64,000 nucleotides of DNA. Origin: an uncultured Pedosphaera sp. GTDB taxonomy: Bacteria; Verrucomicrobiota; Verrucomicrobiia; Limisphaerales; AAA164-E04. The notes beneath the pieces are model-generated. The model was not told where the DNA came from, ran no database searches, and saw only the letters and a program-made list of their open reading frames with translations. Positions within the stretch are counted from its first letter, which is position 1. Every line of letters begins with the position of its first letter. The stretch spans positions 3,121,366-3,185,365 of the forward strand of contig OZ243981.1 in the NCBI GenBank assembly GCA_965214825.1. Direction: 5' to 3'. A program made the position numbers and the translations under genes. Shown here piece after piece: positions 1 through 64,000 of this stretch.

Positions 1-461
1 TGCGCCATGTGCGGTTTTGGATGGCCTTTTCGGAGGAGTATCTTCGGCATCTCCGCGTTTTGGAGAATGTCGGGATGACCTCCATCCAACCAGTGCTTCA
101 CGAAGGCCGGGAGATTGTGCCACTCCAATTTCTCAAACGGCTCTTGCCAGACCCGGCCTCGCTCGGCCCCCGCACCCAGGGGCAGACTTGCATCGGATGT
201 CTGTTGGAAGGGCGGAAGGACGGGCGCCCACGAAAGACGCTCCTCTATAACACCTGCCAGCATGAAGCCTGTTATGCGGAAACGCGGTCGCAGGCGGTTT
301 CTTATACCACCGGCGTTCCGGCGGCATTGGCCGCGCATCTGATTTTCTCCGGCGAATGGGCCCGGCCCGGCGTGTTCCATCCCGAACAGTTGAACCCCGA
401 TCCCTTCATGGAAGCAGTCGGCGCGATGGGATTGCCCTGGAAGATTCGAGAGGAGGCGTAG
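1..461 (+). CDS. C-terminal part of a saccharopine-dehydrogenase-family carboxy(nor)spermidine dehydrogenase; the 5' end lies outside the window
   Basis: ORF 9..461 aligns block-for-block with the C-terminus of the complete paralog at 1702..2922 (RFWM.FS, PLQFLK.LLPDP, GQTCIGCL.EG, RSQAVSYT.GVPA, PGVF, DPDPFM, GLPW). The frame is open back to base 3. Confidence 0.75.
   Translation, partial: RHVRFWMAFSEEYLRHLRVLENVGMTSIQPVLHEGREIVPLQFLKRLLPDPASLGPRTQGQTCIGCLLEGRKDGRPRKTLLYNTCQHEACYAETRSQAVSYTTGVPAALAAHLIFSGEWARPGVFHPEQLNPDPFMEAVGAMGLPWKIREEA
451..456 (+). promoter_or_regulatory. Shine-Dalgarno-like AGGAGG 7 nt upstream of the nspC ATG
   Basis: aggagg at 451-456 is followed by ATG at 464. This supports 464 rather than 356 as the start. 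Confidence 0.5.
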
Positions 462-463
462 CC

Positions 464-1648
464 ATGGACGCCGCGGTGCCCACAGTTTTTCCCGAAGCCG
501 GCTCTCCGCTGCTCGCTGAATGCCGGGATTTGCCTTCGCCTTGCTATCTGGTGGATGAAGCGGCGCTGAACCGGAACCTTGCCGTCCTGAAATCCGTTCA
601 GGATCGAACCGGCGCCAGAATCCTTCTCGCCTTAAAAGGCTTTGCCATGCACCGGGTGTTCCCGCTCGTGAAGACGGCGCTGCAGGGAACGGCGGCCAGT
701 TCAGTGAACGAAGCCCGCCTCGGACGCGAGCTCTTCGGCGGCGAAGTGCATGTCTGCGCGCCGGCTTACAGCAATGCCGACATCGACCAGTTGCTGCCCT
801 TGGCGGATCATCTGATCTTCAACTCGGTCCCGCAATGGCAGCGCTACCAAGACCGCACGGCAGCCTTCTCCGGGCGGAAAGTTTCGCTCGGCCTCCGCAT
901 CAACCCCGAATACTCAGAAGTGAAAACCGCCCTCTACGATCCTTGCTGCCCGGGTTCCCGCCTTGGCATCCGGCGCGAACAGTTGATCGGCACCAGACTC
1001 AGCTCAATCGATGGCTTCCACTTCCACACAATGTGCGAACAAAATGCCGGCACGCTGGAACGAACACTCCGGGTAGTGGAGACGAAATTTGCGGCATTTT
1101 TCGGTGAGCTGCAGTGGTTCAACTTCGGCGGCGGCCACCACATTTCCCGGGCGGATTACGAGGTGGACCAGTTGTGCCGCATTCTCGAAACCTTTCACTC
1201 GCGGCACGGCTTGCAAATCTATCTCGAACCGGGCGAAGCGATTGCACTCAATGCAGGCGTGCTGATCGGGAGCGTTCTCGATGTGGCCGGCGAAGACATC
1301 CCCAATGCCATCCTCGACCTCTCCGCAACGGCGCATATGCCGGACATTCTGGAAATGCCCTACCGACCGGAAGTCCGAGGAGCGGCGCGGCCGGGCGAAA
1401 AACCTTACACCTATCGGCTGGGAGGGATCACTTGCCTAGCCGGCGACCGGATTGGCGATTATTCCTTCGACCGCCCCTTGCAAGCCGGCGACCGCCTAAT
1501 CTTTGAAGATATGGCGCACTACACAATGGTCAAGAACACGATGTTCAACGGCGTGCGTCTGCCGGCCATTGTCCTGCGCCGGATGGCGGGAGATTTTGAA
1601 ATTGTCCGCGAATTCAGTTATGAAAACTACCGCAACCGCTTGTCGTAA
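464..1648 (+). CDS. nspC: Carboxynorspermidine/carboxyspermidine decarboxylase (PLP, alanine-racemase-fold decarboxylase)
   Basis: Starts MDAAVPTVFPEAGSPLL. Family-typical blocks are PCYLVDEAAL, LLALKGFAM, FNFGGGHHI, YLEPGEAI and GGITCLAGD. It sits between two CANSDH-type genes. Confidence 0.85.
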   Translation: MDAAVPTVFPEAGSPLLAECRDLPSPCYLVDEAALNRNLAVLKSVQDRTGARILLALKGFAMHRVFPLVKTALQGTAASSVNEARLGRELFGGEVHVCAPAYSNADIDQLLPLADHLIFNSVPQWQRYQDRTAAFSGRKVSLGLRINPEYSEVKTALYDPCCPGSRLGIRREQLIGTRLSSIDGFHFHTMCEQNAGTLERTLRVVETKFAAFFGELQWFNFGGGHHISRADYEVDQLCRILETFHSRHGLQIYLEPGEAIALNAGVLIGSVLDVAGEDIPNAILDLSATAHMPDILEMPYRPEVRGAARPGEKPYTYRLGGITCLAGDRIGDYSFDRPLQAGDRLIFEDMAHYTMVKNTMFNGVRLPAIVLRRMAGDFEIVREFSYENYRNRLS

Positions 1649-1701
1649 CCGCGCCCGGAAAGCGTTCGACGAGCCAGCCCGAAACTGACAAGCCAAACCA
1701 A

Positions 1702-2922
1702 ATGAGCAAACGCGTTCTCATCATCGGCGCCGGTGGCGTCGGCCGCGTCGTCGCACATAAATGCGCCCAAACGCCGGATGTCTTCGGTGCCATCTGCCTG
1801 GCCAGCCGCCGCCGCGAAAAATGCGACGCCATCGCCAAAGAACTCTCCGCGCCCATTCAAACCGCGCGAGTCGATGCCGATCAAACGCCGCAACTGGTTC
1901 AACTCATGCAGCGCTTCCACCCCGACATCGCCATCAACGTAGCCTTGCCCTACCAAGACCTCGCTATCATGGACGCCTGCCTCGAAACCGGCGTCCATTA
2001 CCTCGACACCGCCAACTACGAACCGCGCAACACCGCCAAATTCGAATACCATTGGCAATGGGCCTACCGGGAACACTTCAAAAAACGCGGCCTCACAGCG
2101 CTCTTGGGTTCCGGCTTCGACCCCGGCGTTACCAACGTCTTTTGCGCCTACGCCCAAAAACACCTCTTCCGCCGTATCCGCACCATTGACATCCTCGATT
2201 GCAACGCCGGCGATCATGGCCTCCTCTTCGCCACCAACTTCAACCCCGAAATCAATATCCGCGAAATCACCGCCAACGGACGCTACTGGCAGCAAGGCCA
2301 ATGGCACGAAACCCCGCCCCTGGCCGAATCGCTCCACTTCGATTTTCCCGGAATCGGCCTCCGCAAAGCCTACCTCATGTATCACGAAGAACTCGAATCC
2401 CTCTGCCGCAACATTCCCAACCTGCAACACATCCGCTTCTGGATGACCTTCAGCAAATCCTATCTAACCCACCTGAAAGTCTTCGAAAACATCGGGCTCA
2501 CGCGCATTGACTCCATCGACTTCAACGGGCAACCCGTCATCCCCCTCCAATTCCTCAAAACCCTGCTCCCCGACCCAAGCAGCCTCAGTCCCCACACAAC
2601 CGGGCAAACCTGCATCGGCTGCCTTATCGAAGGCGAACCCAAGATCTCCGCAAGCGCAGAAGCCGAAACGCAAAAACGCATCTTCATTCACAACAACTGT
2701 GATCACCAAGCCTGCTCCCGCGAAGTCCGCTCCCAAGCCGTCTCCTACACTGCCGGCGTCCCGGCAATGATCGGCGCCAAAATGATCCTCCAAGGCCACT
2801 GGAACCACCCCGGCGTCTTCAATCTCGAAGAACTCGACCCCGACCCCTTCATGGCCGCCCTCAACCAACACGGCCTCCCCTGGCACATCCAAGAAACCGG
2901 CCTCAGCCCCCTACCCCGCTAA
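1702..2922 (+). CDS. Carboxynorspermidine/carboxyspermidine dehydrogenase (saccharopine dehydrogenase family)
   Basis: N-terminal Rossmann motif MSKRVLIIGAGGVGRVVAHK. Full-length 406 aa. Paralogous to the partial gene at 1..461 and adjacent to nspC. Confidence 0.85.
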   Translation: MSKRVLIIGAGGVGRVVAHKCAQTPDVFGAICLASRRREKCDAIAKELSAPIQTARVDADQTPQLVQLMQRFHPDIAINVALPYQDLAIMDACLETGVHYLDTANYEPRNTAKFEYHWQWAYREHFKKRGLTALLGSGFDPGVTNVFCAYAQKHLFRRIRTIDILDCNAGDHGLLFATNFNPEINIREITANGRYWQQGQWHETPPLAESLHFDFPGIGLRKAYLMYHEELESLCRNIPNLQHIRFWMTFSKSYLTHLKVFENIGLTRIDSIDFNGQPVIPLQFLKTLLPDPSSLSPHTTGQTCIGCLIEGEPKISASAEAETQKRIFIHNNCDHQACSREVRSQAVSYTAGVPAMIGAKMILQGHWNHPGVFNLEELDPDPFMAALNQHGLPWHIQETGLSPLPR

Positions 2923-4362
2923 GCGCCTCTCCCTCCACCTCAAACTTTTGAAAACATTCAGAAATCATCCGGGAAATCAGAACTCTCGCGCAACACGTTC
3001 TTGATGGATGATTTTTCCCTTTGTGGCTTTTTTTCGTTCCCCTAGATCGCGCTCCAACTTCCTCCGAATTGCGCTTCAATCCATGAATCACAGCATCTCG
3101 AGTTGCCGGACTCCACATGACAATGTGCCCGCAAATAAGATGCCTCGTCTCAGGATGATTAATCATCCAAGTGTCTAACGTTGCTACTCCTTGAAGAGTC
3201 GCTCTGCCGTGTTGCTTAATGGATCTGTTAATTTCAGCACCAATTTGCAATGACTCTGATTCCTCAGTCCGTCTTCGATCATATATCTCCTCAGTAATTT
3301 TAAGGACTTCCTCAACAGTGCCGTCAATTTCCACGTGGAGTGTACTGTTAACAAAATCAGTAAGATTCGCATATGCTTGAAGCCGTGCCTGCTCGCGTGC
3401 TGCTTTGACAGCGAAATTTCTTTTCAATTTTGAGTCTATTCTTGTAACAGCAGGCGACCATTGCCCAAAACTGACAAAAGCCCGATTACCCGCAGTATCG
3501 TGAAAGGTGCGAACGCCGTACACCGTCATATAGCCTTCATCGCCATTACGGGCAATTTTGCGGACTTGCTCACGAATAGATTGTGCAGGATTACCTCCAG
3601 ATGAGCGGGCAACGGTGTGTCCGTGAAAGGCAGCATTAGCCCATTTCCTTAGATTATCCGAACAGATGACAAGCACACCAATATTATCCAAATCTTCAAA
3701 TGTTTTGAGAACTCTCAATCCAGATACGGACTGCATAGCCCCAACCGTTGCGCGTTTGAAAATCTGTTCACGAGCGCTCTCTCTTTTCTTGCGGGGTGAC
3801 ATATCTGAGGAATCAATGCCGTAATCTCGCAATGTTTCATCTAGCTCCGCTCCCTTCAAGGTGAGCATTTTATGGTCAATAGTCTTTTAAAGTGCTTGTA
3901 AAGCATCACCGCGAGGAACTTCTTCATCGAAGGAATTTCTATCTTTCCGAACGAATTCGCGTATAGTATCTGTTGTGATATTGGCCCTCCTCGATACAAC
4001 AAAGTTCCCCTTGGCCTTGGCAAATACTTTCTCAAAAGCAAGAATGCGAGCTTGACCAAACCTGAGATACAGTCTGGGATACTGTGTTCCACGTCTAATA
4101 GGAGCCGTGGCCCAGCCAATATATGTGCCGTTCGGATTGCCCCCCAAAGACCACGCCCTCTTATTTTTTCCTTTTTTCTCTTCTCTAAGTAATTGTCGCG
4201 TTGCTTTTCAATCTTCCCTCCTTGTTCTTCAGCAGAAGGGAAGAGATTTTCTGGATCCTCGAATACGACATCGGGAGGTTTTTCTTCGCTGGTTTGTGCA
4301 AGCAACGGGGCAGCGATGGAGGCTGCGAGTGTGATTAGTGCAATAGTAAATGTAGTCTTCAC
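2903..4362 (-). pseudogene. Secreted protein of unknown function, disrupted by one frameshift and one in-frame TAA
   Basis: The signal peptide MKTTFTIALITLAASIAAPLLAQ is in the frame of 4362. The sensible continuation GGNPNGTYIGWATAP... is in another frame, entered at a G6 run (C6 on the plus strand, 4140-4145). That frame hits TAA at 3887-3889 and then continues in the same frame into the 321-aa ORF 2903..3868. The region is visibly AT-richer. Confidence 0.5.
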
Positions 4363-4413
4363 GTTATGATACAGTAAGTAGTTGTTAATGTTGAAGGTTT
4401 AGGGGGGAAATTG

Positions 4414-5032
4414 TTACCAGCTGACAGCGGCACGTTTGCCGGGTTTGGTGATTTCGCGTTCATCGCTCCAAAAGGCGAGGCCGGTGCGCAGGTCGGTCAG
4501 GGCGAGTTGCAAGGTGTAGGTGGCTTGTCGGGCACGGTCGGCGCGGATGTTTTGCTGGATGATTTTGCCGCCGAGGCTGTAGTCGGGCGCAATCATTTGG
4601 CCTTGTTGCGGCAAGGTGGATTGGTCGAATTCAGCGGCGTTGCGGAGTTCCCGGATGGCGGCTGTGGAGGCGTCTTCTGAGCCGTCGAGTCCGACGGCGG
4701 TTGTGAGGACGAATTTGCCGCTGCGGTTGAGTGCTGTGAGGATTTTTTTGGTTAGGATGTCGGTGTCGATGTGGAGGAGGATGTTGTTTTGGATGCGGCC
4801 GATCATGATGACCATTCGCCTGCTGTCTTCTGCTGTGAGGTCGTCGCGGCTCAGGGGGGATTGGATCATTTCGTCGGCGGCTTTGTTCCAGTCTTGGGGG
4901 TTGATGTCGCCGACGGTAACGACACCTTGGCCGGCGTTCGGGGCCGATGTATGTTGCGGAGGTGGTGCCGCAGCCGCCGGTGAGAAGCACAAGGACGATG
5001 AGGCTGATAGTTGTCAAGAAGGTTTTTTGCAA
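4414..5032 (-). pseudogene. LpoB/COG3417-like outer-membrane lipoprotein, frameshifted just after the lipobox
   Basis: The lipoprotein signal (L)QKTFLTTISLIVLVLLTGGC GTTSATYIGP is in one frame. The LpoB-like body (NAGQGVVTVGDINPQDWNKAADEMIQS...GKFVLT...APDYSLGGKI...LTDLRTGLAFWSDEREITK) is in another. The junction is at GGCCCCGAAC near 4935-4945. Confidence 0.6.
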
Positions 5033-5256
5033 TAAGTATTTAGGGGCTTTGAAGCAAAATGCTTGGCAACGGAACAGACTGTGTTAAATATTTTGGCCAG
5101 GGGAATGAGGTTACTGGACGTGGAAAAAGCAGGATTGCCTGCTGGAGCGTCAATGTAGCCCATAGCTACTTATTCCGAGGTTTTTGTCGGTATCTTCATT
5201 TTATGTCTCTGTAGGGTTGTTTGTTTTTGGTTATCAGTTTGTAAATTATTCGCTGA

Positions 5257-5511
5257 GCAGTAGCCGTCTGCTGGCGGCTTTGGGTTCGGGAGCGATGAGG
5301 GTGATTTCGGCGGTTTCGCCGGGTTGGAGGAGTTGGGAGTGCCAGCGGGAGTGGCCGAGTAGGGGAGTGCTTGGATGTGGTTCGAGAGTTTCGGGCCGAT
5401 GTCGAGGTTGTGGAGGATGGGTTGTGTGGACACGGCTTTCGGTGCAGCGGCGCAGGCGGTCATTCCCAAGGCGAGGGCGAGCAAGCTGAGGTGTTGGGCG
5501 ATGAATTGCAT
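5257..5511 (-). pseudogene. Small lipoprotein (YcfL/DUF1425-like, tentative), apparently frameshifted
   Basis: MQFIAQHLSLLALALGMTAC lipobox at 5511. After about 45 codons the listed frame turns into Pro/Ser/Asn low complexity. A second frame reads LLGHSRWHSQLLQPGETAEITLIAPEPKAASRRLLLSE-stop (stop at 5257-5259). Confidence 0.35.
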
Positions 5512-5515
5512 TGCG

Positions 5516-6775
5516 TTAGAATTCGAATTTGCTGCGGGAGCGGGGTTTTTGTTTCGGCCGTTTGAGTTGGGGCCTTTGCGGCTGGGCAACGCAGCCTTTG
5601 GCGATTTTTTCAAAACCGGTTTCTGCCAGAAAAGTTGCTTGCGAATACTTGAGCCGCACGTGATCAATCTGAATAAGGCCGAGGAACTCGCCGTTGATTT
5701 TGATGGGGGTTCCTCCGGCTGCCAGGTCTTCGATGGTTTCTTCCGGGCCGAAAAGCTCCATAATGTCGCCGGGGTGGAGGAGAAGGCCGCCTTGGTTGAG
5801 CAGGACTTGGCTGGCGCCGCGGGCAGTCAGGACGCGGATGGGGTAGATGTTGCTGAGGATGCCGAGGGCGAATTGCCGGCTGGCGGCGTCGATGACGGCT
5901 GAGGCGGGATCGACGCTTCCTGTGGCCGGCGGCAGGGCGTGGTTGCCGAAGGCGGCAGTGCCTGCTCAGCGGATTTCTTCGCTGGCGGTGTCGAGGATGC
6001 GGTAGCTGATTTTGGCGCTCATTTGAAGGTGGGTTTCGGTTTGTTCGGTGAGTTTGAAGTGTTGTTGGCACTGCCGCAGGGTGAACTCAGAGATGCTGCC
6101 GACGAGGAGGTAATCAGCGCCGAGTTTTTGGTCGAGGCGGCGGTGCTCTGCAACTGAGCTTTTGCCGGCTTCAAAGTTGGCCTGAATGCGGGCGAGTTCG
6201 TTGTCTATCGCGCTGGTGTCTTCTCGTTCCAGGATGCAGAATTTGCGGGATTGCGTCATTTGCTCTATGAGGGCTTGATGCAGTTCGCGCGCGAACTTTT
6301 CTCCTGACCAGCCGAACACTTCGTCGGAATAGCCTTCGGCGTGCAGCTTGAAAGGGAGGATGGCCAGGCTGGGGATGTGGGAGCGGTCAATACCCAGGAT
6401 ATATTTCCCGAAAACTTTTGCTTCAATGCGGCATTTCCATTGGCTGGTAGTGGCGTCCCAATTGTTTTCCAGAATGCGGTAGGACTTGAAGATGCCTGCG
6501 GTCTGGCTTTTGACGTCGCGTCTGAAGATGCTTAAAAAGCTGGCGCCGTCGGACGAGTCCTGCGTGCTGGTGCTGGATTCGCTTTTCGTTTTCAGCATCA
6601 TGCCTCTGACTTGGCTCAGCGCTTCGATTTTGGCGTTCTCAATGGCTTCTTGCTCCGTGTCTCCAAACCCTGGAGCGGTAACTTGGCGGACTGACTGTTG
6701 CCCCAAGGCTGGCTGGGAGCTCCAGAGCGCTGGCGCGGGTCCAGCGAGAATGAGTATGTGGAAAAGCTGCGGCAT
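5516..6775 (-). pseudogene. LPP20-like + CsgG/COG1462-like periplasmic protein interrupted by an in-frame TGA
   Basis: ORF 5966..6775 (SLAILPF...LTQSRKFCILERED...GADYLLVGSISEF...ISYRILDTASEEIR) stops at TGA 5966-5968. The same frame continues without a shift as AGTAAFGNHALPP...VIDAASRQFALGILSNIYPIRVL...GDIMELFGPEE...IKINGEFLGLIQIDHVRLKYSQA to 5516. Confidence 0.6.
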
Positions 6776-6781
6776 GGTCTT

Positions 6782-8252
6782 TTAGCGGAGTGAAGATTTC
6801 GGTTCGTCCAGCCGGAATTGTTGGATGGGCGCTACGGACGCGAGAGGGTGGATAGATTTGAGATAGAGGACGTTGAATTGTCCCGGCTGGACGAGGATTT
6901 GCCGATTAAGGGCGAGGGCTGTGGAACGGACGGTAACTCGGCGGTCTTCCGGCGTGGGGACGCGCGCGATGAGGATTTATTTGGGCAGGGTGGTACAGCT
7001 CCGGGTGTCGGCGATGTTGACAGCTTCTTGAAAGATAGAGCCGGCAATACCTCCCCAATTGCCCAGTTCGTCCTGCAATGTGGATGTGGCGACTGCCTTG
7101 ATGGCGGTGAAGATGAGCGTGCGGATGACGATGGCCGGAAAGCGATTTTTGAAATCGGTAAGCACGATTCTGTCGAAATCCGCTAGTAGAACGGCTTGGC
7201 TGGATTGCCCTTGGGCTTCAGAGCAAAGTCGCTGACGTATTCATCCTCATACACCATATAGGGCAGAGCGGAGGCAACATATGGGACGCTTTCGCTGATG
7301 GTGAAGGTGGGCAATTCGATTTCGATTTGGTCGAACTTGGGCACCATGCCGGTTTCGACGAAGAGGTAGGTAGCGGGGAGTCAAGGGCTGGTTACCGCCT
7401 TCTTGCAGCTGCTTGAGCTGCGCCGTGTCTTCCCGAAGGGCCGCCTCCACCAGCGCAGGCAGGTTGCCGGTGTGTTGGGCCAAGCCTTCGAGGCGTTGGG
7501 TGAAATTCTCGGCGGCACTCAAATCCTCGCTCGAACCTTGGGCCATATGGTAAATCATATCGAGATAGACGACGAAGGGATTAAAGTTAATCCGCGTTGA
7601 GTTCTTTTGCTTCCGCCAGATTGCCTTTCGGTCCCTTCAAGCTGCCCAGGCGGGAGGAGCTTTGGATTTGGGCGAGGATCGGAGCGGCTTTTTCGTCTGC
7701 CAACAGTTGATTTTAGCTAAACTTTTTGCTCTCGGCGTCTTCTTTCGCTTTTTCGAGCCGCCGGGCGTTTTCTTCGAGGGCGAGCCTTTGGCGGTCGTGA
7801 GCGCGGTTTAATTCCACGCGGGCGCCGATGTAATCGCCTATGGCTAAACGGTTCAACGCCATGTAAGTGCTGAGCATGACTTTGTCGTGCGATTGTCCGC
7901 GGTAAGGAAGATTGGCTTGATTGGAAATGGCCGCGCCCGCCTCATTGAGAACGGACACTTCGGCCTTATTTTCGTATTCTTCAACCTTGTTTTCCGCAAT
8001 CTGAAAAACCTCCAGGCTGTGTTTCGGGGAATTGTTGTTTCTGAGAGCGGTTGCGTATTCCAGATTCCAGATGATATGGTCTTTGGCTTTAGCTTTTTCA
8101 GCCAGTTTTCCAAATTCCTCCGCAGCGAGCGCTATTTCCCCATTCTTCCAATGCTGCATTGCGTCGCCGCCTTGTTGCTGATACGTTTTGCAGGCGGGCA
8201 GCAGGACGATGAGTGCGAGAAACGGAATTAAGCGAAAGAGTTTTTGAGTCAC
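6782..8252 (-). pseudogene. Helical/TPR-like lipoprotein (COG3014-like, tentative), heavily degraded
   Basis: Lipobox LIVLLPAC at the start. In-frame TAA at 7713-7715. Frame change near 7590 (..AEAKELNA / INFNPFVVYLDMIYHMAQG). Frame change near 7395 (..LQEGG / YLFVETGMVPKFDQIEIELPTF...). TAG at 7184-7186 plus a shift into LTDFKNRFPAIVIRT...ADTRSCTTLPK. TAA at 6977-6979, then ILIARVPTPEDRRVTV... to the stop at 6782. The stop is 6 nt before the next gene's ATG. Confidence 0.55.
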
Positions 8253-8326
8253 ATTGTCGGAATTTTTTCCCCCTCTTCTAGCGGCAAGAAAGATGTCCGC
8301 AAGAAAAAAATAAAAAATTCAGCAGT

Positions 8327-8659
8327 TTATGTTTGGAGTTTTTGGATTTTGACGGCGGTGCCATAGACGAGAAGTTCGGCGGCGCCAGCCATGACCTGGG
8401 AGGTCACGAAACGAACGTTGATGACGGCATCGGCGCCCAGTTTCTCCGCATGAGCGGTCATGCGCCGGAGGCTTTCGTTGCGGGACTCTGTGAGCATCTC
8501 GGTGTATTCCTTGATCTCGCCGCCCACAAGAGTGCGCAGGCTGGCGATGATGTCTTTGCCTATGTGTTTGGCGCGGATGGTGTTGCCACGAGCAATGCCC
8601 AGGTATTCGGTGATACGGTAGCCTTCGAGTTGGTCGGAGTTGATAATCAACATGGTCAA
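8327..8659 (-). CDS. ybjQ: YbjQ/UPF0145 (DUF74) family protein
   Basis: 110 aa. Family-typical EGYRITEYLGIARGNTIRAKHIGKDI, GGEIKEYTEML..SR, GADAVINVRF. Confidence 0.85.
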   Translation of the reverse strand: MTMLIINSDQLEGYRITEYLGIARGNTIRAKHIGKDIIASLRTLVGGEIKEYTEMLTESRNESLRRMTAHAEKLGADAVINVRFVTSQVMAGAAELLVYGTAVKIQKLQT

Positions 8660-8666
8660 GTTGGTT

Positions 8667-8915
8667 TCAGGGTTCGTCTTGGAGTTCTTTGTCGGTTTTT
8701 CGAGATTGGAGCCGCTCCCAAATCACAGTTCCCAGTAGCAGGATAAAGCCGACGGCCGCTGTGACAAGCCCGATTCGGATGAGGAGCGGAAATCTGAGGA
8801 AGTGCTCGAGGAAGTGCGGCCAGAGTGCCCGGAGAGGCTCAATCAGCCAGATGAGTAGGAGGAGCGTTCCCACGCCGATAAGGAGGAAGCCGAGAATGAA
8901 GGGCAGGCGGGTCAT
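8667..8915 (-). CDS. Small two-TM membrane protein, unknown function
   Basis: Internal ATG of ORF 8667..9221: MTRLPFILGFLLIGVGTLLLLIWL...LIRIGLVTAAVGFILLLGTVIWERLQSRK. ATGA overlap with the upstream paralog. Confidence 0.5.
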   Translation of the reverse strand: MTRLPFILGFLLIGVGTLLLLIWLIEPLRALWPHFLEHFLRFPLLIRIGLVTAAVGFILLLGTVIWERLQSRKTDKELQDEP

Positions 8916-9163
8916 GTTTCGTCCTTCCAATTTTCGCGGCGGGCGTCCCGGATGCGTTCGCAGAGCAGGGCGCCGATAATTAAAACGGCGCCGGCGAGGA
9001 TGAGGGACAAGCCGTAAGCGACGACGGCAGGCACTTCCGGCCAGAATTGCCACATCCGGCGGAGAAACCAGCTTGCGCCGTAACCGAGGGCGGTAGCGGC
9101 GGCCAGCAGGCGGCCTCCGCGCCAAAGGATGACGGCCAGCGTCTGGATTTTTGGGGCGGCCAT
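8912..9163 (-). CDS. Small two-TM membrane protein, paralog of 8667..8915
   Basis: 83 aa with two hydrophobic spans. C-terminal tail CERIRDARRENWKDET compares with WERLQSRKTDKELQDEP in the neighbour. Confidence 0.5.
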   Translation of the reverse strand: MAAPKIQTLAVILWRGGRLLAAATALGYGASWFLRRMWQFWPEVPAVVAYGLSLILAGAVLIIGALLCERIRDARRENWKDET

Positions 9164-9277
9164 GGCGGCGTTGCGGTTCCGGCTTTTGGGGGAGTATCGG
9201 GTTTGGCAAGAGGCTTGTCAAACCGGGACGGGGGATTGTAATTGAGTGGGGTGCGTATTTGGATCGTTTTTTTGGAA

Positions 9278-12200
9278 ATGAGATTGATGTTTTTGCTGTG
9301 GGGGCTGTTTTGGGGAGGGGTTGTCTTGGAAGTCGGTTTCTTGTGTGGCGTTCGGGCTGCAGATTCGGTTTCGCCGGGGGCTTCGCAACGGCAACTTGTT
9401 GATGAGGCGTTGGAGGCAGTCCAGCGCAATTTGCGGTTGGTGGAGGAGGATCAGGATTTGGAGGCGGGTCTCAAGGCGCGTTTGGTGGAGTTTTATCAAT
9501 CGGCGCAAAGCTATTATGCGGACGCCAAGGCCAGTGCAGAGAAGGAGGCCGAGTTTAGAGATTCGATTGAGTCGGCTCCGGTGGAAACGGCTCGGTTCCG
9601 GGCGGATTTGGAGAGTCTTGGCGAGACGGTTTCGACGAATTTGGTGGCGGCGACGGTTCCGAGCGATCTTTCGGTGGCGGCGTTGGAGCAGATGGCGACG
9701 GGCGCCCGGGCGGAGTTGGCCAGCTTGAAGAACCAGTTGAGCGCGGCGGCGGAGCAGGTGGATCAATTGCAAGCGCAGCCCAATGCGTTGCGGGAGCAGC
9801 AGGAACAGGTCGCTTCGGCTTTGGCGGAGATCGAGGATGCGCTGCCGGCAGAAGCGCCCGGCGGCGGCGCCTTTCACGAACCGGCGGCACAGCAGGCCGT
9901 TCTGCTGGCAAGAAAAGCCGCGCGATCGGCCGAGGCGGCGGCCTTGGAGCAAGAGCAGTTGAGTTTGGCATTGCGCACGGAAAAATTGGTTGCCGAACGC
10001 GATTGGATCGCACAGCAGGTGGCCAATCAGCAGATTCGGGTTGGCGCTCTGGAAGATCTGCTGGTCCAACAACGCCAACGGGAAGTTGAGCAACAACGCC
10101 GAGAAGCAGAGAAAGCCACCCAGCAAGCGGCGGGCAAGCATCCATTGGTGGAGAAGATGGCGCAGGAGCATGCTGCGTTGGCGGATGAACGCACGCAGTT
10201 GGTTCAGCGCATTGATGTCCAACTCAAAGCGGAACTGGAGGCTTTGACGGCACAGAAAGAAGCTGTCGCTCAAGATTACAAGCTCGCTCAAGACCGCATC
10301 AAAGACATCGGCTTGAGCGATGCCCTGGCGGTGCGGCTCCTGGACCAATGGCGGCATTTGCCCAACTTGCGAACCCATCGGACGGCCTTGGGCAAGCGAA
10401 AGGAAGCCATCGCCGAAGCGGTGGCGGGACGGTTGAAGGTGGAGGACGACATGCTGGAGCTGCCGGACGCCAAAAATTGGGAACAGGTCAAGGCTTGGTG
10501 CCAAACGCGTTACCGCGCCGAGGCCGGGCTGGAAGGCGCCGACGAGGCAGAAGTTTGGAAGGAAGCAGGCCGGTTGATTGATTCCCGGCGAAACGTCTTG
10601 GCGGCCTTGGTCGAAGACTACAGCCGGCTCTTGCAGGAGTTGGGCGAACTCGATTTCGAAGAGACCAAGCATATTGCGCTGGTGAAAGAATACACCGCTT
10701 TTTTGGCGGAGCGTCTGTTGTGGATTCCCAGCGCGCCACCTTGGAAACCAGCGACATTGAGCGAGGTTGCCCGGTCGATTCAGTGGATGGTTTCCGAGCC
10801 GAACCGTCGTGAAATCCTGCGGGCGGCTTGGGCGTTTCCGAAAGACCGCCCTTTGCTCGCCGCGTTTTTGGGCCTGTTGCTGTTGGGTTCTATCGGCGCG
10901 CGCCCGCTGGTTCGCCGCAAGGAGCAAGAGTATTCCCTGGGGGTGAAGCGCATTTCGACGGATTCGTTTGGGATGACGCTGCGGGCGGTCTGCCTGTTGC
11001 TGATTCAATCGGCGCCTTTTGCTTTGGCGTTGGCATTGATCGGCTGGCATTTGGTCGAGCATGAGCCGGGCGTGGAAATCCTGCGCGGCCTGGGAGGCGG
11101 GCTGCTTTACGCTTCCGTGCATCTTTTCGGCATTTTGATTCTTCTGAATGTCTGCCGGCCTCGGGGCTTGGGGCAGGGGCATTTCCGATGGAATCCCGGC
11201 ATTGCGGGGGTGGTGCGCCGGCAGTTATTTTGGTTTTTGCCGGTTGTTCTGTGCTGCACCATTCTTATTGATTTGTCGGAGGAGTTGACGGATGAGTTTC
11301 ATCGGACGGGGTTGAGTCGTTTGGCTTTGACGGGTTTGCTGTTGGCGACGGCGATTTTGGTTTTCCGAACCATGCGCCCTGGGGATGGCGTTTTGTCGGG
11401 CGTCCTTTCGCGTTCGCCCGGCGGGTGGATGGTGCGTCTGCAACCGATTTGGTATGGCGGCCTGGTGTTGGGTCCGGTCGGTTTGGGCGTCCTCTCCGCT
11501 CTCGGCTATCACCACACCGCTGTGCAGTTGACCCGCCAGGCGGCCATCACAGTGTCCTTTTTTGTCGGCGTCTTCGTGGCACATCAACTGATATGGCGCT
11601 GGTTTCTGGCAAAGGAGCGCAAGCTGAAACTCGAAAAATGGCTCGCACAACGCCGCGCCGCCCCAAAAGCAAGCGGGGTATTGGAAGGCACTTCCGAGGA
11701 AGTGGCGCTGCCCGAAATCAACGAGGAAGAACTCGACGTCAAATCGCTCGGCGAGCAAACTTGGCGCTTCCTCTACTCCTTGATGAGCTTTTCGCTTTTG
11801 TTGGGCGTCTGGTGGATTTGGGCTGACGTGCTGCCGGCGCTCAACGCTCTGGATACTGTTGAACTCTGGCAGGCCGAAGCTGCCGGCAGCGGCGAGATGC
11901 CGCAACCGGTAACCTTGAACCACCTGGCGCTGAGCCTGCTCATCGCTGCCATCACTGCCATCACCGTCCGCAACATCTCCGGCGTGCTCGAAATCGGCAT
12001 CTTGCAAAACCTCCCCCTGGCGGCCGGCAGCCGCTACGCCATTGTCTCCGTTGTCCAATACGCCGTCGTTCTGTTGGGCGTCGTCTTTATCTTCAATGTG
12101 CTCGGCTTCACTTTGGCGCAATTCGGCTGGATCATGGCCGCGTTCAGCGTCGGCCTCGGCTTCGGACTGCAAGAAGTCGTGGCCAACTTCGTCAGCGGCG

Positions 12201-12733
12201 TCATCCTCCTTGCCGAACGCCCCATCCGCGTGGGCGACATCGTCACCGTCTCTGACGTCAGCGGCGTCGTCACAAGAATCCGCATTCGAGCCACAACCAT
12301 CACCAACTGGAACCGCCAAGAACTCATCGTCCCCAACAAAGAATTCATCACTGGCAGAATCCTAAACTGGACGCTTAGCAACACCGTCAATCGCGTCGTC
12401 ATCGTCATCGGTGTCGCCTACGGCACCGACACCGACAAAGCGCGGGAAATCCTCCTCCGCACCGCCAAAAGCCATCCTCTGATCATGGCCGAACCCGGCC
12501 CCTTGGCCACCTTCGAAGGCTTTGACGACAGCTCCCTGCGCCTCGTGCTCCGCTGCTACCTGCCCAACCTTGACAACCGCCTCGGCGTCACCACAGAACT
12601 CCACACCGCCATCGCCCAGGCTTTCGCCGACGCCGGCATCGAAATCTCCTTCCCCCAACGGGAACTCCACCTCCGAACCGCCCCGCCCGACCTCTTTCAA
12701 ACCCCGAACACGCCCCAGTCCAAAAACACTTGA
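9278..12733 (+). CDS. Large mechanosensitive channel of the MscS superfamily (MscK/KefA-like architecture)
   Basis: Signal/TM, then a ~450-aa Q/E/A-rich coiled-coil domain, then multiple TM helices. C-terminal MscS core: GFGLQEVVANFVSGVILLAERPIRVGDIVTV.DVSGVVTRIRIRATTITNWNRQELIVPNKEFI. First ATG in the ORF is at 9278. Confidence 0.85.
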   Translation: MRLMFLLWGLFWGGVVLEVGFLCGVRAADSVSPGASQRQLVDEALEAVQRNLRLVEEDQDLEAGLKARLVEFYQSAQSYYADAKASAEKEAEFRDSIESAPVETARFRADLESLGETVSTNLVAATVPSDLSVAALEQMATGARAELASLKNQLSAAAEQVDQLQAQPNALREQQEQVASALAEIEDALPAEAPGGGAFHEPAAQQAVLLARKAARSAEAAALEQEQLSLALRTEKLVAERDWIAQQVANQQIRVGALEDLLVQQRQREVEQQRREAEKATQQAAGKHPLVEKMAQEHAALADERTQLVQRIDVQLKAELEALTAQKEAVAQDYKLAQDRIKDIGLSDALAVRLLDQWRHLPNLRTHRTALGKRKEAIAEAVAGRLKVEDDMLELPDAKNWEQVKAWCQTRYRAEAGLEGADEAEVWKEAGRLIDSRRNVLAALVEDYSRLLQELGELDFEETKHIALVKEYTAFLAERLLWIPSAPPWKPATLSEVARSIQWMVSEPNRREILRAAWAFPKDRPLLAAFLGLLLLGSIGARPLVRRKEQEYSLGVKRISTDSFGMTLRAVCLLLIQSAPFALALALIGWHLVEHEPGVEILRGLGGGLLYASVHLFGILILLNVCRPRGLGQGHFRWNPGIAGVVRRQLFWFLPVVLCCTILIDLSEELTDEFHRTGLSRLALTGLLLATAILVFRTMRPGDGVLSGVLSRSPGGWMVRLQPIWYGGLVLGPVGLGVLSALGYHHTAVQLTRQAAITVSFFVGVFVAHQLIWRWFLAKERKLKLEKWLAQRRAAPKASGVLEGTSEEVALPEINEEELDVKSLGEQTWRFLYSLMSFSLLLGVWWIWADVLPALNALDTVELWQAEAAGSGEMPQPVTLNHLALSLLIAAITAITVRNISGVLEIGILQNLPLAAGSRYAIVSVVQYAVVLLGVVFIFNVLGFTLAQFGWIMAAFSVGLGFGLQEVVANFVSGVILLAERPIRVGDIVTVSDVSGVVTRIRIRATTITNWNRQELIVPNKEFITGRILNWTLSNTVNRVVIVIGVAYGTDTDKAREILLRTAKSHPLIMAEPGPLATFEGFDDSSLRLVLRCYLPNLDNRLGVTTELHTAIAQAFADAGIEISFPQRELHLRTAPPDLFQTPNTPQSKNT

Positions 12734-12747
12734 GCCAAGCGGCGAGA

Positions 12748-13580
12748 CTATGGATGGCGCCGGATGCGCAGGAAGCTGGCGAAGCGGGGGATGCCTTTGC
12801 GGGTTTTGCCGTAATATTTGTAGGTGACAATGACGCCCACGGGCGGCGGTTGGCGGCGTTCTGCATCTGAGAAGCCGGTGCCGAGTTTGAAGCGGCGTCC
12901 ATCCGGCATTTCCACCAGCAAGGCGCCGAGCATGCCTACATACTTTCCCTTGCCGGGCAAATGGGAGATGACCACAGCTTCGGCGTCTTCGTGCAATTTG
13001 AGTTTTAGCAAGTCGTCCGTGCGTCCGGCTCGGTAGCGCAAATTGCCTTTGCGCAGCATCAACCCTTCGCCACCGGTGGAGACGATGCGGTTGAGCGCGG
13101 CTATGAGTTCGGCGCGGCCGGCAACGCGGAATTGTTTCACCAGGCCGATTTGGGGCGACTCGGCGGTGGCGAAGATTTTTTTGAGGTGCTGCAAACGCCC
13201 GTTGAAGTCGGCGGCATCCGCCGACAGATCGAACACCATGAAGCGAATTTTGCGCCAGGTCGCGTCCTCGGGCGTTTTGCGGCGGACGATGCCCGAAAGC
13301 GTTTCAAAAGCCCCGCGGCCCATCCACAGTTCGCCATCCAAGGGCACGGCGGGAAGCCTTTGGTGAATCAGGCGGGCGGGTTGAAATGCTTGCCTTGCCG
13401 GGAGTAAAGCGCGGTGCCATCCCACTAGGCCCGGATGCCATCGAGCTTCCCGCTCACCCAGTATTCTGCGAGATCGACACCCTCTCGGTAAACCTTGGCC
13501 AGCGATAGCACGGGCGCTTCCTCGGCGAGCGCCGGCCAAGACAGAAGGAGCAGCGGGATGATGCAAAAAAGACGGGACAT
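12748..13580 (-). pseudogene. Minimal ATP-dependent DNA ligase with signal peptide (Lig E type), inactivated
   Basis: MSRLFCIIPLLLLSWPALA signal. Motif I is SGKLDGIRA followed by TAG (13425-13427) where YWDG is expected. TGA (13368-13370) sits where PAWF is expected. A 1-nt loss near 13351 precedes AVPLDGELW. The remainder is intact (FMVFDL, GGEGLMLRK, DDLLKLK, GKGKYVGMLGALLVE, TYKYYG.T..GIPRFASFLRIR). Confidence 0.7.
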
Positions 13581-13733
13581 AATGCCGTATTGTTGCGGGG
13601 CGATTTCGTTTTGTCGGAGGCAATTTGGCAAATGCAACGGTTTGCCGCGAGGGAATTTGTCCGATGCGGGGTGGCAAAGATTTGCGGGAATGGCGGTTGA
13701 CATTCGGAAGGGAGCGTTTTGACTGGCGGCCTT

Positions 13734-14573
13734 ATGGCTTGGGAAACGGGATTTGCCGGGGCGGTTGAGTTCGCGCCTCATTTCCGGCCGCGAAAGACGA
13801 TTGCGGCTGTGCTTTTCGATTTTGATGGCACGCTTTCGTTGATTCGCCGGGGATGGCCTGAGGTGATGCTGCCGATGTTTCTGGAGATGTTGCCGCGCCG
13901 GGCGGGTGTTTCGAGTGAGAGCGACGAGCGAATGTTGCGAGACGATATGATGACGCTCAACGGCCGGCAGACGATTTACCAGATGATGCGGCTGGCCGAA
14001 CGCATCCGGGAGCGCGGCGGCCGGCCTCACGAGCCGCTGTGGTACAAGCGCGAGTATCTGCGGCGGTTGAACAAACGCATCCGCTCGCGTCTGGAGTGTC
14101 TTGAAAGGGGAACGGGCGCGGCGGATGCGTTTTTGGTTTTTGGTGCTCGCCGGTTGCTGGCAAAACTGCAGTCTCTAGGCCGGCCGATGTATCTGGCGAG
14201 CGGGACGGATGAGCCGTTTGTGAGACGGGAAGCGGCGTTGCTGGGCATTGCAGATTACTTTGAGGGGCGCATCTGCGGAGCGCTTGACGACTACCGAGCC
14301 TTCTCGAAGAAAATGGTCATCGAACGCATCTTACGGGGAAACCGGATTGCCGGCGAATCGTTGTTGTCGTTTGGGGATGGCTATGTCGAAATCGAAAACA
14401 CCAAAGCCGTCGGTGGGCTGGCGGTGGCGGTGGCCAGCGATGAAGCCAACAATGGCTCAGGGAATCTGGACGCTTGGAAGCGGGAACGGCTGCGGAGCGC
14501 CGGCGCCGACGTGGTCATCCCCGACTATCGGGACAGCGATTGTTTACTGGAAGTCCTTTGGGATCGCCATTAA
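13734..14573 (+). CDS. HAD-superfamily hydrolase/phosphatase
   Basis: Motif I VLFDFDGTL. Later SGTDE and GDGYVE motifs. First ATG of ORF 13719..14573. Confidence 0.7.
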   Translation: MAWETGFAGAVEFAPHFRPRKTIAAVLFDFDGTLSLIRRGWPEVMLPMFLEMLPRRAGVSSESDERMLRDDMMTLNGRQTIYQMMRLAERIRERGGRPHEPLWYKREYLRRLNKRIRSRLECLERGTGAADAFLVFGARRLLAKLQSLGRPMYLASGTDEPFVRREAALLGIADYFEGRICGALDDYRAFSKKMVIERILRGNRIAGESLLSFGDGYVEIENTKAVGGLAVAVASDEANNGSGNLDAWKRERLRSAGADVVIPDYRDSDCLLEVLWDRH

Positions 14574-14588
14574 CTTTGGATTACCCTA

Positions 14589-15704
14589 GTGAACGACCGC
14601 TATCCAAAACCGCTCGATCTCTCCCGCCTCTGCGTGCGTCCCTTAAAAGAACGAGAGAGTTTGACCGCCGCCGATGAAGCTCTCGTGCCGCCGGATTCCG
14701 TGCCGCCGCCAGTGGACAAGCGGATACAAGAGATTATCGACCGTTGCGCCGAACGAATGCTCGCGGCTCGCCAGCGCCGGGCGAGTGTGATACTCGCTTA
14801 CGGTGCCCATCTCTTGCGCAACGGCGCCGCTTTGATCCTGGAACGCATGATGGCGCAAGGCTGGTTGACGCATCTGGCGACCAACGGAGCGGGAACAATC
14901 CACGATTGGGAGTTCGCTTATCTGGGGCGTTCTGCTGAGAATGTCCGCAAGAACGTTGCGGCGGGGACTTTCGGCGCCTGGAACGAAACCGGAAAATACC
15001 TGCACGCAGCCCTCATGGCAGGCGGCATCTTCGGCGAAGGTTACGGCCGAGCCTTGGGCAAATTCATCCTGGAAGACGGCGGCGAACTCCCGGACGCCGA
15101 AGAACTGGCGCAGGCCATTCGGAACCATCCGGCAGACCCCCGGACAGCGGCGCGGGCCGACCTGCTGCAAGCCATCCGGCAACAGTGGCTGCCCACCGGC
15201 AAAATCGCCGTCCAACACCGTTGGAAGCTGGCATCCATCCTCGCGCAGGCCTGGCGACATCGGGTGCCGGCATCCGTGCATCCCGGCATTGGCTACGACA
15301 TTATCGCCAACCACCCGATGTTCAACGGAGCGGCCATTGGCCGGGCGGCGGCGACTGACTTTCGCCTGTTTGCTCGAGCAGTGGAGAACTTGGACGGCGG
15401 GGTGATGCTCTCCATCGGTTCAGCTGTCATGGCGCCGCAAGTCTTCGAGAAAAGTTTGAGCTGCGTCAACAACCTCCGGCGCCAGGCTAAACGCGGGCCA
15501 GTTCAAAATCACGAAATCTTCGTCGTGGATTTGCAGGATGGCAGCCGCTGGGACTGGAGCCGGGGCGAACCGCCCAAAACCGATCCAGCCTACTACCTGC
15601 GGTTCTGCAAGAGCTTCTCCCGGATGGGCGGCAAAATGCACTACGCCCAATGCAACAACCTCGCCTTCATCCATCACCTCTACCGGGCATTGCCGGCGGC
15701 ATGA
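14589..15704 (+). CDS. Conserved protein of unknown function (possibly a deoxyhypusine-synthase-like NAD-binding fold; low certainty)
   Basis: 371-aa intact ORF with a codon-usage-consistent composition. The block ILAYGAHLLRNGAALILERMMAQGWLTHLATNGAGTIHDWEFA resembles DHS-like folds only loosely. Its stop overlaps the next gene's start (ATGA). Confidence 0.55.
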   Translation: MNDRYPKPLDLSRLCVRPLKERESLTAADEALVPPDSVPPPVDKRIQEIIDRCAERMLAARQRRASVILAYGAHLLRNGAALILERMMAQGWLTHLATNGAGTIHDWEFAYLGRSAENVRKNVAAGTFGAWNETGKYLHAALMAGGIFGEGYGRALGKFILEDGGELPDAEELAQAIRNHPADPRTAARADLLQAIRQQWLPTGKIAVQHRWKLASILAQAWRHRVPASVHPGIGYDIIANHPMFNGAAIGRAAATDFRLFARAVENLDGGVMLSIGSAVMAPQVFEKSLSCVNNLRRQAKRGPVQNHEIFVVDLQDGSRWDWSRGEPPKTDPAYYLRFCKSFSRMGGKMHYAQCNNLAFIHHLYRALPAA

Positions 15705-16732
15705 CTCCCGAACGATTCAAAGAAATCACCCGCCAATATCCCGGCCTGAAGATCGCGGTCGCCGGCGATTTTTGCTTGGACCGGTATTTCGAGATTGACC
15801 CGGCGCGGGCGGAGATTTCGATCGAAACCGGTTTGGAAGTGCACAACGTAACGCGCGTCCGCACGCAGCCCGGCGCGGCCGGAACCATTCTGAACAATCT
15901 GGCCGCGCTGGACATCGGCGAGATTGTTGCCGTGGGCTTTTGCGGCCATGACGCGGAAGGGCAACTCTTGAAACAAACACTGCGGGCGCGGCCCAATGTG
16001 AACCTGAAGCACTTCTTGAGCACCGCCGAGCGAACCACTTTCACCTACTCGAAACCGCTTGTCATCGAGCCGGGCAAAGCACCGCGGGAACTGAACCGCT
16101 TGGACCAAAAAAACTGGACCGAAACGCCGCCCTCCGTCTCCTCCCGTCTCGTCCAATCGCTCCACGCGCTCGCCGGCCAAGTCGATGCAATCGCCGTCAT
16201 GGACCAAGTGGAACGCTCCCAAACCGGCACCATGACAACAACCGTGTTGGAAGGCTTGCGCTCCCTCGCCACCGCACGGCCGGAACTACCCATTCTCGCC
16301 GACAGCCGGCAAGGCCTGGCGCATTACCCCCCGCTGATTTTCAAGATGAACGCCAACGAACTGCGCCTGACGATCCAGGCCAAAGACGCACTTTCATTGA
16401 ACGCCATCTGGGAAGAAACCGAAAAACTTGCCGCCAGACTCAAGCGACCAGCCTTTGTTACCCTTGCCGAAAACGGAATCGTCGGCGCCGCGCCGGGGCA
16501 GAAAGCGCAACACACCCCCTGCCATCCAACCAGAGGAGAAATCGACATCGTCGGCGCCGGAGACGCCGTCGCTGCCAATCTGATCTCGGCCCTGGCCGCC
16601 CGCGCCGCAATAAACGAAGCAATGGAACTCGCCATGGCGGCTGCAGCGATTGTCGTCCATCAATTGGGCGCCACCGGCACAGCGTCTCGCAGTCAAATTC
16701 TCGCATTGCTTCAAACCGGCGCCGTTCCCTGA
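15701..16732 (+). CDS. PfkB-family sugar(-phosphate) kinase, RfaE/HldE domain-I-like
   Basis: IAVAGDFCLDRY...QPGAAGTILNNLAALDIG and C-terminal DIVGAGDAV (PfkB signature 2). ATG at 15701 overlaps the upstream stop. Confidence 0.75.
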   Translation: MTPERFKEITRQYPGLKIAVAGDFCLDRYFEIDPARAEISIETGLEVHNVTRVRTQPGAAGTILNNLAALDIGEIVAVGFCGHDAEGQLLKQTLRARPNVNLKHFLSTAERTTFTYSKPLVIEPGKAPRELNRLDQKNWTETPPSVSSRLVQSLHALAGQVDAIAVMDQVERSQTGTMTTTVLEGLRSLATARPELPILADSRQGLAHYPPLIFKMNANELRLTIQAKDALSLNAIWEETEKLAARLKRPAFVTLAENGIVGAAPGQKAQHTPCHPTRGEIDIVGAGDAVAANLISALAARAAINEAMELAMAAAAIVVHQLGATGTASRSQILALLQTGAVP

Positions 16733-17061
16733 ATCAACATCGCCCGGAAAGAAGGAAAACCCACTCTTGCCTCCCACTCATAACTTATCCCACAACTTAT
16801 AGATAATCCAACGGTTCTACACTATTTTACCGCTTGCTTCTGAACTGGTAATCACCCGATATAAGATTCAACCGAAACGCCGGATGTAAGTCGGTTTGTT
16901 CAGCCGGTAGGTTCAATATAAGAACATGGCGGTGATATAACAAGGGGCTAAAGATGTTGTTGCTGTACTTGAGTATAGAAAACGGTATCTTGCGGAACTG
17001 AACCTGTCTGCGCCGGCGTTTCTGCTCTTGTCATCCGGCGGAGAAACCATATAATCGCTCC

Positions 17062-19218
17062 ATGCGCTGTTTCTTTTGTTTGTCGCCGTTGGCTGTGTTG
17101 TTGCTTTGTTCCAAACCGCCGGTTTCCGCCACTGCCGAACCGCCGCCCAACATCGTTTTGATGATGGCCGACGATATGGGGATGGGGGACACCAGCGCTT
17201 ATCGGGATTTCACCGGGAACACCGGCGAGGTGCAGTTGCACACGCCGCAGATGGAGCGTTTGGCCAGGATGGGCGTCCGCTTCACTGATGCGCACGCGCC
17301 GGCTTCCCGTTGTTCGCCCACTCGATATAGTTTGCTGACGGGGCGTTACCCTTGGCGCAGTCGGCTCAAATGGTGGGTGTTGTTCGGCGCTCAAGGCGAT
17401 CCGCTCATTGAGGCCGACCGCCCGACGATTGCTTCGATGCTTCGCCGCGGGGGGTATCGAACCGTCATGGTCGGGAAATGGCATGTTGGGCTTCGCTATC
17501 GGCGAGGTGACGGCTCTCCTGCTGCGGGGTGGCGCGACGCCGATCTTGCGCAGCCGTTGCACACGTCTCCGTTGGATCACGGCTTTGACTTTGCGCGGTT
17601 CACTTCGCGTTCCCATGCCACTTCGGGGCCGGATGCCAACGCTAACCCAAAGAAACAAAATGTTCCCGGCCAAAACATCGGCCCCGGCCACATTCACGGG
17701 CGTTCGGTAGTGAGCGCTTCGGGCAAAGGCAAGCAGCTCCTTTTCGCAGGCCCCAACGCTTACACGTTGAGCCGACTCGGCCGCCGGCATTCCGATCACG
17801 CTCTCGATTTTCTGAAACGGCATTTGGCGGACGAATCCTCCCGGCAGCGGCCCTTCTTCCTCTATTATCCGGCCAACGCGAATCACGGCCCTTACACCCC
17901 CGCCCGCAGCATCGGCGGCCGATTGGTCGCCGGTGCCGCCAGAAGCGTGGCCGGCAAACCGATGAGCCCACGGCATGATTTTATTTACGAAAACGATGTT
18001 GCTCTTGGCCGGCTGCTGGACTGGCTGGAAACCGCTGAGGATCCGAGACGTCCGGGCCGGAAATTGATCCACAACACCCTGATCCTCTTCACCAGCGACA
18101 ACGGCGCCGAAAAAAACAGCGACACCGCCACCGGCCCCTTTCGGAGCAACAAAGGAAGCGGCTACGAAGGCGGTCATCGAGTCCCCTTCCTGGCCAGTTG
18201 GCCGGCGGGCGGCGTTGGCGACGGCAACCCGGCCACCGGCGGCGCCTCGAACCATTCCCCCATCGGCCTCCAAGACCTCTACGCCACCTTTGCCGAAATC
18301 CTCAGTGCCAGCCTCCCCGACCTCCGCAAAGGGCAAAAAGGCGCAGAAGACAGCGTCAGCATTCTCGACACCCTGCGCGGCCAGCCCTTTCACCGCCGCT
18401 TCCCGTTGTTCTTCAGCGACCATAAAGAAGCCAAAGGCGACCCCGCCGTCCTGGCCATGCGAATGGACAACCCCCAAGCAAACGGCAAACTCTTTGCCGG
18501 CCAATGGAAAATTTTCTTCGACGCCAACCTGATTCGCGCCGGAACAGCCGCTCCTGATGAACTCTACAACCTGACCGACGACCGCCGGGAAACCGCCAAC
18601 CTCATCGCCCGCCCAGATTTGCAGCCCTTAATCAAACACCTCACGGCGCTGGCGCTCCGACATCGAAACGCCGGTGGCCACCGTTTGGCAGCGCTCCCGA
18701 CAAAAGGCCAAATCGTTTTCAATTGGACTGCTGCCGCAGACAACAACCTCGTGCAACAACTTCACGGGAAACCAAGTGCCGGCGTCTCCATTACAACTAC
18801 CGCCCCCCGCCTCACCATGACCGCAACCGGCCTTCGCGGCTCGGACATTCTCTCCAGCGACGCCTTCACCCTCAGCCCCCTCGGACTCGGCTTCCGCTCC
18901 AGCCCCACCCAACGCATCGAAGACAACCGGGGACTGCGCATCACCTTCAACCAGGATGTCCTCATCGAATCCGTCGGCATCGCCACTGGCAACGACGGAC
19001 AATGCGGCGGGTTCTACCGGATAGGCCGCTCAGCCCCGCTGGCCATCTACTGCATGGACGCCGACAACGACTCCAAATCGCAACTGGGAATCCTCAGCGA
19101 CCTCGGCATCCTGAAAGCCGGCGAAACCTTGCTCTTGGACAGCTCGCCGCACCTCGGCGTCGAACCGGCCGGGCGTTGGCGGCTGCGCCACTTGGCTGTT
19201 CGATTGCTGAACGATTGA
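17062..19218 (+). CDS. Secreted arylsulfatase (formylglycine-type sulfatase) with an extra C-terminal domain
   Basis: Signal peptide. PNIVLMMADDMGMGD. Sulfatase signature CSPTRYSLLTGRYP. GKWHVG. FTSDNGA. Confidence 0.9.
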   Translation: MRCFFCLSPLAVLLLCSKPPVSATAEPPPNIVLMMADDMGMGDTSAYRDFTGNTGEVQLHTPQMERLARMGVRFTDAHAPASRCSPTRYSLLTGRYPWRSRLKWWVLFGAQGDPLIEADRPTIASMLRRGGYRTVMVGKWHVGLRYRRGDGSPAAGWRDADLAQPLHTSPLDHGFDFARFTSRSHATSGPDANANPKKQNVPGQNIGPGHIHGRSVVSASGKGKQLLFAGPNAYTLSRLGRRHSDHALDFLKRHLADESSRQRPFFLYYPANANHGPYTPARSIGGRLVAGAARSVAGKPMSPRHDFIYENDVALGRLLDWLETAEDPRRPGRKLIHNTLILFTSDNGAEKNSDTATGPFRSNKGSGYEGGHRVPFLASWPAGGVGDGNPATGGASNHSPIGLQDLYATFAEILSASLPDLRKGQKGAEDSVSILDTLRGQPFHRRFPLFFSDHKEAKGDPAVLAMRMDNPQANGKLFAGQWKIFFDANLIRAGTAAPDELYNLTDDRRETANLIARPDLQPLIKHLTALALRHRNAGGHRLAALPTKGQIVFNWTAAADNNLVQQLHGKPSAGVSITTTAPRLTMTATGLRGSDILSSDAFTLSPLGLGFRSSPTQRIEDNRGLRITFNQDVLIESVGIATGNDGQCGGFYRIGRSAPLAIYCMDADNDSKSQLGILSDLGILKAGETLLLDSSPHLGVEPAGRWRLRHLAVRLLND

Positions 19219-19252
19219 CTTTCCATTCGCAGATTTTTAGCCTCAACCCAAA

Positions 19253-19830
19253 ATGAATCTCAAAGAAGTCATCACCAAAATCAGAACAGAATCCCTCAGC
19301 AACCACGAGCGTGGAGCCTTGTTTGAAAAAATAGCCAAAGTCTTTTTTCAGCAAGACCCGCGCTACAAAGACCGCTTCTCGAAAGTGTGGCAGTGGAACG
19401 AATGGCCCGACCGCGACGGACAAGACACTGGGATTGATCTCGTTGCCAAAGAACGTGAAAGCGGCGACCTGTGGGCCATCCAATGCAAGTTTTACGAACC
19501 GCATCATTACCTCTCCAAAACCGACATCGACTCTTTTCTCGCTGCTTCCGGCAAAAAGCATTTTTCCTACCGTTTGATTGTCTCCACCACTGACAACTGG
19601 TCGGAAAACGCCAGCAAAGCCTTGATCAGACAACACATCCCCTGCCAAAGGATCGGCGTTGCTGAGTTGGCCGAAAGCCCGATTGAATGATCCAACATCT
19701 ACAAACCCGAAAAAACAACAAGAAAAAAGAAAAAGACCCTTCGCCCCCGCTAAAGAAAGGCATTAAAGGACATTGTAAAAAGATTCAAAAACGCGGACAG
19801 GGGCAAGTTGATCATGGCCTGCGGCATTGG
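19253..19830 (+). pseudogene. Remnant of an Mrr-like-nuclease/helicase fusion (restriction-type helicase), with nonsense mutations and a 3' truncation
   Basis: N-terminal Mrr_cat-like domain (GIDLVAKE...LWAIQCKF). In-frame TGA 19688-19690 (IE*SNIY). In-frame TAA 19751-19753 (LRPR*RKAL, where LRPHQ is expected). Then DRGKLIMACGIGN (a degenerate MACGTGKT Walker A), after which similarity ends. Confidence 0.6.
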
Positions 19831-20188
19831 GAACAACTCGGCTTCGCTGTTCGGGGAAGGGCGTGGCGCTGGCCGTTTGCTGCAACAGGGGATCACCGTG
19901 AGACTCGAAACGATGCAGATTATGCGGGGACTTTCGGAAGGAGTGGAATAAATGTGGGGCGGACATTCTTGTCTGCCCGATGCGCCGAAGCACAGGCTGA
20001 AGTTGGATGTCGGTTCCCCTCCGCCCTAACCGCTCTTCGAATCCCGCCGCCCCAGCCACTCTCCGAGTGCCTGCGCCACATTGGCCCCAAATGGCTCGCC
20101 AGTCTGCCTCACATTTTTTGGTTTGCCCCGCAACTTTTCTCGATTTTTGGCGTTTTATCGGCAAGTTTTCGCTGAAATAGGAAACCGA

Positions 20189-21913
20189 ATGACTTCTATC
20201 AAAACTTTGCTGGCCGAGGCGGAGCTGGTGTCTACGGATCAGTTTGAGGCGTGGAGCCGGCAATGGCGGGTGGCTGCTGAGAATGGTTCGGAGGAGACGT
20301 TGCTGGGGTTTTTCAGCCGGGAGCGGGGGTTGTCGGAGGAGCTTTTTTTGCAGCGGCTGGCGGCAACGTTGGATTGGCCTTTTGTGGAGCTTCGGCATGT
20401 GAATGTGCCGGCGGAGGTGCGCCAACGGATTTCCACCAAGGTGGCTTTTCAATACACGGTGATTCCGGTCAGCGAAAATGGCCGGGGGCTGCAGGTAGCG
20501 GTGAGCAATCCGTTTGATTCGGGTTTGTTGGGGGCGGTTCAATACGATGCCGGCGGTCCAGTGGAGTTTGCGCTTTCGCCGAAGGTGGAGATTGAGAAGG
20601 CGCTGAAGAAATACTACGGCGTGGGGGCGGAAACTTTGGACGAATTGGAAGACGACGATGAGCCGATTGAGCTGCTGTTGGGCGAGGACAAAGAGATTAC
20701 GGAGGGGGATCAGGAAGCGAGCGTGATTAAGTTCGTCAACCAAATCATTTGGGAGGCTTTTCAAGATCGCGCTACGGACATTCACTTCGAGCCGGAAGAG
20801 GACGACCTCCGCATCCGCTACCGGGTGGACGGCATTTTGCATCAGGCGCCGATGCCGCCGCAGTTGAAAAAGTTTCAGTCCGCGCTCATCTCCCGCGTCA
20901 AAGTGATGTCCGGCATGGACATCGCCGAAAAGCGCCTCCCGCAAGATGGCCGCATCAATGTCCGCATTAAAGGCGAGGAGCTAGACATCCGGGTGTCCAC
21001 TGTTCCGACGGTTTATGGCGAGAGTGTTTCGCTGCGCTTGCTGACTCGCGGCAAAATTTTTCTGAGCCTGGACAAGCTCGGATTCCAGCCTAAGGACGAG
21101 GAACAGCTTCGGGAGATCATCGTCAAGCCCCACGGAATTATGTTGGTTACCGGCCCCACTGGTTCGGGAAAATCGACTTCCCTTTACGCCTTCCTCAGCT
21201 CCATCAACTCGGTGCAAAAACGGATCATCACCATCGAAGAGCCGGTTGAATACGAGCTGAAAGGCATCAACCAAATTGCAGTTCGCTCGGACATCGGGCT
21301 GACTTTCGCTATGGGGTTGCGTCACATTTTGCGGCAGGACCCGAATGTGGTGATGGTGGGCGAAATCCGCGACATGGAGACGGCAGAAATCGCCATCCGC
21401 GCCTCGCTGACTGGCCATTTAGTGTTTAGCACCTTGCACACGAACGACGCGCCCAGCGCCTTTACCCGGCTCATCGACATGGGCATCGAACCCTTTCTCG
21501 TGGCTTCTTCTGTGGAAGCTGTGATGGCGCAGCGCCTCGTCCGCACTATCTGCCCGCACTGCAAGATCGAGCAGAAAGTCGCGCCCGATTACCTCCGCAA
21601 AATTGGTTTCCCGGGAGAGGAAATCGGCGTCGCCCGATTCCACCACGGCACTGGATGCGAAGACTGCCGGCAGTTGGGCTATCAAGGCCGCCTGGCCATT
21701 TACGAACTTCTGATCATGAACGAAGCCATCCGCCCCCTCATCCTCAACCGCGCCGCCGCCTCCACCATCTCCCAACGCGCTATCGAAATGGGCATGCGCA
21801 CTCTTCGAGTGGACGGTTGGGAAAAGGTCAAAGCCGGCATCACCACCATCGAAGAAGTCCTCCGCGTCACCCAATCCGAAGAACATCTCGGTGCCTTGAT
21901 GGAAGAATCCTAA
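20189..21913 (+). CDS. Type II secretion / type IV pilus assembly ATPase (GspE/PilB family)
   Basis: N-terminal T2SSE_N-like domain. Walker A VTGPTGSGKSTSLY. Asp box, Walker B MVGEIRD, His box STLHTND, and a tetracysteine CPHC...CEDC. Confidence 0.9.
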   Translation: MTSIKTLLAEAELVSTDQFEAWSRQWRVAAENGSEETLLGFFSRERGLSEELFLQRLAATLDWPFVELRHVNVPAEVRQRISTKVAFQYTVIPVSENGRGLQVAVSNPFDSGLLGAVQYDAGGPVEFALSPKVEIEKALKKYYGVGAETLDELEDDDEPIELLLGEDKEITEGDQEASVIKFVNQIIWEAFQDRATDIHFEPEEDDLRIRYRVDGILHQAPMPPQLKKFQSALISRVKVMSGMDIAEKRLPQDGRINVRIKGEELDIRVSTVPTVYGESVSLRLLTRGKIFLSLDKLGFQPKDEEQLREIIVKPHGIMLVTGPTGSGKSTSLYAFLSSINSVQKRIITIEEPVEYELKGINQIAVRSDIGLTFAMGLRHILRQDPNVVMVGEIRDMETAEIAIRASLTGHLVFSTLHTNDAPSAFTRLIDMGIEPFLVASSVEAVMAQRLVRTICPHCKIEQKVAPDYLRKIGFPGEEIGVARFHHGTGCEDCRQLGYQGRLAIYELLIMNEAIRPLILNRAAASTISQRAIEMGMRTLRVDGWEKVKAGITTIEEVLRVTQSEEHLGALMEES

Positions 21914-21952
21914 GCGCCCTGCCCTGCCGAGAAATCAGCCGCCGCTATCCGA

Positions 21953-23323
21953 ATGAAACCGCGCAAGAAAAAATGGCATGAATGCAACGTCGCCCAAGCC
22001 GGCAACACCGCCGCTTGCCTATGGCAATTCCATATCTCTGATCGGCACTATGCGCTCAAGTCCGAAATTGCCGAGACCGCCGGCAATTCCCTGCCCCGGA
22101 AAGCCGCCGGCAAAACCTGGCGGCAGCTCCTCCGGCAAAGGCTCAACATCGCCTGGCTGCCGGAAAATTGCGCCTTCCTGCGCGTGATTCAGATGCCCGA
22201 ATGCGAAGCGGAAGAATTGCGGCAAATGCTCGAATTCCAATTGGAGAAAGTCTCGCCCTTCCCCATCAGCCAAATTGTTTGGAGTTACGAAACCCTTCCC
22301 GCCGCCGAAGCGGGCCAGCAGACCGTGCTCATCCTCCTCGCCGAAGCCTCTGCCGTCGAAACTCATCTGGACACCCTCGAACACGCAGGCTACCAACCCG
22401 ACCGCCTCGAAGCCCCCTGGTGCCACGAACTGCTCGCCCTCGACCGCAGCGCCGACCAACTTTGGATTCGCCTGGAGCAGCAGGGAGAAAACATCATCGC
22501 CCTGACCGCCTGGATACTCGGTCAAACCCTTCGGCACGTGGCCCTCGCCCAACTGCCAGACACGGAAGCCGGCCGGCAAAGCCTCATCGAACAACTCGAC
22601 CGGGCCGCTTGGACTGGGGAAATGGAAGGCTGGCTGAGCAGCATTCCGCCGGCGACTCTCTGCTGCTCGCCCGAAGGCGCCGGCCGTTGGAGCGCTGTTC
22701 TGCAATCCTGGTCAGCCCGCCCCGTGCAAACACAAGCCGCGCCGCCGCCGGCCGAACTGGCCGCGTTGAGCGCCCGCCGCGCCGCTCGCGGAGAATCGCA
22801 AGCCAACCTCCTGCCGGAAACTCGCCGCATCCGTTACCGGCAACAATACATCGACGGCATGTGGATGAAAGGCGGCGGCGTCCTTGCCCTGCTCTACACC
22901 TTCATCATCCTCAGCTACTTTGTCATGCTGGAATGGGTAAAGGGGGATAACAGAAACCTGCAAGCGCAAGTTCGAGCCACCGCCTTGCAATACACCAATG
23001 TCCTCAAAACGCAGGCCCGGGTCAATCTGCTGCAAGAACAAATGGACCTCAAATTCTCCGCTTTGGAATGTCTGCGTACCGTTTCCGAAAAATTACCCGC
23101 TGAGTTGACACTCACCCTCTTCAGATTCGACAAAGGCAGGACATTGCAACTCCGAGGAACAGCCCCCACAGGCCAAAGCCTAAAAGTCACCGCCTATCAA
23201 CGCGACTTGCTCAACGCTCAAGTGGGAGAAGACAAACTTTTCCAAGACGTCAAAGTCACAGAAATCGGCGACGCGTCGGGCAGTTGGGTATTTGAGTGCA
23301 CACTTGCACGAACTGATTCCTGA
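21953..23323 (+). CDS. PilM/GspL-like cytoplasmic domain fused to a PilN-like TM segment (assembly platform component; tentative)
   Basis: Position directly after the ATPase. Block LRVIQMPECEAEELRQMLEFQLEKVSPFPI. Single TM (GGGVLALLYTFIILSYFVML) followed by a PilN-like C-terminal part. Confidence 0.5.
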   Translation: MKPRKKKWHECNVAQAGNTAACLWQFHISDRHYALKSEIAETAGNSLPRKAAGKTWRQLLRQRLNIAWLPENCAFLRVIQMPECEAEELRQMLEFQLEKVSPFPISQIVWSYETLPAAEAGQQTVLILLAEASAVETHLDTLEHAGYQPDRLEAPWCHELLALDRSADQLWIRLEQQGENIIALTAWILGQTLRHVALAQLPDTEAGRQSLIEQLDRAAWTGEMEGWLSSIPPATLCCSPEGAGRWSAVLQSWSARPVQTQAAPPPAELAALSARRAARGESQANLLPETRRIRYRQQYIDGMWMKGGGVLALLYTFIILSYFVMLEWVKGDNRNLQAQVRATALQYTNVLKTQARVNLLQEQMDLKFSALECLRTVSEKLPAELTLTLFRFDKGRTLQLRGTAPTGQSLKVTAYQRDLLNAQVGEDKLFQDVKVTEIGDASGSWVFECTLARTDS

Positions 23324-23907
23324 TGAACGCGCTCTTTGACCGCTACAATCTCAACGCCTTTGAACGGCGCGTTATAGTCGGCATCGGCCTGGTGATTTTC
23401 CTCGCTGTCAACGTGCTATTCGTCTGGCCAAAATTCAGCGAATGGGGAGAACTCCACGCCCAAAAAGAAAGTGCCCAACGGAAACTTCGCCTCTACCAAG
23501 CCACGTTGGACAAACGCAGCAAACTGGAAAAACGCCTGGCAGAACTGGAAAACTCCGGTGCCGACATCATTCCTGAAAACATGCAAGAAAACCAACTAAT
23601 CAGCATCATCCAACAAAAAGCCTTGGAGAGCAAATTCCCCCCCGCCAACATCAGGCCAGTCGCGAACACTTTCCGTAGCGAAGAAAAATTCTTCGAGCAA
23701 AAAGGATTTCAAATAAGCAGAGTCAAAACAAACATGGAACGGTTGATCGCCTTTCTCATCGCTATCGGTAGCGACAACAACTCCATGATCCGCGTCCGGG
23801 ACCTTGCCATCACGCCGGAGAAACATCACCTCTCTTGCGATATAAGTTTCATCGCCAATTACCAAATGCAACCATCCGCAACTTCGGGTGTTCAACGGGA
23901 AAAATAA
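23323..23907 (+). CDS. PilO/GspM-like bitopic protein (tentative)
   Basis: TGATG overlap with the upstream gene. N-terminal TM VIVGIGLVIFLAVNVLFVW followed by a coiled coil. Located between the PilMN-like gene and the secretin. Confidence 0.4.
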   Translation: MNALFDRYNLNAFERRVIVGIGLVIFLAVNVLFVWPKFSEWGELHAQKESAQRKLRLYQATLDKRSKLEKRLAELENSGADIIPENMQENQLISIIQQKALESKFPPANIRPVANTFRSEEKFFEQKGFQISRVKTNMERLIAFLIAIGSDNNSMIRVRDLAITPEKHHLSCDISFIANYQMQPSATSGVQREK

Positions 23908-23967
23908 AAACCGAGAAAACCGCATTTACCAACCACACTCTCCCAACCCGCCGCATCAAAAAATCGG

Positions 23968-26232
23968 ATGAAATCGCTGAACACACCTCTCATAGGAACT
24001 TGGCCCGCCTGGGCAGCCATCGCCCTCCTCGCAGCGGGTTCGCTTCAAGGTGCTGACAACGCCCAACCTGCCCTGCCACCGCAATCGAATTCCGATGCCA
24101 ACGCGCTCATGCGCAAACTGCTTCAGCAAACGCTTGACCGGCAAACCCAAAACAAAGCTGCTCAACCGGCGCTTCCCTTCCCCTCGCCGCCAATCCAAAT
24201 CACCCAACCGCAAAAAAAAACAGCTCAACCGGCGCTTCCATTTCCCGCCCCACCAATCCAAATCACCCGACCGCCGGCAGACCCATCCGCACCGCTTCAC
24301 GACCCAGCCGCCGGCTTGCCCGCCTTCCCCGACAGCGGAGACCCCGGCTTGCGAATTGTCCCGGCAGAGGAAGCCGAATCCGCAGAGGAAACCATCCCGC
24401 ACACCTTCAACTTCCCCAACTCACCCCTCGAACCCATCTTCGAAATGTTCACAGAACTCACCGGTAAAATGGTACTCTACTCCCCGAATGTTACCGGAAC
24501 CATCAACCTCATCAGCGGCTCTGTGGAACTAAGCCGAACTGAAGCCATTGAAGCCATCACCTCCAGCCTAGCCCTCAGCGACATCATCCTCATCCCCCTG
24601 GGAGAGAAATTCGTCAAAGCCGTCCTCATAGCAGATGCCGTCAAACACGCGCCCAAAATCAATCACTTCAACCCGGAACAACTGCCCGAATCCGGCGAAT
24701 TTATCACCCGAATCGTCGAGCTGAACCAGGTAAAACCCAGCGAAGTCGTTGATGTCCTCAAACCGCTCGTTAAAATCCCCGAGGGACTTATCCCCTTCGA
24801 CGCCAGCCAAACCCTGATGATTTGCAGCGACGCCGTCACCATGAAACAACTTTTAAAAGTGCTGAAATCTATCGACGTCGCGCCCGAATTCGATAACACC
24901 ATCGAAGTCATTCCCATCCGTTACAGCCAAGTGGGAGCCCTCTACAACACCATAGACACTTTGATTCAAGGCGGCGGGATGCCCGCTTCCTCTGATCTGA
25001 CAGCCGCTAATCAACCAAGCAGCATCGGGGGCGGGCGATTCGGACAAGGCAGCATCGGCGGCTTCGGCGGGCGGTTCGGACAGGGCAGCAGCTATGGCGG
25101 CGGTTACGGTGGTGGCTACGGCAGCGGCTACCGTCCCTTCCAAGCCAATCGAACGCAGACTTCCACTGCCAGTAACCGAAGCAACTTTCAAGACCGCCTC
25201 AACAAAATCGTCCGAAAAGCCTCCGAAGAGGAAGAAGTGGAACTGCTCAGCCAAGCCAGAATTGTTCCCGACGAACATTCGAACTCCCTGCTCGTCTTCG
25301 CCAACCGACACGACCTGAACATGATCACCAACCTGGTCAGCAAAGTGGACCGCCTTTTGGCGCAAGTCCTCATCGAAGCCATCATCATGGAAATCGGCCT
25401 CAGCGACAGCATGAACCTGGGCGTCAGCTTCTCGCAACAACCGGAAACCCGCGACAAATGGAGTTACGGCGGCGCCCTTGCGACCTCTACAACCGCCTTG
25501 AGATTCGGCAATGACTTCCTCTCCGGCAGCCTGACCAACGCCTTCCCCGAAGGATTCAACTACTTCGGGAAATATAACGACACCCTCCAAGCCGCCGTGA
25601 ACGCCATCGCCAGAGACTCCAACAACCGCGTGATCTCCCGCCCGCGCATTCAAACCTCGCACGCCGTAACCGGCATCTTCTTTCTGGGGGAAAGCGTCCC
25701 CTACGCTTCCGGAACATCTATCGGCTACTACCAAGGCGGCAATCAAACTGTCGTGAGGGAACTCAGCATCGGCATTGGACTCGAGGTTACCCCCTACATC
25801 ACCCCGGAGGGATACATCGTGATGCAAATCAGCCAAACCGTAGACGATCGGGGGCAGGATGTTGTCATCGACGGCAATCCCATCCCCTCCGTTAATCAAA
25901 GACAAGCCACCGCCGTCCTCTCCGTCCGAGACGGTGACACCATCATGCTGGGCGGCTTCATCCGACAAACAAAAAACAATTCAAAATCCGGCGTGCCTCT
26001 CCTGAAAGACCTCCCCCTTCTGGGCGGCCTGTTTCGCAGCAAATCGAATGATAGCCAACGCACGGAAATGATCATCCTCCTCCGGGCAACCGTGCTCGAA
26101 ACCCCGGAAGAAGCTGCCCTAGTGGCCTCGCAAGAGCGGGAAAACATCGACGGCATTCGGGAAATGGAAAAAGACTTTGAAGCCGAACGCCGGGGTAAAA
26201 AGAAAAAACGTCTCAGACTGTTCCAAAGATAA
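23968..26232 (+). CDS. Outer-membrane secretin (GspD/PilQ family)
   Basis: Signal peptide. N-domains. Secretin core VISRPRIQTSHAVTGIFFLGESVPY..., GVPLLKDLPLLGGLFRSKSN..RTEMIILLRATVL. Confidence 0.85.
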   Translation: MKSLNTPLIGTWPAWAAIALLAAGSLQGADNAQPALPPQSNSDANALMRKLLQQTLDRQTQNKAAQPALPFPSPPIQITQPQKKTAQPALPFPAPPIQITRPPADPSAPLHDPAAGLPAFPDSGDPGLRIVPAEEAESAEETIPHTFNFPNSPLEPIFEMFTELTGKMVLYSPNVTGTINLISGSVELSRTEAIEAITSSLALSDIILIPLGEKFVKAVLIADAVKHAPKINHFNPEQLPESGEFITRIVELNQVKPSEVVDVLKPLVKIPEGLIPFDASQTLMICSDAVTMKQLLKVLKSIDVAPEFDNTIEVIPIRYSQVGALYNTIDTLIQGGGMPASSDLTAANQPSSIGGGRFGQGSIGGFGGRFGQGSSYGGGYGGGYGSGYRPFQANRTQTSTASNRSNFQDRLNKIVRKASEEEEVELLSQARIVPDEHSNSLLVFANRHDLNMITNLVSKVDRLLAQVLIEAIIMEIGLSDSMNLGVSFSQQPETRDKWSYGGALATSTTALRFGNDFLSGSLTNAFPEGFNYFGKYNDTLQAAVNAIARDSNNRVISRPRIQTSHAVTGIFFLGESVPYASGTSIGYYQGGNQTVVRELSIGIGLEVTPYITPEGYIVMQISQTVDDRGQDVVIDGNPIPSVNQRQATAVLSVRDGDTIMLGGFIRQTKNNSKSGVPLLKDLPLLGGLFRSKSNDSQRTEMIILLRATVLETPEEAALVASQERENIDGIREMEKDFEAERRGKKKKRLRLFQR
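24158..24274 (+). repeat. Tandem ~63-nt (21-codon) direct repeat inside the secretin N-terminus
   Basis: gctcaaccggcgcttcc(c/a)ttcc..c(g/a)cc(g/a)ccaatccaaatcaccc(a/g)accgc occurs twice. It encodes AQPALPFPSPPIQITQP / AQPALPFPAPPIQITRP. Confidence 0.8.
25027..25131 (+). repeat. Gly-rich low-complexity insert with an internal GGRFGQGS duplication in the secretin
   Basis: Encodes GGGRFGQGSIGGFGGRFGQGSSYGGGYGGGYGSGY. Confidence 0.7.
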
Positions 26233-26343
26233 ACGCCCCGCCCGGCAGCGGCAATGCCAGCGTCTCCAAAACCCGGCAGCGTTTTTTCTTTGACTTTGAC
26301 CTTCATTCCGAGTGGCATTTGCCTGGAACAACGACTGATTCAA

Positions 26344-27105
26344 ATGATGAAACACAACCTTTTCGCCATACTGGGAACCTGCCTTCTCGCCGCCAACACC
26401 ACTGCCGGAGAGCTGGGCTGCTTTGAACTGCGAACCTACACCGCCCGCGATGGGAAGCTGGAAGCGCTGCACAACCGCTTCCGCAGCCATACAATAAAAC
26501 TCTTCGAAAAACACGGCATGGTCAACATCGGCTACTGGACGCCGCAAGAAAACGCCAAACGCCAGCTCATCTACCTGCTCGGCTACCCCGACCGCCAAGC
26601 CCGCGACCAAGCCTGGAAACAATTCTTCGCCGACCCTGCCTGGAAAAAAGCCTACAACGAATCCATCGCCAACGGCCGCCTTGTCGAGAAAGTGGACGCC
26701 CTCTTCCTCGTCCCCACCGATTATTCTCCCAAAATCCGAGCCGCCGCCGCATCCCCCCGCCGCACATTCGAACTGCGAACCTACACCGCAACCCCGAACA
26801 ATCTCGGCAACCTCCACGCTCGCTTTCGAGACCACACCCTCGCCCTCTTTGAAAAACACGGTATGGTCAACTTCGGCTACTTCCAACTGATGCCTGGCCA
26901 ACCCGGCGCCGAAAAAACCCTCGTCTACATCTTGGCCCATAAAAACCGCCAGGCTACCAAAGACGCATTCGCCACCTTCGTAAAAGACCCGAAATGGATC
27001 GCCGCCAAGCAGTTATCAGAAGAAAATGCCGGCGGCCGGCTCACCGTCCGCGGCGGCATCGCCTCATTCTTTATGAACCCCACGGACTACTCTTCAACTC
27101 AGTAA
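26344..27105 (+). CDS. Secreted protein with two tandem NIPSNAP domains
   Basis: MMKHNLFAILGTCLLAANTTA signal. Two copies of ELRTYTA..(G/N)..L..L..RF..HT..LFEKHGMVN.GY. Confidence 0.75.
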   Translation: MMKHNLFAILGTCLLAANTTAGELGCFELRTYTARDGKLEALHNRFRSHTIKLFEKHGMVNIGYWTPQENAKRQLIYLLGYPDRQARDQAWKQFFADPAWKKAYNESIANGRLVEKVDALFLVPTDYSPKIRAAAASPRRTFELRTYTATPNNLGNLHARFRDHTLALFEKHGMVNFGYFQLMPGQPGAEKTLVYILAHKNRQATKDAFATFVKDPKWIAAKQLSEENAGGRLTVRGGIASFFMNPTDYSSTQ

Positions 27106-27110
27106 GAACA

Positions 27111-28292
27111 ATGATCCTCCCCCTCGGACAAGCACCCGCGCCGGCCGGCTCCCCAGCCCAACAAGCGGATTCCCGCCGGCACTTCCTCAAAACCTCCGCT
27201 GCCGGCATCGGCGCCACCATCGCGCTTTCACAAGCCTCTTTCCTCGCCAGCAACGAAGCCACCGACCTTCGCCCCGAAAAGAAACTCGGCTTCGCACTCG
27301 TTGGCCTGGGGTGGTTGGCCACCCATCAGATCGCCCCCGCCCTGGCCAAAACAAAACACTGCCGACTGGCCGGCATCGTGAGCGGCACCCCCGCCAAAAT
27401 CCAATAATGGCAGCAGCAATACAACCTCCCCGCCAAAAACTGCTACTCCTACAAAACCTACAACCAGATCGCGGACAACCCCGAAATCGACATCCTCTAC
27501 ATCCTCCTCCCCAATTCAATGCACGCCGAATACACCATCCGCGCCGCCCGGCTCAGCAAACATGTCCTCTGCGAAAAACCCATGGCCAACTCCGCCGAAG
27601 ACTGCGAAGCCATGATCGCCGCTTGCAACCGGGCCGGGCGAAAACTAGCCATCGGCTACCGCTGCCAATTTGAACCGCACCATCGCCAATGCATCCGCTT
27701 CGCGCAGGAAGAAACCTTTGGAAAAATCAAAATGATCGAAGCCGGATTCGGCTTCAAAATCGGCGACCCGCACCAATGGCGCCTCAAAAAGTCCTACGCC
27801 GGCGGCGGCGCCCTGATGGATGTCGGCATCTACGCCGTCCAAGCCTGCCGCTACCTGGCCGGCGAAGAACCAATCGAAATCTCTGCCACCGAAACCAAAA
27901 CCGACCCCGTCAAATTCAAAGAAATCGATGAATCCATCACCTGGTCGATGAAGTTCCCCAACGGAATCAACACCTACTGCAGCACCACCTACGCCTTCAA
28001 CGGAATCAACCGCTTCACCGCCTGCGGCGACCAAGGCTGGTTCGGACTCAACCCCGGCTACAGCTACAATGGCATCACCGGCGCCACTAGCAAAGGCGAC
28101 GCCATCCAATTCCCCGCCATCGACCAATTCGCCGCTGAAATGGACGACTTCGCCCTGTGCATCCAAAACAACTGCCCCTCCCGCGTCCCCGGCGAAGAAG
28201 GCCTGCGCGACCTCCGCGTCATCGAAGCCATCTACGACTCCATCCGAAACGGAAACACCAGCCACCTCCGCCAAAAGCAACCCCGGCAATAG
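27111..28292 (+). pseudogene. Tat-exported Gfo/Idh/MocA oxidoreductase with a single in-frame TAA at codon 99
   Basis: Twin-arginine signal SRRHFLKTSAAGIGA. GFALVGLG...LAGIVSGTPAKIQ-TAA(27405-27407)-WQQQYNLP...NPEIDILYILLPNSMHAEYTIRAA...KHVLCEKPMA all lie in one frame. Otherwise the gene is full length. Confidence 0.7.
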
Positions 28293-28819
28293 TGAAAACA
28301 CAACGGCTTTCGAGTCTCCTGGCCGCGACCCTCCTGCTGGCCGCCTGCAAACCCACCCAACCGCCGGCCGCTCCAACACCGGGAAACCCCGCTCCCCACG
28401 CAGCTCGAATCAGCCAAGCCCAACCCAAACTCCCCACCATCACCCTCTGGATCGGCGCCAACGAACTCACTGCCGAAGTCGCCCGCTCCTCCACAGAAAT
28501 CGCCGCCGGCATGATGCACCGCACTCAAATGGCCGAAAACGAAGCCATGCTCTTCGTCTTCCGCCAACCGCACCGCGCCTCCTTCTACATGCGCAACACC
28601 CGCATCCCCCTCACCTGTGCTTACATCGGCAGCGACGGCGCCATCCTCGAAACTCACAACATGAAACCCCTAGACGAAACCCCCATCGTCGCCGCCACCG
28701 ACCAAGTCCAATACGTGCTAGAAGTCAACCAAGGCTGGTTCAAAAGACACCGCGTCGCCCCAGGAACCATCATCTCCACACCAAAAGGCCCCCTTCGCAA
28801 AATCTTCTTCGGCCCATGA
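28292..28819 (+). CDS. DUF192/COG1430 family lipoprotein
   Basis: GTG start overlapping the upstream stop. Lipobox LLLAAC. Family-like LWIGANELTAEVA.T..E...GMM.R..M...EAMLFVF......FYM.NT.IPL..AYI..DG.I. Confidence 0.7.
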   Translation: MKTQRLSSLLAATLLLAACKPTQPPAAPTPGNPAPHAARISQAQPKLPTITLWIGANELTAEVARSSTEIAAGMMHRTQMAENEAMLFVFRQPHRASFYMRNTRIPLTCAYIGSDGAILETHNMKPLDETPIVAATDQVQYVLEVNQGWFKRHRVAPGTIISTPKGPLRKIFFGP

Positions 28820-28841
28820 CACCCGCTGCCACCGCCCCGCC

Positions 28842-30479
28842 ATGCGCATCGCCATCGCTCAAATCAACACCACCGTGGGAGACATCCGCGGCAACGAAAC
28901 CAAAATCCTCGACGCCTACCGCAGAGGCCTGGCGGAAAACGCCGACCTCATCATCGCCCCCGAACTCGCCATCACCGGCTACCCGCCAAGAGACCTCCTC
29001 CTCAACCCCCAATTCATCCAGGAAAACCTGGCCGCCCTTCACCGCATCGCCAAACAAACCCAAGACGCCGGCCTCATCCTCGGCTACGTCCAACCCCGGC
29101 GCCACCAAACAGGTCGCCCCCTCCAAAACGCCGCTGCCCTGCTCTGTCAAGGCAAACTAACCGCCGCCCGCGGCAAAACCCTCCTCCCCTCCTACGACGT
29201 CTTCGATGAAGACCGCTACTTCGAACCCGCTGTCGAAAACACCCCCATCCCCTTCAAAGGCCGCACCCTCGGCCTGACCATCTGTGAAGACACCTGGAAC
29301 GATGCCGCCTTTTGGCCGCAACGCCGTTACGCCCAAAACCCCGTCGAACCCCTGCTCGCGGCGCCCTGCGACATCCTCATCAACATCGCCGCCTCCCCTT
29401 GGCACCTCGGCAAACTCAACCTGCGGCTCCAAATGCTCCGCGCCTTGATCCAGGGACGGCAATCGCACCTCATCTACTGCAACCTCGCTGGCGGCAACGA
29501 CGAGCTCATCTTCGACGGCAATAGCCTCGCGCTGAAAAACGACGGCTCCCTCCTCTGCCAAGCCAAAGCCTTCGCCGAAGACTTCCGAACAATCGACCTC
29601 GATCACGCGCCACCCTGCCAACTCGAAGCCCTTCCCGACGAAGAAAAACTCTGCCAAGCCCTCACCCTCGGCATCCGAGATTATTTGAACAAATGCGGCT
29701 TCCACTCCGCCGTTATCGGACTGAGCGGCGGAATCGACTCCGCCGTCACCGCCGCCCTCGCCGCTGCCGCCATCGGTAAAGAAAACGTCCGCGGCCTCGC
29801 CATGCCCTCCCGATACTCCTCCCAAGAAAGCCTCGACGACGCGGCCCAACTCGTCGCCAACCTCGGCATCCAACACGACATCATCCCCATCGAAACCGCC
29901 TTCCAAACCATTCGGCAATCCCTAGCCCCCGTCTTCCAAAACGCCCCCGAGGACGCCACAGAAGAAAACATCCAAGCCCGCCTGCGCGGCCTCTTCCTGA
30001 TGAGCCTCTCCAACAAATTCGGCTCACTCCTGCTCACCACCGGAAACAAAAGCGAACTCGCCGTTGGCTACTGTACTCTCTACGGCGACATGTGCGGCGG
30101 CCTCGCTGTCCTCAGCGACATCCCAAAAACCATGGTCTTCCGCCTCGCCCGCTGGATCAACCGAAACCAAACCATCATTCCCCCCAACACCATCCAAAAA
30201 CCCCCCTCCGCCGAACTGCGTCCAAATCAAAAAGACCAAGACACCTTGCCCGACTACGAAACCCTCGACGCCATCCTCAACGCTTACATCATCCAACTCA
30301 AAAACCCCGCCGAAATCACTGCCGCCGGCCTGCCCGAAACCGCCGTGCGGAGAACCGTCGCCCTCATCGAACGCAACGAGTACAAACGCCACCAAGCCGC
30401 CCCCGGCCTAAAAGTAACCAGCAAAGCCTTCGGCTTCGGCCGCCGCATGCCCATCGCCCGACGCTTCACTACCTGCTGA
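28842..30479 (+). CDS. nadE: Glutamine-dependent NAD+ synthetase (CN-hydrolase + NAD synthetase domains)
   Basis: MRIAIAQINTTVGD, PELAITGYPPRDLL, ICED (nitrilase-like domain). GLSGGIDSAV P-loop, TGNKSELAVGYCTLYGD. Confidence 0.9.
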   Translation: MRIAIAQINTTVGDIRGNETKILDAYRRGLAENADLIIAPELAITGYPPRDLLLNPQFIQENLAALHRIAKQTQDAGLILGYVQPRRHQTGRPLQNAAALLCQGKLTAARGKTLLPSYDVFDEDRYFEPAVENTPIPFKGRTLGLTICEDTWNDAAFWPQRRYAQNPVEPLLAAPCDILINIAASPWHLGKLNLRLQMLRALIQGRQSHLIYCNLAGGNDELIFDGNSLALKNDGSLLCQAKAFAEDFRTIDLDHAPPCQLEALPDEEKLCQALTLGIRDYLNKCGFHSAVIGLSGGIDSAVTAALAAAAIGKENVRGLAMPSRYSSQESLDDAAQLVANLGIQHDIIPIETAFQTIRQSLAPVFQNAPEDATEENIQARLRGLFLMSLSNKFGSLLLTTGNKSELAVGYCTLYGDMCGGLAVLSDIPKTMVFRLARWINRNQTIIPPNTIQKPPSAELRPNQKDQDTLPDYETLDAILNAYIIQLKNPAEITAAGLPETAVRRTVALIERNEYKRHQAAPGLKVTSKAFGFGRRMPIARRFTTC

Positions 30480-30513
30480 GCACATTGCCAAATAATACAA
30501 TCCATAACGTCTT

Positions 30514-31112
30514 ATGAAAGGTGAAGTGAAATTAATAAAGACCGAATTAAACAGCGTCAAAGACCTGTTTCAAAAAGTAGTGCAAATTATTCCGTCGTTC
30601 CATTTGACGGGTCCAAAAATTCTACCCTACGGCCTCAAGCCCCATACTCGTTCGGTTAGTTGGATCGTAGAGCAAGTAATCACACAACAGACAAAATACA
30701 ATGCAAAGCAACTGGACTTACAAAATGTTAATATTGAATTGCCGGATACCTGTTTGCACGATTGCATTATCCAAATGAAGGGGAAAAGTTTTACGTGAAC
30801 ATCAAAATAACCAATGCGGAAGTCAGAGCGAATAAAAACGACATATCCGCGGTGGAGAAACTCTATATGGAATATGCGACAAATCCCAAATACCGTTTAA
30901 TCTACGCTGTCTTCGGATTTACTTTTCGGAATATTCAAATATCTTTTGCAAGAGATTATCTTCACGTCTTCAGCCCTCAATTTCTCCCTATTTACATCAA
31001 TCCTCGAAACGCTAAAATTCAGGCATACTACAAAGCAGAACCGATATACCGATCGAGGGAGGAGTTTTTGCAACTTCTTAGAGGCAAATCAAAAAGCATC
31101 ACTTTAGAATAA
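30514..31112 (+). pseudogene. Putative type II restriction endonuclease, frameshifted at a G4A4 tract
   Basis: ORFs 30514..30798 and 30762..31112 join as ...LPDTCLHDCIIQ.EGEKFYVNIKIT... (a D...N-I-K PD-(D/E)XK-like motif). The shift is at aaggggaaaag (30778-30788). AT-rich. The stop overlaps the methylase start (TAATG). Confidence 0.5.
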
Positions 31113-31885
31113 TGTTCAAAATCTATAACGAAGACTGTATATCCGGCTTGCATCAAGTGCCAGATGCCAGTGTAGACCTGGTTGTCGCCGACCCGCCCTA
31201 TTGCCTCGGCAAAGATTACGGCAACGCTTCAGACCAAATGAAAGCAAGCGACTTTCTGGAATGGACAAAAAAATGGATACAAAAAGTGATTCCCAAAATC
31301 AAACCTGCCGGCTCGCTTTACATATTCACCACCTGGCAGTATTCTCCCGAAATCTTTTGCTATATGAAACAGTATATGACGATGATCAATGAAATTATTT
31401 GGGATAGAAAAGTCCCCAGCATGGGAGGGACAACCCGCAAATTCAGTTCAGTCCATGATAATATCGGCTTTTTTGTTAAACAGAAGAACTACTATTTTGA
31501 CCTTGACGCTGTGCGCATTCCTTACGATCCAGAAACTAAAAAAGCTCGCATTCGCTCCATTTTTGTTGGGAAGAAATGGCTGGAAATTGGATATAATCCA
31601 AAGGACGTGTGGTCAATTTCACGATTGCACCGCATCCATGCCGAAAGGGAAAACCATCCGACGCAAAAGCCGTTGCAGTTAATAGAAAGGATGGTTAAAT
31701 CATCGTGCCCGGAAGGTGGATTAGTATTGGACCCTTTTGCGGGTAGCGGGACAACGATAGAGGCCGCCGTGAAGAACGGGAGACGTGCCATTGGGTTTGA
31801 AATGAATTCGGACTACTGCCAAATTATAGCGAAACGCATGAAACGTTTAGCTCGCCAGCGGCAATTTCCTATCGCTCGACTATAA
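31112..31885 (+). CDS. Beta-class N6-adenine/N4-cytosine DNA methyltransferase (N6_N4_Mtase family)
   Basis: DLVVADPPY (motif IV) near the N-terminus. HPTQKP. C-terminal VLDPFAGSGTT (motif I). This is the circular-permuted beta order. Confidence 0.85.
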   Translation: MFKIYNEDCISGLHQVPDASVDLVVADPPYCLGKDYGNASDQMKASDFLEWTKKWIQKVIPKIKPAGSLYIFTTWQYSPEIFCYMKQYMTMINEIIWDRKVPSMGGTTRKFSSVHDNIGFFVKQKNYYFDLDAVRIPYDPETKKARIRSIFVGKKWLEIGYNPKDVWSISRLHRIHAERENHPTQKPLQLIERMVKSSCPEGGLVLDPFAGSGTTIEAAVKNGRRAIGFEMNSDYCQIIAKRMKRLARQRQFPIARL

Positions 31886-31920
31886 GGCAAATTCAAAGAC
31901 GAGCGGCCTCCACCCGCTAG

Positions 31921-33378
31921 TTATATTCTTAGTAAACTAAACTGCGCCGGGTTTAGAAATTGTTCGAGGACTTTTTCCGGCTCTATCCAATCGGCGCGGC
32001 TTGGCGTTGCTTCAGCCAAGTATTGATAGCAGGCTATTAAGCGCTCGCTATATGCTTCCAAAGAAAATTGGCGGCGCACTGTTTCGCGATTGCGGGCGAT
32101 GCTTGCCGGCGCGGAAACGGATTCCAGCCGTTTTGGACGTATTGCTGCCGCGGCCGCCGGGTCTCGCAGTATTTTTTTGATGACCTGTTCTTGTTGTATT
32201 TCGCCCAGCTGGCCGAAATCAATGAGACCGCTGGTTGCCATATATTGAAACGCGCGGGTGGCGGCGGACGGTTTAGGAGCCCAGGAGTAATGTTCATAGA
32301 CTTGGTGTATTGCGGCCGTCAGCTCTTTTTGCAAGGCGTCGACGTCGAGCCAGGCCAGCGGCACTTCCAATCGGTTGTATAGATGTGAAAGGTCGATGCC
32401 TTCTTTGGCGAAGTCGCTGGTAATGGCCGGCAGATTCCGGCCGACGACGGATCGGCCGCACATCCAAGGTTCGAGGAAGGCGAGGCCGAAGCCTTCGGCA
32501 ATGCTGGTGGTGATCAGCTGGTCTGCTGCCGCTATGAGTTCTGCAAAGGGGAGGTGGTATCGGGCGCTGAGTTCGAATTCGATCGGCAACGCCCATTGTT
32601 GCGCCTGCGCAACCCAACGCTGGTAGCGCGGTTTGGCGGCGGGATTGTCGGGCGCCAGGGTGCAGCCCATGCCTTGTCCGGGAGGCGCCAGCGCGGCCCA
32701 GAGCAGCAGTTCGCCCAGATTTTTTCGCCGGATTGCCCGAGTGGGGTAGAGGGTTAACGACTCGAACGGCATCCCCGGCAGAGTGTGTTTTGTGGCGTTT
32801 GTTTCAATTGGAGCTACTGGATTGGCCAGGAAGCGAAGTTGTTCCCTGGGCAAACCGGCAGTGGCCAAGATGTTGTAATCCCTTCGATTGAGTGTGCCGT
32901 AGAGGATGTGTGTTCCCGCCGGGTAGAGGCATTTCTGCAAGCATGCGGGGTCACTGCTGATGTCCGCCCGCAATGTTCGGTAGTTTTCTGCCCGCCCGTC
33001 TTCGGGAAAGTCGTGAATGTGCAGCAAGAGTTTTTCTCCCGCGCGAGCCAGCGAGGCAGCCACGACGGTCAACGAGGGGTTTTTGCCGAGGTGATGGTTG
33101 TGAATGTGCCAAACATCTGGCGAGCCGCCCAGCTTGCGTTTTGCCTCGATGCGGAGTGTTTTTTCCAATTGTTCGGGAGGCACGCGCTGTTTTCCTGTTT
33201 GGTAGCGGAGGTCGGGGACAGTGACGCAATGCCGCCGCAGTTCCGGCGTCAAGCCCGGACATTCCTCGGCCAAAACTACCAGTTCAAGCCCCTTTCTGCC
33301 CATGGCTGCGAGGGTGTTTTCGATGACACGAGCGACGCCGCCGCGCCGCAGATGGTAATGAATGACGGCTATTCGCAT
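31921..33378 (-). CDS. GT4-family glycosyltransferase
   Basis: MRIAVIHYHLRRGGVARVIE N-terminus. C-terminal GT-B block TTSIAEGFGLAFLEPWMCGRSVVGR (E-x7-E-like). Confidence 0.7.
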   Translation of the reverse strand: MRIAVIHYHLRRGGVARVIENTLAAMGRKGLELVVLAEECPGLTPELRRHCVTVPDLRYQTGKQRVPPEQLEKTLRIEAKRKLGGSPDVWHIHNHHLGKNPSLTVVAASLARAGEKLLLHIHDFPEDGRAENYRTLRADISSDPACLQKCLYPAGTHILYGTLNRRDYNILATAGLPREQLRFLANPVAPIETNATKHTLPGMPFESLTLYPTRAIRRKNLGELLLWAALAPPGQGMGCTLAPDNPAAKPRYQRWVAQAQQWALPIEFELSARYHLPFAELIAAADQLITTSIAEGFGLAFLEPWMCGRSVVGRNLPAITSDFAKEGIDLSHLYNRLEVPLAWLDVDALQKELTAAIHQVYEHYSWAPKPSAATRAFQYMATSGLIDFGQLGEIQQEQVIKKILRDPAAAAAIRPKRLESVSAPASIARNRETVRRQFSLEAYSERLIACYQYLAEATPSRADWIEPEKVLEQFLNPAQFSLLRI

Positions 33379-33417
33379 GGCAGCTCCGAAGCGTGGAAGT
33401 ACTACAGCTCCGCAACT

Positions 33418-34401
33418 TCACTGAGCTTGCAGGAACTTCTCTCGATACGCGGCCACTTCGATCATCGGCGGGCGCTCTTCTTCTGGAATCGCCCTTTCAT
33501 TGAGGCGATAACTCCGGTCTTGCGCTTCGAAGTGGCGATAGACGCGGTGAACTTCCGCCAAGTCTTTGATCATTCCGAACTGTTCCATGCGTGCCAAAAA
33601 AGTCTGCAAGATGCCGAACGACATCCGCCCCAAGGCAATGGTGGTTTGGTTACGGTGGACGCGCCGGTCCAAATCCGTTTGCGCAAAGGCCTCCATTCCC
33701 CACTGCCGGTAAACGTCCAGGAGATGGGCTGTTTCCACACCGTAACCGATGGGGAAGGCGATGCGTTCCAGCACCCGCCGCCGAACTGCGTATTCGCCAG
33801 AGAGCGGTTGGATGACGGCCGAGAGTTCGGGAAAGAACATCGAGAAGAGCGGGCGGACGAGAATCTCCGTCACTCGGCCACCGCCCGAAGGCCGAATTTC
33901 TTGGGAGAACGCTAAAGGCCGGTCGTAAAAGGCTTTTACATACTGGGTCGTGTCGCTATAGACTAGAGGGCCGACCAAGCCATAGACAAAGCGCGGATGG
34001 ATGTTTTTTATATCGGCGTCCACATAAACGATGATATCCCCCTTCAATTGATAAATGGCTTTCCAAAGGTTTTCGCCCTTGCCCCGCTTGTTGCCTTCTT
34101 CCGGCAGGATGTCTTCGTCTAAATAAACATCCGCGCCGAAGGTAGCGGCGATCTCCCGTGTATTGTCGGTCGAACCCGAATCAATCACGGCGATTTCATC
34201 TAACAGCGGATAGCGCGTCATCAGCTCGGATTTGAAGATGATGATCTCTTTGCCAATGGTGTTGGCTTCGTTCAAAGTAGGGATGCAGAGGGAGATTTTC
34301 AGATCCTTCGCCTCCTTCTCCTCTATCAACTTCAGTAAATCCCAGAAGGCGGAATGATGGAAGGTGTTGGTGTTCAACCAACGGTCATTGGTTTTCGACA
34401 T
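33418..34401 (-). CDS. gpgS: Glucosyl-3-phosphoglycerate synthase-like GT-A glycosyltransferase (GT81-like)
   Basis: ISLCIPTLNEANTIG, AVIDSGSTDNT, YVDADI (DxD), GGRVTE, PLSGEYA. The size (327 aa) is typical. Confidence 0.65.
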   Translation of the reverse strand: MSKTNDRWLNTNTFHHSAFWDLLKLIEEKEAKDLKISLCIPTLNEANTIGKEIIIFKSELMTRYPLLDEIAVIDSGSTDNTREIAATFGADVYLDEDILPEEGNKRGKGENLWKAIYQLKGDIIVYVDADIKNIHPRFVYGLVGPLVYSDTTQYVKAFYDRPLAFSQEIRPSGGGRVTEILVRPLFSMFFPELSAVIQPLSGEYAVRRRVLERIAFPIGYGVETAHLLDVYRQWGMEAFAQTDLDRRVHRNQTTIALGRMSFGILQTFLARMEQFGMIKDLAEVHRVYRHFEAQDRSYRLNERAIPEEERPPMIEVAAYREKFLQAQ

Positions 34402-35656
34402 CGCACACGCCTCCATCAATTGCCTGCAACATGGCCACCAGTTGAGCGATTCCCGCAAACATCGGCTCGATGCGGACAGCTTCGCGGGATTCGGCGCTTT
34501 GCGCCCGCTCGGTGATGCCCAGAGTGATCCCCGGAATTTTTTTGGAAATCAACGAAGAAAGCTCGCCCACGCTGGGACGGACTTCGGGAGGGATTCCCAG
34601 CCGCTCCATGACTTGCCGCGTGGCTACAGTGAGCGGATGCTCGAACGCAATCCCGCCGTTGCGCCGCCGGGCGATGACTTCCAACTCCAGCTCCACGCCG
34701 CTCTCCCAGGCAACCCGACGCACGATCTCTTCCAGCCGCTTTTGGAGTGTTGACACAAGGCCAACCTGCCCGCTCCGAATCTCGAACTTCAAGTTGCCTT
34801 GCGCCGCCGCCAGATGGAACGACTTGCCGGCGTGAATGGCTCCCAGGTTGATCGTCGTGCGCGGGCGGTGCGGAATCGGGATGGCCTCAATCAAGCGCAC
34901 CACTTCGGCCAAGGGGCTAATCGCGCCGCCGGCAAGATGCTCCTCCCCGGAAGCCCGCCTGGCATCATGGCAAATGATTTCCCCGCGCAGCATCCCAATG
35001 GATTGATAGCTTAAACGCCCCAAATCCACACCCTCAACGCAAACGCCCGCCTTGATGCCGCCCGGATGGTGGTCGAGAAAAAAGCCGATGCCCTGCAGGT
35101 TCCCCCGGCCGAGGCTTTGCGATGCACCCATCAAAATCAAATCCGCGTCGAACGCAATGCCCAATTCCTGCAGCAAAGTCGGCAAGGTGCAAAGCACCGC
35201 CACGCCGAGGCTGTTGTCGGCAATGCCCGCTCCCTCGACAGTCTTCGTGCTCATCTTCACTGTATGATCCACGGTTTCATCAAACAAGGTGTCGATGTGG
35301 GCGCAGACCAGAATGCGCTCCTTTCCTTCCCTGCCCGGAAGAATGGACAAGACATTGTTGGCCTCATCCGTCGAAATTTTGTCCAGCCCGCATTCGCGGA
35401 AGCGGTCCATGACGAATCGAATGCGTTTGCCCTCCTTGAAAGTCTCCGCTGGAATCTCGCCCACCATCACAAGATTCGCCAACAGAATATCCTTCAGCCG
35501 CCCGGCACCCTCCCGATGAGCGTTGACTTGCGCCAGAACGGAAGCGATTGTGCCGTCCGCCGTTCCCGTCATCGCCGCTGCCCCCTGCCAACAAAAATCT
35601 TCATCCAAACAATCCGCGCCGAAACCCGGCCGGCAAACGAGGGAAAGTGTTGTCAA
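34385..35656 (-). CDS. M20/M42-type metallopeptidase/deacylase
   Basis: ILVCAHIDTLFDE, GAGIADNSLG, HHPGG-type metal-ligand blocks. The start is uncertain (alternative ATG at 35572). Confidence 0.6.
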   Translation of the reverse strand: MTTLSLVCRPGFGADCLDEDFCWQGAAAMTGTADGTIASVLAQVNAHREGAGRLKDILLANLVMVGEIPAETFKEGKRIRFVMDRFRECGLDKISTDEANNVLSILPGREGKERILVCAHIDTLFDETVDHTVKMSTKTVEGAGIADNSLGVAVLCTLPTLLQELGIAFDADLILMGASQSLGRGNLQGIGFFLDHHPGGIKAGVCVEGVDLGRLSYQSIGMLRGEIICHDARRASGEEHLAGGAISPLAEVVRLIEAIPIPHRPRTTINLGAIHAGKSFHLAAAQGNLKFEIRSGQVGLVSTLQKRLEEIVRRVAWESGVELELEVIARRRNGGIAFEHPLTVATRQVMERLGIPPEVRPSVGELSSLISKKIPGITLGITERAQSAESREAVRIEPMFAGIAQLVAMLQAIDGGVCDVENQ

Positions 35657-35701
35657 ATCTCGAGGGAAACGAAAAGATTAAAGAAAGCCCAGGAACATTG
35701 C

Positions 35702-36988
35702 ATGGCCACTTTCGATCCAACACCAGTCACCAACCATCGCGTGGGCTTCGTCTCCACCCGCTTCTCCGGCCACGACGGCGTGTCGCTCGAAAGCGCGAAA
35801 TGGGCGCAAATCCTTTGGGAAGACCGGCACACCTCCTACTGGTATGCCGGCTTGCTCGACCGCCACCCCGACATCAGCATATGCATCCCCGAAGCGCACT
35901 TCGCCCACGCGGAAAACGAATGGATCAACGAAAGAATCTGGGGCCTCACCCACCGCAGCCGCCTAGTGACCCAACGCATCCACGACCTCGCCGCCTACCT
36001 CAAAACCACCCTCTACGAGTTCGTCGACCGCTTCGCCATCGAACTGCTCATCCCGCAAAACGTCCTCACCATCCCCATGCACTTGCCGCTGGGCATCGCC
36101 CTCACCGAATTCCTTGCGGAAACACAAATGCCGGCCATCGCCCACCATCACGACTTCTACTGGGAACGCGACCGCTTCGCCGTCAATGCCGTCGTAGACT
36201 TCCTCGACATGGCCTTCCCACACCGCGGCCACAACATCCGCCACGTCGTCATCAACCAACAAGCCCAAGAACAACTCTCCCTGCGCAAAGGCGTCTCCTC
36301 CACCCTCGTGCCTAACGTCTTCGAATTCGAAAAAGAACCGCCCCTGCCCGACGAATACGCCGCCGGATTCAAATCCGACCTCGGCCTCAACCCAGACGAT
36401 ATCCTCATCCTCCAACCCACACGCATCGTCCCCCGCAAAGGCATCGAAAATGCCATCCGCCTCGTCGGACGCCTCAAAAACCCCAAATGCAAATTCGTCG
36501 TCACCCACGAAGCCGGCGACGAAGGCATGGAATACCAACACCTCCTCGAAGAACTCGCCAAAGAAGAAAACGTCGACCTCCGCATCATCGCCGACCGCAT
36601 CACCGACGTCCGCCAGACCGACCACGAAGGCCGCAAAACCTACACCCTCTGGGACGCCTATGCCCACGCCGACCTCGTCACCTACCTCAGCACCTACGAA
36701 GGCTTCGGCAACGCCCTCATCGAAGCCTTCTACTTCAAAGTCCCCATCGTCATCAACCGCTACTCCATCTTCATCCAAGACATCGAACCCAAAGGATTCA
36801 TCCTCACCATGATGAACGGTTTCCTCACCGCCAACCTCATCGACCAAATCCAACGCATCCTCGATGACCCCGCCTTCCGCCGCAAAATCACCGAAGCCAA
36901 CTACCGCCTCGCCGCCCAATACTACGGCTATGCCCCCCTCCGCCGAAACCTCCAAACCCTCATCGCCTCTCTCCCTGGCCTCGCCTAG
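35702..36988 (+). CDS. GT4-family glycosyltransferase (candidate mannosylglucosyl-3-phosphoglycerate synthase-like enzyme; the function is inferred)
   Basis: ATG at 35702 (MATFDPTP). HRVGFVSTRFSGHDGVSLE. C-terminal YLSTYEGFGNALIEAFYFKVPIVINRY. Divergent from the gpgS-containing operon. Confidence 0.6.
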   Translation: MATFDPTPVTNHRVGFVSTRFSGHDGVSLESAKWAQILWEDRHTSYWYAGLLDRHPDISICIPEAHFAHAENEWINERIWGLTHRSRLVTQRIHDLAAYLKTTLYEFVDRFAIELLIPQNVLTIPMHLPLGIALTEFLAETQMPAIAHHHDFYWERDRFAVNAVVDFLDMAFPHRGHNIRHVVINQQAQEQLSLRKGVSSTLVPNVFEFEKEPPLPDEYAAGFKSDLGLNPDDILILQPTRIVPRKGIENAIRLVGRLKNPKCKFVVTHEAGDEGMEYQHLLEELAKEENVDLRIIADRITDVRQTDHEGRKTYTLWDAYAHADLVTYLSTYEGFGNALIEAFYFKVPIVINRYSIFIQDIEPKGFILTMMNGFLTANLIDQIQRILDDPAFRRKITEANYRLAAQYYGYAPLRRNLQTLIASLPGLA

Positions 36989-37302
36989 CGCGGAAGTGCG
37001 GGGAGTATGGATAGTGTGGGGCAGACACTCATAAGAGCGGCTTGTAGCCGACGGCCTGCCTGCCCGCCCAGCCACTTCTCCCAGCCCGAAAACCAGCTTG
37101 TCAACCTCGCCAAACCCGCCATCACAAACATGCCATTCAAAAAAATCCCCTCCCCCGCAAACAGCAGAGGAAGGAGAAGAAAAGTAATGTCAATCGACTC
37201 CTGCATCAAAAGTCCAGAAACCAACAGGCGGAGAACGACAAAACCAGCGGAGAGACCAGCAGCACAAAATCGAACAACACGATCCGATGAATTATTTATC
37301 AT
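36985..37302 (-). CDS. Hypothetical small membrane protein (weak call)
   Basis: Two hydrophobic spans. The ATG overlaps the stop of the upstream gene by 11 nt. There is no similarity I recognise, and an alternative plus-strand ORF exists. Confidence 0.3.
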   Translation of the reverse strand: MINNSSDRVVRFCAAGLSAGFVVLRLLVSGLLMQESIDITFLLLPLLFAGEGIFLNGMFVMAGLARLTSWFSGWEKWLGGQAGRRLQAALMSVCPTLSILPALPR

Positions 37303-38005
37303 CCGATAATTTTTCTATCTCTTCCAACGTAAGCCTCAAATGTTCTGGTCGACCCCGATTAATACTCTCAAGAACCATCCGTTCTACCAACATGTGCGCT
37401 AAAACTGAAGTTTCAGACACTTCCTCAAGAGCTGGCTTGTTTTCTTCAGTGAGCGAATCCCACGATTCCATTGTTCTTTCTTTTCTCAGTTCCAACTCCA
37501 ACAAACCTTCTTCATCAAGCCCAGCCTTAAAATCCAAAAGTTCTTGCTTAAATTCCTGAACTTGAATCATTTGCTCCTCCAAAAGAGTCAAAGGCAGATG
37601 TTCAAGACCTTCAACTCGAGAAATATCTTCAGTTGAATCAATGTTTACCAAATTATCCTCTCCACCACAACACGGAACAGAATCAACAACTTCCTCTTCC
37701 GCTTGCTCAACCAATTCAGAGACTTCAACCACGTCGCGCCTGTCGCGCTCTTTCAAATGAGTCAAAAGCTCTTGCAACATCACAACTTCCGATTCCTTGA
37801 TCTTTCGAGAAATAGAGGCTTCCAATTCGGTCACTTTGGAATCGACATAATCAAGAGCCGGGTTGTTATGGCGTTTCATCCACGAGAACAACGCCACAGA
37901 CGCAAAACACGTGACGATTATCAAACAGATTGAAACCGTTACTTCAAAAACCTTAATCTTCCGAATTTCAGTCTTTATCATATCTATATCATACCTCATT
38001 ATCAT
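37292..38005 (-). CDS. Hypothetical N-terminally anchored, acidic coiled-coil protein
   Basis: 237 aa in an AT-rich island. One TM (VTVSICLIIVTCFASVALF) and an E/L-rich remainder. No recognisable family. Confidence 0.5.
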   Translation of the reverse strand: MIMRYDIDMIKTEIRKIKVFEVTVSICLIIVTCFASVALFSWMKRHNNPALDYVDSKVTELEASISRKIKESEVVMLQELLTHLKERDRRDVVEVSELVEQAEEEVVDSVPCCGGEDNLVNIDSTEDISRVEGLEHLPLTLLEEQMIQVQEFKQELLDFKAGLDEEGLLELELRKERTMESWDSLTEENKPALEEVSETSVLAHMLVERMVLESINRGRPEHLRLTLEEIEKLSDDK

Positions 38006-38040
38006 TAATACAAGACCGAAGCTTCTTATTCACATCAGAC

Positions 38041-38379
38041 CTAATCAGATCTAATTTGATCCACATATCTCTTAAAAACTTCGCTGCAAATTTTTGCTGC
38101 AAACTCCATTTTATCGACACATCTTTCCATACAATCGGAATCACCTTTACAATCTTTAACACATAGCTTTGACGCTTCTTTCGCTGCATCAAGACAATTC
38201 CTAAGAGATATACCAGCAGCGCCCAGTGAAATATTGTGTTCTTTTTCAATCTTCTTAACACAATCAAGAAAGTCATCCCACTTTCCACAACACACATAAA
38301 CTCTATGTATATCTCCAGAGTAATCCTCAAAATCCAACCAAACAACCTTACCACTACAAGCAGTTTTCATCCCAATCAA
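38041..38379 (-). CDS. Hypothetical Cys-rich small protein
   Basis: 112 aa with 11 Cys (VCCGKW, DCVKK, NCLD, LCVKDCKGDSDCMERC, KIC). AT-rich island. Confidence 0.45.
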   Translation of the reverse strand: MIGMKTACSGKVVWLDFEDYSGDIHRVYVCCGKWDDFLDCVKKIEKEHNISLGAAGISLRNCLDAAKEASKLCVKDCKGDSDCMERCVDKMEFAAKICSEVFKRYVDQIRSD

Positions 38380-38680
38380 TTACTTCACCACCATCTGTAA
38401 TAAGGCGCGGAAATAAATGTGGAATGGTGGCCTCAACAACTTCACAAGAGGGACAAGACTTAGGAACAGGCACTTCTCCATCAACCGCCGAAGCCTTCAT
38501 CATTTCGGAAATAGAAAGCATAGCAAACAGACCGACACTGAAACCGAAACCGATGACAAAACCGGCAGTCAATTTTCCGATCCGTGATACTTTGACGGCA
38601 TCGAAGGCCGTCACCAACACACTCAAAGTTTGACGAATAATCATAAACAGTAACGAATTTAAGGGTTTCGGTTGTTCCAT
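38354..38680 (-). CDS. Hypothetical two-TM protein with a C-terminal CPSC motif
   Basis: 108 aa with two hydrophobic helices, then KSCPSCEVVE. Overlaps the start of the downstream Cys-rich ORF. Confidence 0.45.
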   Translation of the reverse strand: MEQPKPLNSLLFMIIRQTLSVLVTAFDAVKVSRIGKLTAGFVIGFGFSVGLFAMLSISEMMKASAVDGEVPVPKSCPSCEVVEATIPHLFPRLITDGGEVIDWDENCL

Positions 38681-38791
38681 TTGCTTGCCTCGCCGGTTCT
38701 CAAGCAGCCGGCCGGCCTGGTTGCGGCCTTCTTCTCAGCGTTTGAATTCGACGAGTCCATACTCATACATAGCAAAAAAAATCGGATGCTG

Positions 38792-39089
38792 CTATCTTGG
38801 TGGAGTATCCTTGTTGGTAGGCGGCAAGTCAAGCAGGAAGGAAAGCTGTTTTGCCAGGTTTTTGATCACTTTTTGAACGAGGTTGTGCGCGTTCTTTTTG
38901 GAGATTCTCAAGGCGCGGCAGAGTCGAGTGAGGCGGTTGCGGATTTTGGTTTTGGCGGCGTAGGTGTGGAAAGAAGCGCCTTGGTCGTGGTCGAGATCGT
39001 AATCGCGGTCGGCGTCCAGGAGGGCGAGGCGGGCTTCTTCGAGGATGTCGTCAGCGAGATGGGGGTAGCGGTGTTTTCATTGCTTTCAT
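38792..39089 (-). pseudogene. Small sigma-70 region-2-like protein, with the start apparently displaced by a 1-nt indel in an A4 run (tentative)
   Basis: A 94-codon open frame without a start codon: KHRYPHLADDILEEARLALLDADRDYDLDHDQGASFHTYAAKTKIRNRLTR... Compare RpoD [51 protein letters not shown] AAA is one base out of frame at 39074-39089. Confidence 0.35.
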
Positions 39090-39246
39090 GGTGTTGCATC
39101 ATCTATTACTTTCACGTATACTGGGCTATCTCCGAAAAGGTTGCGCTGATTTTGGGGAAGCAGAGTAGAAACGCGCGCCGCTGTTAACAAAAAAAGCCGT
39201 GATGATTTATTGCGGGTTTTGATGCCGGTTTGCGAAACGCGGCGAT

Positions 39247-41073
39247 TTACGGTTGCCGGAGGCGGATGGCTTTTTGGAGTTCGGCGAGGCAGTCCGGCCA
39301 GGGGTAAACACCGCGGTTGCCTTGGCCGTGGATGCGGAGGGAGACGGTATTGGCTGCGGCTTCTCGTTTGCCGATGACGAGCATGGCGGGCACTTTGGCT
39401 TGTTCTGCGTTTTGGATTTTCCCGTTGATTTTGTCGCGGCTGGGGTCAATTTCGGCGCGGATGCTGTTGTCGCGGAGGGTTTGGTGGATGTTGCGGGCGA
39501 AGGGGAGGGGTTCGTCGCCGATGGGCAGGACGCGGACTTGTTCGGGCGCGAGCCAGAGGGGAAAGTTTCCTGCGTAATGTTCAATTAAAAAGGCGATGAA
39601 ACGTTCGTGCGTTCCGAGCGGGGCGCGATGGATGCAAAGGGGAGTGGCTAAGGTGTTTTCGGGCGTTTTGTAGGCGAGCTGGAAGCGGGGCGGCACGGCG
39701 AAATCTACTTGGTTGGTGGCGATGGTAAATTCCCTGCCGGAGAGGCTCCAAACTTGCACGTCGATTTTCGGGCCGTAGAAGGCGGCTTCGTTGGAGATTT
39801 CGAGGAAGTCGATGCCGCTGGCGAGCAGGACTTCTCGAACCATGGCTTCGGTTTGTTTCCATAGCGCTGGTTGGTTGACGAATTTCTCGCCCAGTTTTGC
39901 CGGGTCGTGCGTGCTGAAGCGCATTTGGTATTTTTTGAAGCCGAAGATGGCAAAATACTTTAGATACATTTCGTTGACGGCTTGGAATTCGGCGGCGAAT
40001 TGTTCGGGGGCGCAGTAGATGTGGGCGTCGTTCATCTGCATGGAGCGGACGCGCATCAGCCCCATGAGTTCTCCCGATTGCTCGTAGCGGTAGCAGGCAC
40101 CGTATTCGGCTAGGCGCAGGGGAAGGTCGCGGTAGCTTCTCGGCACGGCGGCGAAGATTTTGTGGTGATGGGGGCAGTTCATCGCTTTGAGGTAATAGCG
40201 GTTTTTGATTTCGCGGCCGCTGGGGTCGTTTTCTTCGCCGACTTCCATAGGTGGGAACATGCTTTCAGCGTAATAGGGCAGATGGCCGGAGGTTTTGTAG
40301 AGGGATTCTTTGGCGATGTGGGGAGTGCGGACGCGTTGATAACCGGCAGCGAATTCGGTTTCTTTGGCTAGTTTTTCTAGTTCTTCGATGAGGGCGGTAC
40401 CTTTGGGGAGCCAGAAGGGCAATCCGGGACCGATGTCGTCGTCGAAGGCGAAGAGCGCCATTTCCTTGCCGATTTTGCGATGGTCGCGGCGTTTGGCTTT
40501 TTCTTGCGCTTCCAACCAGGCTTCCAGATCGGCTTTTTGGGGAAATGCGGTGCCGTAGATGCGTTGCAGTTGCGGGTTGTTTTCATCGCCGCGATAGTAG
40601 GCGGAGGCGACTTTTAGCAATTTGAACGCCTTGATGTTTCCCGTGCGCAGGATGTGCGGCCCGGCGCAGAGGTCAATGAACTCGCCGTTCTGGTAAAACG
40701 AGATTTCCTCTCCTTCGGGAATGTCGGCGAGGCGTTCGATTTTGAATTTTTGTCCAACGGCAGTGAAGTGGGCGACGGCCTCTTGGCGGGTTTTGATGAG
40801 GCGCTCGAAGACTTGGTTTTCTTTGACGATCTTTTTCATGACCGCTTCGATGCGCTCGAAGTCTTCCGGCGAAAACCGGTGTCCGTCGATATCGAAGTCG
40901 TAGTAGAAACCATCCTGAGTGGGCGGGCCGATGTCCAGACGGGCTTCGGGCCAAATCCGCAAGACAGCCGCCGCCAATACATGGGCGCAGGAATGGCGCA
41001 GGCGCTCTAAATCCGTCATCCGCTGCCGTTCGTCCAACGTCTTACGATTCGCTTGTTTTTTTGTGCTTTTCAT
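39247..41073 (-). CDS. thrS: Threonyl-tRNA synthetase (no N-terminal TGS domain)
   Basis: RHSCAHVL (editing domain). RDHRKIGKE. Class II motifs (FRYEQSGELMGLMRVRSMQMNDAHIY, GPKID). Anticodon-binding C-terminus. Starts MKSTKKQ at 41073. Confidence 0.9.
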   Translation of the reverse strand: MKSTKKQANRKTLDERQRMTDLERLRHSCAHVLAAAVLRIWPEARLDIGPPTQDGFYYDFDIDGHRFSPEDFERIEAVMKKIVKENQVFERLIKTRQEAVAHFTAVGQKFKIERLADIPEGEEISFYQNGEFIDLCAGPHILRTGNIKAFKLLKVASAYYRGDENNPQLQRIYGTAFPQKADLEAWLEAQEKAKRRDHRKIGKEMALFAFDDDIGPGLPFWLPKGTALIEELEKLAKETEFAAGYQRVRTPHIAKESLYKTSGHLPYYAESMFPPMEVGEENDPSGREIKNRYYLKAMNCPHHHKIFAAVPRSYRDLPLRLAEYGACYRYEQSGELMGLMRVRSMQMNDAHIYCAPEQFAAEFQAVNEMYLKYFAIFGFKKYQMRFSTHDPAKLGEKFVNQPALWKQTEAMVREVLLASGIDFLEISNEAAFYGPKIDVQVWSLSGREFTIATNQVDFAVPPRFQLAYKTPENTLATPLCIHRAPLGTHERFIAFLIEHYAGNFPLWLAPEQVRVLPIGDEPLPFARNIHQTLRDNSIRAEIDPSRDKINGKIQNAEQAKVPAMLVIGKREAAANTVSLRIHGQGNRGVYPWPDCLAELQKAIRLRQP

Positions 41074-41104
41074 ATGGCTCACGCGCCGGGCAAAGAATGG
41101 GCAG

Positions 41105-43216
41105 CTATCGGGATTGTTTCCAACTGACGGCGCCAATGCCGACTAGGAGGATCAAGCCGGCGAAGTCAAAAACGGAAACCCCGGCAATCTGGTAGCGATT
41201 GCCAGTGTCAGGGAACAAAGCAAGCGCCGCCGAAGCAAAGGCCGCCAGCCGTAATCCAAGACGCAAGGGCGAAAACAGATACCCAGCAATTCCGGCGGCT
41301 AGGGAAAGGATGCCCACGCCGGCGGCGGCAACCGCCAACACCACCTTGGCTATGGACAAGGAGCTTCCATCCCCCGTCATCAAAAGCAACTCCGGCCGAT
41401 AAACAAACATGAACGGAAGTGTGAACCCCACCAAGGCAAAACGGAATGCAGCCAGCCCCGTCCGCATAATTTTCGACCCCGCAATGGACGCGCTGGCATA
41501 TGCTGCCAAAGCCACTGGCGGCGTCACCATAGACATCATCCCAAAGTAGAAGATGAACAGATGCGCCGCCAGAACAGGCACGCCCAACTTGTTCAAAACC
41601 GGCCCGATCAAAGTCGCCATCAGCAGATAACAAACCGCGGACGGCAACCCCATTCCCAAAAGAATCGAACAGGCCATAATCGCCGTTAGCGCCAGAAAAA
41701 GGCTCTCTTGCGCCAGGGGAATAATGGCGTTGGGTAATTCCGTTCCCACGCCGGTCAAGGTGACAACGCCCAGGATAATCCCGACACAAGCCGCCGCCGA
41801 AACCAGGGAAACGCCGTTGCGTGCAGCCGTTGCCAGCGCCGAAACAATCAACGGCCTCCAGGCCTTGTGCGCCACCCCCAGCAACAGGAGAACTAGCATC
41901 GAGAAAATTCCTGCGTTCGACCAGGAAAACAGCTCGTCGGAAAATACGTTCACCCACGAAACCGGTTTCCTGAAAAACAAAACCCACCCCAACTTGACGG
42001 CAACGGCAACCGCTGGAACGAGTCCCAAGGCAAAGAGGCGATGGTGCCGGCTGGCGGATATCCGTTTGTTAAAAAGCGTCAGAACCAAGATTAACCCCAA
42101 GGAGAACGTCACCGCCCGTTTGGGAGAGAATCCTGCCGTCAAAAGCCCGATCAACACCAGCAGCGCCCCGAAAAAAGTGAAACATTCCAAGCTCATCAAA
42201 ACGGCGGATAAAGGTTTGCGTTCCGGTTGCGCGGCGGCGCTTTGCTGTTGGCCGGCGCCCGAAGCGCCGGCGTAAAAATGAACGATCGCCAACAAGGAAA
42301 AGTAATACAGCGCCGCCGGAATCAAGGCCGCCTTGGCAATCTGCACAAACGTTACCCCGGGGACGATTTCCAGCATCATGTAAGCGCCCGCGCCCATCAC
42401 CGGCGGCACCAGCGCCCCGCCCGATGCCGCCGCCGCCGTGATCCCGCCGGCAATGTGCGGCTGAAAACCGCTGCTCCGCATCATGGGAATGGTGAAGGTT
42501 CCCGTGGTTACTGCATTGGCCACCGCGCTGCCGGACAAGGAACCCATCAATCCGCTTCCCAACACCGACACCTTCGCCGCCCCGCCGGATTTCTGGCCGA
42601 ACACACGTTGGGCGAATTCGACAATGAAGCCGGTCGCCCCGCTCGCTTCCAAAAAAGCGCCGAAGATCACGAACAGAAAAACATATGTGAACATGACCAA
42701 GAGCGCCGTCCCGAAAACGCCCTCCGTCCGCAGAAAGGTTTGCGCCGCCACGCGCGGAATATCATAACCGCGATGGGAAAACAACTCGTCCGGCAGGAAA
42801 TTGCCGAACAGGGCGTAGAGGAGAAAGGCCAAGGCCAATAAGGGAAGCGCCCACCCGATGGAACGCCGGGTGGCTTCGAGAACCAGGAAAAAGCCCGTAG
42901 CGGCCACCGCGATGTCCATGCCCGTGTAATCGCCCGGCCTCCCCGCTAAAGCGTCTTCCTGTATAACAAGATAGGCGCAGCAGAAGACCGATCCCAAAGC
43001 AAGCACGAAGTCGAGAGCCCGCAGCGCCCGCAGCGCCCGCACTTTTTCATACTTTTTCAGCAGGGGATAATTGAGATAGCAGAGAACCAGCCCCAACATC
43101 GCAAACACCGCCAATTGCGAAAGCGGCTTCAATAGTTGGTAGTTCACCTCTGACAAGGTGAACAGAGAAAGCGCCACGCCCAAGACGAGGATTAACGCTT
43201 GCCGAACCCGCTCCAT
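41105..43216 (-). CDS. TRAP transporter fused permease (TAXI-type 4TM/12TM fusion)
   Basis: About 700 aa and highly hydrophobic with many TMs. Immediately downstream of the TAXI solute receptor. Confidence 0.85.
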   Translation of the reverse strand: MERVRQALILVLGVALSLFTLSEVNYQLLKPLSQLAVFAMLGLVLCYLNYPLLKKYEKVRALRALRALDFVLALGSVFCCAYLVIQEDALAGRPGDYTGMDIAVAATGFFLVLEATRRSIGWALPLLALAFLLYALFGNFLPDELFSHRGYDIPRVAAQTFLRTEGVFGTALLVMFTYVFLFVIFGAFLEASGATGFIVEFAQRVFGQKSGGAAKVSVLGSGLMGSLSGSAVANAVTTGTFTIPMMRSSGFQPHIAGGITAAAASGGALVPPVMGAGAYMMLEIVPGVTFVQIAKAALIPAALYYFSLLAIVHFYAGASGAGQQQSAAAQPERKPLSAVLMSLECFTFFGALLVLIGLLTAGFSPKRAVTFSLGLILVLTLFNKRISASRHHRLFALGLVPAVAVAVKLGWVLFFRKPVSWVNVFSDELFSWSNAGIFSMLVLLLLGVAHKAWRPLIVSALATAARNGVSLVSAAACVGIILGVVTLTGVGTELPNAIIPLAQESLFLALTAIMACSILLGMGLPSAVCYLLMATLIGPVLNKLGVPVLAAHLFIFYFGMMSMVTPPVALAAYASASIAGSKIMRTGLAAFRFALVGFTLPFMFVYRPELLLMTGDGSSLSIAKVVLAVAAAGVGILSLAAGIAGYLFSPLRLGLRLAAFASAALALFPDTGNRYQIAGVSVFDFAGLILLVGIGAVSWKQSR

Positions 43217-43255
43217 CACGCCATCGATTCCCTTTGCTGACCGCACCCGGAAAGG

Positions 43256-44251
43256 CTAGTTGTTGCCGCTGCCGGCCGCCGCCGCTTCCGGCCAAACGCC
43301 GATTTCCCGGTAATAGCGCACCGCACCCGGATGAAATTGAGTTCCCGTGTCCCGGACAATGTTTTTCGCCTGGATGGAGCGCCCGGCTTTGTGTTTTTCC
43401 GCGACGGCTTCCCGGTTTTCGTAGAGCGTTTTTGTCAGTTGATAGACTAAATCTTCACTCACTGCCGCGCCGGTAATCAGGTGGGCGGAGCCGACATTCA
43501 TCCCCTGGTAAGCCTCCGTTTGTCCCCTGTAAGTATTCGCCGGAATCGTCGCCGGGCCGAAGAAAGGATACTTTTCAATCAAGCGTTTTTTTTCCGTTTC
43601 CCCATATGGCACGAGGAAAATATCCATTGTGGCGGCAGCGCTTGTAATGGATGCGGTGGGAACGCCTCCGCCCAGAAAAGCAGCGACAATCGACCTGTCG
43701 CCCAGATAATCTACCGAGGTCTGCTGCCCGCTATAAATTGGATCCAAATCATCGTAAGTCATCCCGTGCTCTTCCAAAATCGGGCGGATAAAATACTCAA
43801 ATCCGGCGCCTTGCGGCCCCATCGAAACGCGCTGGTCTCTTAAATCGCCCACTTGCTTCACTTCGCCCTCTTTCCGGGTGACGAACATGGCGACATTGGG
43901 AAAAAGCGTCATCACCGCCTGCGCCGAATACGCCTTGTTCCATCCCGCCGCCGCCCTCACGGCGAAATAGGTGATGGACGAATTCGCAATGGCAAATTGA
44001 ATCTCCCCCTTTTCGAGCCGCCGGATGTTTTCCATCGAGCCCCCAGTCGATTCCGCCGATACCTTCCAACGATTGTCGCCGGCATTTTGATTGAGGACAT
44101 CGCTGATTGCCCCGCCGATTGTATAAAACACGCCCCCCACCGGCGCCGTCCCGATACTGACGAACTGCCGCTTCCGCTCCCCGCCGCACCCCAAAAGGCA
44201 GACGACAACAAAGAGATAACAAAGCGGCATTTTGACTGGCTGGCACATCAT
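43256..44251 (-). CDS. TAXI-family TRAP transporter solute receptor (lipoprotein)
   Basis: Lipobox VVVCLLGC. FVSIGTAPVGGVFYTIGGAI...STGGSMENIRRLEKGEIQFAI, TNTYRG-like ANTYRGQ. The start is ambiguous (44251 or 44230). Confidence 0.85.
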   Translation of the reverse strand: MMCQPVKMPLCYLFVVVCLLGCGGERKRQFVSIGTAPVGGVFYTIGGAISDVLNQNAGDNRWKVSAESTGGSMENIRRLEKGEIQFAIANSSITYFAVRAAAGWNKAYSAQAVMTLFPNVAMFVTRKEGEVKQVGDLRDQRVSMGPQGAGFEYFIRPILEEHGMTYDDLDPIYSGQQTSVDYLGDRSIVAAFLGGGVPTASITSAAATMDIFLVPYGETEKKRLIEKYPFFGPATIPANTYRGQTEAYQGMNVGSAHLITGAAVSEDLVYQLTKTLYENREAVAEKHKAGRSIQAKNIVRDTGTQFHPGAVRYYREIGVWPEAAAAGSGNN

Positions 44252-44527
44252 GTTCTGAACAATGGATTGGTTTTTAACGCAAATCGCCTGAATCGCCCGG
44301 CGGCCATTTCCCGCTCCCAACACAATCGGCGGGCCGACGGAATCAATCCAAAACCCAGCTATTCTCCCAATTGCCCGCCGGAATTCAAGGAGAAATCTTT
44401 GCCCCGGCTCGGCTCAGACAAAACCGCTCCCAACTACCCCGCAGAAATTGCCTTGCTTTCGGCGAACGATTGCGCTACGAATTCTCGCCGTCAACTTTTG
44501 AACCGAGATAACAGCTGTTTTACCGCC

Positions 44528-45964
44528 ATGAAAAAGATTAACCGTCGCAATTTCGTTAAAAACTCCATCACCGCCGGCTTCGGCCTCGCCTTGGCCCGGC
44601 CGCATTCCAAAGTCCTCGGTGCCAACGGGGACATCCGTGTTGCCGTCGTTGGGATCAACGGCCGCGGCGGCAACCACATCAATGCCTTCAACAACATCCC
44701 CGGAGTCCGCGTCGCCGCCCTGTGCGACATTGACGATTATGTCGTCCGCCGTCGGGTTGAGGCACTGCAAAAAAACAACGCCCCTAAAGTCGCCACCTAC
44801 GCCGACGTCCGCAACCTGCTGGAAGACAAGGACATTGACGCGGTTACCATTGCCACGCCCAACCACTGGCATTCGCTCATTACCGTTTGGGCCTGCCAGG
44901 CCGGCAAAGACGTCTATGTGGAGAAGCCCTGCAGCCACAACGTTTTTGAAGGGCGCCAATGCGTCGTCGCCGCACGCAAATACAACCGCATCGTCCAACA
45001 CGGCACTCAAAAACGGGCCAGCAGCGGCTGGGCCAAACAGATTGCCGCCGTCCAAAGCGGCAAATACGGCAAACTCCTTATCTCCAAAGGCTACTGCTGC
45101 AAGCCGCGCTGGAGTATCGGTTACAAACCCTACGAAGAAATCCCTGGCAATGTGAACTTCGACCTCTGGCTTGGCCCCGCCCCGGAACAACCCTTCCACC
45201 GCAACCTCGTGCATTACAACTGGCACTGGTTCTGGGACTTCGGCAACGGCGACATGGGCAACCAAGGCGTTCATGAAATGGACATCGCCCGCTGGGCCAT
45301 CCAAGGCGCCGGCCTGCCCCGATCCGTCATCGCCATGGGCGGCCGCTATGTCGACGGCCCCAGCTACGCCGACCAAGGCCAAACCCCCAACATGCAACTG
45401 GCTGTCTTCGACTACGGCGAAACCAAACTCGTCTTTGAAACCCGCGGACTCGTCGGCAAAATGAGCAACTACCCGCGCATCGTGGACAACGAATTCTACC
45501 TAGAAGCCGGTGTCATCCGCGAAGGCAAATTCTTCGAAGACGGCCAAGGCCCCGGACAGGAACTCGGCGACGTGGACTACCACCTCAACCAAGGCAACAT
45601 CTTCGAAAACTTCATCCACGCCGTCCGCAGCCGCAACCGCGCCCAACAACACGCCGACATCCTCGAAGGCCACTACTCCAGCGCCCTCTGCCACCTCGGC
45701 AACATCTCCTACCGCCTCGGCTGGGACTACCCCTTCACCATGCAAACCACCGCGCTGGGCAAATCTGAAGTCATCGAAGACTCCTTCCGCACCGTGCTGA
45801 AAAACACCCAAGCACTGGGCGTCGATCCCCTCCGCTCCACCTACCAACTCGGCCCCAAACTACAACTCGACCCCACAACCGAAAAATTCACCGACAACAC
45901 CCCGGCCAACCTCCTCCTCTCCCGCTTCTATCGGAAGCCCTTTGTCGTGCCGGCCGCTGTATGA
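44528..45964 (+). CDS. Tat-exported Gfo/Idh/MocA-family oxidoreductase
   Basis: MKKINRRNFVKNSITAGFG twin-arginine signal. IRVAVVGINGRGGNH. DAVTIATPNHWH. DVYVEKP. Confidence 0.8.
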   Translation: MKKINRRNFVKNSITAGFGLALARPHSKVLGANGDIRVAVVGINGRGGNHINAFNNIPGVRVAALCDIDDYVVRRRVEALQKNNAPKVATYADVRNLLEDKDIDAVTIATPNHWHSLITVWACQAGKDVYVEKPCSHNVFEGRQCVVAARKYNRIVQHGTQKRASSGWAKQIAAVQSGKYGKLLISKGYCCKPRWSIGYKPYEEIPGNVNFDLWLGPAPEQPFHRNLVHYNWHWFWDFGNGDMGNQGVHEMDIARWAIQGAGLPRSVIAMGGRYVDGPSYADQGQTPNMQLAVFDYGETKLVFETRGLVGKMSNYPRIVDNEFYLEAGVIREGKFFEDGQGPGQELGDVDYHLNQGNIFENFIHAVRSRNRAQQHADILEGHYSSALCHLGNISYRLGWDYPFTMQTTALGKSEVIEDSFRTVLKNTQALGVDPLRSTYQLGPKLQLDPTTEKFTDNTPANLLLSRFYRKPFVVPAAV

Positions 45965-46006
45965 GCGAACCTTGCCAATCATCCGCAAGACACCGTATCC
46001 GCCAAC

Positions 46007-46557
46007 ATGAACAAAGAGGGTGTCGCCGCGGCTTTCGACCTGCTCATGGAAGCGATTGAGAAAGCCCACCAAGAAATCACAGAACAAATCACAGAAGCCT
46101 CCCAAAACAAGGATTACGAGAAAGTTCAGACTCTCGTCGAGAACGGTAAAAGCCTCTACGCCTTTCGCTCCCGCGTGGTTAACTTGCGCAAAGAATGGCA
46201 AGCCGGCATTGATAAAACCTGGCCGAGAAAAACCAAACGCACTGGCAAATCTTCAATCGCCCCAGCAACCAAACTGCGCGTGTCGTTTCCAAACGGAACG
46301 ACCATCCAAGAGCGTCATGCGGCGGACACCTTTGCCCAGACCATTAGAACGTTGGGATCGACAAAGTCCGCAATTTGGAATTGTCGCAATCCAGGCGCAT
46401 TCCCCTGGTCAACCCCACCGCGCGGGACAAAAAGTATGGACAGCGACAAGTGGACGGATGGTATGTGGAAACCCATTCAAGCACCGAAGACAAGAAGAAG
46501 ACGCTCGACCAAATCGCCAAGGCCCTCGGCGTTCCCATGACAGTTGAAATCATTTGA
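46007..46557 (+). pseudogene. Hypothetical protein (helical N-terminal part, basic linker, small C-terminal domain), apparently frameshifted
   Basis: ORF 46007..46540 becomes Arg/Pro/Trp-rich after ...FAQTIRTLG. The frame of ORF 46375..46557 gives a sensible continuation: IDKVRNLELSQSRRIPLVNPTARDKKYGQRQVDGWYVETHSSTEDKKKTLDQIAKALGVPMTVEII. Confidence 0.4.
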
Positions 46558-46599
46558 CGTCGCTCGCCGAAGATGCAAATTCGGCCGTTTTCCGTTGTC

Positions 46600-48699
46600 A
46601 TGATGTATCGAATCGTTTTCCGAACTCTACTGGCGCCGTTGCTTGCGCTGCTGGCCAGCGCCGCTTTAACGGGGGCAGATTTTGTCATCGTCGTTGATAC
46701 TTCCGGGTCGATGACTCAAAAGATTTCCCGGCGTGATAAACGCATTCGAATCACGACGGTGCAGCAGGCTTTGCGAACCTGGCTTCAGGCGTTGCCCTCA
46801 GAATCGCGATTGACGCTCATTTCTTTCAACTCCGGAATCCAATCGAAGCGCGAAGTCATTTTTCAGAACCCCGGCGACCGGCAGCAGGCGCTCCAATGGG
46901 TGGAAGAACAGGACGAAGAAGCCAAACGGAACGGCAACACGCATCTATGGACGACTTTGCATCAGGCGTTGACAATCGCCGCCGACTATGCACAGCAATC
47001 TTCCGGACGTACCGTGCAAGTGCGGGTGCTGACTGACGGAAAAGACACGGAAAGGATCACGACTTTTGAACAAGTTCTCCGCAATTTCCCGATCGTGGAC
47101 GGCAAGAGCATCCAAGGCAATTTGGTCATCCTCGGCGATCTGGCCATGAATATCAAACCGCGCCCCGGCTTCCGCATCACCAAAGACCCGCACTTCGAGG
47201 TGCTGTTCCCACCGATCATTCTTCTGTCGCCGAAGGACATCCGCGTCGGCGAGGAAATGCAAGCTGCCGACAACGCCCAATCCATTTACCAACGTTACCT
47301 TTGGCATGTGGACGGCCAAGCGGTTGCCACCAACAAAGTGTTGAGACACACCTTTGACACCCCCGGAGAGCACACCGTCAGCCTCGAAGTAAAAGGTGCG
47401 AGAAGCGGGCAGGAACAATCACAAATCATCTTCCGCGTGTTCGAGCTGGACCACCCGCCGCCCCTCCGCCCGGAGTTCATCTTCGAGCCGCGGCAACCGC
47501 AACCCAATCAAACCGTCCGCTTTTATGGGCGTAGCTCCGGCTACCCCGCCGCTTACAAGTGGACGTTGGATGGCGCCGTTCAAACCGCCGCAACCCGGGA
47601 CTTTGAATGGACGCCCTTGATAGAAGGGCAATTCACTGTAGCTTTTTCCGTTCAAGACGAAAATGGCACTTGGATGGATAGTTTTCAAACTGTCCATGTC
47701 CGGGAACCAGTTTCCGTCGTCGCCTTTCAAGCACCAGCGGAAGCCGGCCATCAGCAAGCCGTGCAATTTGCCAATGAATCACAAGGCGACTTCATCTCCT
47801 TCCGATGGGATTTCGGTGACGGCGCCGCCAGCACCGAACGTTCGCCGCGCCATCGATTCGCCAATCCCGGTCGTGAACCGAAACACTTTGACATCCGGCT
47901 CGAAGGCGTTTTGGCCTCCGGCAAAAAAGTCCACAGCTCCGCCCACCGCCTGACAGTCCGGCCGCTCATTACCGAACCGCCGCCGAATGCCGCCATCGGC
48001 TTTGCCGCCGCTGATTTGGAAAACGGCAGAAGCGGAGAAGAACCCGTTATTCAAGCCAGGCAAAAAATCCGCTTCCTCGACGAATCCACCGGCGCCATTG
48101 AATCTTGGCAATGGGACTTCAACGGCGAAGGAACTAGCACCGAACGCCATCCCGAATTCGCCTTCTCCGAGCCAGGAAAAAAGACAATCGCGTTGACAAT
48201 TCGGGGTCCCGGCGGCACATCCACAGCCACCCTTTCGATTGCTGTGCCATCACCAAATGCCGGCTGGTTTCGTTTGTGGATGGTGCCGCTTGCTGCGCTC
48301 CTCCTGTTGATAGCGAGCGCCGGCAAAAAACTTTTGTCGAGCGCCGGCATTGCCGTGCCGCCAGAGGCAGCCATGCGCGTGGAACTCTCCGAAACGGCCT
48401 CGCCGGAAGACAGCGGTGCCGATGAAAACCTTAAGCCACTGCAAACTTTCACTTTGGAAATGAACGACCGAATCTGCTTGAATCGGGAAGAGGCGGAAGA
48501 CGCCGGCGACCTTGTATACGACATCGGCGCGAAAAACTGCTTTCTCCTCCGGCAACCTAAAGGCCTCCTCCTCTGCCAGCCCAACGCGGATTCCGTGCTT
48601 CTAAAATCATCGGGTTCAGTCAGCGTCCTATCCGACTTCGGCGCCAAACGAACTTTGAATGTGAACATCTCCGAAGGTATAAAGCCTGAAATTTTTTAG
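46600..48699 (+). CDS. Exported vWA domain + four PKD-like repeats + C-terminal TM anchor + ~130-aa cytoplasmic tail
   Basis: Signal peptide. Complete MIDAS (VVDTSGSM, NGNTHLW, LTDGKD). PKD-like repeats (YLWHVDGQ, YKWTLDG, FRWDFGDG, WQWDFNGEG). TM WFRLWMVPLAALLLLIASAG. Confidence 0.75.
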   Translation: MMYRIVFRTLLAPLLALLASAALTGADFVIVVDTSGSMTQKISRRDKRIRITTVQQALRTWLQALPSESRLTLISFNSGIQSKREVIFQNPGDRQQALQWVEEQDEEAKRNGNTHLWTTLHQALTIAADYAQQSSGRTVQVRVLTDGKDTERITTFEQVLRNFPIVDGKSIQGNLVILGDLAMNIKPRPGFRITKDPHFEVLFPPIILLSPKDIRVGEEMQAADNAQSIYQRYLWHVDGQAVATNKVLRHTFDTPGEHTVSLEVKGARSGQEQSQIIFRVFELDHPPPLRPEFIFEPRQPQPNQTVRFYGRSSGYPAAYKWTLDGAVQTAATRDFEWTPLIEGQFTVAFSVQDENGTWMDSFQTVHVREPVSVVAFQAPAEAGHQQAVQFANESQGDFISFRWDFGDGAASTERSPRHRFANPGREPKHFDIRLEGVLASGKKVHSSAHRLTVRPLITEPPPNAAIGFAAADLENGRSGEEPVIQARQKIRFLDESTGAIESWQWDFNGEGTSTERHPEFAFSEPGKKTIALTIRGPGGTSTATLSIAVPSPNAGWFRLWMVPLAALLLLIASAGKKLLSSAGIAVPPEAAMRVELSETASPEDSGADENLKPLQTFTLEMNDRICLNREEAEDAGDLVYDIGAKNCFLLRQPKGLLLCQPNADSVLLKSSGSVSVLSDFGAKRTLNVNISEGIKPEIF

Positions 48700-48748
48700 A
48701 CCGAACAAACTGTTTTTCTTCCATTAAGCTATTATCATCAACTTATTT

Positions 48749-51700
48749 ATGGCCAAAGACAATATCAACAGCAACTTCACCATTAGCCCCAGCCTATTCA
48801 TCGGTCTCGGCACCAATGGCTGGAAAATCCTCGACGATCTTCGCAAACTCATGTTCGAAGAGTTCGGCCGCGCCGGGCTGCACTGTTGCCGCTACCTCGC
48901 TCTGGAAACCGACCGCGACAAAAAACCGAAAGACAACTCCTTCCCCCACGTGCTGGAGTCTTATGAAAAAATCACGCCCCTCTACATCACTGTTCCCAGT
49001 GTGGACGTGGTCAAAAAACGTCTTCAATCGAAAGGTGAAGAATACAAACACATCGATGGCCTGAGAGAATGGCTCGACCCTCAGCTCATCAATTGCGGTA
49101 TCGAAAGATTCATCGCCGGCGCCGGCCATATCAGGCAAGCCGGCCGGCTCTGCCTCTGGGAAAACTGGGAAACCGTTGCCGCCGGCTTGAGAAAATCCAC
49201 CGCGGACATCAAAGACATGGGCAATCATGCCGCAACGGATGCCTTCCTACGCAACAATTATTTTCCGAACAAACACGGCGATATTCAACTCGACCACAGT
49301 TGTATCAATGACAGCCCTAATGTTTACATCTGTGGCACCCTTTGCGGCGGCACTTGTAGTGGCACTTTCATCGACGTGGCCTACTTCGTCAGAAAACTGA
49401 TCGGTGTCACCAACAAAATAGTTATGGTCGGTGCGGGCAGGCCGAAAGTCGTTGGTCTCTTTACTTTCATCAATACCAGCCAACAAACTGATCCGAATAA
49501 AGAAGTCCATGCTGTCAACTCTTGGACCGCTCTGCGCGAGCTAGACTTCTACTACCGAGAAGGCAGCCGCTATCAGGTAAAATTCCCGGACGGCTTGGAA
49601 ATTGATACCCAGGATGACCCTTTCAAACCGCCTATCTGCAATCGCTGACCAACTCCTCCGGAAATACATTTAAAGATGAAGATGCACTCAACCAAATGTG
49701 TGCCATGAACCTCTTTACCGAAGTCGTAACCGACATGGCCGGCGTCAAAGATGCCATCCGTGTCAACTTCGCCAGGAATCCCAGCTACAAGAAACCCAAC
49801 GCCTCTGGCCACCTCCGCACCTTCAGCGCCTTCGGCCTCTCCGCCATCTTGTATCCCCGTTACCGCATCTCTCAAGCCATTAACCGCGCCTTGGCTATCG
49901 ACATGATTGACGCCTGGTGCGGCGATGAAGCTGCCGTCAACAAAAACATGGTAAACGAGGACGTTCTGCGTGATTGGAACAAAATCTGGAACCAAGCCAA
50001 AGGTAGCCTCATGGGTACCGTTGCAGACGCCCGCTGCCAAGAGAATCTTCTCGGCAAAATTGACGCCCTCTTCGACAAAGAATTCTCCTTTTTCAACCGT
50101 GTCGAATGGAACGAGATTGGACCTTATCTCAGTAGCTTCCCCAGGAAAGCCCCTTTGGCGGGCAGTCTGCGCCATCCTCATGGTGACTATTACCGCAAAA
50201 TCACCATTAACGCCGGCACCCTCGTCGTCAACGACTTGAAGGCAGCCATTGAAAAGGTATTTATCGATTACCTGACCGACCACACCATTGCCGAAACCAA
50301 GGTTTACATCCACCGCCTTGTAGAAATATACCAACAAACCCAAAACGGACTCCCGGAAAACCTGCCGGATTCCCCAAAGCTCGTGGACTTCACCCCGGAA
50401 CAAGGTGCCCTTGCCAATCCCTTCGGTCAATGGCTGCGCCGGCGAAGATCTAAATCCCTGCTCAGTTGGTTCGAATACCTATTCAACCTGGCGGGATGGT
50501 TCCTCTTTCATTGGAGATCCCTCAAAGCCGAGAAAGACTATCGCCGCGTAGTCTGGGATACCATACGCCAACGCGCCAAAGACCATCTCGGCAAAATCCG
50601 GAATTATGCCCTCTACCTGGTTCTCGAAAAAAACCTGCAATTCATGAAAGAGCAGGAACGGCGCCTTGAAACCGTGAACGACCGGCTGATGACGTTTAAA
50701 GGCACCTGCGAAACAGAAATGAGCGATCTAATCCACCCTGAAACTGCCAGCAACGTGCTCATCATCTCCCAAGGCAACCCCAACAACCTCGAAGACGATG
50801 TGAAAGAAGGCGTTGCCAAAACCCAGAAAAGCCCCAAATTCTGTCGCAACCAATTCATCGGCACGCAGAATCAGAATCCCGTTGCCCTCATGGAAAACAA
50901 AAGCATTGACGAGCTTGTTTCGCTTGCGGACAAAGTCTTTAACCAGTACAGCCAATCCGTAGCCAAACAATTCAAAATCGGCAAACAAGCCGTCTCTAAC
51001 TTCAAAGACCATATCAAGAATCTTGTCAAAAGCTCCTTCCCCTATGTGGAAACCGTCGGTGAATGGAATTCCCTCCCCCTGTCAGATGTGCCCAACCGCA
51101 TCTTCTGTCCCGACCAAACTGCCGGGAAACAATTGACCGAAAAGGCTAACAATCACCTGGCAGGCGTTGGCGACTACAAAGACGCCACCACAACCCTCGA
51201 CCACTTTGTTTTCTTTTACCGAGAAATCGCCGGCTTAGCCATCACCGACCTTGAAATCCACCTATACGCGAGCCAATGCCTCGAAGCCTCCGAAAAAAAT
51301 CCCAACGCCACTGCCACCAACTTCACTCATCGCGGCGGCGAAAACTACTTCAACCTCCAGCGCAATGAAGACTTCAAACATCTCCGATGGTGGATTGGTG
51401 CCATGCGCTACCTCGCGCCTGACTTATTCAAGGAACGCGGCGAAACCCTCATGCTCAGATATAAAAACGAACACGGCATGAAAGTGGAAATCTCCGTCGA
51501 ACATAAAGGCACTCTCACCAAAGAACTGCGCCAATACCTCGAAAACCACGAAGCCGAAACTCTCATCGACCAATTCCAAGAGAAACTCCGTGAGATCAGC
51601 AAATCCGCCGTCATCCAACGCATGGAAGCTGAAGTGGAAAAACTGGATGAAAACGACAGCAAAGCCCGCAGCAAGCTGGCGAAAAACCACGAAGAAATCC

Positions 51701-51762
51701 TCGCCGAAACCTTCAAAGGAAACGAGGATGACGAGGGTGATTCGCCTGCAGAAACGGTATAA
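48749..51762 (+). pseudogene. Large tubulin/FtsZ-superfamily protein (Tubulin_2-like GTPase domain + ~700-aa helical C-terminal region) split by a -1 frame change at ~49620
   Basis: FIGLGTNG (G-box). YLALETD. IAGAGHIRQAGRL. ICGTLCGGTCSGTFIDVAYF (tubulin signature GGGTGSG variant). NSWTALRELDFY. ORF 48749..49648 and the frame of 49696..51762 (open from 49618) join as ...TQDDPF/QTAYLQSLTNSSGNTF... Confidence 0.65.
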
Positions 51763-51824
51763 GAGGCAACCATTTAAATGCCGAACCGAGGCGGAACTCG
51801 CTGGAGAATGCCTGAACCGGCAGG

Positions 51825-53003
51825 TCACCGTCCGATGAACGCACCACCGGTCTCTTTGGCGATATTCCTGAGAAAGGTGCCGAAGTCCTTGTCGAAATAA
51901 TCGCCGATGGCTACTACATTCACCGTTACTCCCTGTTCTTTTTTTTGCAAACGGCAGAGTGCGATAATGTCTTTCATGTTGGTGCGGAGGCTTCTTCCGG
52001 TTTGCGCGGCCTCATCAGTTTTGTTTCGTGGGCGGCGGCTGTCTTGCATCCTGGCATCCTGAAGTCTCGGCTCGCCGTCGGTGAACAGAATGATGGTTTG
52101 CAGGCGCCGGTATTCATAAGCCTTCGCTAGCGCCTCGATAGTGTAGGTGCCGCCTTCCGGCTGAATGTCTCGAATTTGCCCGACCAGCTTTTTTCGCCGG
52201 CGCGTGCTTGTTGCCCTGTCCGTTTTTGAGACAGGGAGGTATCCATCGTTGTCCAAAGCGGGGAAAGCGCTACGGGTTGTGGCCACGGAGACGTAATCAT
52301 TGAAGGCAATCAAAAAGCAGTTTTCTATCGGTAAGTATTCGAGCCAAGTTTTCACGACACTGATGGACTCTGCCCACCGTTGCTCATCTTTCATGCTGGA
52401 GGAGCAGTCCAGCAAAATGCCGACGCGATCCAATTCTCCCCGCAAACCCAACAGTTCCTTGCGCACTAATGTTTCAGCATTCAGGCCGCTGCTCCGTTCC
52501 TTTTCAATTTTGCGCATGTTGGCGCGGAGTCCATCTGCTGTTTTTTCTTGAGATTCCAACAGCTCCTTAAGCTCAGCGATTTTGTCCTCTGCCGAGTTGC
52601 CGAAATCCTTTACCTCTTCGAGCTGCTCCCGCGCGGCTGCCAGGTCTTGCTCCGCTGCCTCTAATCGGCTGCGCCAAGCGCGTTTCTCCGTCAGAGCTGA
52701 ATTCCGTTCCTCTTTGAGTGTGTCCATTGAACGCCTTGCCTTTTCCAACTCGATGCGTGTCTGCTCCAAGTTACGTCTCACGGTCAGAAAATGATTCGAC
52801 TGCGAGAGCCATTCGGCCTTGTCGATTTCGATCAAGCTCTGGCGGTTGCTCATCGGTTCGCCCTCGCTTCCGTTGCCGGCATTTTTCGCCAACTGTGGTG
52901 CGGCGATGAACACGGCGCCAACGATGGCGAGCCAAGCCAGTTCGTTGAACGAAATGAAGACCGGCAAGCCAATACCGGTGTGCAGGTTGCGGGGGTGTTT
53001 CAT
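51825..53003 (-). CDS. Bitopic protein: ExbD/TolR/MotB-like N-terminal TM with an acidic residue, coiled coil, and a C-terminal vWA domain
   Basis: ATG at 53003. FISFNELAWLAIVGAVFIAAP compares with ExbD TPFIDVMLVLLIIFMVAAP. About 130 aa of coiled coil. vWA with a full MIDAS (LLDCSSSM, EGGTYT, FTDGEP). Confidence 0.6.
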   Translation of the reverse strand: MKHPRNLHTGIGLPVFISFNELAWLAIVGAVFIAAPQLAKNAGNGSEGEPMSNRQSLIEIDKAEWLSQSNHFLTVRRNLEQTRIELEKARRSMDTLKEERNSALTEKRAWRSRLEAAEQDLAAAREQLEEVKDFGNSAEDKIAELKELLESQEKTADGLRANMRKIEKERSSGLNAETLVRKELLGLRGELDRVGILLDCSSSMKDEQRWAESISVVKTWLEYLPIENCFLIAFNDYVSVATTRSAFPALDNDGYLPVSKTDRATSTRRRKKLVGQIRDIQPEGGTYTIEALAKAYEYRRLQTIILFTDGEPRLQDARMQDSRRPRNKTDEAAQTGRSLRTNMKDIIALCRLQKKEQGVTVNVVAIGDYFDKDFGTFLRNIAKETGGAFIGR

Positions 53004-53111
53004 AAAGAGATGAGAGACACCGGCGGCAATGGCCGGCAAGTTTGAACGGTTGTAGTTTTGAGTTTCCGAATGCGCTTTCTTTCAAACTCCGGGTTTCGGT
53101 GAGGGGAGCGC

Positions 53112-54803
53112 TCATTTTCCGACACTAAAATGTTTTTTGACCCGTCGCCAAAAGCCCGGCGTCTCCGCGAGACTTTGCAACGCTCCCGTGGTTTCGTTCA
53201 ACTTTGCGTTGAGGGTGTTGAGCTCTTCCCGGCTGCGCATTGCTCCTTTAGTCATTGCCCTCAAGGATTCCGAAAGACCGGCAACTTCGGCCAAGCTCTT
53301 GTCCACTCTTGAAGCAAAGTCGTCGATGAATTTGCCAGCCATTTTTGAATTCCAGTTGGGAGAGCTCAACTGCTCCTGCAATCTGTCCGCAAAACCATCG
53401 ACCGTTTTCGAAGCCTGTTGCAGTTGCCCGCAGGTGTTGCGGAAGGTTTCGCCGAATCCGCGCATTTCCCGGCTGGCGCCATCGGTTTGCTCCCTCCAGA
53501 TTTGGGTCTCCCGGCAAGCCGAATCCACCGCGCCACTAAGTTTTTGAAACTGCTCGCGCAAGGTTGCCGCCGTCTGTTCCAGGTTTGCTTTGAAGGCATC
53601 GAATGTCTGACTATGTTGGGCGGTTTTGCCGACCATTCCATCCAGCGATTCCGAAAAGACGGCCACTTTGCCCGTGCTCTCTTCCAACCTTTCGACAAAG
53701 TCCCTGGCGCTGGTCATGGAATTGCGCAGCTTGTGGAAGGCATTTTGGAACTCGGCGCAGAAGTCGCCGAGTTCTTTTTTCGCCGTTGTTTCCAATTTGT
53801 GGCACAAGTTGCTAAATGCTGTGCAGGTATCGTCGATCTCCCTGCGCATTTTAATGGTTTGCTCATTCCAGTTTTGAGTGTTTCTCTGTGCTGTAGCCGC
53901 TGCTTCGCCGAGAGGTTTGAACTGTTCTTTGGCAGCCTGCGCGTGTTCGCCCAATGTCTTCATGGAGGCTGCCGCTCTGTCTAGATGGCCGACGAGCATT
54001 TCGATCCGGTCGGAATGCCCGGCGATCTGCTCCCAGTTGATCTGAACTTTTTCGGCATCACGGAGCATCTTGCCGATTCTCTTGTTCATGTCGACCAATT
54101 TCCGGCCCATGCTTCCCCATTCCAGGCCCAGTTGATGAACGGTTTGGGTTGCCTGCGAGGAGACTTCTTGAAGGCGATTCAACCCCGCCGCGCCTTGCTG
54201 GATGTTTCCGATCAACTGCATCAAGATTTGGGAAAGTTCCGAGGCATTCATTAGGCGGGAAAATTCCTCCATGCGTGTGCTTTCAAGTTTTTCCATGCGG
54301 GCTTGAAAGCTGTCAAAGTTTTGGGCGATTTGAGCAATGAAGTCGCGAGTGCGATTGGCGTCCCGTTCGGCATCTTTGGCTCGGGCTTGCCGTTCGAGTT
54401 CGAATGCCTTAGCGCGGAGGCTGTTCATTCCAATCAAGCCGACGATGGTGCACAACACACTCACGCCGGCAAGGGGCAACAATTCAGCAGGCGTTTCAAT
54501 TAGGCCGGGCTGCATTCCCAACCGGCCCAGAACACAGCCCAAGCCGGTGATGGTGGAAATGTAGCCGACAAAGTAATAGTGCTCGCCCAGTTGATTAAGC
54601 GTTTCGGCATCGCCCGATGCCGTGCGGCTGACAAAGTAACCGTAAGCGATTAACCCGATCCACCAGGCAAACGGAACTGCAATCGCAACTGCTTTCCACT
54701 CCGTCCAGCCCGCGAGCGCGGAGAAGAAGACCGCCACCACCGCAACAACTGGCATCCGTTGATGAATGCGCCGATGAGCGGGCAATCTGTTTTCGGTTCG
54801 CAT
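53112..54803 (-). CDS. MotA/ExbB/TolQ-like 4-TM protein with a ~410-aa repetitive helical cytoplasmic tail (ZorA-like architecture; inferred)
   Basis: YFVGYISTITGLG compares with ExbB PFVGLFGTVWGIM. PLAGVSVLCTIVGLIGM compares with PGIAEALLATAIGLVAA, with about the same spacing. The tail has repeated modules (TQNWNEQTIKMRREIDDTCTAFSNLCHKLETTAK / TQIWREQTDGASREMRGFGETFRNTCGQLQQASK). Confidence 0.55.
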   Translation of the reverse strand: MRTENRLPAHRRIHQRMPVVAVVAVFFSALAGWTEWKAVAIAVPFAWWIGLIAYGYFVSRTASGDAETLNQLGEHYYFVGYISTITGLGCVLGRLGMQPGLIETPAELLPLAGVSVLCTIVGLIGMNSLRAKAFELERQARAKDAERDANRTRDFIAQIAQNFDSFQARMEKLESTRMEEFSRLMNASELSQILMQLIGNIQQGAAGLNRLQEVSSQATQTVHQLGLEWGSMGRKLVDMNKRIGKMLRDAEKVQINWEQIAGHSDRIEMLVGHLDRAAASMKTLGEHAQAAKEQFKPLGEAAATAQRNTQNWNEQTIKMRREIDDTCTAFSNLCHKLETTAKKELGDFCAEFQNAFHKLRNSMTSARDFVERLEESTGKVAVFSESLDGMVGKTAQHSQTFDAFKANLEQTAATLREQFQKLSGAVDSACRETQIWREQTDGASREMRGFGETFRNTCGQLQQASKTVDGFADRLQEQLSSPNWNSKMAGKFIDDFASRVDKSLAEVAGLSESLRAMTKGAMRSREELNTLNAKLNETTGALQSLAETPGFWRRVKKHFSVGK

Positions 54804-54867
54804 GAGAGTTTCCCGACCGGACAGGAGCTTGCTCTGCCGGTTGGCGAAGCGGGACTGGCCGCTTCTG

Positions 54868-55368
54868 TTAGCCGCCGTTTTGTTGCGGGGCGTCTGCCGC
54901 CATCTTTGCCATGAAGTCCGCCGCGCGTTGCCGGACTTCTTCGGGCGTCAGTTTTTCGACGCGGGAGCTGATTGTCCAAACATGACCGAAGGGGTCGCGA
55001 ACCGTGCCGGAGCGGTCGCCGTAAAATTGATTGGTCACCGGCTTGATTTCCGCTGCGCCGATCTCAAGAGCCTTGGCGAACACTTCGTCCACCTTCTCGA
55101 CGTAAATGTAGAAGGAAACCGGTGTTCCGCCGTATTTTTGGGGACTCTCGAATTGCATGGCCGGGCAGGGGTCTGCCAGCATGATCATGGAGTCTCCGAC
55201 TTTGAGTTCGGCGTGGCCGACGGAGCCGCCAGGACCTTCGATGCGCGCCTGCTCTGTGGCGCCAAACGCTTTCTGATAGAACGCGATGGCCTCGTTCGCG
55301 CTGTCAACAATCAAGTAAGGGGTAATCGTCCCATACTCTTCCGGGATAGGATTGATGGATTCACTCAT
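54868..55368 (-). CDS. VOC/glyoxalase-fold protein (PhnB-like)
   Basis: ITPYLIV.SANEAIAFYQKAFGA......GG.VGHAEL.VGDSMIMLAD, FGHVWTIS. Confidence 0.8.
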   Translation of the reverse strand: MSESINPIPEEYGTITPYLIVDSANEAIAFYQKAFGATEQARIEGPGGSVGHAELKVGDSMIMLADPCPAMQFESPQKYGGTPVSFYIYVEKVDEVFAKALEIGAAEIKPVTNQFYGDRSGTVRDPFGHVWTISSRVEKLTPEEVRQRAADFMAKMAADAPQQNGG

Positions 55369-55443
55369 AAGCTGAAAATCGGCCAGAATAAACGCGCCGC
55401 GATTGAAAGCAAGGCAAAACGGCGGGGGAACGAAACGCGGCGG

Positions 55444-56481
55444 TCATTCTCCGCTTTCCGCCCTGGCGGTTTTGCTGGCGAGCCGTTTTTCCATTCGGCG
55501 AAATCGCTTGATCAAAGCGGGTAATTGTTGCAGGGCCAACAATTGCCGCTTGGCTTCCCGATCGTTCTGAGCGGGTGAGCCGAAAACTTTTTGGTCGGCG
55601 GGGACATCACGCATCACGCCTGATTGGGCGGCAATCGTTGCCCGACTCCCGATATTGATATGCCCGGCAATGCCCACTTGCCCTGCAATGACGGCGCGGT
55701 CGCCTATGGTCGTGCTGCCGGCAATGCCGGTCTGCGCCACGATGAGGCAGTGCTTGCCAATCGCCACATTGTGGGCGATCTGCACCAAGTTATCGATCTT
55801 GGTGCCTTCCCCGATAATCGTCCGGCCGAGGGCGCCCCGGTCCACGGTTACATTCGCACCCAATTCCACATCGTCCTCGATGAGGACGCCGCCAACTTGG
55901 AGAATCTTCCGATGCTTCCCCCCATCGAAAACATAGCCGTAGCCGTCCGAACCGATCACCGAACCGGCATGAATGCGGACTCGCCGCCCCAAAACCGTAT
56001 TCGCATACAAGACGACATTGGGGAACAACCGGCTCTCGGCGCCGATGCGGCAGTTCGCCCCCAGATGATTGCCGCCGCACAGCACGGACTTGGGCCCGAT
56101 CACCACGCCGTGAGCAATCGAACAAGCGGGGCCAATGGACGCGGTCGGATCAATTTGGGCGTCGGGCGACACAACGGCAGAAGCGTGAATCCCGGCAGGA
56201 AAGGTCTCTTCGGGATAAAACCACTCCAGCAACTGCGCGAAAGCGGCGCGCACATTGGCGACTTGAATCAAAACCTTGGCCGAAGGCGCATATACCTTGC
56301 CCACGACAATCGCCGAGGCGCCGCCTTGCAAGGCTGACTGAAAAATCTGCTCATTTTCCGCAAAGGTGATTTGCCCGCGCTGGGCCTCCGGTGCCGGCGC
56401 CGCGCCGGTAATCAGCACTTTGGAATCTCCCAACAAGGTTCCCCGGAGGCGGGAAGCAATGTCACCGGTCGTTAGCTGCAT
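55444..56481 (-). CDS. lpxD: UDP-3-O-acylglucosamine N-acyltransferase
   Basis: Typical N-terminal domain followed by a long left-handed beta-helix of hexapeptide repeats and a C-terminal helix. 345 aa. Confidence 0.9.
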
Positions 56482-56505
56482 GAACTTGGTGCCAATTGAA
56501 AAGGG

Positions 56506-56919
56506 CTATTCCAAAACCGGCAAGGGCATCGCCGCGGTGGTGGACTCCGGCCGCCTTAGCGCGGCGATTTGATTCGTGCCGGAGAGGGTAGCGACGGACG
56601 GCTTCCAGGAACGAGCTGCGGACAAGGCAACGCGGGCAAAGGTCAAAATGGTCAACCGGTCGCCCACCGCGCCCAAGCGGGCTGCAGCCCCATTCAAAAC
56701 AATTTGCCCCTTCCCGGCAGGCGCGGGGATGGCGTAGGTTTCGAACCGGGCGCCGTTTGTCTGATTGCCGCACAAAACCTTTTCAAACGGCACAATCCCG
56801 ACCGCTTCCATCAAGTCCTCCGCAATTGATAAACTCCCCTCGTAGTCCACATCTGCCCCGGTAACCCGCGCTCGATGCAGTTTCGATTTCAGCACCTCCA
56901 CAAAACAATCATTGGCCAT
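56506..56919 (-). CDS. panD: Aspartate 1-decarboxylase (pyruvoyl-dependent)
   Basis: LKSKLHRARVTGADVDYEGSLSI (self-cleavage G-S site), NGARFETYAI, NGAAARLG..GD.L.I. ATG at 56919. Confidence 0.85.
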   Translation of the reverse strand: MANDCFVEVLKSKLHRARVTGADVDYEGSLSIAEDLMEAVGIVPFEKVLCGNQTNGARFETYAIPAPAGKGQIVLNGAAARLGAVGDRLTILTFARVALSAARSWKPSVATLSGTNQIAALRRPESTTAAMPLPVLE

Positions 56920-57067
56920 AGTCTGATATTCTTTCCGGTTGTATTCTGAGCAGTTCCGCCTCTGACTTCCCCGCCAAGCAGCGCCAAGAGACTCGTTGAC
57001 TTGGCACAACCCAGCCACTATAAGAGGGGCGGTTCAGCGAATCAATACTTGACAACTTTTGAAGACG

Positions 57068-58234
57068 ATGACGAAAAAAACTCTCCGCATAGGGATGATT
57101 GGCTATCGGTTTATGGGAAAGGCGCACTCCAACGGTTGGCGGCAAGCTCCCCGCTTCTTTCCGCTGGATGCTAATCTGGAACGACACACGATTTGCGGCC
57201 GCAACCCCGAAGGCGTCGCCGCCGCCGCGCAGGAACTGGGTTGGAAAAACGCTTCCACGGACTGGAAGGCAGTGATTGAGAATCCCGAAATCGACATCAT
57301 CGACATCAACACACCGAACGATTCCCATGCCGAAATCGCCATTGCCGCCGCCAACGCCGGCAAACACATCCTGTGCGAAAAACCGCTGGCAATGACCATC
57401 GCCCAATGCCGGGACATGCTGGCCGCAGCGGAAAACAACAACATCATCCATATGGTCTGCCACAACTACCGGCGCATCCCCGCCATCGCTCAAGCAAAGA
57501 AAATGATCGCAGAAGGCGCCCTTGGAAACCTCTTCCACTACCGCGCACGATACGCCCAAGATTGGATTGTCGATCCCAACTTCCCGCTCGTCTGGCGGCT
57601 CCAAAAAAGCGTGAGCGGCAGCGGCACACACGGAGACATCAACGCCCACATCATCGACTTAGGACGTTACCTCATCGGCGAGTTTGCCGAAGTCTGTGGC
57701 CTGATGAACACCTTCATCAAGCAGCGCCCGCTTGAAGACGCCTCCGGCAAGGGAGACGGCTTGGGAGGCGCCGGCGCGGCAGAGATGGGCGAAGTCACCG
57801 TGGACGATGCCGCCCTGTTCATCGGCCGGTTTAAGAACGGCGCCCTGGCTAACCTCGAAGCCACGCGCTTCGCCCTCGGCCGCAAAAACAACATCGTCAT
57901 CGAAATCAATGGCAGCAAAGGCTCCCTATGCTTCGACTTCGAGGACATGAACCGCCTTAAATTCTTCGACAACCACCAGCCAGAAGACCGCCAAGGCTTC
58001 AGCGACATCCTCGTCACTCAACCCGGCGGCACCCATCCCTACGTCGGCCAGTGGTGGCCGCCGGGACACATCCTCGGCTACGAACACACTTTCGTCCATA
58101 CCTTGGCGGACTTCGTCAACGCCGTCGCCGCCGGGCAAACCCTCCAACCTACTTTCGACGACGGCATGAAAAACCAGCGCGTCCTCGAAGCCGTCGAAGA
58201 ATCTGCAAACACAAAACAATGGGTGACGGTTTAG
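57068..58234 (+). CDS. Cytoplasmic Gfo/Idh/MocA-family oxidoreductase
   Basis: LRIGMIGYRFMGKAHSNG, DIIDINTPNDSHAEIAIAAANAGKHILCEKPLA. Confidence 0.85.
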   Translation: MTKKTLRIGMIGYRFMGKAHSNGWRQAPRFFPLDANLERHTICGRNPEGVAAAAQELGWKNASTDWKAVIENPEIDIIDINTPNDSHAEIAIAAANAGKHILCEKPLAMTIAQCRDMLAAAENNNIIHMVCHNYRRIPAIAQAKKMIAEGALGNLFHYRARYAQDWIVDPNFPLVWRLQKSVSGSGTHGDINAHIIDLGRYLIGEFAEVCGLMNTFIKQRPLEDASGKGDGLGGAGAAEMGEVTVDDAALFIGRFKNGALANLEATRFALGRKNNIVIEINGSKGSLCFDFEDMNRLKFFDNHQPEDRQGFSDILVTQPGGTHPYVGQWWPPGHILGYEHTFVHTLADFVNAVAAGQTLQPTFDDGMKNQRVLEAVEESANTKQWVTV

Positions 58235-58427
58235 CCTAAAAAGATAGTCATGCTTAATGGATATCCATAAAAGCCAGTTTGTGTCTGATCTTCTGAAGGC
58301 GGCGAAGGAATCCTTGGGCTTATTTGATACTCACGGGCCAAAGAAGTACTAAAAAACTGAAACCGCTGCACAGTTGCATTGCTGAAAAGATTGCGGTTAT
58401 TCACAAGTTATTGTCATACGCAAGAAT

Positions 58428-58709
58428 ATGTCCTACCGATCGAAGAGTGGAAAAACTCAAAAAATAGAACGAATCTCAAAAGAAAATCTTCTTAAATATG
58501 TAAAGCTCATTCAAGATCAAGATTATCCTCATCGCCCAGACTTAATGGCGATTGTCATTGTGGATTTTCCAGAAAATCAATTGCCGAGACTGGCAGAAGG
58601 CGACAAAGATTTAAATCTATCCCAGTCCACAATAGACAAACTCCGAAACGAAATGTCTTTGGACAATTTTTCAAAAAAATTTCCTGCTCTTTGCCAACTC
58701 AAAAAATAA
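58428..58709 (+). CDS. Hypothetical ORF in an AT-rich island (possibly a fragment of the cognate restriction enzyme)
   Basis: 93-aa ORF directly upstream of the degraded methyltransferase. Short broken ORFs (e.g. from 58259) precede it. No family recognised. Confidence 0.3.
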   Translation: MSYRSKSGKTQKIERISKENLLKYVKLIQDQDYPHRPDLMAIVIVDFPENQLPRLAEGDKDLNLSQSTIDKLRNEMSLDNFSKKFPALCQLKK

Positions 58710-58717
58710 AAACTATC

Positions 58718-60197
58718 ATGGCTAATCAAAAAGAATACGGCGTTGTTTACACTCTTCATTGGTTAACGAGCCTTATTCTTAATGAATCTGGCTTTGATAG
58801 TTCTTATGGAAAGATCATTGACACTGCATGTGGAGAAGGTACATCTCTGGTTGAGTCGGTTAAAAAAATTCTGTCTAAAGGCAATACTCGCAATCTTCGC
58901 AAGCAGTTAGAGCCTCGTGTTTTTGGAATAGACATTGACGATACTGCTGTCCGTAGATGCAAGAGCGGCTATCCACAATTGCGGCGCGGCGTTTTCCATG
59001 TAGATTGGAATATCTTTTGTGCGGATGCTTTGGATATAGATGTTTCCAAATGGTTGTTTGGGCAATTCGACTTTGTGGTCGGAAAACCACCTTATGTTAG
59101 GATTCAGAACTCCGGAGAGCAACTCAGGAAACAGTTGCAGAGGGGATGGTATTTTTGCGCATCTGGTTCTACGAACATTTATATTGCGTTCTTTGGATTA
59201 GCTTTTCGCTTGTTGAAGAATGGCAGAAAACTTGGTTATATAATGCCGAACACATGGCTGAAAACGCAAACAGCGCATGCATGGAGGCAATCTCTTATGA
59301 TTCAAAAACCAGTGATTAAGTTGATTGACTTTGAACATTGACAGTTGTTTGACAAGATCACTACCTATTCCCTTGTTTCCATCTTTCATAAAGGCATGCG
59401 ACATGAATCTGTTTCCCTGTTCAAAGGAAATGATAGAGGTGAATTAACAATTGAAAAAGTCCGAGTTGATGATTTTCACCCGAAGAACTGGGTGTTATGC
59501 TCGCAAACAGAAAGGAAAAATTGTCGGAAATGAAAAAAGACAGAGTGCCTTTATCATCTGTTGCGGACATCCATGTCGGTTTGACGACTCTGGCAGATAA
59601 TTGTTATATTTTCCAAAATGCGGTTCAAGACAATGGTGTAACCAAAATACATCATCCAATCACAAAAAAATTTGTATCTATAGAAAGCGATCTGTTGAAA
59701 CCGATGGTCAAAGCATCCATTCTGAAAAACAACAGAGAAAAACAAAAGCGGCTTATTTTATTTCCATACCGTAAAAACAAGAGGGGAAAACACACAATCA
59801 TAGAAGAAACAGAGCTTGCAGACAAACATCCAAAAACTTACGAGTATCTATTGTCCATTAAAGCTCTATTGGATAGAAGAGATAAAGGAAAGAAAAATCC
59901 GGTTGGATGGTACGCCTTTGGCAGACAGCAAGGCTTGGACTTATCATTTGGAGAAAAAATCCTGACATCGCCGATAAACCTGCATCCGAACTTTATTCTA
60001 TGGAACAAACCGGAATACACATTCTATTCGGGATACTGCGTGAAATCCGACAACCTTCAATGGCTGATTCACCTAATTCAAAGGACATGGAATTTTATAT
60101 TAAAACGGTAAGCCGCCAATATCGAAACCGATGGCAGTCGTTTTCTAAATCGTTCCTTGCAGAGTATCCGGGTTTTGGCACACCTTCACTTTTCTGA
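58718..60197 (+). pseudogene. Eco57I/TaqI-like gamma-class N6-adenine DNA methyltransferase, degraded
   Basis: Motif I IIDTACGEG. Motif IV FDFVVGKPPYV. In-frame TGA at 59339-59341 (IDFEH*QLFDKITTY). Frame change near 59490-59500. Another near 60060-60075 into ...NSKDMEFYIKTVSRQYRNRWQSFSKSFLAEYP. AT-rich. Confidence 0.7.
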
Positions 60198-60202
60198 AAA
60201 CA

Positions 60203-62869
60203 GTGGTTTGCATTTTGCTTATTTTAATTGCGGGGCTCTTGTTCTTCTTTCCAAGTGCGACGCAAGCGGAGAACGAAGTGGCAAACTCTCTCCCCACCGT
60301 TCTTCAAGTCGGCGAGAATTATCGCCGTTTTGAAGTTCTGGAGCCGCAACCGCAGGTTTATTACATCCGTGCTGTTCAACGGGACACACAAGCACAAGAA
60401 GCCAAAGGCTGGTTGCCTGCCCGAATGGGCAGGCCGACCGGAGCGAAAGTCCACGTGAGCCGTCAGCTTGTGTTGAAGACGCAAGAGCCGATTCTTGAAG
60501 ACAAGCTGCGGCAGCACTCATTGGAAAAGTTCCGCCAAATCAATTCGCGGCTCGTAATCTTCAATGCCGCCAACCCGGTTCATGCCTTGGAAATGGCGCA
60601 GGCGCTTTGCCGGGAACCGGGTGTCATCGCCTGTTACCCGGTGATGCGGCGAGCTTACCGGCGCGGCGGCAAGTTCGTTCCCATTCCAAACGATGCCTAC
60701 TTCCCGCAGGTTTGGCATGCGGATAACCGCGACAGCCAAGGGAAACGTCAAGGCATTGATCTCAACCTGCGGGCGGCTTGGAACGTGTCGCGGGGCAAAG
60801 GCGTCACCGTGGCTGTGGCGGACAACGGCCTGGACTTGGAACACCCAGATCTCTCGGAACGCGCCAAACAAGGCCCTCACTTCAACTTCGGAAACAACCG
60901 GGTAGACGGCGCTTTCATCAACAACGACCCCCACGGCACTGCCGTTGCCGGACTGATCGCCGCCGAAGGCAACAACGCAATTGGCGTGATTGGCGCCGCT
61001 CCCGAAGCGAATCTCGCGAGTCTCGTCATCTTTGAAATCGACTGGCTTGGGCAAGAGGGCATCGTCAGCGATAGCGCTCTGATGGACATGTTCCAATTCA
61101 AAATTGACGAAATCGCCGTCCAAAACCACAGTTGGGGGCCTTACCAAATCACACAAACTGGCATCGAAGCCCTTTCGGACATCGGCATCGAAAACGCCGT
61201 CCGAAATGGCCGTCGCGGCAAAGGCGTCATTATCGTTCGCGCCGGCGGAAACGAACGGGAAGACCTTAACAATGCCAATGACAACGGCTATGCCAACGAT
61301 CCGCGTTCCATCGCCGTTGCCGCTGTCCGCATCGACGGGATGCCGGCCAGCTACTCAACACCGGGCGCCTGCCTTCTCGTCTCGGCACCCAGCGGCGACG
61401 ATCTATTTCCCGGCGTGGCCACTACCGACCTTCAAGGCGAATTCGGCGAAATCGTGTTTGGTGAAGACGACGCCGCCGACTACCTGCTGGGCAACAACGG
61501 CTTTACGGGAACTTCGGCTTCGACTCCTCTGGTTGCCGGCATTGCCGCCCTGCTCTTGAGCGCCAATCCCGACCTCAGCTACCGCGACGTCCAACAAATC
61601 TTCATCCACGCCTCCTTTCAGCCGGAAAACAACGATCCCGACATCGAAGCCAACGGCGCCGGATTCCGCTTCAGCCACAACATCGGCTTCGGAGTCCCCA
61701 ACGCCGGCTTTGCGGTCGAACTCGCCAAAATCTGGAAAAACCGCCCGGCGCCAACCGAGATTTTCAAAACCAAAAGGCTCAACCGCCGGATCGCCGACGA
61801 GGGACTGTGGCTTGAAATCGAAGGCGCCAATATCCCCGGCGCCCTGCGTTCCATCCAAATCAAACCCAGCCTGGGAGTCTTTGCCGAAGAAGGCACCCAC
61901 AGACTCCCCTTGGTCTTCGTCGGCGAAGCGCTCGAACCCATCGCCGTTCCATTGAAAGGCCGCGCCGCTCTCATCAAGCGAGGCATCGACTTCTTCGCCA
62001 AAAAAATACGCCGCGCCCGGGAAGCCGGCGCCGAACTCGCCATCATTTACAACAACCTGAACAATGATGAAATCCTTTTGATGGGCAGCACTGACTTCTC
62101 TGCCATCCCCGCATGCAGCATCAACCAGAACGACGGCGAAGCCCTCCTCGACCTCCTCGGAGACCAGCCGGACATCACCGCAAAAATTTCCCTGGACGCT
62201 GCCACTGTGGAATTCGACATCTCAGACACCTTGATCTGCGAACATGTCGGCTTGCGACTCGACACCACCCACTCCCGCCGAGGTGACCTGCGCATCACCC
62301 TCGTTTCGCCGAGCGGCACTCGCAGCGTTTTACAAACCCTCAACATAGACGAATCCCCCGGCCCCAGACGCTGGACTTACTGGTCCACCAAACACTTCTT
62401 CGAGCCCAGCGCCGGCGTTTGGAAACTGGCCATTATCGACCAGACACCGGAAGCCACCGGCAGCATCATCTCCGCCTCGCTCATCCTCCGCGGCGTTCCT
62501 ATCCTCGACATCGACCGGGACGGACTCGACGACCACTGGGAACGCCTTTCCTTCGGCTCCCTGCACTTCAACGCCCAAGACGACCCCGATGGCGACGGCT
62601 TCAACAACGCCCGCGAGCAAACCCTTCAAACACCGCCCAACCGTCCCAACCAACCGCTCGCGCTCGATTTCTCCCTCTGGGACTCAAAGACCATGCGGCT
62701 CAGTTGGCCCGCCCAACCGGGAAACCGCTTCGACGTCCTGAACCGCACCGCCGCCGGCAGCCCGCCCCAAACCATCGCCACCCTTTCTGGCCAATTCCCC
62801 GAAATCGAATTCCTCCTGCCAATCGACCGCTCCTCCAACGCCTTCTACACCATCCAAAAGCGGCCATGA
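60203..62869 (+). CDS. Secreted subtilisin-like (S8) protease with PA insert, proprotein-convertase P-domain and C-terminal Ca-binding-type repeats
   Basis: GTG start plus signal. Catalytic D (VAVADNGLD), H (DPHGTAVAG), S (GTSASTPLVAG). P-domain HSRRGDLRITLVSPSGT. DIDRDGLDD / DDPDGDGFNN repeats. Confidence 0.9.
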   Translation: MVCILLILIAGLLFFFPSATQAENEVANSLPTVLQVGENYRRFEVLEPQPQVYYIRAVQRDTQAQEAKGWLPARMGRPTGAKVHVSRQLVLKTQEPILEDKLRQHSLEKFRQINSRLVIFNAANPVHALEMAQALCREPGVIACYPVMRRAYRRGGKFVPIPNDAYFPQVWHADNRDSQGKRQGIDLNLRAAWNVSRGKGVTVAVADNGLDLEHPDLSERAKQGPHFNFGNNRVDGAFINNDPHGTAVAGLIAAEGNNAIGVIGAAPEANLASLVIFEIDWLGQEGIVSDSALMDMFQFKIDEIAVQNHSWGPYQITQTGIEALSDIGIENAVRNGRRGKGVIIVRAGGNEREDLNNANDNGYANDPRSIAVAAVRIDGMPASYSTPGACLLVSAPSGDDLFPGVATTDLQGEFGEIVFGEDDAADYLLGNNGFTGTSASTPLVAGIAALLLSANPDLSYRDVQQIFIHASFQPENNDPDIEANGAGFRFSHNIGFGVPNAGFAVELAKIWKNRPAPTEIFKTKRLNRRIADEGLWLEIEGANIPGALRSIQIKPSLGVFAEEGTHRLPLVFVGEALEPIAVPLKGRAALIKRGIDFFAKKIRRAREAGAELAIIYNNLNNDEILLMGSTDFSAIPACSINQNDGEALLDLLGDQPDITAKISLDAATVEFDISDTLICEHVGLRLDTTHSRRGDLRITLVSPSGTRSVLQTLNIDESPGPRRWTYWSTKHFFEPSAGVWKLAIIDQTPEATGSIISASLILRGVPILDIDRDGLDDHWERLSFGSLHFNAQDDPDGDGFNNAREQTLQTPPNRPNQPLALDFSLWDSKTMRLSWPAQPGNRFDVLNRTAAGSPPQTIATLSGQFPEIEFLLPIDRSSNAFYTIQKRP

Positions 62870-62902
62870 GCCGACAGGCCGGGAACCCGAAAAAGCAACC
62901 CC

Positions 62903-64000
62903 TTACTGGCCAAAACCAGCGGCCTCTCCCGCGTCTTGCTGGGATTCCGCCGGCAAATCGCGCCTCCACAACTTGCGGTTCGGAACCAGCCGGTAATGCT
63001 CAGCCACCCAGTCCGGCAAACGCGGATGAAGCCCCAACAGATTGGAATCAAACGCAATCAGCTCAGGACGCACGGCGCCGGATTCCAAATCCCGCATCAA
63101 CGCCTCGCGCTCCGCCGCCGAAATCATCGGAGGAATCTCCCGATGCACAAACCCGTAATACCAAGCCTGAGGCCGAAACACCCCGGCGCCTGTCCAGCCA
63201 TCCAGAAAAGTCGCCTCCGGCTCGGTATTATCAATCACCCACAAGGCATCCTCCAAAGGATTCTGCCAGTTGCGCCACGACACAATGCGGTTCCACGAAG
63301 TCTCAATCGGCGCCGCAACAGCAAGCACCAAGATGCCAATCCAAATCAACGGACGCAAATAACGATGCCAATAGCGGAGACTGTCCAGCAAAACGTAAGC
63401 AGCCAGCAGCGCCAGCGGCGGCAGCATAATCATGTAAAACTGCCGATCCGTCACCGGAATAATCCAAAACAACCCCACAAACCAACCGCCCGCCACAGCA
63501 ACAAGAACCCCCGCAAACCAATCCACCCGCCGCTCAAGTCCCCCCCGAACCAAAACCCAAACGGCGCCTGCAGCGCCCAGGGCCAGCAACAGCCAACTCT
63601 CCCCAAAAAACCAATCAAAAAGAGACCACGGCGACTCCCGATGCGCCCAGCGGGCGTTGATCAAAAAAACCTTGTCAATGAACGCAAACCCCGCGCCGTG
63701 CCAAACAAAAAACAACCAAGTGAGCAACATCGGCGCCGCCAACCCCACGCCCCACCGCAACAACCGCAGCGGCCTAGCCTCGATTAAATCGGCAACGCCC
63801 AACAATCCCCACACTCCGAGAGCCGCCCCCAGCCCCGGCAAAGCGAAAAGCATCTTCTGCGTGAACATCACCGCAGCGCCGAGACAAACTCCCGACCAAA
63901 AGAAGGGACATCGAAAGACCCCCCCCCGCTTCTCGGCGGACGGTTCCACGCCGCTCCGCGCATCCTCCCGAAACCCCGCCCACAGCCACACCAAAGCCCC
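62903..64000 (-). CDS. Polytopic membrane protein, ArnT/PMT (GT39/GT83)-like glycosyltransferase C-terminal part; the 5' end is outside the window
   Basis: Multiple TM helices followed by a soluble C-terminal domain. The frame is open to the window edge. The family call is by architecture only. Confidence 0.5.
   Translation of the reverse strand, partial: GALVWLWAGFREDARSGVEPSAEKRGGVFRCPFFWSGVCLGAAVMFTQKMLFALPGLGAALGVWGLLGVADLIEARPLRLLRWGVGLAAPMLLTWLFFVWHGAGFAFIDKVFLINARWAHRESPWSLFDWFFGESWLLLALGAAGAVWVLVRGGLERRVDWFAGVLVAVAGGWFVGLFWIIPVTDRQFYMIMLPPLALLAAYVLLDSLRYWHRYLRPLIWIGILVLAVAAPIETSWNRIVSWRNWQNPLEDALWVIDNTEPEATFLDGWTGAGVFRPQAWYYGFVHREIPPMISAAEREALMRDLESGAVRPELIAFDSNLLGLHPRLPDWVAEHYRLVPNRKLWRRDLPAESQQDAGEAAGFGQ

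Follow-up and report, generated by a model that had tools for sequence, protein, structure and literature searches.

The window, by which we mean the whole 64-kb stretch of DNA analysed here, contains approximately 49 genes, 12 of which (24%) carry disruptions that could be verified against intact homologues or full-length profiles (Table 1). The initial annotation had listed 13 disrupted genes: the lesions of 12 were as described, while that of a sigma-like ORF, whose Pfam match is weak (E = 2e-4), is still tentative. Clear homology to genes that are intact elsewhere was established by homologue alignment for 11 of the disrupted genes, and by Pfam domains only for the Eco57I-like gene. Together, the 12 genes hold 10 in-frame stops (five TAA, four TGA and one TAG), about 11 frameshifts and two large deletions, bearing out the claim that all three stop codons as well as frame changes interrupt genes. 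Of the window, 72% is taken up by intact genes and 21% by pseudogenes.

The original estimate that about a quarter of the genes are disrupted therefore holds for the full set and becomes 16% (8/49) when restricted to unambiguous cases, which have nonsense codons, deletions, truncation or several lesions per gene. Were the baseline 5%, at least eight pseudogenes among 49 genes would arise with a probability of 0.003; with a baseline of 1%, this falls to 3e-8. The other four genes (LpoB, the restriction endonuclease, the 46007 ORF and the tubulin-like gene) each carry only one lesion, a 1-nt indel at a short homopolymer (runs of three to five G or C, once CCCTTT), in otherwise well conserved sequence. 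As first proposed, lesions fall almost only in accessory genes, all the affected genes being in dispensable modules, with the label "accessory" applied post hoc. Profile coverage confirmed that nspC, nadE, thrS, lpxD, panD, gspE and the genes for the secretin, the mechanosensitive channel and the TRAP transporter are intact.

Automated annotation will list numerous split or short "hypothetical" ORFs in the window, which ought to be merged and flagged as pseudogenes. The plus-strand ORF at 54802–55524 proved spurious, the real gene there being a minus-strand glyoxalase-family gene, and the apparent gap at 28293–28841 contains a DUF192 gene.

Table 1. Disrupted genes of the window and the intact partner of the broken endonuclease.
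Feature	Coordinates	Strand	Lesions	Reference
DUF6844 lipoprotein pseudogene	2903–4362	−	TAA 3887–3889; shift between ~4133 and ~4160	448-aa Azospirillum DUF6844 protein
LpoB (TIGR02722-type) gene	4414–5032	−	frame change at GGCCCCGAACGCC (4933–4945), read as +1 insertion	
YcfL/DUF1425 lipoprotein remnant	5246–5511	−	~31 core codons (~95 nt) deleted; frame change at ~5341–5359	126-aa homologue
CsgG-like lipoprotein gene	5516–6775	−	TGA 5966–5968	homologues of 416 aa and 402 aa
COG3014-like lipoprotein pseudogene	6797–8252	−	TAA 7713–7715; TAA 6977–6979; frame changes at ~7583–7649, ~7375 and 7186–7221	480-aa homologue
LigE-type periplasmic ATP-dependent DNA ligase pseudogene	12748–13580	−	TAG 13425–13427; TGA 13368–13370; 1-nt deletion within 13342–13355	PDB 4D05, NF006592
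Mrr_cat_2 nuclease–DEAD/DEAH helicase remnant	19253–19951	+	TGA 19688–19690; TAA 19751–19753; truncation	1613-aa homologue
TAT-signal Gfo/Idh/MocA oxidoreductase	27111–28292	+	TAA 27405–27407 in Rossmann fold	
Type II restriction endonuclease (~200 aa, weak SwaI-like match)	30514–31112	+	1-nt deletion in AAGGGGAAAAG (30778–30788)	
N6_N4 DNA methyltransferase, partner of the broken endonuclease	31112–31885	+	intact	profile positions 1–220 of 221
Sigma-70 region-2-like short ORF	38792–39102	−	ATG in another frame; frameshift tentative	
Conserved hypothetical 46007 ORF	46007–46547	+	1-nt deletion in G run TTGGGATCGAC (46352–46362), frame +2 to +1	
Tubulin_2-family gene (~1004 aa)	48749–51762	+	1-nt deletion in CCCTTT (49616–49629)	
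Eco57I/TaqI-type adenine methylase pseudogene, in low-GC island	58718–60197	+	TGA 59339–59341; frame changes at ~59515–59518 and ~60075–60078	Pfam domains

Lesions in the lipoprotein operon and other genes

All five genes of an envelope-lipoprotein operon on the minus strand (COG3014-like, CsgG-like, YcfL, LpoB and DUF6844; 2903–8252) are broken. The TGA of the CsgG-like gene falls exactly on the Trp of ...TGEIRWADT... in the 416-aa homologue, and the alignment runs 150 residues beyond it; both homologues cross the stop in one frame. A word-indexed homologue search with this ORF returned nothing besides the query itself. Similarly, residues 73–414 of the Azospirillum protein align across the TAA of the DUF6844 gene in one frame; the signal peptide lies in a different frame, with the shift in a region containing G6 and A runs. 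The 1-nt frame change in LpoB, GGCCCCGAAC (4933–4945), puts the lipobox signal peptide out of frame with the LpoB domain: residues 30–204 of homologues of 200–208 aa align in frame −2, which is not the frame of the signal peptide. In the YcfL remnant, homologue residues 7–58 and 90–122 (of 126) match in two frames at abutting DNA, and the COG3014-like pseudogene has a Trp-to-Cys change in ADTRSW; neither gave a Pfam match on stop-masked frames or an NCBIfam match. The same five families are clustered on plasmid p1 of Azospirillum sp. TSH100 and in a related verrucomicrobial genome, and the module is intact in both. The window operon differs from these in having all its members inactivated and the CsgG-like gene in second, not last, place.

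Elsewhere, the ligase LigE has lost the Tyr of KLDGIRAYW to TAG and the Trp of PxWF to TGA, and its repaired product aligns without gaps to PDB 4D05 and matches NF006592 over profile positions 14–281 of 283. Outside its TAA, the Gfo/Idh/MocA gene aligns to 5A02 (E = 1e-100). The helicase remnant, whose TGA sits at the Trp of SPIDW, keeps about 215 residues (the first 13%) of its homologue, about 1400 codons (~4.2 kb) being gone before gspE; it has no NCBIfam match. The TaqI_C domain of the Eco57I-like methylase straddles the second frame junction. When joined, the two ORFs of the endonuclease align end to end with the 202-aa P0154, the lesion lying in a G run, and the repaired endonuclease found no match among plasmids. 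The orthologue of the 46007 ORF in the closest relative is an intact 210-aa protein, and the single lesion of the tubulin-like gene was judged against four intact homologues of ~1000 aa; both genes belong to one tubulin-like/VWA module.

The suggestion that the nonsense codons are single substitutions stood for Trp at three TGA sites and Tyr at the LigE TAG; for the helicase TAA, the alignment leaves the supposed Gln ambiguous. At the Gfo/Idh/MocA TAA, T or I is aligned and the ancestral residue is not inferable. The reported majority of GC-to-AT changes carries no information, because the codon usage of the window alone predicts that 64% of possible nonsense-creating substitutions are GC>AT (3% AT>GC).

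Decay of dispensable modules

We consider it highly likely (a probability of roughly 85%) that these are true pseudogenes, produced by ordinary spontaneous mutation in genes no longer needed by a Limisphaerales-like Verrucomicrobiota bacterium, and we infer relaxed selection as the cause. The lesions are grouped, with up to five in one gene and hits in five of five genes of the lipoprotein operon; the ten longest intact genes (21.9 kb) received none of the 21 point lesions (P = 7e-5 under random placement). The lesions also differ in age, from one in a conserved gene to five plus deletions, and older pseudogenes have decayed catalytic motifs: KPPY for NPPY in the Eco57I-like methylase (59075–59095), GIGNN for GTGKT in the Walker A of the helicase remnant, and SGKLDG for SEKLDG. 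This spread of decay states is consistent with inactivation that is still under way, not with a single event, in agreement with the initial annotation's view.

In this reading, the lesions arose as nonsense substitutions, as 1-nt slippage indels in short runs and as deletions. Decay runs through one module after another: with the loss of one member of a functional unit, selection on the rest would lapse and further lesions would build up. The units affected are the five-gene lipoprotein operon, the type II endonuclease (its methylase surviving), the Mrr-helicase restriction enzyme, the Eco57I-type methylase, the periplasmic LigE, the TAT-exported sugar oxidoreductase and two genes of the tubulin-like/VWA module.

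Restriction-modification systems usually decay by losing the endonuclease first, the methylase next to it surviving. The window, with its frameshifted endonuclease beside an intact methylase, reduced Mrr-helicase and multi-lesion Eco57I-type methylase, resembles the decay of such systems into orphan methylases and remnants. However, this explains just three of the 12 disrupted genes, and the remaining ones are native-like in composition (GC3 0.58–0.77). Gene decay here is a well-known process at unusually high local density, the cause of which is not readable from one window.

Reductive evolution, sequencing error and recoding as alternatives

The relaxed selection could extend to the whole genome, which would then be at an early stage of reductive evolution that followed host restriction or a niche shift, the window being a fair sample. 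It is possible, though we doubt it, that the 3.83-Mb chromosome (3,826,337 bp) stands at the onset of this process, for example in a recently host-restricted cobiont, with ~15–25% of its genes pseudogenised and GC and IS load unchanged. The chromosome is smaller than that of the closest relative (4.52 Mb), several ages of decay are present, and the local pseudogene density exceeds by more than 10-fold the ~1% of cultured free-living Limisphaera (24–29 pseudogenes per ~2,950 genes; PMC13608581). On the other hand, the secretion, transport and biosynthesis genes are intact, and four disrupted genes are located in low-GC islands, decay of acquired DNA being normal in free-living bacteria. Furthermore, Pfam scans of the window found no transposase or integrase families and no IS expansion. 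An AT-biased substitution spectrum, which had been proposed as a check, was not seen: GC3 shows no AT shift of core genes against the sister genome, the closest relative (ThrS 0.69 vs 0.64; GFO2 0.76 vs 0.78), and ThrS changes polarised with outgroups (35:10 vs 42:20) do not clearly separate the two lineages.

Sodalis glossinidius and Mycobacterium leprae have the pseudogene-rich genomes of recently host-restricted bacteria. The window shares with these two and with the verrucomicrobial tunicate symbiont Ca. Didemnitutus mandela (PMC5698493) many recent inactivations by nonsense mutation, small indel and deletion, and it is likewise struck in envelope and defence functions; the lost restriction systems, envelope lipoproteins and periplasmic ligase resemble symbiont losses such as those of Ca. 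D. mandela, and functional coding density is only 72%, compared with 69% in that symbiont (PMC5698493). Unlike host-restricted genomes, the 64 kb seen here lack IS elements, show no AT shift in their core genes and keep biosynthetic, secretion and transport genes intact. A process that spans the genome is more than a single window of 64 kb can show.

Alternatively, the four single-indel genes (LpoB, the endonuclease, the 46007 ORF and the tubulin-like gene) may be intact in the organism, their frameshifts being long-read consensus errors at short homopolymers. All four combine just one 1-nt indel with conserved catalytic and structural motifs and end-to-end homologue alignment. When two assemblies of one related organism were compared over a shared 20.6-kb locus, they showed 17 short-homopolymer indels and no substitutions, with genes split in one and whole in the other; therefore, this error class exists in comparable long-read metagenome assemblies. 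Nevertheless, the 44.3 kb of intact coding sequence scanned contain no frameshift in 59 homopolymers of at least 6 nt, 159 of 5 nt or 2201 of 3–4 nt, and even if random frameshift errors were as frequent as their 95% upper bound, fewer than one would be expected in all disrupted genes together. The pattern of consensus artefacts, in which indel frequency rises with run length and is blind to gene function, is not seen in the window. The genomic context also argues against error: the other four genes of the LpoB operon have certainly been inactivated, the 46007 ORF shares a module with the tubulin-like gene, and loss of the endonuclease beside a surviving methylase is typical. The lesions of these four genes are probably real, yet could be consensus errors, an explanation we regard as unlikely. 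The original homopolymer caveat was well placed for these genes, but cannot apply to the other eight.

That all lesions are sequencing or assembly artefacts is very improbable. The sequence probably stems from a metagenome assembled into a single contig, and several frameshifts resemble long-read artefacts in being 1-nt indels at short runs (mostly G or C) that split ORFs. However, the 10 nonsense substitutions, the ~4.2-kb and ~95-nt deletions, the truncation and the decayed motifs are of kinds that indel-type errors do not produce, assemblies of comparable type do not differ from each other by substitutions, and 46 kb of other genes are lesion-free. General assembly error is very unlikely: no frameshift occurs in the 44.3 kb of intact coding sequence scanned, long runs included. 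These indirect controls support the presence of the lesions of the eight genes in the organism's own DNA.

Phase-variable tracts are far longer than 3–6 nt. The idea that the interruptions are functional, prompted by TGA at Trp positions at three sites and by homopolymer shifts in restriction-modification genes, where phase variation is known, is scarcely credible: TGA is not recoded as Trp because it ends more intact genes than either other stop codon (16 of 37, against 14 for TAA and seven for TAG), TAA and TAG also interrupt genes, the tracts of 3–6 nt are too short for phase variation, and the single uninterrupted ORFs of relatives speak against programmed frameshifting.

Decay of unneeded genes, our preferred reading, would have different meanings depending on its extent. 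If the density seen here is not genome-wide, the window would represent a routine case of accessory-gene decay. If it is, the organism would reveal which modules are lost first (restriction systems, envelope lipoproteins, the periplasmic ligase and the tubulin-like/VWA module) and would be a useful model of early-stage erosion in a phylum with few such cases. Should the chromosome indeed stand at the onset of reduction, it would offer an unusually early and clean snapshot of genome erosion in Verrucomicrobiota.

Disrupted genes in the window

The gene disruptions reported by the initial annotation were confirmed: lesions in 12 genes were located against intact homologues or profiles, comprising 10 nonsense codons (five TAA, four TGA, and one TAG), approximately 11 frame changes, and two large deletions. 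Approximately 49 genes were mapped by scanning every long reading frame against Pfam and NCBIfam; 72% of the window is occupied by intact genes and 21% by pseudogenes. The window has a GC content of 56% and the codon-position GC pattern usual for a moderately GC-rich bacterium. Its ThrS shares 86% identity with the one encoded on OZ251460.1, a Limisphaerales MAG chromosome (locus L001), after which the nearest relatives are Verrucomicrobiota at no more than 73% identity. Three long ORFs, at 9218-11182 (-), 16948-18504 (-), and 54802-55524 (+), are not genes: they lie antisense to an MscK-type channel, a sulfatase, and a glyoxalase-family gene, respectively, and are by-products of high GC3.

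The low-GC islands (see table) contain restriction-modification genes, an Eco57I-type remnant, and three small unannotatable ORFs plus a sigma-r2-like ORF adjoining thrS. These islands were probably acquired horizontally, as were, probably, the four disrupted genes within them; the remaining disrupted genes are of native-like composition. Between thrS and the Gfo/Idh/MocA gene, the window carries TAXI-TRAP transporter genes; the closest relative lacks them at that position and has a DNA methylase instead.

Coordinates of features in the window and in related loci
Feature	Locus	Position	Remark
Low-GC islands	Window	30500-31900, 37200-39200, 58300-60200 (also 2900-4400)	GC 0.41-0.50 vs 0.56 overall
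Lipoprotein-family cluster	Window	2903-8252	Minus strand
Lipoprotein-family cluster	L088	3467-8470	Azospirillum sp. TSH100 plasmid p1
Lipoprotein-family cluster	L082	7606-10615	Related verrucomicrobial organism
VWA/Tubulin_2 module	Window	46007-54803	
VWA/Tubulin_2 module	L001	1-5046	Closest relative
VWA/Tubulin_2 module	L089	333-9654	Another subdivision-3 genome
TAXI-TRAP genes	Window	41105-44323	
Region compared with the TAXI-TRAP genes (DNA methylase)	L001	6495-10001	
LigE motif I	Window	13425-13450	
Second LpoB copy	L084	9474-10456	Related 3.31-Mb genome

All five genes of the lipoprotein operon are broken when compared with intact references: the L082 module (480-aa lipoprotein, DUF1425, and LpoB), a 416-aa CsgG-family gene in L084, and the five-gene Azospirillum plasmid operon (hypothetical gene, YcfL, LpoB, DUF6844, and a second hypothetical gene). 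The COG3014-like gene contains two TAA codons, three frame changes, and a Trp-to-Cys replacement in ADTRSW. In the CsgG-like gene, TGA replaces a tryptophan of the homologue, and 150 further residues align beyond the stop. The YcfL gene has lost approximately 31 core codons, while a 1-nt frame change in LpoB, interpreted as a base inserted into a C run, puts the lipobox signal peptide out of frame; the DUF6844 gene has both an out-of-frame signal peptide and an internal TAA. The five families (COG3014-like, YcfL/DUF1425, LpoB, DUF6844, and CsgG-like) form an operon conserved across phyla, in which the position of the CsgG-like gene differs. The second LpoB copy in L084 encodes 151 aa, lacks a signal peptide, begins to align at the same residue as the in-frame part of the window's LpoB (window 4941), and adjoins a resolvase and an ISL3 transposase. 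It looks like an independent N-terminal truncation.

With three sites repaired, LigE aligns to PDB 4D05 with no gaps (E = 2e-77) and matches NF006592 across nearly the whole profile. Stops had been proposed at expected Trp and Tyr positions: homologue alignments place TGA at Trp in the CsgG-like gene, LigE, and the Mrr_cat_2-helicase, and the other in-frame stop of LigE falls at Tyr in the 4D05 alignment. All three disabling LigE lesions lie within approximately 90 nt, the other 230 codons being well conserved; motif I reads SGKLDG instead of the usual SEKLDG, a missense change adjoining the catalytic lysine. The Mrr_cat_2 ORF represents the first 13% of a helicase (1613 aa in Variovorax) and has, besides its TGA, one TAA and a Walker A motif that has degenerated; no sequence remains past approximately residue 215. 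The TAT-signal Gfo/Idh/MocA gene is interrupted by a single TAA, within the Rossmann fold; apart from this stop it aligns to 5A02 (E = 1e-100).

Two small ORFs upstream of an intact N6_N4 methylase jointly match 202-aa proteins end to end (63% identity), indicating that one nucleotide was lost from a G run in the endonuclease gene. The Eco57I-type methylase carries one TGA and two frame changes, with the TaqI_C domain spanning the second junction, and has KPPY in place of the catalytic NPPY. A frameshift in the sigma-like ORF is tentative, resting on a weak Sigma70_r2 match.

Set against its intact L001 orthologue, the 46007 ORF switches frame at a G run. Four intact homologues of approximately 1000 aa reveal a single 1-nt deletion, in CCCTTT, in the tubulin-like gene, and another subdivision-3 genome encodes that gene uninterrupted, as one ORF, within the same VWA/coiled-coil module. 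Three subdivision-3/Limisphaerales genomes share this module (a VWA-PKD protein, an approximately 1000-aa Tubulin_2-family protein, a second VWA protein, and a long coiled-coil protein). A small ORF precedes it in the window and L001, and L001 has an additional 580-aa ORF separating the 46007-like ORF from the VWA-PKD gene. The module evolves fast, at 50-64% identity versus 86% for ThrS. One distant homologue (P0026) carries fused TIR and AAA domains, which hints at a role in conflict or defence.

Real lesions or assembly errors

Recoding was excluded, since intact genes end in TGA more often than in any other stop codon and since TAA, TAG, and TGA each interrupt genes. Consensus error at homopolymers, a caveat of the initial annotation, was weighed with one internal and one external control. 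The 44.3 kb of intact coding sequence scanned contain 59 homopolymers of at least 6 nt (two of 9 nt), 159 of 5 nt, and 2201 of 3-4 nt, with no frameshift at any of them; at the 95% upper bound of a uniform frameshift error rate, fewer than one error is expected over all disrupted genes together. The external control argues in the opposite direction: two assemblies of one 20.6-kb locus from a related verrucomicrobial organism, L081 (ENA ERZ25072662 contig_110) and L082 (ERZ25072258 ctg8077_498.58x_l), show directly how such long-read metagenome assemblies err. Between the two there are 17 single-base indels, each within a short G or C run, and not one substitution, and some genes are whole in one and split in the other. 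Since the pair differs by indels alone, comparable data are subject to indel errors at short homopolymers and not to substitution errors.

These internal and external controls divide the disrupted genes into two groups. Eight are unambiguous pseudogenes, with nonsense substitutions, deletions, truncation, or multiple lesions, and for them the caveat fails. It holds for LpoB, the endonuclease, the 46007 ORF, and the tubulin-like gene, each with a single indel in otherwise well-conserved sequence, at 4933-4945, 30778-30788, 46352-46362, and 49616-49629, respectively. Because these four lie in dead or co-affected modules and the internal control is clean, their lesions are probably real.

Mode and extent of inactivation

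Decay states differ among genes, supporting the earlier reading of real, ongoing inactivation. The Gfo and tubulin-like genes are least decayed (one lesion, conserved sequence), and the COG3014-like, Eco57I-like, and helicase genes most; this range, from one lesion to five plus motif loss, indicates that inactivations were spread over time. Selection probably relaxed module by module, with neutral decay following. Host restriction or a recent niche shift, suggested by the initial annotation, would be one possible ecological cause. The prevalence of GC-to-AT changes, previously cited in its support, is uninformative, since such changes make up 64% of all possible nonsense-creating substitutions at the window's codon usage; compared with the sister genome, core genes have not shifted toward AT. 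No IS elements occur within the window.

Pseudogenes account for approximately 1% in free-living cultured Limisphaera (PMC13608581), and the local density here is more than 10 times that figure. It is comparable to that of transitional symbionts, Ca. Didemnitutus mandela (PMC5698493) among them, although the window is one 64-kb stretch that may not represent the whole genome. The window exemplifies a known process whose local density here is unusually high.
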